Positions 1-13,679 of a stretch of DNA of 13,679 bases are shown here, one piece after another. The translations under genes were made by a program, and so were the position numbers. Below the pieces are notes generated by a model. That model made no database searches and was not told where the DNA came from. It was given only the letters and a program-made list of their open reading frames with translations. The number at the start of each line of letters is the position of its first letter. Position 1 is the stretch's first letter. Source of the stretch: Candidatus Aenigmatarchaeota archaeon (lineage in GTDB: Archaea; Aenigmatarchaeota; Aenigmatarchaeia; CG10238-14; SCSR01); contig JAWBTW010000004.1 of the NCBI GenBank assembly GCA_039000165.1, positions 48,520-62,198 on the forward strand, written 5' to 3'.

Positions 1-177
1 TGCTCCCGAAACTATTGGTAAAGGGGTGTCAAGCCAAGCCTCGTTTTTGTATTCTGGCAGAACAAAAAGCTCTCTTTTTACTTTAAGCATAGCCTCTATT
101 ATTTCTTTGCTCTTAAGTCTTCCTTCTTTTTTCAAGTTTTCAATAGTCTCTATCTTTTGCTTTTCTAGTTCTTCCAT
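1..177 (-). CDS. pcm: Protein-L-isoaspartate O-methyltransferase, N-terminal part (runs off window)
   Basis: Not in the ORF track. Manual translation from ATG at 177: MEELEKQKIETIENLKKEGRLKSKEIIEAMLKVKRELFVLPEYKNEAWLDTPLPIVSGA. This matches the PCMT N-terminal pattern L..G.i.s..v..Am..V.Re.Fv.....A(Y/W).D.PLPI..G. Confidence 0.9.
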   Translation of the reverse strand, partial: MEELEKQKIETIENLKKEGRLKSKEIIEAMLKVKRELFVLPEYKNEAWLDTPLPIVSGA

Positions 178-222
178 GTTTAAAATTTGGATTAAAAGAA
201 TATCAAGATAGATTATTTTAAC

Positions 223-1590
223 TTAAGGTGGTTCTGGTGGTGGAGGTGGTGGAGGTGGAGGTAATGGGGGCTGAGGAGGTTGGGGTCCTGGGGGTGACGG
301 AGGCTGTGGCTGAGGAGGTGGCGACGCACACTCACATTCTCCGTCTATAGTGGAAGGGATAGCTTCTCCTAAACAATTTTTAGTACAATACACTTCCAAA
401 GGACAATCACATTCATAACCAGGATAAACCCAATAACATTCGCCAGACCCTGGAGGAATTTCTACGCATACTTTATCTACACCAGTTGGAATGTATCTAC
501 AAGACTCTGTTTTGTAGCAATCTAATTTTCTGAGATAAGTAGTAACATCAACCTTAAAAATCAATTGCTGAGGACCTTTCGGAGTAGAAACATAATATTT
601 TGTATCATTACAACCAAAAGTTACCTTTACTGCGCCTTTTACTTCAGCAAAGTATGCGCAAGTTCCGCTACATTCTTGTAAGCTTGCACAAGGCTTAGAA
701 AATGGTATTTTAACACAATCTTTGCACATAGGTGCATCTTTCCATTCTTTACAACCTTGATAATCTTCCTCTTCAGGGCAATCGCTTTTTCCATAAAAAC
801 AGCAGGAAATACTGTAGTAACACTTGACATAAGGGTCTGAAAATGTTCTTTCTAAATTCCTTACTTCCTCTTCTGCCATTTGGATTACTGCTGACAAAAA
901 TGGCAAACAATTGTTGCATCCTCCCATACCATTACAATAGCATATTTTTGACAGGTTTCCACACATATGTTGAATATAGTTCGGCCCGTAAGTTTTTGCC
1001 CACTCGCTAAACTTTCTGTACATATACCAAAATCTAAGTAAAGAAATTCTCTCTGTTAAATCTCCTAGAGAAGTAATGTTTTCTTCACCAAGTGATATAA
1101 AAATGTTGTTTCCTAAAGCAATAGTCTCAAAACTCTCGTCAAACTTTCCACTTTCAACTTCCTGTTGAGAAACTTTAAAATCAACACAACTTACTTCTGA
1201 AAGATTAACTTTCAATATATCTGACTGGTTGAAATTTTTAATGTAATAATTAATAAAGCGTAGAGTTTCATTCGACAAGAAAAACCTAACTTCTTCCACG
1301 CTTGGCACGTCTACCTGATTACAAATCCAGCTTCTAGGATAGTTTTCCCCTGTTTGAGATACTCCTCCTCTTTTCCCAACTTCACTTACTCCTGAATGAA
1401 CAGAAAAATGAAGGGAAATTCTTTCAAAAAATTTTACATAATCAAGGTAAATGGAAGCTTTAAAATAGCTTAAACTTTTAACAATACTTTCTCTAAACTC
1501 GAAGCTAATAAAGAAGAAGAAAATTAGAGAAATAATTCCTATCGCTACCATTACGCTTAATATTAGTAAGCTAGATTGAGACTTTACCAT
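223..1590 (-). CDS. Pilin-like surface protein (KSQ leader plus hydrophobic helix) with Cys-rich C-half and poly-Pro tail
   Basis: MVKSQ followed by the hydrophobic stretch SSLLILSVMVAIGIISLIFFFFISF; six N-x-S/T sequons; dense Cys in the C-terminal half; ends PPPQPQPPSPPGPQPPQPPLPPPPPPPPEPP; overlaps the upstream stop. Confidence 0.7.
   Translation of the reverse strand: MVKSQSSLLILSVMVAIGIISLIFFFFISFEFRESIVKSLSYFKASIYLDYVKFFERISLHFSVHSGVSEVGKRGGVSQTGENYPRSWICNQVDVPSVEEVRFFLSNETLRFINYYIKNFNQSDILKVNLSEVSCVDFKVSQQEVESGKFDESFETIALGNNIFISLGEENITSLGDLTERISLLRFWYMYRKFSEWAKTYGPNYIQHMCGNLSKICYCNGMGGCNNCLPFLSAVIQMAEEEVRNLERTFSDPYVKCYYSISCCFYGKSDCPEEEDYQGCKEWKDAPMCKDCVKIPFSKPCASLQECSGTCAYFAEVKGAVKVTFGCNDTKYYVSTPKGPQQLIFKVDVTTYLRKLDCYKTESCRYIPTGVDKVCVEIPPGSGECYWVYPGYECDCPLEVYCTKNCLGEAIPSTIDGECECASPPPQPQPPSPPGPQPPQPPLPPPPPPPPPEPP
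226..320 (-). repeat. Low-complexity proline-codon tract (GGW/GGN repeats on + strand)
   Basis: ggtggttctggtggtggaggtggtggaggtggagg...; GC-rich patch in an AT-rich window, encoding the poly-Pro tail. Confidence 0.9.
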
Positions 1591-2735
1591 ACTATCAGCT
1601 CTGAGTTAATCGTTTCACCCTCATAATTAGGGTATGGAAGCTTGATGGTAAAAGTGTAAATGTTTTTAGCCGAAGTTGGAGCTTCATAACCAAAAACTAT
1701 AGGTGGTTTTGAGGGAATAATTTTTATTATTTCTTCTACGGCTTCTGCAGGATTAACTACTTCTAAATCAAAATACTTTCCTTTACACTCGGTTGAAATG
1801 TTTTTAAGAGCATCGACTACTTTTTTCACTCCGCATAAATCACAGCTTCCTTGAGTTGGCTGGGGAGGAGAATAGGTTGGGTAGTAATACTCACACCATT
1901 GTTTCCATGCATTAACACAGCTATTTACACTAAAGTTTCCTTTTAAAGTAAAGATAGAAATGTTATGTTGTTTACATGCCTTTAGCCCATTATCAAAACT
2001 ATCTTGAAAATTGCCCATTTTATCGCTATCTGTACATATACAAACATCACTTCCTGTGGTTAGTTCGTCGGTTATTATTATTATCGCAGTTAAGTTAAGT
2101 TTTTCAGCTAAGCATTTAATTCCATTACCCCAATCTTCTTCAGTTTGCTTAAGAAGTGAACAACCAGTTAATTCAAAGCAGTCATCTTTAACTTTTGTGT
2201 TTTTAAATATTTCGCAACCCCAAGAAGAGCCTGCACCTTTAAGTGTGTATATCCTTATCTTTATTTTTTTCTTTAAGGCTATTAGGTTTATTTCTTCTAT
2301 CTTATCTTTTATAACATCTATTTCATCTTTTAAACTTCCTGAAGTGTCTAATAAAAAAGCGACATTAACCCATTCTTTTGGTACATAAACGATAAACTTC
2401 CAGTTTTTATCAAAATATCTCTCAAAAAATTGTGGCAAAATTTCAGAGACATTAATTACACCATAGCCTTCTCCGTAGTTAACAGTTAAATTTTCAGAAA
2501 CTACAGCATCAGAAACTATAGAAGCTAAAGACCTTTCTGTGCCGTAAATTTTAGAAGATTGGAAAGTAATAACTGCATCGCTCACTCTATTATAAATTTG
2601 CTCTCTAGTTAGCAATTCTTTTTGAGTTTCACTTATAGAAACATAACGAAAATAAAGAATTGAAAGAAGGATGGTTACACCAACCACAAGAACAAGTATT
2701 TCTACTATTTCTAAAGTTTGAGCTTTATGAAACAA
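1584..2735 (-). CDS. Prepilin-like protein (KA|Q) with vWA/MIDAS domain, putative adhesin
   Basis: TTG start preceded by GGAGG; MFHKAQ plus hydrophobic ILVLVVGVTILLSILYF; VAFLLDTSGSL (DxSxS at 2334-2348) and IIIITDE are vWA MIDAS elements; six N-x-S/T sequons. Confidence 0.8.
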   Translation of the reverse strand: MFHKAQTLEIVEILVLVVGVTILLSILYFRYVSISETQKELLTREQIYNRVSDAVITFQSSKIYGTERSLASIVSDAVVSENLTVNYGEGYGVINVSEILPQFFERYFDKNWKFIVYVPKEWVNVAFLLDTSGSLKDEIDVIKDKIEEINLIALKKKIKIRIYTLKGAGSSWGCEIFKNTKVKDDCFELTGCSLLKQTEEDWGNGIKCLAEKLNLTAIIIITDELTTGSDVCICTDSDKMGNFQDSFDNGLKACKQHNISIFTLKGNFSVNSCVNAWKQWCEYYYPTYSPPQPTQGSCDLCGVKKVVDALKNISTECKGKYFDLEVVNPAEAVEEIIKIIPSKPPIVFGYEAPTSAKNIYTFTIKLPYPNYEGETINSELIVW

Positions 2736-3492
2736 AAACTTCTCCTCCTATTTTCTTGATTGAAATTTCGTAACTTCCTGGTTTAAGTCTATCCATATGC
2801 GTTTTGCAATAGACTTTTCTACAAACTATTTTCGAGTATAGCTCCTGACAAATTCTATCTTCTTCGGCAACCAACGGATAAGAAGTAGTTATTCTTTGCC
2901 TTAAAGAAAAACCTGTATCGCATACTCTGTTTATTAAGCCAGCAAATTCTTCAAGCTCTCCTTTCACAACTTTTAATCTTAGCATTCCTGGTTGTAAAAA
3001 TGAAGAGTTTATTCTTATAGAAACAGGGAAAGATATTTCTACGGATTTTTTAAGTGCATTTCCTTCTGAAAAATTTTGAGAACCAAACCTCCATACTCTA
3101 CTATTTTGCTTAAAATTATGTATACTAGTGTCAATTTGCGATTCAAAAGATTCTATAAAAACTTCATAACCATAAGCGTAACTTTTTGCACATTCTGGTT
3201 CAATTTCTTTATACTTGGAAGAAAATTCCAAAATTTTATTTAAATCTAAAACTTTTTGGGTAACGTTAGAGAAAGTGTAAAAAAAACTGTTTTCTTCTTG
3301 GTATGCTAAGCAAGAAGAAGATGTTGTTAAAAGTTGCGAAATAGTTGTAGCTTTTTCTAACATTTCTAAGTCAGACATAAGCTGTGCATTAGTTTGGGTT
3401 ATTGAAGTTATTTGATTGATGAAAATTGAGATTACGATTAGGATTAACACTAGAAATATTCCTTTCATTAAAAAACTAAGCTGGGCTTTCAT
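2725..3492 (-). CDS. Prepilin-like protein (KA|Q class III signal)
   Basis: MKAQLSFLMKGIFLVLILIVISIFI; AGGAG upstream of the ATG; paired Cys; sequons NVT, NFS and NSS. Confidence 0.75.
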   Translation of the reverse strand: MKAQLSFLMKGIFLVLILIVISIFINQITSITQTNAQLMSDLEMLEKATTISQLLTTSSSCLAYQEENSFFYTFSNVTQKVLDLNKILEFSSKYKEIEPECAKSYAYGYEVFIESFESQIDTSIHNFKQNSRVWRFGSQNFSEGNALKKSVEISFPVSIRINSSFLQPGMLRLKVVKGELEEFAGLINRVCDTGFSLRQRITTSYPLVAEEDRICQELYSKIVCRKVYCKTHMDRLKPGSYEISIKKIGGEVFVS

Positions 3493-4120
3493 AACTTGCT
3501 CTCCTTGACTTCCACACGATAATAAAAATTAAAGCTAAGATTATAGCCACAACAACAAAATAAATGTATATAGAAAAAGATGGTGGTTTTATTTTACAAT
3601 CTTGAGGACAATTTTCATAATTTTCTTCTAAATTTTCTTCACAAACTCCATTCCCACAATGACAATCTAATGGGCAGTTTTCATAATTTTCGTACAATAA
3701 AGAATCGCAAGCTCCATCTCTGTTACACCATGCTATTTCAAACAAGAATATTTTTTTATCTTTGTGATAGATTTCAATTGTACTTGCATCCTCAATTAAA
3801 GGAAGTTTAAGTAAAAGTGGTGAAAACTCTCTTTCAAGAAGCATCGGGCCTTTATCTGTAGTTACATAAACTTCAAATATAACTCCCCCTAAAAATCGGT
3901 CGAAAAGTACTCTACCATTTTTATCTAAAATTTTAATAGAGTAGTTTGAGGATGAAGGAAAATCCGTAGGAATTCCTGAACCCAAAGAAAACTCTTTTAA
4001 AATTACTGTATCATTTTTATAAATTTCAAGAAAGAGTATGAATAGTGTTGGTCTATCTTTAGCAAAGGATAAAGTAGAAAATAAAATTGAAAATGTTAAA
4101 AATACTGCTAAAATTTTTAT
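3476..4120 (-). CDS. Secreted, C-terminally membrane-anchored protein with two CxxxGxCx(n)ENYENCPxDC repeats; start likely at ATA 4120 rather than TTG 3985
   Basis: The frame is open upstream of 3985 and reads (I/M)KILAVFLTFSILFSTLSFA|KDRPT..., a Sec-type signal peptide. Repeats CNRDGACDSLLYENYENCPLDC and CGNGVCEENLEENYENCPQDC; C-terminal TM IYIYFVVVAIILALIFIIVW followed by KSRR. Confidence 0.75.
   Translation of the reverse strand: MKILAVFLTFSILFSTLSFAKDRPTLFILFLEIYKNDTVILKEFSLGSGIPTDFPSSSNYSIKILDKNGRVLFDRFLGGVIFEVYVTTDKGPMLLEREFSPLLLKLPLIEDASTIEIYHKDKKIFLFEIAWCNRDGACDSLLYENYENCPLDCHCGNGVCEENLEENYENCPQDCKIKPPSFSIYIYFVVVAIILALIFIIVWKSRRASYESPA
3612..3691 (-). repeat. 14-nt direct repeat ttttcataattttc (3612-3625 and 3678-3691) within the ENYEN codons
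   Basis: Two copies 66 nt (22 codons) apart, consistent with an intragenic duplication. Confidence 0.85.
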
Positions 4121-4121
4121 A

Positions 4122-5540
4122 TCAACACCCCCTAAGGTATTGTGAGATTGAAGACAATTTTCCTCCGCAATAACTTATATCACCCTTCAGCCATTTAAAC
4201 GAGTCGTCAGAAAAATATTTCTGAGTGCCATAACACATTATGTATTCAGAGTTAAAAATATTTTGGTTTGGACATTTAGCTGGTCTGGCTAAATTACATT
4301 CATGACATAATTGTAAGGTATGACCAATCTCATGAGCAACTGTTCCTGCAGGATTGGGAGGACCACCTTGCGAAGCACAAATTGATTTATACCATGTAGC
4401 ACTAGCAAAACCATCCGTACAGCTATTCCAATCCCAAGGTCCGCATCCACAAATTATTCCACCAAAAAAAGGCCAACCGACCTTGCTTATGCCGACAATT
4501 TTATCCCAATTACCAATACCTAAGACAGTATTTACACACTCGATAGCCAAAGTTACACACTCGTCACACGGTGAACTACACTTTATTTGGCATTTTGGGT
4601 TTTGAGTTGGTGTTATTATCTTTAAATCTATTCTATCTGGGCAATTCCTAAAAGGACTTTTATCAACCCAGAATGGAAATGCATGTTTTTGGACAAAATC
4701 TAAATATTCTTTCTCATCTGAGAGGGTAGCATCAAAATTTAAAGGTACGTAAACTAATTTCCATTTTCCTATACATTCATTATCATATTCATTTTCATCC
4801 ATACACCTTGCTTCTCCATTTTTTGGATTTTCGCACCATTTTGGTTTATCTCCTGGGCAGCAATGTTTCTCTGAGCAGATTGGTTTATCAGAAGGGCAGC
4901 AAATATTTCCTTGAGAATCTCTCCATAAACCAGAATCTGTAGAACCTAAACAAACACTTTCAGCAGGACAAACAGGAGGATTATCGCATTGCTTACTAGA
5001 ATTCAGATACTTTGAACAACAAGCTAAAGAATCAGGAGCGTATTCTCCGTTAGGAGCACAATTTTGATTGCAAGTATATTTATCTTTTTGACCCCAACAA
5101 AAACCTGAACAACAAGCTAAAGAAAAATAACAAGCTTCATCATTTTCCAAACATCTTCCCATAATAAAAATCTTGTTTTCCATTTTGGCTATTGTAATTT
5201 TTTTACTATCTTCAAAAAAATTGCTAACTATTTCTGGCATTTGTTTTGAAAAGCTTGCTGTTTTGTTCAAGTTTTTATCATTAACAAAAACTGTATTATT
5301 TTCTATTTTAACGTAATATCTGACTAAAGGCGGGTAATAAACAAAAACTACATCTCCACTAGTTGCTATTGCTTTGTCTATTACAGCTTCTAAATCTTTA
5401 GCAAATATTACAACAACCTCTTCCTTAGCAATTTGTGTTTGAACGTTGTAGAAAGAGAGTAGTTGATAAACAGTTATGCCAGAAGCGACCAAAACTCCAA
5501 TTATTAATATCGTTTCTGTAATCCCAAACTGAGCTTTCAT
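4122..5540 (-). CDS. Prepilin-like protein (KA|Q) with Cys-knot repeats and a C-terminal metzincin-type zinc metalloprotease domain
   Basis: MKAQFGITETILIIGVLVASGITVY; HEIGHTLQLCH (4302-4334) followed by a Met-turn-like YIMCY; Cys-rich linker. Confidence 0.8.
   Translation of the reverse strand: MKAQFGITETILIIGVLVASGITVYQLLSFYNVQTQIAKEEVVVIFAKDLEAVIDKAIATSGDVVFVYYPPLVRYYVKIENNTVFVNDKNLNKTASFSKQMPEIVSNFFEDSKKITIAKMENKIFIMGRCLENDEACYFSLACCSGFCWGQKDKYTCNQNCAPNGEYAPDSLACCSKYLNSSKQCDNPPVCPAESVCLGSTDSGLWRDSQGNICCPSDKPICSEKHCCPGDKPKWCENPKNGEARCMDENEYDNECIGKWKLVYVPLNFDATLSDEKEYLDFVQKHAFPFWVDKSPFRNCPDRIDLKIITPTQNPKCQIKCSSPCDECVTLAIECVNTVLGIGNWDKIVGISKVGWPFFGGIICGCGPWDWNSCTDGFASATWYKSICASQGGPPNPAGTVAHEIGHTLQLCHECNLARPAKCPNQNIFNSEYIMCYGTQKYFSDDSFKWLKGDISYCGGKLSSISQYLRGC
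5013..5124 (-). repeat. 19-nt direct repeat tgaacaacaagctaaagaa (5013-5031 and 5106-5124) encoding SLACCS
   Basis: Exact copies 93 nt (31 codons) apart within the protease-pilin gene. Confidence 0.9.
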
Positions 5541-6040
5541 CTAATTGTTATATTGACTTTTTCGCTGCTTATTTTTTTAATTTCTAATTCGTATTCCTTA
5601 AAAGGGGCGCTCCCCAATATTTTGCTCACCGCAACCCAAATATCCTCTTTTTCTGGCAAAACTCCTAGATAAGGCATGGTTAAGTTACAATAAAGTTTTT
5701 GACATCTCAAATAATTTTCATCCTTAAACTGCAAGCATAAGTTATAACCAGAACTTAAATTTTGATTTTTAATTAAATCAACAACTTTTGCTAGAACCTT
5801 TTTTTCGTCTGTAGAGAAAACAACTCTTGTTTGGAAATCGAACCTATAACTTTTAATGATGGAATTGTTTAACTCTTGAACGCAAATAGAGTTTATATCA
5901 GTAAAAAGGTCTGAAAACTGGGACAAACTACTTTGTCTTTGTGAAAAATTAATAGTCGAAGAAATTAAATGATAAGCTATGGATAAAATTAAAATACTTA
6001 TAACGATTCCACCAACTATATAAACCCATACATCTGGCAT
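5537..6040 (-). CDS. Pilin-like protein with N-terminal hydrophobic helix and no basic leader
   Basis: MPDVWVYIVGGIVISILILSIAYHLI; in-frame TAA immediately before the ATG; four Cys; ATGA overlap with the next gene. Confidence 0.65.
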   Translation of the reverse strand: MPDVWVYIVGGIVISILILSIAYHLISSTINFSQRQSSLSQFSDLFTDINSICVQELNNSIIKSYRFDFQTRVVFSTDEKKVLAKVVDLIKNQNLSSGYNLCLQFKDENYLRCQKLYCNLTMPYLGVLPEKEDIWVAVSKILGSAPFKEYELEIKKISSEKVNITIR

Positions 6041-6068
6041 TTAATTTAAAAATAGCTTTTTTAGAATT

Positions 6069-6476
6069 TTAACATTTTATTAGAATCTTCTGTCTCGTAA
6101 AATCGTACTCTAAGAAAACAGATGTTGCTGTAAGATCTTGACAACTCCATTCACAATTTGGATTTGAAAGGGAAAGTGGTTGGGGAAGAGATGAAACACT
6201 TCCTTTAATCACATAGCAAAGACAGGCTTGCCTTAAATTAATTCCACCTGTTTTATGCCAACAGAAATTACAATATTTTTCTAGCACATCTTTTGTTAGA
6301 GTCTCGTCGACAAGCTGAGTTTCACATTTCTCTTCTTCTTCACAAGGTGGGAAAAAACAGGGAAGCTTTATTGAACCTGCTATATTCTTAAGGTTGATAA
6401 TTATCCCTATTATAACTACAGTTGCAACTACAAGAATCAAAACTTTAAATACAGTTTCTAAAGCCATTTCTACCAT
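6069..6476 (-). CDS. Small Cys-rich pilin-like protein (CW-x13-CY family), no basic leader
   Basis: MVEMALETVFKVLILVVATVVIIGIII; CWHKTGGINLRQACLCY; TAATG coupling to the upstream gene. Confidence 0.7.
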   Translation of the reverse strand: MVEMALETVFKVLILVVATVVIIGIIINLKNIAGSIKLPCFFPPCEEEEKCETQLVDETLTKDVLEKYCNFCWHKTGGINLRQACLCYVIKGSVSSLPQPLSLSNPNCEWSCQDLTATSVFLEYDFTRQKILIKC

Positions 6477-6970
6477 TATACCACTTCAATTTTACTTGTT
6501 GTTGCATTATAATAAATTCCTACAGATTTTGGTGTTTCTATATCTCCTATTTTCCATTCAATTATATCTCTATAGTCTGGAGGTAAAAAAGAAGTTACAT
6601 CATCTTTTGTAACTTTTCCGTCAAGCCTTTTCAAAACAATTTCATAGCATGTCATATCGGTTTCTAATCCTACTTTTGCAGTAGTGCTCCAACATGCTAA
6701 GGAATATTCTGCAATCTTTCTTGAGATGAAAGTCACATTCCCACCTTCTAATATTACTGTTTGGAAACCTTGAGAAACTTCACAAAATTCAGGCAAAGAA
6801 GGTCTTAAGGAAGCTGGTAAAGGAAGGAAAGAATTTAAACCAGAAAGAAAGTTACAGTAAATTTTTCTTAGAGAAGGCGAAAATTGTAAACCGATAAAAG
6901 TGATTAAAACAGAAATTGCTACTATAGCTATTAAAATGTAAGCTACTGTGGTTAAGGCTATGCCTTTCAT
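6476..6970 (-). CDS. Prepilin (KG|I class III signal), CW-x13-CY family
   Basis: MKG|IALTTVAYILIAIVAISVLITFIG; CWSTTAKVGLETDMTCY; ATGA overlap. Confidence 0.8.
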   Translation of the reverse strand: MKGIALTTVAYILIAIVAISVLITFIGLQFSPSLRKIYCNFLSGLNSFLPLPASLRPSLPEFCEVSQGFQTVILEGGNVTFISRKIAEYSLACWSTTAKVGLETDMTCYEIVLKRLDGKVTKDDVTSFLPPDYRDIIEWKIGDIETPKSVGIYYNATTSKIEVV

Positions 6971-7350
6971 TCAAACACAACCAAGCTTATTTCTTGTCCT
7001 GTATAATTATATCTGATTTTGATAACATAACTATAGTATTTTTCTAAGGAGTTAAAGTAAGCTCTTACCTTTACTGAAGGAAAATTCTCCATTTCTGTTT
7101 TTTCTATTCTTTCAGAAGAGTTTATTCTCACTATATAACAATCATCGTTATAAATATCTTTACCAAAATCATGTTTGCTCCAACAATTTTCTATACAGTT
7201 TTTTAAAGAGCCTAAAACGCTCTGTTTATTGCCTGACAAAAATTCGTTACAAGCTTTTTGTTGAGAACTGTACAAGAATAAAACATACAAATAAACAGAA
7301 AAAACTGCCGCAATAATTAAAATCAAACCCACTAAAATCTTTTCTGCTAT
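6967..7350 (-). CDS. Small pilin-like protein, CW-x13-CY family; start possibly ATA 7350 (track: GTG 7332)
   Basis: (I/M)AEKILVGLILIIAAVFSVYLYVLFLY; CWSKHDFGKDIYNDDCY; GGTGA lies 4 nt upstream of the ATA. Confidence 0.65.
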   Translation of the reverse strand: MAEKILVGLILIIAAVFSVYLYVLFLYSSQQKACNEFLSGNKQSVLGSLKNCIENCWSKHDFGKDIYNDDCYIVRINSSERIEKTEMENFPSVKVRAYFNSLEKYYSYVIKIRYNYTGQEISLVVFE

Positions 7351-7354
7351 GTTA

Positions 7355-9424
7355 TCACCAAAGTTTAATAGATAAACCTAAACTGTAAAACATAGCTAAG
7401 CCTACGAAGGAAATAACACCATAAACTATGATAGCAACCATTAAAGTTTTTCCTATCGTGTAATCTCTTGCAACTTTATCAAAGCCATTCTCTATTCCGC
7501 TCAAAAGCATAGAAAGCAATGCTACAGTTTCAACAGTGTAAATACCTATTGCTGCTTGAAGGACTGTAAGTGGAACTACTGTTTGAAAGCTTCCAATCAA
7601 AATATCTATGAAATTTTCTCCTGAAGGTAAAAGTCCTAAACCCAAACTTTTTTGTATTTCTGCAAATCTTGTAGCAAGAATTTTTAGAATATAAATTATA
7701 AAAATCGTTAAAGAACCAATAATTCCACAAATTATTGGAACTATAAAGCTTGCCTGAAGTCTTATTGCTGAGCGCGTGTTCTCTAGCAACTCTCTTATCT
7801 TAAGCTCAATCCTATGAACATTATCTAAATAATTTGAGATTGTTTTTGCTATAACCCCAAGCAAAACAGTGCTTTTTTCAGAAGCATCTGATAAAACTCT
7901 CATTATATCTTCTATAAGTCGAGATGGATAATACCTTAAAACTCCGTGCGCTTCGTCAAACAAAGCTTTCCTGAAGGTCATTCCAAAATTTCTTATGTTT
8001 ATCAAAAGTTTTGTGAAAAAAGAATGAATAGCTCTAGTTTTCATCCCAAGTTTTTGATATTCTTCCAAACTTTTGTTTATCGCAACCTCTATAGGCATAC
8101 CTTCTGATAAAAAGTTTCCGATAGTTACTAAGCCTGTTCTAAACTCATCTTCTATATTTTTTATCTCGTTTCTTATTTTAATTCTTTGAAAACTTCTTAG
8201 ATAGAAATATGAAATTACCATAGCAGCAAAGCCTGCGGTTATAGAAAAAGTTGAGAGTAAGTTTTCTAATGTAAGGTCTGCTTCTCTTTCAAGTATTACT
8301 TTTTTATCTTCCGCTACCGAAAGAGCAGTATAAAGGTCAACAAAATGTATAATTCCATAAAACATTATGAGTAAGCCTATAAGAATCGAGAAGAAAATTA
8401 TTGGAACGTAAACCTTGGCGCTCCCTAACTTCAACACAAAAAAATCTTCTCTTGGTAGTTCAGGATGCTTAGAAATATCTGGAGAAATGAAAGCTCCTGG
8501 TCTTTTCTTTAATATCCTGTATATGAAAAAAAGGTTTAGCAGGGGTAAAAGAACTGTGTAACCTAAAATTAATTGATAAACATTTACTTGCTGGTTGAGA
8601 AAAATGGCTATCATAGGAAACATAACTATACCAATAGCTGGTAACATTATGCCAAAAATATGGATTAGAGTTAAAGGAGAAGAAATTTCTTCAACATAAC
8701 TTCTCATTCTCTCGTGAGTTGACTCAAGAATGTAATTTAAAGCTTTTATTAGAGTAGCTTCTCTTCTTTCTTCTGTAGCCTCTCTTAAAGTTCCGTACAA
8801 TAAATTTAACGAACGAACAAAATCTTCGTTCCAAATTGCCCATTTTGGCATGTAATAGCTTAAGGCTTCTTCAACTGTTGTATACTTTCCAACTTGCAAA
8901 TCCCACATAGCTTTTTTCATATCGTTTGTTATTGGCCCAGAAATGTGAGTAGTGACAAAGTTAACAGCGCCTTCAAAAGTTGGATTAAGTTTTAAATAAA
9001 TAACCATGTACAAGATTATTTTTATTGATTCATCCCCTGCCTGAATCCTAATAACTTGGGAAAGAAATGAAGGGTAAGTCAAGATGTACCAAAAGATTAT
9101 AAAAGGTAAAATTGAAAGAAAAATTAAGGTTACAAAATCTTGAATTATCAAGGAAAACAAGGCAAAAACTATAAAGGAAAGGATAAGAGCAAGGATTGAA
9201 GAAGAAAAAACTCCTTCTGGGCTTGTTACGAGAGAAGAAAATGCTATATCTGTTTTAAGTTTTTCTTCCAAACTTTTTGGAGGTTTTATCCTTAACTTTT
9301 CTCCTATTTTACAAAACTTTTCGTAAAAAGTTTGTGGTTTTCTTGTTTTTTGCTCAGCTAAAAGGAAATCCAAGTATTCCTTGGAAAAATACTTTTTTTC
9401 CTCTTCTTTTTTCTTTCTTATCAT
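7355..9424 (-). CDS. Type IV pilus/T2SS-F family membrane platform protein (TadC/FlaJ-like, two domains)
   Basis: About 690 aa with several TM clusters and two cytoplasmic T2SSF-like segments (YLKLNPTFEGAV...GPITNDMKKAMWDL...EEAL and IGNFLSEGMPIEVAI...GMTFRKALFD). ATG at 9424; the TTG at 9427 is an alternative. Confidence 0.85.
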   Translation of the reverse strand: MIRKKKEEEKKYFSKEYLDFLLAEQKTRKPQTFYEKFCKIGEKLRIKPPKSLEEKLKTDIAFSSLVTSPEGVFSSSILALILSFIVFALFSLIIQDFVTLIFLSILPFIIFWYILTYPSFLSQVIRIQAGDESIKIILYMVIYLKLNPTFEGAVNFVTTHISGPITNDMKKAMWDLQVGKYTTVEEALSYYMPKWAIWNEDFVRSLNLLYGTLREATEERREATLIKALNYILESTHERMRSYVEEISSPLTLIHIFGIMLPAIGIVMFPMIAIFLNQQVNVYQLILGYTVLLPLLNLFFIYRILKKRPGAFISPDISKHPELPREDFFVLKLGSAKVYVPIIFFSILIGLLIMFYGIIHFVDLYTALSVAEDKKVILEREADLTLENLLSTFSITAGFAAMVISYFYLRSFQRIKIRNEIKNIEDEFRTGLVTIGNFLSEGMPIEVAINKSLEEYQKLGMKTRAIHSFFTKLLINIRNFGMTFRKALFDEAHGVLRYYPSRLIEDIMRVLSDASEKSTVLLGVIAKTISNYLDNVHRIELKIRELLENTRSAIRLQASFIVPIICGIIGSLTIFIIYILKILATRFAEIQKSLGLGLLPSGENFIDILIGSFQTVVPLTVLQAAIGIYTVETVALLSMLLSGIENGFDKVARDYTIGKTLMVAIIVYGVISFVGLAMFYSLGLSIKLW

Positions 9425-9451
9425 CAATTAATTTTTGGCTTTTTCTTGAAT

Positions 9452-9478
9452 TAAATTTAAAAAAAGAAAGAAAAGAGG
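9452..9478 (-). terminator. U-rich archaeal terminator-like tract after alba
   Basis: The minus strand reads CCTCTTTTCTTTCTTTTTTTAAATTTA just after the alba stop. It may overlap a TATA-like TTTAAA about 30 nt upstream of the platform gene ATG. Confidence 0.5.
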
Positions 9479-9481
9479 ACA

Positions 9482-9772
9482 TTACTTTGCTAAAGTAATG
9501 TCTATGGTTGAAACGTTCACTTTTGTTTTGTCTTCTAGTTCTCTTTCCTCTGTTCCTATCTCTATTGATTTTATTTTTACTCCCTCGACAAACCTTCTTC
9601 TTACTATTTCTGCAACGTCTACTGCTCTACTAATAGCTTTTCCTCTTGCTTTTATGTGGACTTCTGGCTTTCCGTCAGAGAACTGAGTTATTACTCCTAG
9701 AACATAAGCCATAGAAGGTTTTCTTCCTACATAGATTACATTATCCTCAGTTTTTTCTTGCTTTTCTGCCAT
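9482..9772 (-). CDS. albA: DNA/RNA-binding protein Alba
   Basis: [21 protein letters not shown]...[25 protein letters not shown]...IEIGTE...[10 protein letters not shown] is the canonical Alba signature. Confidence 0.97.
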
Positions 9773-9779
9773 TTAAAAA

Positions 9780-9787
9780 CACCTCCT
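9780..9787 (-). promoter_or_regulatory. Shine-Dalgarno of alba
   Basis: AGGAGGTG 7 nt upstream of the ATG. Confidence 0.85.
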
Positions 9788-9834
9788 GTTTTTCTGGTTT
9801 TTTGAAAAAACTTATTTTTAATTTAGAGAAATAT

Positions 9835-9850
9835 CTTTAAAAGCTTTTCT
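9835..9850 (-). promoter_or_regulatory. Putative BRE-TATA promoter for alba in the divergent intergenic region
   Basis: Minus strand AGAAAAGC-TTTTAAAG: purine-rich BRE-like element followed by a TATA-like box, about 65 nt upstream of the ATG. The AT-rich background weakens the call. Confidence 0.45.
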
Positions 9851-9893
9851 TAATATTTTAAGTTTTCTCGAAGCAAAATAAAAAATAGAGAAA

Positions 9894-11300
9894 ATGGTAA
9901 AATGCCCTGTTTGTGATTCAGAGGCTACCCCTTATGTAACTTCAGAAGGCGAAAGAGGGTATGTTTGCTACCATTGTGGAAGTAGATGGAAAGAAACAAA
10001 ACCTGCTAAGAAGACTTCTACACTATCCTTTTTAGGATTTGCTGGAAAAAAAGGTGAGGAAAGCCAAACAGGAATTTTTTCCACCTCTATTCTTTTGAGG
10101 TTTTTAATTTTTCTCGCTGCTCTAATAGTTTCATCTATGCTGGTTCTGTTTTCACTTTTAGGGATGATTCAAAAAGAAATTGCAAAACTCTTCCCAGATT
10201 TCCCAACCTTACAGTATCTTCCTTATGTAGTATTTTTTCTCTTAACAGCTTACGCAGCTCATAAGCTTGCGAAAAAAAGTTTTGTTAGTGGTTTAATTTA
10301 TTGTTTTATCTTAATAATCATTTTAATTCTTGGTAGCGCATTGATAATAGAGCTGCCAAAAATTTTTCCAGGTTGGGCCAATCAAACTATTATCCCTAGT
10401 GATAACAAAGACACAATACCGCAAGCTATAAAAGAAGGTGGGTATTATACTTTTAATTTTAAATGGGGTAGTGAAGAAACCGAGTTCGAAAAAAAGTTTC
10501 CAAGACCTTTCAGGAAAGATAGCGAAACAATTTATACTTACAGCTTTCCTGTTACAATAGAAAACCCAAGTAGAAAGAAGAGTATAAAAGATTTTTACTT
10601 TTTAGAAACAACTGGCTTGTACAACACTTCTGACATGCTGTTCCATAAACTTTATCCAAATTTATGCACTGAAGATAAAAAGTGTGAAATAGCTCCTTTA
10701 GATAATTTGTTAATTACCTTAGATAGTAAAGGTGAAATAAGCTACAAATTCAATACCATAAGAATTAAAGTTTATACAAGTTTGTCTTCTGCAAGTTTTG
10801 GAAACAATACTTTTGTTTTTGTTAGATCCTTAGACGATGAAAAGATTGCACCAACTTATAAGCCTTACACAGGAGAAGGGCCTATTGATATAACTGTTTA
10901 CTTTGCCCCTGTCAGGTATAACTTTGGTTATATGACTGACGAAAAAATAAGAGTTTTTATCCAACTAAGAAATAGAGGCGACGGAACAGGAAAAATTAGT
11001 AAGATATATTTAACAAGAATCGGAAGCCTAGAACTTCTTGAAAAGCCTCAAACCTGCGAAGGTGTAGGCGGAGAGTATCCTCTTTCTTCCCTAGACGAAA
11101 GGAACGAATACTTTGAATTTGTTTCACCTTGGACATTAGCCTCATCTCCCCTCGTTTTTTTCTGTGATTATAGTATACCAGAAAAAATAAGAACAGAGAA
11201 AATATCTTCTCCTTTCGAAACAGTAGCTTTTGTAGTAAGCGTTGAATACACTTATGAAAGAATGCACGAAAAGGAAGTTAGGGCTATGGTTCCAACTTAG
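9894..11300 (+). CDS. Membrane protein: N-terminal zinc ribbon, about 3 TM helices, large extracellular beta-rich domain
   Basis: CPVC-x17-CYHCGSRWKE; three hydrophobic segments; C-terminal domain with alternating hydrophobic strands (FPVTIENP, IRVFIQLRNRGDG, FVVSVEYTY) and sequons NQT, NTS and NNT. Confidence 0.7.
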   Translation: MVKCPVCDSEATPYVTSEGERGYVCYHCGSRWKETKPAKKTSTLSFLGFAGKKGEESQTGIFSTSILLRFLIFLAALIVSSMLVLFSLLGMIQKEIAKLFPDFPTLQYLPYVVFFLLTAYAAHKLAKKSFVSGLIYCFILIIILILGSALIIELPKIFPGWANQTIIPSDNKDTIPQAIKEGGYYTFNFKWGSEETEFEKKFPRPFRKDSETIYTYSFPVTIENPSRKKSIKDFYFLETTGLYNTSDMLFHKLYPNLCTEDKKCEIAPLDNLLITLDSKGEISYKFNTIRIKVYTSLSSASFGNNTFVFVRSLDDEKIAPTYKPYTGEGPIDITVYFAPVRYNFGYMTDEKIRVFIQLRNRGDGTGKISKIYLTRIGSLELLEKPQTCEGVGGEYPLSSLDERNEYFEFVSPWTLASSPLVFFCDYSIPEKIRTEKISSPFETVAFVVSVEYTYERMHEKEVRAMVPT

Positions 11301-11331
11301 GTTTTTATTTAAAGAAAATAAAATTTTTAAT

Positions 11332-12057
11332 ATGGGAAAAGGCGACATTTCTCTAACTGCTATTATTTTTATTGTTTGCGGCATAGCAGTTTTTATTTTT
11401 GCTGCTGCTTGGGTTTTTAAAGTTCCTGGACTTTTTGGTCAGCTGTTGGGTTATATACAAACTGGTTTGATAGCTGTTGGTTCAACAATTTTAGATTTTT
11501 TAATGAAGATTTTTGGAAAATACTTTAGTGCTTTTGCCACGGCTCTGGGGGTAACTTTGAATGTTATTCTCCCAACATTAACTTTACAAGCAGTCTGGCC
11601 AGCTTTGAGTAGTGCTTTGAGTAGAGGTTGGCACATCTTAACTCAAACACATTTTTATGTGGGAAAAACTTTCTTTCAATCAAACTTTTTAGGGCGATGG
11701 AAATTAAGGCTAACAACATTGTGGAAATATTTCAAATCAGGAATAAGCAGACAGGCTATTATAAGCGGTATTAAAAACTTGATTAAAGTTTCTAGTACTA
11801 TGTTTTTTGTCAGCTTAGGTGCCGAGTTAATTTTAACCCATTTAGGCGTTCCTCAATGGATAGATAGTCTGAACTTGCCTGGACAAGGCTTTACTGTAGG
11901 GGGTTTTTCTTGGTCCTGGGGAAGTGCAATTACAGCTGCTGGAAGCACAGCTTTAGGTTTAGGTGTAGTAGCAGCGCTAAACTGGTGGAACCCTGTTGGT
12001 TGGGCAGCTGGTCTTATGATTGCTGGTTCATTCATAATAGGTGGTTTCATTCATTAG
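11332..12057 (+). CDS. Prepilin-like (KG|D) hydrophobic protein with amphipathic helices and a Gly-rich C-terminal hairpin; paralog 1
   Basis: True start probably ATG 11332 (MGKG|DISLTAIIFIVCGIAVFIFAAAW), which avoids overlap with the upstream gene; C-terminal AAGSTALGLGVVAALNWWNPVGWAAGLMIAGSFIIGGFIH. Confidence 0.75.
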   Translation: MGKGDISLTAIIFIVCGIAVFIFAAAWVFKVPGLFGQLLGYIQTGLIAVGSTILDFLMKIFGKYFSAFATALGVTLNVILPTLTLQAVWPALSSALSRGWHILTQTHFYVGKTFFQSNFLGRWKLRLTTLWKYFKSGISRQAIISGIKNLIKVSSTMFFVSLGAELILTHLGVPQWIDSLNLPGQGFTVGGFSWSWGSAITAAGSTALGLGVVAALNWWNPVGWAAGLMIAGSFIIGGFIH

Positions 12058-12841
12058 AGAAAAAAAATTTAACAAAGGTGACGTTAGCCTAGCAGCAATA
12101 ATAGCACTTTTTCTCGGAATTTTAATTTTTGTTGTCATGGTTGGTTATGCTTTCAAAATTCCTGGTTTAGGAGGACAGTATCTTGGGTATGTTTACAATG
12201 CTTTAAGCTTCGCTCTTTCAACTATTTGGGATTTTCTAGGAAAATTAATTGCACCTTTTATTAAAGAAGTACAAAAAGCTACTATCTGGGCTTTCTTAAC
12301 TGTAGGTATAACTCTTCCAGCTGTTATATCAATCAAGTATCTTTTAACTCACGGAGTTACACTCACATGGAAACAGGCTGTAAGAAATTTGTTCAAAATA
12401 TCTTTTTGGAAAGATGTAGGAAGTGCAGTAAAATCAAGTATTTCACACTGGTGGAGTAATGTAAAAGCTGCTTTTTCTTCAGGAATTTGGAAAGGAATAA
12501 AGTATGTAGGAAAATCTTTAATTACAAACGCCTGGAAAATAGCAACAGGTTTTGTCGTCGGCATGTGTGTTGAAATAGGAGTAACTTTCGCCTTAGATTA
12601 TCTGAGTTACAGCTTAGTTGGAAAAGGTTTTGCTCAAGCTATAAATGATATACTACCAGGAGGTGGAGTTTATCAAATTGGCGCAGTAAGTATTTCAGTA
12701 GGGCATGGCGTACAATCAGCAATCTCAGGAGCTGCTTCAGGTGCAGTGATAGGTGCTATGTTTGGTGGACCAATTGGCGCTGTAGTAGGTGCTGCTATTG
12801 GTGGGTTGGTTGGGCTCTTTACTGGCCTTTTCTTCCATTAG
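12041..12841 (+). CDS. Prepilin-like (KG|D) hydrophobic protein with glycine zipper; paralog 2
   Basis: KKFNKG|DVSLAAIIALFLGILIFVVMVG; FKIPGLGGQYLGY aligns with FKVPGLFGQLLGY of paralog 1; C-terminal GAASGAVIGAMFGGPIGAVVGAAIGGLVGLFTG. Confidence 0.78.
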   Translation: MVSFIREKKFNKGDVSLAAIIALFLGILIFVVMVGYAFKIPGLGGQYLGYVYNALSFALSTIWDFLGKLIAPFIKEVQKATIWAFLTVGITLPAVISIKYLLTHGVTLTWKQAVRNLFKISFWKDVGSAVKSSISHWWSNVKAAFSSGIWKGIKYVGKSLITNAWKIATGFVVGMCVEIGVTFALDYLSYSLVGKGFAQAINDILPGGGVYQIGAVSISVGHGVQSAISGAASGAVIGAMFGGPIGAVVGAAIGGLVGLFTGLFFH

Positions 12842-12872
12842 CTTAAAATAAAAGGAAAAATAAAATTTAATT

Positions 12873-13304
12873 ATGAAAGGAGATATGCCTATAGCTTATG
12901 TAGTTGCGTTGATACTAGGAATTGCAGTACTAGTGGCTTTAGGCTATTGGTTCTACACAACCGGAGGAAGACTAGGTCCTACCATATCGCAACAAGATTG
13001 CACAAGAGCTTTCCAACAACATTGTGAGGAATGGAAAAACTCAGGGTTTCTTGACCCAATGCCAGTAAAAGTAAGATGTACTGACTCGACAGCAAGAGCA
13101 TTGAAAAATGTTAACTACGGAGATGAGAGGGGAGACGCATGCCAGATATGTGGTTGTCAAGATACAACAAATTGTGGTGGCTGCTCTGGTAATTGGGCAA
13201 CCGTATACCTTGATGTCTCATCAGGCCAATGGTGGAATTATATAGCTCCAGGCTGTGCAGAAGCCTACGGAATTGAGATTAAGACTACATCAGACTGCGG
13301 ATAG
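12873..13304 (+). CDS. Prepilin (KG|D) with Cys-rich globular head
   Basis: MKG|DMPIAYVVALILGIAVLVALGYWFY; CTRAFQQHCEEW motif; ten Cys. Confidence 0.8.
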   Translation: MKGDMPIAYVVALILGIAVLVALGYWFYTTGGRLGPTISQQDCTRAFQQHCEEWKNSGFLDPMPVKVRCTDSTARALKNVNYGDERGDACQICGCQDTTNCGGCSGNWATVYLDVSSGQWWNYIAPGCAEAYGIEIKTTSDCG

Positions 13305-13326
13305 ACAAACTCAAATGTGAAAAACA

Positions 13327-13647
13327 ATGAAAAAAGGCTTGGCAATTCCAATCTATGTAGTAGTGTTAGTTCTATTGATAGGAATTATTGCAGTCGCGGC
13401 TATAACCATAATAATGAGCTGGCTTTCAGCAAACCGATGTATTGGTTTACAATCTTCTTGTGCTAATGCAAGAATCATGTTTTGTGAAAAATGGCATGAC
13501 CAATGTAGTGATTTTAACTGTAATGAACCAGAATGGGATAGTAGTTTAAAAACATGCGAACTAACAGAAACAGGAAAAGGAACTCAAGAAGTAGCTTGTA
13601 CAAAACCTAATGCAACAGAATGTTCGGAAGCCTTTAAGGAAGATTGA
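13327..13647 (+). CDS. Prepilin (KG|L) with Cys-rich head
   Basis: MKKG|LAIPIYVVVLVLLIGIIAVAAITII; CANARIMFCEKW motif; eight Cys. Confidence 0.8.
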   Translation: MKKGLAIPIYVVVLVLLIGIIAVAAITIIMSWLSANRCIGLQSSCANARIMFCEKWHDQCSDFNCNEPEWDSSLKTCELTETGKGTQEVACTKPNATECSEAFKED

Positions 13648-13648
13648 A

Positions 13649-13679
13649 ATGAAAGCACAAGCAAAAATTGTTGATATGC
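13649..13679 (+). CDS. Start of another probable prepilin (MKAQ...), truncated by the window end
   Basis: ATG 1 nt after the previous stop: MKAQAKIVDM. It has the same MKAQ leader as two minus-arm genes; the hydrophobic segment is not visible. Confidence 0.55.
   Translation, partial: MKAQAKIVDM

What the first reader, a model, noticed from the sequence alone, without database searches (positions are those of the whole stretch)
223..13679. Divergent type IV pilus-like locus whose pilins carry adhesion, protease and membrane-insertion cargo: candidate DPANN host-contact apparatus
Seen in sequence: one TadC/FlaJ-like platform and about 13 genes with class III-like or pilin-like N-termini in two tightly coupled divergent arms. 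Their C-terminal cargoes are a vWA MIDAS domain, knottin plus metzincin protease, Cys-rich plus poly-Pro, and Gly-rich hairpins. Established: archaeal TFF subunits use [KR][GA]|hydrophobic leaders, and many DPANN archaea are ectosymbionts needing host attachment. Inference: a single filament or tip complex could bind the host, cut its S-layer and insert into its membrane.
Basis: partly seen in the sequence, partly recalled or inferred. Interest (0 to 1): 0.85.

Follow-up and report, generated by a model that had tools for sequence, protein, structure and literature searches.

The report
Enzyme- and adhesin-carrying pilins, DPANN archaeon
A tiny hot-spring archaeon of a probably host-dependent group carries a large pilus-type gene cluster in which pilus-subunit "handles" are fused to sticky domains and to cutting enzymes that are swapped like cassettes between close relatives, which makes them good candidates for the tools it uses on other cells or on polymers.

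Summary
The window is the middle 13.7 kb of a ~21.5 kb type IV filament (T4F) cluster in a 0.78 Mb Aenigmatarchaeota (DPANN) genome.

**Core parts**
- The 690-aa protein is a divergent two-domain FlaJ/TadC platform.
- Nine window genes have K/R-[G/A/S]-then-hydrophobic (class III-like) N-termini, and three more have hydrophobic N-termini without that motif.
- The ATPase, a second platform, two tiny Flp-like pilins and a lectin pilin lie just outside the window. The prepilin peptidase is on another contig.

**Cargo**
- Predicted structures show a long pilin-type N-helix followed by a vWA domain (Z 13.4) or a metzincin-like domain (Z 9.3).
- The "knottin" label could not be verified.

**New here**
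- The ten-gene minus arm keeps its order down to 36% platform identity.
- The hydrolase carrier is fused in relatives to metzincin, papain, gingipain-type, M23, M14, lytic transglycosylase, amidase or glycosidase modules. Carriers 93-97% identical bear unrelated cargo.
- vWA moves between two neighbouring pilins.

**Not supported**
- The Gly-zipper "membrane insertion" genes are not conserved (1 of 66 genomes).
- Host contact and S-layer cutting are untested inference.

It is a new variant of bacterial modular pilins. This scan noted the same kind of locus before in another Aenigmarchaeota genome (e1-5720513).

The parts
7355..9427 (-). 690-aa polytopic platform protein, a divergent two-domain FlaJ/TadC (T2SSF) paralogue and first gene of the minus-arm operon
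   Evidence: It is 32% identical over 663 aa to the 636-aa platform beside the ATPase. Seven of 26 family members hit PF00482, in two regions, about 136-275 and 434-568. The window protein itself has no Pfam hit. The family was found in 198 of 201 genomes sampled from the phylum.
6967..7332 (-). 121-aa small protein with an N-terminal hydrophobic helix and no K/R-G/A motif; conserved head-module gene
   Evidence: Orthologues directly follow the platform in L018, L020, L021 and in L027-L032.
6476..6970 (-). 164-aa pilin-like protein with a K-G leader then a hydrophobic helix; the most conserved small subunit
   Evidence: It is a strict regex hit. Orthologues lie in 16 of the 20 loci fetched and in six of the eight loci.
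6069..6476 (-). 135-aa Cys-rich pilin-like protein with a degenerate leader here
   Evidence: Orthologues begin with an M-K-G leader followed by a hydrophobic stretch. The gene order is conserved.
5537..6040 (-). 167-aa protein with a conserved M-P-E/D start and an N-terminal helix; always precedes the hydrolase carrier
   Evidence: Alignment A4. It is adjacent to the carrier in L027, L028, L030, L031, L032, L034, L039 and L043. A similar N-terminus is itself fused to a papain module in P0198.
4122..5540 (-). 472-aa modular pilin: K-A leader, pilin module (1-129), Cys-rich linker (130-256), metzincin-like module (257-472)
   Evidence: The model shows helix 3-59 plus a sheet at 64-129. VIA-align gives Z 9.3-7 to metzincins over residues 256-472 and Z 4.4 to pilin PilA4 over 6-100. 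H403, E404, H407 and E414 are invariant. Pfam Reprolysin_5 E is 1.7e-4, below the cut-off.
3476..4120 (-). Type I membrane protein, about 214 aa if started at ATA 4120 (listed ORF 3476-3985): Sec-type signal peptide, Cys-rich repeats, C-terminal membrane helix. Not a pilin.
   Evidence: The frame is open upstream to the stop of the 472-aa gene. Orthologues have N-terminal signal peptides and align from their residue ~52. The membrane helix is at 139-157 of the listed ORF.
2725..3492 (-). 255-aa pilin-like protein with a K-A leader; in some relatives this position carries an inserted canonical vWA domain
   Evidence: Regex hit. Orthologues in L028, L030 and L043 are 455-467 aa with VWA-family Pfam hits: PF00092 E 3.7e-12 and 8.9e-13 in L028 and L030, and PF13519 (VWA_2) E 4.5e-8 in L043.
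1584..2735 (-). 383-aa modular pilin: K-A leader, N-helix 4-60, small pilin module, vWA domain 121-343 with MIDAS, closing strands 346-382
   Evidence: Model pLDDT is 82.7. All top 50 VIA-align rows are vWA domains, Z 13.4-10.1, including S. sanguinis PilB at Z 10.6. D130, S132, S134 and D223 are invariant. Short orthologues (139-161 aa) lack the insert.
223..1590 (-). 455-aa pilin-like protein (K-S leader), Cys-rich (28 Cys), with a poly-Pro C-terminal tail; last gene of the operon
   Evidence: It has no known family. Orthologues sit at the operon end in 8 loci. The poly-Pro tail is present only in the L027 and L032 orthologues.
9894..11300 (+). 468-aa membrane protein: weak zinc-ribbon-like N-terminus, two membrane helices, outside domain; first gene of the variable plus arm
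   Evidence: Zinc-ribbon Pfam hits are weak, E 0.036-0.042. Membrane helices are at 71-89 and 134-152. It is 67% identical in L018 but has only a weak N-terminal match in same-genus G082.
11332..12057 (+). 241-aa protein (from its internal Met) with a K-G leader, five hydrophobic segments and a Gly-rich C-terminus; paralogue of the next gene
   Evidence: It is 34% identical to the 266-aa gene.
12041..12841 (+). 266-aa protein with a K-G leader, five hydrophobic segments and a C-terminal Gly-zipper
   Evidence: PF13441 at 30.7 bits, over the cut-off. It was found in 1 of 66 genomes of the order, its own, and in L018 at 69% identity.
12873..13304 (+). 143-aa Cys-rich pilin-like protein with a K-G leader
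13327..13647 (+). 106-aa Cys-rich pilin-like protein with a K-K-G leader
   Evidence: Read. The regex missed it. The helix is at 11-29.

Best explanation
The window is the central part of a type IV filament (pilus or pseudopilus) cluster of an Aenigmatarchaeota (DPANN) archaeon. The cluster is built to display functional modules on pilin-like carriers.

**Shown**
- Ten genes form a conserved operon. A second, divergent FlaJ/TadC-type platform is followed by small pilin-like subunits and three large 'modular pilins'.
- The modular pilins are a hydrolase carrier (metzincin-like here), a vWA/MIDAS carrier and a Cys-rich, poly-Pro protein.
- A divergent, highly variable arm of further pilin-like genes runs on past the window. 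It leads to a lectin (LamG) pilin, two tiny Flp-like pilins, the first platform and the only nearby assembly ATPase.
- One A24 prepilin peptidase is encoded elsewhere.

**Inferred mechanism**
- The peptidase cuts after K/R-[G/A/S].
- The ATPase, working through either platform, lifts the subunits out of the membrane.
- The bulky modular pilins, with their small partners, form a tip or short-fibre complex. This holds adhesion modules (vWA here, lectin next door) and a hydrolase out from the cell.
- There they bind and locally digest a foreign surface, most likely the envelope of another cell.

**Shown about variation**
- The cargo is exchanged by recombination at the carrier/linker border.
- The platform plus pilin set next to the ATPase is replaced wholesale between species of one genus.
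- Inferred from this: the exposed parts are under pressure to diversify, as expected for contact with varying targets.
For: **T4F parts**
- The ATPase lies at C4:68054-70303. It hits PF00437 at E 2.8e-13 and matches PDB GspE2, CpaF and FlaI.
- The two platforms are 32% identical, and T2SSF hits occur in 7 of 26 family members.
- There is one A24 peptidase.
- Twelve of the 38 class III-like regex hits in the genome fall in this cluster.

**Predicted pilin architecture**
- The models show N-helices of 57 residues followed by a sheet.
- Matches to PilA4, FimU and PilA5 are weak, at Z 4.1-4.4.

**Cargo**
- vWA reaches Z 13.4 and includes the modular pilin PilB, 7b7p, at Z 10.6.
- Metzincins fill 28 of the top 29 rows, Z 9.3-5.0; the one exception, a chaperone-substrate complex at rank 5, was not identified.
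- The LamG pilin hits at E 3.8e-19.

**Co-conservation**
- The full gene order is kept in 5 of the 20 fetched loci and largely in 4 more, at platform identity 89% down to 36%.
- In L041 a g690-type platform, the ATPase and an x636-type platform are adjacent.

**Cargo swapping**
- Of 52 carrier relatives scanned, 28 have a Pfam cargo. These are C1 in 7, C25 in 4, reprolysin-like in 5, M23 in 2, SLT in 6, M14 in 2, amidase_2 in 1, glycosidases in 4 and transglutaminase core in 1, with some proteins combining two.
- P0132, P0144 and P0145 carriers are 93-97% identical over 220 aa, yet carry zinc, C25 and C1 cargo that do not align with each other.
- Cargo class changes 14 times among 34 labelled rows of the carrier tree.
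- vWA sits in the 255-aa position in L028, L030 and L043, and a beta-propeller sits in the 383-aa position in L030.

**Population data**
- A 44-kb contig of a hot-spring run matches window 1-3668 and 4772-5789 but not 3668-4772. The break falls exactly at residue 256/257 of the carrier.

**Cassette replacement**
- In same-genus G082 the ATPase is 98.7% identical. Its adjacent platform is only 34.7% identical, and of the ten ORFs between the zinc-ribbon gene and that platform only two give weak matches (24% and 31% identity) to genes of the window's cluster.
Against: - No evidence of expression, leader cleavage or a filament.
- No major pilin is obvious inside the window. The best candidates, of 44 and 67 aa, lie outside it.
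- The 690-aa protein itself has no Pfam hit. A profile comparison with one bona fide T2SSF protein of the genome was weak: hhalign probability 1.9, E 0.025.
- The pilin-fold matches are weak (Z about 4).
- Pfam Pilin_N and archaellin models find nothing in the locus.
- The metzincin model has mean pLDDT 63, and the window protein has Gln where metzincins have Gly.
- A K/R-G/A leader followed by a helix could serve merely as a membrane anchor.
- Murein-type cargo in relatives does not fit an archaeal host with an S-layer.
- The lifestyle of Aenigmatarchaeota is only inferred (PMC8407114, passages read).
- The join between the window and the ATPase side runs across a 98-N scaffold gap.
Confidence: 0.55

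Rival explanations
1. A surface 'digestion platform' for scavenging. As in the Sulfolobus bindosome, class III leaders recruit proteins to a short pilus-like scaffold. Here those proteins are hydrolases and binders that break down free proteins, cell-wall debris and polysaccharides for a cell that cannot make its own building blocks. No living host is involved.
For: - Cargo in relatives spans proteases, murein hydrolases and glycosidases, a spectrum typical of polymer degradation.
- Aenigmatarchaeota lack amino-acid and nucleotide synthesis and encode many peptidases (PMC8407114, passages read).
- Sivabalasarma and Albers propose T4F machineries functionalised for substrate scavenging (PMC13705601, abstract and sections 7, 11 and 21 read).
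Against: - No substrate-binding protein or transporter gene showed up in the Pfam scans of the locus ORFs.
- Few amino-acid transporters are reported for the phylum (PMC8407114).
- Rapid cassette exchange on near-identical carriers, and wholesale replacement of platform plus pilins within a genus, look more like an arms race than bulk nutrition.
- vWA and lectin modules are typical adhesins.
Confidence: 0.2
2. Plain membrane-anchored ectoproteins. The K/R-G/A leader plus helix is only a signal anchor, cleaved or not. The proteins stay in the cell's own membrane, and their position next to platform genes reflects shared regulation of surface genes, not assembly into a fibre.
For: - No archaeal pilin family model matches any of them.
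- Three members lack the canonical leader.
- The 169-aa neighbour is an ordinary Sec-type membrane protein.
- The Gly-zipper pair looks polytopic.
Against: - A dedicated second platform heads the operon and is kept with it down to 36% identity.
- The models show 57-residue N-helices packed on a sheet, the pilin 'lollipop'.
- A Glu near the start of the carrier helix is nearly invariant, in at least 90% of sequences.
- The vWA is inserted into a small pilin scaffold, as in S. sanguinis PilB.
Confidence: 0.13
3. An ordinary adhesion pilus whose enzymes act on the cell's own envelope. The hydrolase opens the S-layer locally so that the fibre can pass, and vWA anchors the base, as proposed for TadG.
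For: - PMC13705601 (section 20, passage read) suggests that some T4F accessory proteins may prime the cell wall for filament passage.
- PMC4858521 (passage read) cites TadG-type vWA proteins as pilus anchors.
Against: - Cargo classes change between close relatives that should share one envelope type.
- Murein hydrolases (SLT, M23, amidase_2) have no substrate in an archaeal envelope.
- The enzyme sits on a pilin carrier behind a long Cys-rich linker, which points outward.
Confidence: 0.07

Closest known systems
Modular type IV pilins of bacteria (Streptococcus sanguinis PilB with a vWA module and PilC with a concanavalin-A-like lectin module; survey by Raynaud et al. 2021, PMC8179133, passages read; PilA-PilC complex, PMC9934059, listing only)
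   Same: - A class III leader and a small pilin module carry a grafted functional module.
- The same two adhesion modules occur in this cluster: vWA (which matches PilB 7b7p at Z 10.6) and Laminin_G_3 lectin.
- A small non-modular partner gene lies next to the modular one.
   Different: - The host is an archaeon with archaeal-type leaders (K/R at -2), and the proteins do not belong to the bacterial N-methylation family used in that survey, which has no mention of archaea.
- The main novelty is a carrier with enzymatic cargo of at least seven hydrolase classes, exchanged between near-identical carriers. The survey lists only one peptidase-type signature (IPR030392).
- Nothing here has been tested by experiment.
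Archaeal T4F systems as classified by Makarova et al. 2016 (PMC4858521) and Sivabalasarma and Albers 2026 (PMC13705601), including the Epd-like 'system 1' common in DPANN
   Same: - The core parts match: an ATPase, a platform and a class III peptidase shared from elsewhere in the genome.
- Different pilin sets combine with conserved ATPase/TadC pairs.
- Surface peptidases are listed as accessory genes of system 1 (PMC13705601, S1 Table, searched).
   Different: - The platform here is one fused two-domain protein, present twice around a single ATPase. It is not the split pair of system 1, which this genome has at three other loci.
- The paper states that DPANN rarely show an ordered locus with pilins. 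This cluster holds about 20 pilin-like genes in 21.5 kb.
- Enzymes fused to pilin carriers are not described in the passages and tables I searched.
DPANN 'dark matter' pilus islands noted by Makarova, Wolf and Koonin 2019 (PMC6393860, passage on Fig. 2A read)
   Same: DPANN islands with FlaI, TadC and many unannotated signal-peptide proteins, predicted to be diverse pilins.
   Different: That note is generic. In the text I read it gives no cargo domains, second platform, conserved operon order or cassette exchange. The figure itself is not held.
Sulfolobus bindosome (Bas system; as summarised in PMC3387779 and PMC13705601, passages read)
   Same: Non-pilin functional proteins carry class III leaders and depend on a T4F-type ATPase and platform for surface function.
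   Different: The cargo there is sugar-binding proteins that feed ABC transporters. Here it is adhesins and hydrolases, with no transporter in the locus.
Pilin-tethered zinc protease in an Omnitrophota bacterium, and a pilin-cargo locus in another Aenigmarchaeota genome
   Same: The same idea of a pilin carrier with enzyme cargo. The second note describes swappable adhesion and hydrolase domains and two platforms in the same phylum.
   Different: They concern other DNA, and their details were not visible to me. The present report adds the population-level break point, the carrier tree and the within-genus replacement of platform plus pilins.

Membership tests
Type IV filament (T4F) system | Secretion ATPase of the PilB/FlaI/GspE (T2SSE) family in the locus | tested here: met
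   A 749-aa protein at C4:68054-70303, 10 kb beyond the platform and outside the window. It hits PF00437 at E 2.8e-13 and matches PDB 2oap, CpaF and FlaI. The link to the window crosses a 98-N scaffold gap. The same spacing pattern is seen in G082 and G024.
Type IV filament (T4F) system | Polytopic platform protein of the T2SSF/FlaJ/TadC family | tested here: met
   Met at family level: 7 of 26 aligned members hit PF00482, best E 4.5e-9, in two regions. The window protein itself scores nothing. hhalign to one genomic T2SSF protein was weak, and no PDB sequence matched.
Type IV filament (T4F) system | Class III (A24) prepilin peptidase in the genome | tested here: met
   There is one match, at C1:70668-71024, E 3.4e-12. 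The 292-aa ORF hits PF01478 at E 1.5e-8.
Type IV filament (T4F) system | Subunits with a class III signal peptide that is cleaved, and an N-terminal hydrophobic alpha-helix | tested here: inconclusive
   The motif is present in 9 window genes. A long N-helix is predicted in both proteins modelled. Cleavage itself cannot be tested with these tools.
Type IV filament (T4F) system | An assembled filament | not testable with these tools
   This needs microscopy or proteomics of an enrichment.
Modular type IV pilins (sensu Raynaud et al. 2021) | Pilin module (alpha-1 helix plus beta-sheet) joined to an independent functional module | tested here: met
   In the 383-aa protein, helix 4-60 is followed by a vWA at 121-343 inserted before the closing strands, and short orthologues lack the insert. 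In the 472-aa protein, helix 3-59 and a sheet at 64-129 are followed by a linker and a metzincin-like module. These are predicted structures only.
vWA domain with MIDAS | Rossmann-like vWA fold and a DxSxS ... D metal site | tested here: met
   Z is 13.4 to 4fx5 (rmsd 3.0, 151 aligned), and all 50 rows listed are vWA domains. D130, S132, S134 and D223 are invariant in 10 sequences. Pfam gives only E 0.05. Metal binding was not tested.
Metzincin metallopeptidases | HExxHxxGxx[H/D] zinc site, a Met-turn and the metzincin fold | tested here: inconclusive
   H403, E404, H407 and an H/D at 413 are conserved, and an I-M-C turn is present in most of the 13 sequences. The fold gives Z 9.3 (4df9), 8.4, 7.8 and so on, with 28 of the top 29 rows metallopeptidases. 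The window protein has Gln in place of the motif Gly, Pfam scores fall below cut-off, and mean model pLDDT is 63.
Knottin (cystine knot) | A compact three-disulfide knotted fold | tested here: inconclusive
   The Cys-rich stretch 130-256 has conserved Cys columns. It was modelled at pLDDT about 30 for residues 130-204 and matched no solved fold.
Archaellum | Archaellin (PF01917) genes | tested here: not met
   There were 0 matches at E <= 1 in the genome, which is 91.6% complete.
Epd-like / Tad-like 'system 1' pilus | Platform split into two genes (TadB/TadC-like) beside the ATPase | tested here: not met
   Here each platform is a single 636-690 aa two-domain protein. The split pairs lie at three other loci, on C2, C3 and C5.
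Bindosome-type display (Bas) | Class III leaders on substrate-binding proteins linked to ABC transporters | tested here: not met
   No substrate-binding or ABC transporter family appeared in the Pfam scans of the locus ORFs.

The most novel reading that the evidence does not exclude
The hydrolase carrier is the business end of a DPANN contact organelle, and its cassette decides which cells can be attacked. Proteases would serve against S-layer-clad archaea, SLT/M23/amidase modules against bacteria with murein, and transglutaminase-fold modules possibly against pseudomurein. Recombination at the linker would let close strains switch or widen their host range. The paired replacement of platform and pilin set around an unchanged ATPase would be a second level of the same diversification.
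Probability: 0.2. Interest if true: 0.88.

Novelty: new variant of a known kind. Interest (0 to 1): 0.66.

Why it matters
How DPANN archaea hold on to other cells and get through their envelopes is an open question, and no molecular tool for it is established in most lineages.

This cluster offers named, testable candidates:
- a conserved operon with its own platform;
- vWA and lectin modules for binding;
- an enzyme module that evolution keeps replacing while it preserves the carrier.

It extends the 'modular pilin' idea from bacterial adhesins to archaea and to catalytic cargo.

It also shows that arCOG- and Pfam-based pilus finders can miss such loci. The platform scores nothing in Pfam, and no pilin family matches.

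The catalytic domains can be expressed and tested on envelopes of co-occurring organisms without culturing the archaeon.

Tried and rejected
**Searches and tests that gave nothing usable**
- Complex prediction of the 167-aa protein with the carrier module (residues 1-130): no verdict, score 0.00 in both runs, controls not run. It counts neither for nor against binding.
- Expression: no RNA holder was listed among the 9 runs that hold the stretch, so nothing can be said on transcription.
- PDB sequence search with the platform profile: 0 matches at E <= 1.
- hhalign of the platform profile against one genomic T2SSF protein: probability 1.9, E 0.025, although the aligned piece is the start of the second domain.
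- Foldseek of the 472-aa model against PDB: no match at E <= 0.001, best ADAM33 at E 4.8e-3. VIA-align was used instead.
- Atlas look-up of the 455-aa protein: only unnamed Aenigmatarchaeota and Nanobdellota clusters.
- Atlas look-up of the unknown cargo of P0126 (residues 257-529): best scores 0.85, to transglutaminase-like, DUF553 and Pei families. This is a lead only.
- NCBIfam: nothing beyond Alba and PCMT.
- Searches of earlier findings by sequence and by relatives returned nothing.

**Ideas considered and dropped**
- That the cluster is an archaellum: no archaellin.
- That the T2SSE hit on C11 is a spare pilus ATPase: it is a PIN-ATPase-KH protein.
- That the Gly-zipper pair is a conserved part of the apparatus: found in 1 of 66 genomes.

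**Errors corrected**
- A script index error was rerun.
- A wrong reference with stop codons was dropped and replaced by the right ORF.

**Literature searches for prior description**
- Searches.
- Passages read in PMC13705601, PMC6393860, PMC4858521, PMC8179133, PMC8407114, PMC9563170 and PMC3387779.
- None describes hydrolases fused to archaeal pilin carriers.
- Figures are not held, and supplementary file 7 of PMC13705601 could not be read.

Full report
**What is in the window**

The window (13,679 bases, G+C 0.30-0.41) is C4:48520-62198 of a 783-kb, 25-contig genome rated 91.6% complete. Runs of N bound it on both sides. ORF listing gives three groups of genes:
- a minus-strand block of ten tightly packed genes (223-9427);
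- an Alba gene (9482-9772; TIGR00285, E 2.5e-37);
- a divergent plus-strand block of five genes (9894-13647).

A fragment of a protein-isoaspartate methyltransferase gene sits at 1-177.

Pfam and NCBIfam name almost nothing. Twelve of the 17 proteins have no Pfam family at E <= 0.01. The exceptions are Alba, PCMT, a Gly-zipper in the 266-aa protein (30.7 bits, over cut-off) and sub-threshold reprolysin hits in the 472-aa protein.

**Who it is**

Eight relatives of the 690-aa protein were found in species genomes. Six record titles read Aenigmatarchaeota MAG, one Woesearchaeota and one 'uncultured Methanosarcinales' MAG. The stretch occurs in hot-spring metagenome runs of three studies. This agrees with earlier notes of the scan on this genome.

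**Is it a type IV filament locus?**

- **ATPase.** The window holds none. On the same scaffold, past a 98-N gap, the plus arm continues with four more pilin-like genes. It then meets a minus-strand set: a 303-aa pilin-like protein, a 636-aa polytopic protein and a 749-aa ATPase. The ATPase hits T2SSE at E 2.8e-13 and matches solved GspE2, CpaF and FlaI.
- **Platforms.** The 636-aa protein has two weak T2SSF matches (E 8e-4 and 1.6e-3). It is 32% identical over 663 residues to the window's 690-aa protein. The 690-aa protein has no Pfam hit even at E 10. Seven of 26 aligned family members hit T2SSF, and no other family is shared by more than one member. The hits fall in two regions, about 136-275 and 434-568. 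The protein is therefore a divergent two-domain FlaJ/TadC-type platform. A PDB profile search found nothing, and hhalign to one genomic T2SSF protein was weak.
- **Distribution of the platform family.** It is in 198 of 201 genomes sampled from the phylum. Most have one copy, and genomes of the window's order often have two.
- **Peptidase.** One A24 prepilin peptidase is encoded on contig 1, next to ribosomal genes.
- **Other T4F loci.** The genome has three further ATPase loci with split platforms, on C2, C3 and C5. A fifth T2SSE-like hit is a PIN-ATPase-KH protein.
- **Not an archaellum.** No archaellin model matches anywhere in the genome. The archaeal Pilin_N model matches only weakly, and on other contigs.

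**The N-termini**

For archaeal class III leaders the residues at -2, -1 and +1 matter most, with a positive charge at -2 (PMC3387779, passage read).

A relaxed pattern requiring a hydrophobic 16-mer after the cut hit 38 of 906 crude ORF calls genome-wide. Twelve real genes of this cluster are among them, 8 in the window. One further hit is an antisense ORF over the PCMT fragment, which I discount. By length about 0.8 would be expected.

- The 106-aa gene, and the 303-aa gene outside the window, were missed by the pattern but have K-G followed by a hydrophobic helix.
- The 135-aa gene has a degenerate leader, while its orthologues have K-G.
- The 121- and 167-aa genes have only a hydrophobic N-helix.
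- The 169-aa ORF is not a pilin. Its frame is open upstream to one base after the stop of the preceding gene. Read from an ATA codon, it gains a Sec-type signal peptide like its orthologues, and it ends in a membrane helix.
- The 468-aa protein has a weak zinc-ribbon match (E about 0.04, below cut-off) and two membrane helices.

**The cargo**

*383-aa protein.* With 10 sequences, AlphaFold2 gave mean pLDDT 82.7. The model has a helix at 4-60, a small alpha/beta module, a domain at 121-343 and closing strands at 346-382.
- An all-against-representatives structural search returned only vWA domains in its 50 listed rows. Z was 13.4 for 4fx5 (rmsd 3.0, 151 aligned).
- The rows include the S. sanguinis modular pilin PilB (7b7p, Z 10.6) and other pilus-tip adhesins.
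- D130, S132, S134 and D223 are invariant.
- Short orthologues of 139-161 aa align to residues 1-120. In the one case (L028) where the C-terminal end also aligns, it matches the last 44 residues, so the vWA is an insert in a small pilin scaffold.

*472-aa protein.* With 13 sequences, mean pLDDT was 63. The carrier part is well modelled: helix 3-59 and a sheet at 64-129, pLDDT 70-87. The Cys-rich stretch 130-204 is poorly modelled (about 30), and the C-terminal domain is fair.
- Residues 256-472 match metallopeptidases in 28 of the top 29 rows (Z 9.3-5.0). These include BF3526 at Z 9.3 (rmsd 4.3, 178 aligned), an IgA peptidase at 8.4, fragilysin at 7.8, and ADAMs, ADAMTS and archaemetzincin at about 7. 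The exception is rank 5, 6o38, a chaperone-substrate complex that I did not identify.
- Residues 1-105 match type IV pilins weakly, at Z 4.1-4.4.
- H403, E404, G406, H407, C412 and E414 are invariant. The third ligand position holds H or D, and an I-M-C turn follows in most sequences.
- The window protein has Gln where the metzincin motif has Gly.
- I could not confirm a knottin.

*Other proteins.*
- The 455-aa protein has 28 Cys and a tail with 25 Pro in its last 50 residues. Only its two closest orthologue groups share the tail, and it has no known family.
- The 303-aa pilin just outside the window carries a Laminin_G_3 lectin domain (E 3.8e-19).

**Conservation and variation**

*Gene order.* In the eight loci and twenty further regions fetched around platform orthologues, the order is: platform, 121, 164, 135, extra pilins, 167, hydrolase carrier, 169, 255, 383, 455.
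- It is complete in L027, L028, L030, L031 and L032.
- It is largely kept in L034, L039, L040 and L043, at platform identity 89% down to 36%.
- The remaining eleven loci keep only the head module, are cut by contig ends, or hold the other platform type.
- In L041 a g690-type platform, a 164-like gene, the ATPase and an x636-type platform are adjacent.

*Cargo is not conserved.*
- Canonical vWA (PF00092, E about 1e-12) sits in the 255-aa position in L028 and L030, and a VWA_2 match (E 4.5e-8) in L043.
- The 383-aa position holds a beta-propeller in L030.
- The carrier position holds papain in L031, and M14 plus SLT in L034.

*Carrier relatives.* A search of 1.84 billion representatives with carrier residues 1-256 found 74 proteins at E <= 0.001.
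- I scanned 52 of them. Fifteen shorter than 220 aa and seven already scanned were left out.
- Twenty-eight had a Pfam cargo: C1 in 7, reprolysin-like in 5, C25 in 4, glycosidases in 4, SLT in 6 (two of them with M14, one with M23, one with a reprolysin-like domain), M23 in 2, amidase_2 in 1 and transglutaminase core in 1.
- Twenty-four had none.
- Some of these hits share only the Cys-rich linker and have another N-terminus.

*Carrier tree.* On a quick tree of 52 carrier modules, 34 labelled rows in 7 cargo classes need at least 14 changes. Five hundred label shuffles needed 15-20, so there is some inheritance but frequent exchange. Rows without the carrier core motif or under 300 aa were left out. 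Support is SH-aLRT only, and several branches are long.

*The clearest case.* P0132, P0144 and P0145 are 93-97% identical over their first 220 residues. They carry zinc, C25 and C1 modules that do not align with each other. P0126 is 91% identical to the window protein over residues 1-256 and unrelated after that.

**Within the genus and in populations**

Compared with same-genus genome G082:
- The 455-, 383- and 255-aa proteins are 98-99% identical, and Alba 100%.
- The 169-, 472-, 135- and 121-aa proteins are only 63-68% identical.
- The ATPase is 98.7% identical and its two divergent neighbours 98-100%.
- The platform beside it is only 34.7% identical. Of the ten ORFs between the zinc-ribbon gene and that platform, only two give weak matches (24% and 31% identity) to genes of the window's cluster.

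Platform and pilin set have therefore been replaced as a unit around a fixed ATPase.

Contigs of four hot-spring runs were laid on the window. One 44-kb contig matches 1-3668 with 37 differences and 4772-5789 with 51, but not 3668-4772 and nothing past 9774. The break at 4772 is the codon boundary between carrier residue 256 and the cargo.

The Gly-zipper gene was found in 1 of 66 genomes of the order, its own, and in one same-genus contig, L018. It is a strain-level accessory.

**What it most likely does**

*Shown.* This is a T4F-type cluster with two fused platforms, one ATPase and about twenty pilin-like genes. At least four of these are modular (hydrolase, vWA, lectin and Cys/Pro). The gene order is conserved and the cargo is exchangeable.

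*Inferred.* The carriers are processed by the A24 peptidase. They are then assembled, with their small partners, into a tip complex or short fibre that presents binding modules and an enzyme to a foreign surface.
- The bulky modules fit a tip position, as argued for bacterial modular pilins (PMC8179133, discussion read).
- Two tiny Flp-like ORFs next to the outside platform are the best candidates for a shaft subunit.

*The target is open.* Proteases fit S-layers. SLT, M23 and amidase modules fit bacterial murein. Glycosidases fit polysaccharides.

I rate host- or prey-envelope contact above free-polymer scavenging because of the adhesin modules and the fast turnover of the exposed parts. The difference is not large.

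**Known or new**

- Modular pilins with vWA and lectin modules are established in bacteria (PMC8179133). That survey used a bacterial signature and does not mention archaea.
- DPANN pilus islands full of unannotated pilins were noted generically (PMC6393860).
- The 2026 census of archaeal T4F reports that DPANN rarely show ordered loci and assigns most to the split-platform system 1. Its tables list Aenigmatarchaeota hits by arCOG only (PMC13705601: sections 7 and 11, passages from other sections and supplements searched).
- My six literature searches found no description of hydrolases on archaeal pilin carriers. Figures and one supplementary file could not be read.
- This scan has noted the same kind of locus in another Aenigmarchaeota genome (e1-5720513).

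I file it as a new variant of a known kind.

Noticed in passing
window 1-177 and C4:47783-48696 (outside the window): The same stretch of about 30 residues of the PCMT gene appears on both sides of the N run at C4:48421-48519. The gap therefore joins overlapping contig ends, which is an assembly artefact and not missing sequence.
   Followed up: partly
window 9482-9772: The Alba chromatin-protein gene travels with the operon. It lies upstream of the platform here and in L018, L027 and L028, and downstream of the last operon gene in L030 and L031.
   Followed up: partly
window 4118-4124: The 169-aa ORF most likely starts at a non-canonical ATA codon, one base after the TGA stop of the 472-aa gene. 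This start gives it the Sec-type signal peptide that its orthologues have.
   Followed up: yes
L026 (C4:65808-66150, outside the window): Two tiny ORFs (44 and 67 aa) with M-K-G leaders and a single hydrophobic helix lie between the 636-aa platform and the lectin pilin. They are Flp/Epd-like candidates for a major pilin. Similar 60-75 aa ORFs sit beside the platform in G082 and G093.
   Followed up: partly
G085:C8:189943-193689 and G048:C12:10926-14708: The ATPase orthologues lie in single open frames of 1264-1266 aa. The match is split at about residue 544 by roughly 1.5 kb of extra coding sequence, which looks like an intein.
   Followed up: no
L026 8048-9156 (C4:70344-71452): Two genes divergent from the ATPase are conserved with it in G082, G093 and G024. 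One is a 131-aa coiled-coil protein. The other is a 223-aa protein with a weak three-helix N-terminal match. They may be cytoplasmic accessory parts of the machine.
   Followed up: no
whole genome G000: Four T4F loci (C2, C3, C5 with split platforms; C4 with fused platforms) lie in a 783-kb genome, with a single prepilin peptidase. This is a large share of a reduced genome spent on surface filaments.
   Followed up: partly
L034 1457-3946 and P0189, P0199: Some carrier orthologues bear two enzymes in one chain: a lytic transglycosylase followed by an M14 carboxypeptidase. That combination would be expected to cut both the glycan and the peptide of murein.
   Followed up: no

Follow-up and report, generated by a model that had tools for sequence, protein, structure and literature searches.

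Why would a zinc-peptidase motif lie towards the far end of a protein that begins like a pilin? The window (the whole stretch of DNA that we analyzed, 13,679 nucleotides from a Candidatus Aenigmatarchaeota archaeon) encodes such a protein. A sequence-only reading had described it as a pilin-anchored metzincin protease with a variant zinc motif. Its account of the architecture stands; the special status that it gave to a Gly-to-Gln change in the motif does not. We propose, as something slightly better than an even bet, that the gene's product is a modular surface protein of the type-IV-pilin-like kind, with which this DPANN archaeon displays an exchangeable peptidase that is restrained by a cognate partner. 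The gene and its parts are:

4122..5540, minus strand: whole gene for the modular pilin-like protein, 472 amino acids (stop codon at 4122-4124; from the ORF list and translation)
5157..5540, minus strand: pilin module, amino acids 1-128 (from the sequence and the AlphaFold2 model)
4773..5156, minus strand: disulfide-rich stalk, amino acids 129-256, with the invariant C256 as its C-terminal limit (from the cysteine count and invariant columns)
4125..4772, minus strand: metzincin-like peptidase head, amino acids 257-472, 216 amino acids (from sub-cut-off Reprolysin matches, a profile search and Foldseek)
4302..4334, minus strand: zinc motif H403-E404-I-G-H407-T-L-Q410-L-C-H413, amino acids 403-413 (from the sequence and family conservation)
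4230..4244, minus strand: Met-turn Y433-I-M435-C-Y437, amino acids 433-437 (from aligned columns)

A metzincin-like head on a pilin-like carrier

The open reading frame at 4122..5540 is confirmed and lies on the minus strand; read on the plus strand, the same interval is riddled with stops. The product begins with MKAQFGITETILIIGVLVASG. Its class-III (prepilin-type) leader, MKA/QFGITETILIIGVLVASGITVY, is short and charged, ends in Ala, and is followed by about 20 hydrophobic residues, which agrees with the KA/Q leader that had been noticed. Homologous carriers have K, then A or G, and then I, V, or Q at this site. An alignment-based AlphaFold2 model of the full protein (100 sequences) has a mean pLDDT of 85.3. 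(From the single sequence, the mean pLDDT for the full protein was 34.6, with no usable model.) Amino acids 1-128 are confidently modelled as a pilin fold, with a long alpha-1 helix (5-59) and a beta-sheet (strands within 64-127), and 10-residue blocks from residue 11 onwards have pLDDT values of 90-98. The pilin-sized domain of the earlier reading is a predicted pilin fold. None of the matches to the 472-amino-acid protein reached the curated cut-off of a pilin model. The only such match is to the minor pilin ComGD, at E = 0.21 (12 bits, versus a cut-off of 70) for the window's pilin module and at a weak E = 0.006-0.05 for the modules of homologues. A search of NCBIfam gave no family for this protein or for its partner (described below), and comparing an alignment profile of the whole carrier to the sequences in PDB gave nothing meaningful. 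The sole phmmer match of the 472-amino-acid protein to PDB sequences is a chance match to an antibody (E = 0.1).

The next region is the Cys-rich stalk of the earlier reading. It contains 20 cysteines, compared to none in the pilin module and 16 in the head, and 17 of the 20 (including C256) are in columns that are invariant across 24 carrier proteins. The stalk does not match any Pfam family; its block of the AlphaFold2 model has pLDDT values of 88-96.

HEIGHTLQLCH is where the sequence-only reading placed it, and it is the sole HExxH across the six reading frames of the window. That reading had also asked whether homologs lose the motif. They keep its core: all 89 metzincin-type proteins of an alignment have H403, E404, and H407. 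At position 413, 53 of these proteins have D, 28 have H, 5 have G, and 3 have E. Because the ligand and catalytic positions are conserved in this alignment, we conclude that the motif is not a chance match. The proposed Met-turn, YIMCY, is also present, with Met at column 435 in 75 of 89 proteins and Tyr at column 437 in 34.

Other hallmarks of metzincins point in the same direction, with one exception. The HExxH is on a predicted active-site helix (397-408 in the model). Six residues past the second His, where metzincins have His or Asp as the third ligand, is H413. After the Met-turn (I434-M435), the model has a C-terminal helix at 445-454. The exception is that three residues past the second His, where Gly or Asn is expected, there is Q410.

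It is literally true of this protein, as the earlier reading said, that Gly is replaced by Gln while the three His and the Glu are kept. To call this a special variant of the zinc motif is an overstatement. The six commonest residues at this position among the 89 proteins are G (72), K (6), N (3), D (2), Q (1), and M (1), so N, K, D, or Q together account for 12 of 89. Gln is found in the window's protein only, and the two closest heads of the same type have N (P0004) and K (P0009). Furthermore, according to the available part of PMC12237041, the motif of the metzincin clan is HExxHxxG/NxxH/D, which already allows Asn at the Gly position and Asp as the third ligand; Asn in place of this Gly is documented there in pappalysins. 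Since the position varies within the family and the clan motif allows Asn, the change to Gln is, as far as alignments can tell, of little consequence.

Which metzincins is the head related to? Over amino acids 373-448, it has matches to Pfam's Reprolysin_5, _4, _2, and _3 (E = 1.7e-4 to 0.059), with scores of 22.3, 20.4, 16.1, and 14.3 against cut-offs of 27, 22, 27, and 22.4, respectively. No Pfam family's curated cut-off was reached by the head. In a profile search against the sequences in PDB, all 22 weak matches were metzincin-type peptidases (best E = 0.017). The best Foldseek match is ADAM-8 (4dd8; E = 0.014, probability 0.95, TM by target 0.46). Other top matches include snake-venom metalloproteinases, ADAM33, ADAMTS-5, and archaemetzincin, and nearly all of the top matches are metzincin catalytic domains. 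(With the whole 472-amino-acid model as the query, Foldseek gave no matches at E <= 0.001, and all values of TM by target were below 0.5.) The family assignment that had been called for thus succeeded in part: the nearest relatives are Reprolysin-type (adamalysin) peptidases, but curated cut-offs are not reached.

A profile search with the head found 626 cluster representatives at E <= 1e-3. We scanned 98 family representatives. A Reprolysin-type model matches 16 of them at E <= 1e-4, with scores at or above the curated cut-off in 8 of the 16. From these comparisons, we consider the head to be a divergent adamalysin/reprolysin-like metzincin within a large unannotated family. It retains the catalytic Glu, a ligand residue at each of the three zinc positions, and the Met-turn, so we think it most likely that this is an active zinc endopeptidase, displayed away from the cell. 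That it degrades S-layer or processes pilus components, as had been suggested, is purely an inference.

We also considered two other metzincin families. The motif of archaemetzincins (M54) is HExxHxxGxxHCx4CxMx17CxxC (per the available text of PMC3427221). The window reads LCHECNLARPAKC, and its spacing and the Cys past the third His do not fit; the archaemetzincin in PDB (2x7m) matches the head at E = 0.087 only. Membership in the igalysins was rejected on motif spacing.

Exchange of heads together with part of the downstream gene

Besides the window's own, we found 23 clusters of carrier homologues, and those whose source is named are all from Aenigmatarchaeota. A second word-index search, limited to amino acids 1-250, returned the same 24 proteins. 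Their heads contain HExxH (13 proteins), Peptidase_C25 (4), or Peptidase_C1 (2), or are unassigned (5). In other words, the heads of other carriers are other subtypes of metzincins, gingipain-like C25 peptidases, papain-like C1 peptidases, or unassigned Cys-rich domains. A constant N-terminal part is combined with at least four classes of C-terminal head across these 24 carriers, and we conclude from this comparison that several types of peptidase head, including the window's, are interchangeable on one pilin-stalk carrier.

A sister locus, L001, is otherwise about 94-99% identical to the window, and only a 1.1 kb cassette is replaced. This includes part of the downstream gene:

3672..4771, minus strand: exchanged cassette, comprising the head, the intergenic region, and codons 1 to about 149 of the partner gene (from blastn against L001)
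3476..4120, minus strand: partner gene, encoding a signal peptide, a beta-rich domain of ~110 amino acids, CPxDC-type Cys repeats, and a C-terminal membrane anchor

With blastn, positions 1-3671 of the window align to L001 at 98.8% identity and 4772-6069 at 92.0%, with no alignment in between, so the breakpoints are at 3671/3672 and 4771/4772. The encoded proteins show the same pattern: the two carriers are 94% identical, the heads 29%, the N-terminal domains of the partners 25%, and the C-terminal parts of the partners 81%. Comparing L001 to another locus (L006) gives the reverse pattern, with 47% identity for the carrier, 76% for the head, 73% for the partner's N-terminal domain, and 49% for its C-terminal part.

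Across 8 loci, which represent few independent exchange events, the divergence of the head is correlated with that of the partner's N-terminal domain (Mantel r = 0.78, p = 0.0002); head versus carrier gave r = -0.04. The partners that are associated with metzincin heads form one homologous family and differ mainly in one domain. At a locus with a papain head (L007), the downstream protein has two DUF333 domains (E = 1.9e-18), and at a C25 locus (L009), it is of an unrelated kind. These comparisons indicate that the head is swapped jointly with the N-terminal half of the downstream gene.

Proposed roles of the head and its partner

Starting from the observed architecture, conservation, cassette boundaries, and co-variation, we infer the head's catalysis, its incorporation into a pilus, its inhibition, and its target. 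In our proposal, the prepilin-type N-terminus and the pilin fold would form the carrier, the disulfide-rich stalk would be a rigid spacer, and the adamalysin-like metzincin domain at the C-terminus would be the working head. The protein would either belong to a pilus, where it would probably be a minor subunit or a tip subunit, or stay in the membrane, held there by its alpha-1 helix. The partner would be a cognate factor for latency or self-protection, in effect a trans-acting prodomain or inhibitor, that keeps the peptidase silent while both proteins reside in the producer's membrane. The target could be a surface protein of a host or neighbor, or an environmental protein.

The neighboring genes bear on whether a pilus is involved:

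7355..9427, minus strand: 690-amino-acid polytopic membrane protein at the head of the operon (from language-model look-alikes)
5537..7332, minus strand: four small membrane-anchored proteins, between the putative platform gene and the pilin-protease gene (from translation)
2725-3492, minus strand: gene with a class-III-like leader, MKAQLSF (from translation)
1584-2735, minus strand: gene with a class-III-like leader, MFHKAQTLE, vWA-like with a DTSGS motif (from translation; VWA_4 at E = 0.05, below the cut-off)
223-1590, minus strand: gene with a class-III-like leader, MVKSQSS, Cys-rich with a Pro-rich tail (from translation)

The 690-amino-acid protein does not match any model in Pfam or NCBIfam. 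By language-model likeness, it scores 0.97 against clusters where PF00482 (T2SSF) is found in about 21-22% of the members. This likeness gives a lead, and only a lead, that it is a FlaJ/TadC/GspF-type platform protein. The order of the three genes with class-III-like leaders (223..3492) is repeated in related loci. Neither the window nor the 21-kb sister locus L001 contains a prepilin peptidase or an assembly ATPase.

The lack of an assembly ATPase in the window would also fit a bindosome-like surface enzyme, whose leader merely anchors it in the membrane or in a short assembly. Its peptidase would scavenge peptides for an auxotrophic archaeon with a small genome, and the variety of heads would reflect different food proteins. 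Thousands of archaeal proteins combine class-III leaders with functional domains other than pilins, and the proposal is that they equip type-4-filament machineries for scavenging (according to the available text of a 2026 survey, PMC13705601). The metzincin head is also found on other membrane-anchored carriers. For example, in P0027 it is fused to a homologue of the 167-amino-acid protein encoded at 5537-6040 (42% identity, E = 9e-46). Moreover, among 147 representatives with metzincin heads, at least 19 have class-III-like N-termini; this is a lower bound, as our own strict pattern misses about 12 more that we identified by eye. However, the operon to which the gene belongs contains pilin-like genes and is headed by one for a probable platform protein, and the gene's product is predicted to have a full pilin fold instead of a bare anchor helix. 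Nor does scavenging readily explain a co-swapped partner that is predicted to lie over the active site. We consider this alternative to be fairly unlikely.

That prediction comes from modelling the head together with the partner's domain. Three runs gave ipSAE values of 0.89, 0.90, and 0.90, versus 0.00 for the best control. Among solved complexes, 116 of 157 attain the ipSAE mark, compared to 2 of 215 mismatched pairs; these counts hold only roughly here, as we used our own alignments and a riding zinc. The runs share at least 91% of their contacts, and the partner's pLDDT is at least 81. On the head, the predicted interface includes the equivalents of T400, H403, E404, H407, H413, and Y437, plus the stretch 360-379. 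The model thus supports binding, with the downstream domain placed over the head's catalytic centre. Since solved M64-like structures pair a beta-sandwich with a catalytic domain, likeness to these could account for part of the model's success.

The same structures suggest that the downstream protein might instead act in trans as an accessory domain or a wrapper that the head needs to fold, to be stable, or to recruit its substrate, with no inhibition involved. As described in the available part of PMC12237041, the beta-sandwich pairing is seen in 3P1V and 4DF9, and in IgAse both folding and function require a fibronectin-type domain that wraps around the metzincin domain. In the Atlas, the model of the partner bears a weak likeness to parts of peptidase clusters of M66 and M64 (TM = 0.37-0.40), but these values are under 0.5 and below the level that is usually taken to indicate the same fold. 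(An alignment profile of the partner matched no solved protein in PDB.) Co-variation would fit any tight complex. But the predicted interface is on the cleft face of the head, with its zinc ligands, its catalytic residues, and the Tyr past the Met-turn, and not on the back of the domain. We doubt that the partner is only an accessory domain.

In this archaeon, the partner may be poorly made, because its signal peptide lacks a canonical start codon. No stop codon interrupts the frame within the signal peptide, but there is no ATG, GTG, or TTG ahead of it, and the sole plausible start is ATA at 4118-4120. (The ORF finder's start is TTG 3985.) We rejected a frameshifted GTG or TTG start, as that frame stops at once.

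A more elaborate version of our proposal is a pilus-borne arsenal of peptidases that switches cassettes and has a mechanical safety catch. As long as the modular pilin is waiting in the membrane, its active site would be plugged by the membrane-tethered partner. Polymerization of the pilus would pull the head off the partner, so that it is active only at a distance, on the envelope of a host or neighbor, which the DPANN cell must breach or graze. The exchange of matched heads and plugs among strains would be a trace of an arms race with the surface proteins of hosts. We offer this version tentatively and think it improbable as a whole.

A constant N-terminus, a variable C-terminus, and an adjacent gene that co-varies with it (Mantel r = 0.78, 8 loci) could also indicate a polymorphic toxin and its immunity protein, used in contact-dependent competition or to attack a host, with the downstream gene protecting kin. 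A partner that is predicted to bind the catalytic centre would fit as well, and polymorphic toxin loci have been described in archaea (according to the available text of PMC6393860). Nevertheless, the heads are disulfide-rich peptidases of an extracellular type, and the partners of the metzincins all belong to one family. Polymorphic toxin systems typically carry nucleases or deaminases. We also found no orphan or silent head cassettes in the window (only one HExxH in six frames), and 10 of the 11 genomes represented among 12 loci carry just one locus. This explanation seems quite improbable to us.

Two more alternatives seem very remote. If the head trimmed or degraded the producer's own pilins or surface proteins, then such housekeeping should conserve one catalytic type, yet four peptidase classes interchange on near-identical carriers. 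And a catalytically dead adhesin, with the metzincin fold kept as a binding module, would suit the missing canonical Gly of the window's motif and P0023, which has Gly at the third-ligand position, but not the intact catalytic residues of the window's protein or their strong conservation in the family.

Comparison with known systems

In its layout, the protein resembles the modular type IV pilins of bacteria, such as PilB and PilC of Streptococcus sanguinis, in which a class-III leader and pilin module are followed by a linker and a functional module. In the available part of Raynaud et al. 2021 (PMC8179133), the functional module is proposed to be exposed at the tip of the pilus, and the predicted peptidase modules S74 and M26 are included in the survey of modular pilins. 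The vWA-bearing pilin-like protein in the same window (1584-2735) is a further parallel. Unlike PilB and PilC, the protein is archaeal, has a long stalk with 20 cysteines, and carries a peptidase from an unannotated metzincin family. Also unlike them, four classes of peptidase are exchanged on one carrier together with part of a neighboring gene. The available part of PMC8179133 does not mention such a stalk, such a head, or the joint swapping of a head and a neighboring gene.

The head resembles adamalysin/reprolysin metzincins (MEROPS M12B; Pfam Reprolysin_2 to _5) in its HExxHxxxxxH, its Met-turn, and the predicted layout of its catalytic domain. It differs from adamalysins in its sub-cut-off scores, in having Gln for Gly, in the Glu after the third His, and in the Tyr after the Met-turn (IMCY). 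A Glu past the third His and a Tyr past the Met-turn are traits of astacins (HExxHxxGFxHE and SxMHY), not of adamalysins.

Secreted metzincins of the serralysin/AprA type have genes for cognate inhibitors (Inh/AprI) adjacent to them. Similarly, a small beta-rich protein is encoded beside the metzincin here, and we propose that it blocks the active site to protect the producer. Unlike Inh/AprI, our partner is membrane-anchored with a Cys-rich spacer, and its binding is a prediction from a model.

A residue other than Gly at the Gly position (Asn in the published motif), and Asp as the third ligand, are shared with lower pappalysins and with variants of the snapalysin and thuringilysin type (available part of PMC12237041). 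Unlike in those variants, the residue here is Gln, which is not mentioned at this position in that part of the paper. The head has no significant sequence match to the pappalysin or snapalysin/thuringilysin families. Bindosome proteins and other substrate-binding proteins with class-III leaders also join a prepilin-type leader to a functional C-terminal domain that is not a pilin (PMC13705601, available text). In contrast to those, which are binding proteins, the cargo here is a peptidase, and the gene is inside a pilin operon. The terms protease, metalloprotease, hydrolase, and modular are absent from the main text of PMC13705601. Our search of the openly readable literature found no description of a pilin-stalk carrier with a swappable peptidase and partner.

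DPANN archaea depend on contact with other cells, and the molecules at this interface are mostly unknown. A pilin-stalk carrier with interchangeable peptidases and matched partners is a concrete and testable candidate for a tool that acts there. Because the heads and the partners are small, separable domains, they could be tested as recombinant proteins without cultivating the archaeon. This arrangement would extend the idea of modular pilins beyond the adhesins of bacteria, to enzymes of archaea, and would delineate a large family of metzincins that current domain libraries mostly miss.

The gene and its metzincin head

The sequence-only reading had placed a pilin-anchored protease at 4122..5540. 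An open reading frame of 472 amino acids is present there, but on the minus strand (5540..4122); the plus strand is riddled with stop codons. The features that had been described are all present: a prepilin leader (the N-terminus is MKAQFGITETILIIGVLVASG), a pilin-sized domain, a Cys-rich stalk, HEIGHTLQLCH (aa 403–413, the sole HExxH in the six frames of the window), and YIMCY (aa 433–437). The observation is confirmed and its interpretation is partly supported. Cysteines number 0 in the pilin module (aa 1–128), 20 in the stalk (aa 129–256), and 16 in the head (aa 257–472).

The K-A|Q leader matches the class-III pattern, and we take its Gln at +1 to be reminiscent of Epd/EppA-type pilins of methanogens. 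AlphaFold2, given an alignment of 100 sequences, produced a model (mean pLDDT 85.3, pTM 0.58) in which a 55-residue helix (5–59) is followed by a sheet (64–127), with pLDDT of 90–98 from residue 11; the stalk is also confidently modelled, and only 365–390 and 461–472 are poorly defined. The helix and sheet are predicted to form a pilin lollipop, in keeping with the proposed leader and pilin domain. Curated pilin models gave a faint match to ComGD (E = 0.21 in the window protein and 0.006–0.05 in homologues), far under the cut-off. A recent survey credits 1990 DPANN genomes with system-1, Epd-like pilins (PMC13705601).

Pfam matches to the head are all sub-threshold, of Reprolysin type, and within aa 373–448; the best is Reprolysin_5 (E = 1.7e-4, 22.3 bits vs. 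a cut-off of 27), followed by Reprolysin_4, _2, and _3. An NCBIfam search of the 472-aa protein gave no useful match for the head. A profile from twelve aligned heads (the window's and its homologues') had 22 weak matches to PDB sequences (best E = 0.017), all metzincin-type peptidases judging by name: snapalysin, snake-venom and ADAM proteinases, TACE, ADAMTS-5, archaemetzincin, 3P1V, and 4DF9. Comparing the model to the PDB with Foldseek gave no matches at E ≤ 0.001; the top match was ADAM-8 (E = 0.014, probability 0.95, TM by target 0.46), and then snake-venom proteinases, ADAM33, ADAMTS-5, archaemetzincin, mirolysin, and MMP-12. The twelve-head profile was also run against 1.84 billion cluster representatives: 626 proteins matched at E ≤ 1e-3, of which 215 reached ≤ 1e-10 and 29 reached ≤ 1e-30. 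The best 150 of these include 147 newly found proteins, and 144 of the 147 have HExxH. When 98 of the 147 were scanned with Pfam, 16 matched a Reprolysin-type model at E ≤ 1e-4 (8 of the 16 at the curated cut-off), and most had no family assigned over the head. Given where Pfam, the PDB profile matches, and Foldseek lean, together with motif conservation, the head is a member of the metzincin clan, as originally claimed, in a large and mostly unannotated family nearest the adamalysin/reprolysin group.

The profile search also returned P0106, which has an SLT lytic-transglycosylase domain (Pfam E = 2.8e-11), a Reprolysin_5-like head just under the cut-off, and a class-III-like leader; from its sequence, P0106 appears to be a two-enzyme modular pilin-like protein. 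P0135, from the same search, has the same N-terminus and an HExxH motif.

In the 89 metzincin rows of the 100-sequence alignment, H403, E404, and H407 are invariant and M435 is kept in 75 (E414 in 66, Y437 in 34). The third-ligand position (413) is D in 53, H in 28, G in 5, and E in 3. At the Gly position (410), the six commonest entries are G in 72, K in 6, N in 3, D in 2, M in 1, and Q in 1, the last being the window's own; in the closest heads of the same type, this residue is N or K. At the last HExxH motif of each of the 144 relatives, the Gly position holds G in 120, K in 7, N in 5, Y in 4, D in 2, S in 2, and a residue found only once in each of the other four; the third ligand is D in 85, H in 41, E in 9, G in 6, and C in 3. 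The published clan motif, HExxHxxG/NxxH/D, allows for the Asn of lower pappalysins and the Asp of snapalysins and thuringilysins (PMC12237041). The Gly-to-Gln substitution is real, but the significance given to it is overstated, because the position varies in the family and the clan motif already permits Asn. As far as the alignments indicate, the absent Gly is a minor trait and the variant zinc motif is nothing out of the ordinary. The backbone conformation usually filled by Gly may also be open to Asn, Asp, Lys, and Gln.

Other genes in and around the array

The window is AT-rich (GC 0.30–0.41), and a single minus-strand gene array fills the greater part of its left two thirds. First in this array is the gene for a 690-aa polytopic membrane protein, and the gene for the 472-aa protein is sixth. 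The nearest language-model clusters to the 690-aa protein score 0.97 and have T2SSF in 21–22% of members; this likeness is a lead only. Downstream are three further proteins with K-[AS]|Q leaders. No ATPase or prepilin peptidase is encoded nearby, in the window or at L001 (a near-identical sister locus), which is consistent with the scattering of pilus genes in DPANN genomes (PMC13705601).

Neighbouring genes
223-1590 (-): Cys-rich protein, 455 aa, K-S|Q leader
1584-2735 (-): vWA-like protein, 383 aa, K-A|Q leader, DTSGS (DxSxS) motif, VWA_4 at E = 0.05 only
9482-9772 (-): Alba DNA/RNA-binding protein, TIGR00285 at E = 2.5e-37
11242-12841 (+): adjacent pair of paralogous membrane proteins, ~270 aa each
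12873-13647, after that pair: two small Cys-rich proteins, pilin-like hydrophobic N-termini

The vWA-like protein may be a second modular pilin, like bacterial vWA-bearing pilins. The 455-aa protein, which is kept at the operon end in L001 and two other related loci (L008 and L011), has a tail of ~45 residues that are nearly all Pro, Gln, Ser, Gly, Leu, or Glu, with Pro predominating. The second protein of the paralogous pair has a C-terminal glycine-zipper (Gly-zipper_YMGG, E = 2.5e-7). The Alba protein, along with the names of the homologues, identifies the window as archaeal DNA.

A homologue of the 167-aa neighbour (5537-6040, minus strand) is fused straight to a metzincin head of the same family in P0027, from another lineage (42% identity over 167 aa, E = 9e-46), so this second operon protein can act as a carrier. 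In L001, the homologues of 5537-6040 and 6069-6476 are separated by an extra gene for a 189-aa pilin-like protein (8905-9474), where the window has just a spacer of 28 bp (6040-6069).

Interchangeable heads and an exchanged cassette

A word-index search with the 472-aa protein found 24 protein clusters, and the same 24 were found with the query cut to aa 1–250. The leader, pilin module, and stalk (the carrier) are common to all 24, with 17 of the 20 stalk cysteines invariant, including C256 at the stalk's end. Divergence begins past C256.

Heads of the 24 carrier proteins (the Pfam scan covered 19 of the 23 homologues; the family of P0016 is from precomputed annotation)
HExxH, several subtypes: 13 of 24
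Peptidase_C25: 4 of 24
Peptidase_C1: 2 of 24 (E = 3.7e-43 and 8.1e-25)
Cys-rich, without a family: 5 of 24 (one, P0019, has a sub-threshold Transglut_core match, E = 0.0075)

A single scan across species-representative genomes gave 12 loci, spread over 11 genomes (one genome has two); all are in MAGs labelled Aenigmatarchaeota or uncultured archaeon. Gene order is kept around the related loci.

By blastn, the window matches L001 across 1-3671 (98.8%), 4772-6069 (92.0%), and 6069-9799 (82%), with no match across 3672-4771. One edge of this exchanged cassette is the first base past the C256 codon; the other is near codon 149 of the next gene, within its first CPxDC motif. That gene (3476..4120, minus strand) encodes what we call the partner: a signal peptide, a ~110-aa beta-rich domain (the N-domain), and Cys repeats with a C-terminal anchor (the C-part).

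Amino acid identity between loci
Window vs. L001: carrier 94%, head 29%, partner N-domain 25%, partner C-part 81%
L001 vs. L006 (another carrier locus): carrier 47%, head 76%, partner N-domain 73%, partner C-part 49%

In Mantel tests across 8 metzincin loci (28 pairs, with few independent exchanges behind the correlations), head distances followed those of the partner N-domain (r = 0.78, p = 0.0002) and not those of the carrier (r = -0.04), while the carrier followed the partner C-part (r = 0.69, p = 0.0125). Non-metzincin heads adjoin a different downstream gene. At L007 (papain head), this gene (2453-3139) encodes two DUF333 domains (E = 1.9e-18), a Cys-rich spacer, and a membrane anchor; at L009 and L010 (C25 heads), it encodes an unrelated N-terminally anchored protein.

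The partner as a putative blocker of the head

The partner has no family match and no PDB sequence match. An Atlas model of a 169-aa form has sub-threshold likeness (TM 0.34–0.44) to parts of M66 and M64 peptidase clusters, among others. Around 4114-4125 in the window, the partner gene's open frame takes in a good signal peptide (KILAVFLTFSILFSTLSFA) but has no ATG, GTG, or TTG ahead of it. Orthologues at other loci start with ATG, overlapping the upstream stop; here the only plausible start, from the sequence, would be ATA at 4118-4120, two bases past that stop. The ATA may serve as a non-canonical start, or it may stem from a point mutation in the start codon or from an error in sequencing.

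Because head and partner co-vary, we modelled a complex of the head, zinc, and partner aa 20–155, using the twelve-head alignment and a partner alignment. Three runs gave ipSAE of 0.89, 0.90, and 0.90, vs. 0.00 for the best control, with at least 91% contact agreement and partner pLDDT of at least 81. For calibration, 116 of 157 solved complexes pass the score mark, as do 2 of 215 mismatched pairs; these counts are only rough here because of the custom alignments and the riding ligand. The modelling is support for, rather than proof of, binding of the two proteins. On the head, the confident interface includes the equivalents of T400, H403, E404, H407, H413, and Y437, plus 360–379, a stretch that lacks order in the monomer model; the partner residues include 83–94 and 96–102. 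Since the predicted interface is the cleft face, we favour a blocking, prodomain-like role for the partner.

Alternatively, the partner might be an accessory domain of the head. Solved metzincins include some with a beta-sandwich packed against the catalytic domain, and IgAse requires a domain of this kind to function (PMC12237041), so the complex score may partly reflect likeness to solved structures. However, an accessory domain fits less well with an interface on the cleft face. If the partner is indeed an inhibitor, then DUF333 would be a candidate binder of papain-family peptidases.

Bacterial modular pilins are established, with S74 and M26 peptidase modules predicted among them (PMC8179133). 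Archaeal class-III-leader proteins with functional domains have been treated as binding proteins (PMC13705601), and transglutaminase-family surface peptidases have been described beside archaeal pilus loci, in an account that gives their role as unknown (PMC4858521). In the open-access literature that we searched, we found no description of a pilin-borne metzincin or of exchangeable peptidase heads in archaea. The notable feature is one carrier whose peptidase heads are interchangeable, with a partner that is swapped along with them and is predicted to lie over the active site. This arrangement is akin to modular pilins, metzincins, and polymorphic effector-partner cassettes, and it is readily testable.

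Follow-up and report, generated by a model that had tools for sequence, protein, structure and literature searches.

Tandem prepilin-headed, glycine-rich membrane proteins in a type IV pilus-like locus of a DPANN archaeon: candidate membrane-resident pilus accessory subunits

Results

The window, meaning the whole stretch of 13,679 nucleotides analysed here, belongs to the 783 kb genome of a hot-spring DPANN archaeon and carries two overlapping genes, P1 and P2 (Table 1). The overlap suggests that the two genes are coupled at translation, and it recurs with identical length in two further loci (L005, 8408-8424; L006, 10674-10690). P1 and P2 are flanked by the gene of a zinc-ribbon membrane protein and by six pilin-like genes, four of which continue the operon past the window end, and the intergenic gaps along the 9894-13647 run are 31, -17, 31 and 22 nt. 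The zinc-ribbon protein (468 aa) carries its ribbon at the N-terminus and has hydrophobic segments as well as a large domain at the C-terminus. Its gene also immediately precedes P1 in L005 and L006, and relatives occur in 18 of the 70 genomes of the family. The gene order around the pair is identical in L005 and L006, the synteny representing three closely related loci. The G+C content is higher at 11000-13500; this rise fits Gly/Ala-rich coding, and the idea of a recent transfer was therefore dropped. The stretch itself was present in eight sequencing runs from two hot-spring metagenome studies, none of them listed as RNA.

Table 1. Features of the window and of P1 and P2. Nucleotide positions are those of the window, residue numbers those of the proteins; a slash marks the putative cleavage site.
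Feature	Nucleotides	Strand	Residues	Remarks
Nine-ORF run	223-7332	-		all nine Cys-rich, 4-36 Cys
690-aa polytopic protein	7355-9427	-		no Pfam match of its own
468-aa protein gene, upstream of P1	9894-11300	+		same-strand run, ends 31 nt before P1
P1	11332-12057	+	241 aa	ATG start
P1 prepilin-type N-terminal module	11332-11418	+		MGKG/D plus helix 1; from class III pattern scan
P1 helix 1			11-29	strongly hydrophobic, follows KG/D class III-like signal
P1 variable middle			86-149	Lys/Arg-rich
P1 conserved loop				GVPQ.ID..NLPGQG
P1 C-terminal hairpin				small-residue, Trp-containing, ends FIH
P1/P2 gene overlap	12041-12057	+		17 nt; P1 end over P2 GTG start
P2	12041-12841	+	266 aa	GTG start
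P2 prepilin-type N-terminal module	12041-12166	+		basic leader, KG/D, helix 1, FKIPG
P2 helix 1			17-35	preceded by 11-residue basic leader, then KG/D
P2 middle			99-166	Lys-rich
P2 glycine-zipper hairpin	12707-12826	+	223-262	around GGP turn
143-aa Cys-rich pilin-like protein	12873-13304	+		MKG/D...; helix 1 closest to that of P1/P2
106-aa Cys-rich pilin-like protein	13327-13647	+		MKKG/L...
KGD[IV]SL.AII			P1 3, P2 12	
FK[VI]PGL.GQ.LGY			P1 29, P2 38	
STI.DFL.K			P1 51, P2 60	
LWKYFKSG			P1 130	
SGIKNLIK			P1 145	
WWSNVKAAFSSGIWKGIKYVGK			P2 137	
LPG.G			P1 182, P2 205	
NWWNPVGW			P1 217	
GGP turn			P2 242-244	
C-terminal ends				P1 FIH, P2 FFH

On the opposite strand, the 690-aa protein is paralogous to a 636-aa membrane protein (32% identity, E 6e-104), whose gene lies beside that of a T2SSE-family ATPase, 8-12 kb beyond the downstream end of the window, and we take the 690-aa protein to be a pilus platform protein. 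Within the nine-ORF run, three ORFs (1584-2735, 2725-3492 and 6476-6970) match the pattern of class III signal peptides, and most of the remaining ones have a similar short N-terminus followed by a hydrophobic helix, the exception being a 169-aa ORF (3476-3985) with a C-terminal hydrophobic segment. Besides the T2SSE ATPase and its two platform-like paralogs, at least 12 ORFs of the locus are pilin-like, and lectin-bearing and metalloprotease-like pilin-like proteins are encoded there too. In this respect, P1 and P2 keep the gene company of pilins: a type IV pilus (T4P) ATPase, a platform and other pilins.

A sequence-only reading of the window had presented P1 and P2 as tandem paralogs, and BLASTP bore this out (29% identity over ~250 residues, E 5e-15), P1 being the sole other match of P2 in the genome. 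All motifs quoted in that reading could be located at definite residues of the two proteins. Orthologs of P1 are 54-62% identical, those of P2 57-69%, and the N-terminal extension is common to the P2 orthologs. The reported charge count of P1 is likewise correct (14 K+R, 4 D+E), as is the observation that each protein has a single Cys and no N-glycosylation sequon, the 12 other tabulated window proteins having 4-36 Cys and 0-6 sequons. Overall, P1 and P2 are basic and Cys-poor; the majority of the remaining window products contain many Cys and range from roughly neutral to acidic.

A permissive class III pattern, applied to all 1133 genomic ORFs with a length of 80 aa or more, matched 26 of them, mostly within four pilin clusters. 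Both P1 (MGKG/DISL...) and P2 (...KKFNKG/DVSL...) carry the basic N-region, the [KR][GA]/x site and the stretch of about 20 hydrophobic residues that mark a class III signal peptide. Among 82 crude polytopic ORFs, the pattern was found only in P2, plus P1 when started at ATG 11332, and was absent from the remaining 80 (0/80); by this count, the prepilin-like N-terminus of the pair exceeds chance. Across 11 sequences drawn from both paralog groups, the K and D around the putative cleavage site do not vary. Moreover, helix 1 scored 46 (P1) and 53 (P2) against that of the adjacent 143-aa pilin-like protein, compared to 33 and 38 for the runner-up among the 24 class III candidates, and BLASTP aligned P2 with the N-terminus of the 143-aa protein (14/31 identical, E 1e-4). 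The genome also encodes a Peptidase_A24 protein (46 bits, over the cut-off), its gene lying at about 70.7-71.0 kb of contig C1. The proposed prepilin-type N-terminus is therefore backed by the pattern match and by a helix 1 that is nearest to the adjacent pilin's. These data bear directly on the possibility that P1 and P2 are ordinary small membrane proteins (channel, stress or membrane-organising) without a tie to the pilus, KG/D being a mere positive-inside N-terminus. The pattern's absence from the other polytopic ORFs, the invariant K and D, the specific nearness of helix 1 to that of the neighbouring pilin and the pilin-operon position conserved in L005 and L006 all argue against such a view.

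The P1/P2 family is very small. It has nine representatives among 1.84 billion proteins, and two of the phylum's 371 genomes contain full-length copies. Each of the three loci read has the pair within the same pilin operon. Scanning metagenome contigs with alignment A2 returned L006 and a 1.3-kb fragment (L007); the scan with alignment A5 returned no relative. Of seven distant homologs (P0013-P0019), P0015 and P0016 are each listed with one contig of 6709 bases, a mere hint of a shared contig. In a tree of 17 family members, 6 of the 14 inner branches were left open, P1-type sequences formed a long derived branch and P2 grouped with the distant members. As the tree leaves these distant members unresolved, the idea of an ancient A/B duplication was dropped. 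Comparable pilus loci in related genomes do not contain the pair, and thus P1 and P2 are not a core part of the machine, a dispensability that would also suit ordinary membrane proteins.

The claim of a glycine-zipper hairpin in P2 was confirmed by a match to the Pfam family Gly-zipper_YMGG (PF13441; 30.7 bits vs a cut-off of 28.9), the glycines keeping an unbroken i+4 register over residues 230-262. For P1, we found neither GxxxGxxxG in the sequence nor any Pfam or NCBIfam match, so the glycine zipper is a feature of P2 only. PF13441 matched 8 of the 17 family members at E <= 0.05. Such domains are common in non-pilus membrane proteins and lipoproteins, which, together with the polytopic pattern and positive-inside charges of the pair, would fit the view of ordinary membrane proteins. 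However, matches to PF13441 occur in just 3 of the 118 genomes of the order, all three within pilin-like genes of pilus loci, as is the case for the independent glycine-zipper hairpin of genomes G156 and G157. As far as family matches can tell, this distribution is a second link between hairpin and pilin. Weighing both sides, we consider it unlikely that P1 and P2 are membrane proteins unconnected with the pilus.

P1 has five hydrophobic segments and P2 four, compared to one or two in the other 24 class III candidates, and the pair thus represents the only 2 of the 26 class III-like proteins in the genome with more than two. They do not match the single-helix pilin plan, in which one N-terminal helix is followed by an exported beta domain. 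The sequence-only reading had named a resemblance to ordinary resident polytopic proteins as evidence against itself, and on this point the two paralogs differ. Ranked among 94 crude polytopic ORFs in the genome, the later segments of P2 have the 26th lowest hydrophobicity and look ordinary, whereas those of P1 rank lowest. In the hydrophobicity gap between helix 1 and the rest, P1 and P2 both fall within the top four ORFs. The P1 profile is unusual for a resident membrane protein and would suit an extractable or amphitropic one, which keeps an extractable, membrane-active form under consideration. P1 and P2 could then be a pilus-borne pair that is cleaved, extracted by the motor via helix 1 and then transported on the filament, perhaps at the tip, to act as pore, translocon or fusogen in a host membrane. 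The marginal hydrophobicity after helix 1 speaks for this possibility, as do the pilin-type head homologous to the neighbouring pilin and the joint conservation of P1 and P2 with overlapping genes. On the other hand, the pair does not have the Cys-rich, acidic character of the organism's exported pilin domains, and no type IV filament is known to us that pulls four or five hydrophobic segments from a membrane.

The middle region of both paralogs had been described as amphipathic. This description holds for P2, where helical moments are high at residues 143-166, but less so for P1, where they are modest. The region is the least conserved and most indel-rich part of the family, its length varying by tens of residues. 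Counting K and R per loop gave 5-24 in the middle and 0-3 in the following loop in 15 of 15 family members. Judged by these counts, the Lys-rich middle is located where the positive-inside rule places a cytoplasmic loop in every member, and a poorly conserved cationic region that fits a cytoplasmic loop argues against a membrane-inserting device.

The suggestion of a pilus-delivered two-component pore, translocon or fusogen received no support from any sequence or fold comparison that we ran. Colicin, translocator and bacteriocin families gave no significant match in Pfam, NCBIfam, PHROG or PDB sequences. The colicin pore family PF01024 had no match at E <= 0.1 for P1 and P2, or at E <= 0.05 for the 17 members, and Bacteriocin_IIc (PF10439) matched one of the 17 weakly (E 0.0099). 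The Pfam YMGG, OmpA-type and Rick_17kDa_Anti families matched 2-8 of the 17. A profile search of PDB sequences yielded nothing below E 0.43, PHROGs gave weak matches to the hairpin only (E 7.8e-4 and weaker), and tblastn against 50,697 phage records gave no match. Among the window products, Pfam and NCBIfam searches named no ABC/type I exporter or immunity family.

AF2 models of the two proteins were almost wholly helical, with a mean pLDDT of 51.6 for P1 and 65.5 for P2. In P2, pLDDT reached 80-88 in the hairpin and fell below 50 at residues 72-95 and 148-157, the models being low-confidence outside residues 160-266. Fold searches were thus performed with the P2 model only, the P1 model being too poor. 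Foldseek against the PDB returned 59 matches at E <= 10, none of them at E <= 0.001. Microcin E492 was among the non-significant ones (E 7.0, 41 columns), beside similar matches to SlyB and TraT (41-42 columns). The best VIA-align neighbour of P2 was a TIM22 complex chain (6lo8_A, Z 7.4, rmsd 2.1, 75 residues), others being complex I chains and TIM23. For the four-helix membrane fold of the Tim17/Tim22/Tim23 type, 6lo8_A was accompanied by 8e1m_A (Z 5.8). Because values of Z < 8, or < ~13 for helical proteins, may reflect a common arrangement only, the resemblance of the P2 C-terminal part to integral membrane proteins such as TIM22 is a lead only. No colicin channel domain, with its hydrophobic hairpin buried among amphipathic helices, was among the listed fold matches of this low-confidence model, although the lack of a match need not mean that the fold differs. 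A complex prediction for P1 and P2 scored 0.00 vs a mark of 0.32 and, run with no controls, speaks neither for nor against binding. In the ESM Atlas, TM-scores did not exceed 0.38, and feature scores peaked at 0.78 for P2 and 0.77 for P1, values that shuffled proteins often surpass; the glycine-zipper, tape-measure and colicin-like clusters found there (0.75-0.76) were discarded as evidence. In favour of a pilus-borne, membrane-inserting pair, one may point to the microcin E492 match and to pore-forming bacteriocins having hairpins of the glycine-zipper type, as well as to the small genome of this DPANN organism and to the lectin-bearing and metalloprotease-like proteins of its locus. Given that no pore-former, translocator or colicin sequence matched significantly, that no fold match exceeded caution levels and that an immunity-like partner gene is not evident, we regard such a pair as improbable.

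Discussion

Of the original proposal, the architecture was retained (tandem paralogs, prepilin start, glycine-rich hairpin and pilus locus), whereas the pore function found no supporting match. We give about an even chance to P1 and P2 being lineage-specific, pilin-derived accessory subunits of a T4P-like machinery that stay in their own membrane. For such subunits, we infer cleavage, topology, pairing and a role at the pilus base as follows. The head combines a short basic leader and KG/D with a very hydrophobic helix, which is homologous to helix 1 of the adjacent pilin. The A24 prepilin peptidase encoded in the genome would recognise this head and probably process it; the head may also dock against the platform or at the base of the filament. 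In place of the exported beta-rich domain of a pilin, each protein would have a glycine-rich, all-helical body containing three or four additional hydrophobic segments. With the N-terminus in the cytoplasm, helix 1 would cross outwards, placing the conserved FK(V/I)PGL.G hinge and a helix outside before a second span. The Lys/Arg-rich variable loop would then be cytoplasmic and, after a third span, the K/R-free conserved GVPQ.ID...G loop would again lie outside. Finally, the C-terminal glycine-zipper hairpin would return to the membrane, where it could promote oligomerisation or the close packing of helices. [quoted passage not shown] We know of no pilus system with a polytopic prepilin-type subunit, and the proposed role is thus without direct precedent.

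Several known systems share part of this plan. Like the archaeal class III prepilins processed by PibD, FlaK or EppA, P1 and P2 have a basic leader, a [KR][GA]/x site and a hydrophobic helix 1, and are encoded in a pilin operon with a T2SSE ATPase and platform-like proteins, an A24 gene being present in the genome. Whereas the body of these prepilins is a single exported, mostly beta domain, that of P1 and P2 is all-helical and basic, with three to four extra hydrophobic segments, one Cys and no sequon. FlaF and FlaG of the archaellum are related to each other, have archaellin/pilin-like N-terminal helices and are held in the membrane at the base of the filament, which they do not enter; each consists of a single membrane helix and a beta-sandwich domain that is soluble. 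P1 and P2 resemble them as a pair with pilin-like N-terminal helices that may belong to a membrane-held filament base, but are helical, multi-segment and glycine-rich, and Pfam and NCBIfam searches detected no sequence similarity to FlaF or FlaG. Extra membrane proteins in archaeal T4P loci, sometimes paired, have been described as likely parts of the machinery in the portions of the sources available to us (Makarova et al., 2016, PMC4858521; PMC13705601). P1 and P2 are comparable in lying inside pilin/ATPase/platform loci and in being paired, as some of these proteins are. However, Pfam and NCBIfam revealed no sequence relationship to the named families, and those portions do not describe a prepilin-type head or a glycine zipper for them.

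The P2 hairpin, in turn, exceeds the PF13441 cut-off and resembles glycine-zipper hairpins (PF13441; Gly-zipper_OmpA, PF13436; Gly-zipper_Omp, PF13488; Rick_17kDa_Anti, PF05433), including those of SlyB and TraT. These families represent mostly bacterial outer-membrane lipoproteins, whereas the P2 hairpin terminates an archaeal protein with a prepilin-type head, and the P1 hairpin, unlike the others, has lost the GxxxG register. A further parallel is the plan of colicins, microcin E492 and two-peptide bacteriocins, which combines cationic amphipathic helices, a C-terminal Gly/Ala-rich hairpin and two components. Unlike the pore-forming zipper toxins, P1 and P2 come without a PF01024 match, leader, exporter or immunity gene, and they are much larger than two-peptide bacteriocins. 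A related possibility is a glycine-zipper toxin pair retained at the surface, similar to two-peptide or contact-dependent glycine-zipper bacteriocins, which would be exported by the pilus route and kill competing cells. Two hydrophobic proteins, co-encoded and rich in glycine or small residues, together with the Bacteriocin_IIc match, might suggest as much, but the match is weak and limited to one of 17 members, 241-266 aa exceed the size of short peptides, P1 and P2 showed no double-glycine leader, and family searches named no exporter or immunity protein among the window products. We therefore consider a toxin pair highly improbable.

With so few members and such a patchy distribution, the P1/P2 family is unlikely to be of wide importance. 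How DPANN archaea attach to and gain access to their hosts has yet to be settled, and pili belong to the small set of organelles, encoded by these tiny genomes, that might serve the purpose. The pair indicates that a prepilin head and a glycine-zipper membrane body of several segments can occur in one protein, a combination for which no description was found in the literature searched, as far as the text of these sources was available. We think it quite improbable that P1 and P2 are hydrophobic T4P "translocator" subunits, cleaved, displayed on the filament and inserting into the membrane of the host archaeon. If this were true, a DPANN symbiont would breach, or fuse with, its host's membrane by means of a pilus, and the pair would be functionally analogous to the needle-tip translocon of type III secretion. 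More generally, if P1 and P2 leave the membrane, they would represent a new kind of pilus-borne membrane-active device. If they stay in the membrane, they would be a part of archaeal pili, serving anchorage or assembly, that has so far been overlooked.

P1 and P2 are paralogs of a narrow, undescribed family

The tandem proteins P1 (241 residues) and P2 (266 residues, with GTG as start codon) align over nearly their full length (29% identity, E 5e-15), and each is the only relative of the other in the genome. The sequence-only reading had described them accurately: besides the paralogy, every motif that it quoted was found in P1 and P2, and its charge, cysteine and sequon counts agree with ours. 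Both proteins are basic, with one cysteine each and no sequon; the other products of the window contain 4–36 cysteines, most being Cys-rich and about neutral to acidic. The glycine-zipper hairpin noticed in P2 was also borne out, residues 223–262 matching the Pfam family Gly-zipper_YMGG (PF13441) with 30.7 bits against a curated cut-off of 28.9, and residues 230–262 carrying a glycine at each fourth position around GGP. For P1, we found neither a Pfam match nor a GxxxGxxxG run.

Word-indexed searches of 5.8 billion clusters yielded three further P2-type and six further P1-type proteins (54–69% identical), and when 1.84 billion representatives were searched exhaustively with a profile, nine proteins were returned at E ≤ 0.001, including P1 and P2 themselves. 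Seven distant family members retain the N-terminal helix, the FK(I/V)PG(L/F).G motif, the GVPQ/FAQ-A-I-D-N loop and the C-terminal glycine zipper, and PF13441 is matched at E ≤ 0.05 in 8 of 17 members. In the phylum (371 genomes), the genome studied here and G137, of the same genus, are the only two with full-length matches; three other genomes have a 38-residue partial match only, and no match was found in four other genomes of the genus (69–90% complete). In the family tree, with 6 of its 14 inner branches left open, the P1 type forms a long derived branch and P2 lies among the distant members. The family is very narrow and undescribed, and its architecture is unusual.

A pilin-type head precedes a body with several hydrophobic segments

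A permissive class-III pattern for the archaeal prepilin-type signal, combined with a hydrophobic-stretch requirement, was applied to the 1133 ORFs of at least 80 residues in the genome. It matched 26 of them, mostly in four clusters that include the P1/P2 locus. Pilins are expected to have one or two hydrophobic segments; 23 of the matches have one and a single match has two, with five in P1 and four in P2. In a crude, non-overlapping gene set, the pattern was present in 23 of the 141 proteins with one or two segments and, among 82 ORFs with at least three segments and the first near the N-terminus, in P2 only, joined by P1 if the conserved ATG at 11332 replaces the longest ORF. For both P1 and P2, helix 1 is nearest to that of the adjoining 143-residue pilin-like protein (local scores 46/53), the next-best scores among 24 class-III candidates being 33 and 38, respectively; the background of 89 segments, which still includes the compared proteins, has means of 23.5/26.6 and maxima of 43/48. 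BLASTP aligned the P2 N-terminus with the same protein (14 of 31 residues identical, E 1e-4). Around the putative cleavage site, neither K nor D varies among 11 sequences drawn from the two paralog groups, and a Peptidase_A24 gene with a score above cut-off is present in the genome. Taken together, the scan, the helix 1 likeness, the invariant residues and the peptidase gene show that the head of P1 and P2, with its putative cleavage site, is pilin-type and probably pilin-derived. A reading of the two proteins as structural pilins was rejected, as the pilin feature tested was not found in them.

The cationic middle and the hydrophobic profile of the pair

The sequence-only reading had further proposed that the pair resembles a two-component pore or translocon. 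No membership in a pore-former family was found in the tests that gave a result. We analyzed charge in 15 family members, leaving out P0005 (partial) and the near-copies P0011 and P0012. In all 15, the loop between segments 2 and 3 carries most of the basic residues (5–24 K/R vs 0–4 D/E), followed by a loop with 0–3 K/R, a pattern that, given an N-in helix 1, predicts a cytoplasmic and then an external loop by the positive-inside rule. This cationic region is also indel-rich, varying in length by tens of residues, and is the least conserved part in both paralog groups, which argues against its acting as the functional centre of a pore-forming protein. The pore proposal went unsupported; what speaks for it is the hydrophobicity profile. 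Among 94 crude polytopic ORFs, the later segments of P1 are the least hydrophobic (P2 ranks 26th), and both proteins are within the top four for the drop from helix 1 to the remaining segments. An extractable or amphitropic protein would be expected to show just such a profile, with a pilin helix of strong hydrophobicity ahead of glycine-rich helices that are only marginally hydrophobic, and on this account we retain the pore as an improbable reading.

AF2 models of P1 and P2 are helical almost throughout, with mean pLDDT of 51.6 and 65.5 (66–88 in ten-residue block averages for P2 residues 161–266). For the P2 model, Foldseek gave no match at E ≤ 0.001. A Foldseek-independent aligner ranked the TIM22-complex chain 6lo8_A first (Z 7.4, rmsd 2.1, 75 residues, model range 162–266), followed by three complex I chains (Z 6.1–6.7), which we take to be the Tim17-family subunit, and a TIM23 chain (Z 5.8), all with Z below the caution level. 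The predicted fold neighbours of P2 are all integral membrane proteins, which at such Z values is only a lead. Short, non-significant Foldseek matches of the hairpin (E 3.2–7.0) included TraT, SlyB, a Dot/Icm outer-membrane-cap chain and microcin E492; because the hairpin resembles resident membrane hairpins and a bacteriocin alike, they do not discriminate between the two.

A type IV filament locus carries the pair as an accessory addition

The 783-kb assembly (25 contigs, completeness 91.6%) holds the window at C4:48520-62198, and two studies contributed hot-spring metagenome runs that contain the window DNA. Its Alba gene confirms the archaeal context.

Features of the P1/P2 locus, its flanks and a related locus
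Feature	Location	Strand	Remarks
830-aa ORF	L003 (flank) 610-3102; G000:C4 about 36.6-39.1 kb	-	upstream of window
Nine-ORF run	window 223-7332	-	majority pilin-like
455-aa pilin-like protein	window 223-1590	-	Cys-rich
472-aa pilin-like protein	window 4122-5540	-	36 Cys
690-aa polytopic protein	window 7355-9427	-	after nine-ORF run
Alba gene	window 9482-9772		family match
468-aa zinc-ribbon membrane protein	window 9894-11300	+	first of plus-strand series, then P1, P2
Spacer 5' of P1	window 11301-11331		31 nt
P1	window 11332-12057	+	
P2	window 12041-12841	+	
Two small pilin-like genes	directly after P2	+	Cys-rich
303-aa pilin-like protein	L004 (flank) 2684-3595; G000:C4 about 64.8-65.7 kb	-	Laminin_G_3 (ConA-like lectin) domain, E 3.8e-19; class-III-like start; convergent with pilin-like genes
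636-aa polytopic protein	L004 4048-5958	-	paralog of 690-aa protein (32% identity, E 6e-104); convergent with pilin-like genes
749-aa T2SSE-family ATPase	past window end		convergent with pilin-like genes
273-aa pilin-like protein	L028 5336-6157; G157:C1 about 243.3-244.2 kb	+	internal glycine-zipper hairpin; other family, same order

The locus around P1 and P2 is a type IV filament locus. Distances along the plus-strand series, from the zinc-ribbon gene to the second pilin-like gene, are 31, −17, 31 and 22 nt, and four further pilin-like genes lie past the window end. The two polytopic paralogs, neither with a Pfam match, are presumably platform proteins; a single T2SSE ATPase was identified in the flanking stretches covered. 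Compared by description, the long ATPase and single-gene platform agree with 'system 2' as set out in section 12 of PMC13705601. The lectin-domain protein encoded in this locus appears to be a pilin-like protein of the adhesin type.

Several neighbouring features were also recorded. The 472-residue protein (start MKA/QFGITE, slash marking the putative cleavage site) has, in its C-terminal region, a HEIGH motif and weak matches to reprolysin-type metallopeptidases (best E 1.7e-4, below cut-off) and could be an enzyme-bearing pilin-like protein. The 455-residue protein ends in a proline-rich tail of ~35 residues, PPPQPQPPSPPGPQPPQPPLPPPPPPPPPEPP. In the spacer before P1, TTTATTTAAA lies about 20–30 nt before the ATG and could serve as a TATA-like element of the archaeal kind, from which a transcript with a short leader or none would begin at P1. 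In translation, the 830-residue ORF resembles LAGLIDADG homing-endonuclease blocks in its middle and a topoisomerase VI A-type protein at its ends, which suggests an intein-containing gene.

Two loci of close relatives (L005, an NCBI MAG, and L006, a JGI contig) share the gene order of the window around the pair, down to the 17-nt overlap. The zinc-ribbon protein, encoded between Alba and the pilin operon, combines an N-terminal CxxC...CxxC ribbon with hydrophobic segments and a large C-terminal domain; family profile searches (Pfam/NCBIfam) gave no assignment. Of 70 genomes in the taxonomic family, 18 encode a relative of it, adjoined by pilin-like genes in all three inspected (G086, G123, G134), and it may be a component of pilus loci that is conserved and as yet undescribed. 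No P1- or P2-like ORF lies beside the relative in these three genomes. As zinc-ribbon and pilin-like genes thus occur without the pair, P1/P2 are an accessory added to a pilus locus of wider distribution.

PF13441 is rare in the order (3 of 118 genomes). Outside the genome studied here it is found in G156 and G157, of one genus, within the 273-residue protein of a pilus locus, whose N-terminal part is homologous to a 171-residue pilin-like protein of the P1/P2 locus (E 3e-10) and whose internal hairpin is 55% identical to that of P2 over 33 residues. The hairpin has thus been joined to pilin-like proteins on at least two occasions in related loci.

Relation to known filament systems

T4F systems are stated in a passage of PMC13705601 to be widespread in most archaeal phyla, Asgard and DPANN groups excepted. 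Extra membrane proteins are treated as likely machinery parts in the relevant portion of Makarova et al. (2016, PMC4858521) for archaeal T4P loci, and likewise in section 12 of PMC13705601 for system 2 loci. Full-text searches of the literature on glycine zippers and pilins, DPANN or Aenigmatarchaeota pili, and class III signals brought up no description of the architecture, as judged by titles and abstracts; supplementary tables of the two T4P censuses might list such proteins. In the best-supported mechanism, the chances of which we judge to be evenly balanced, P1 and P2 would form a membrane-retained, pilin-headed accessory pair. The two proteins belong, as a novel variant, with the accessory membrane proteins and the pilin-like proteins encoded in archaeal type IV filament loci.
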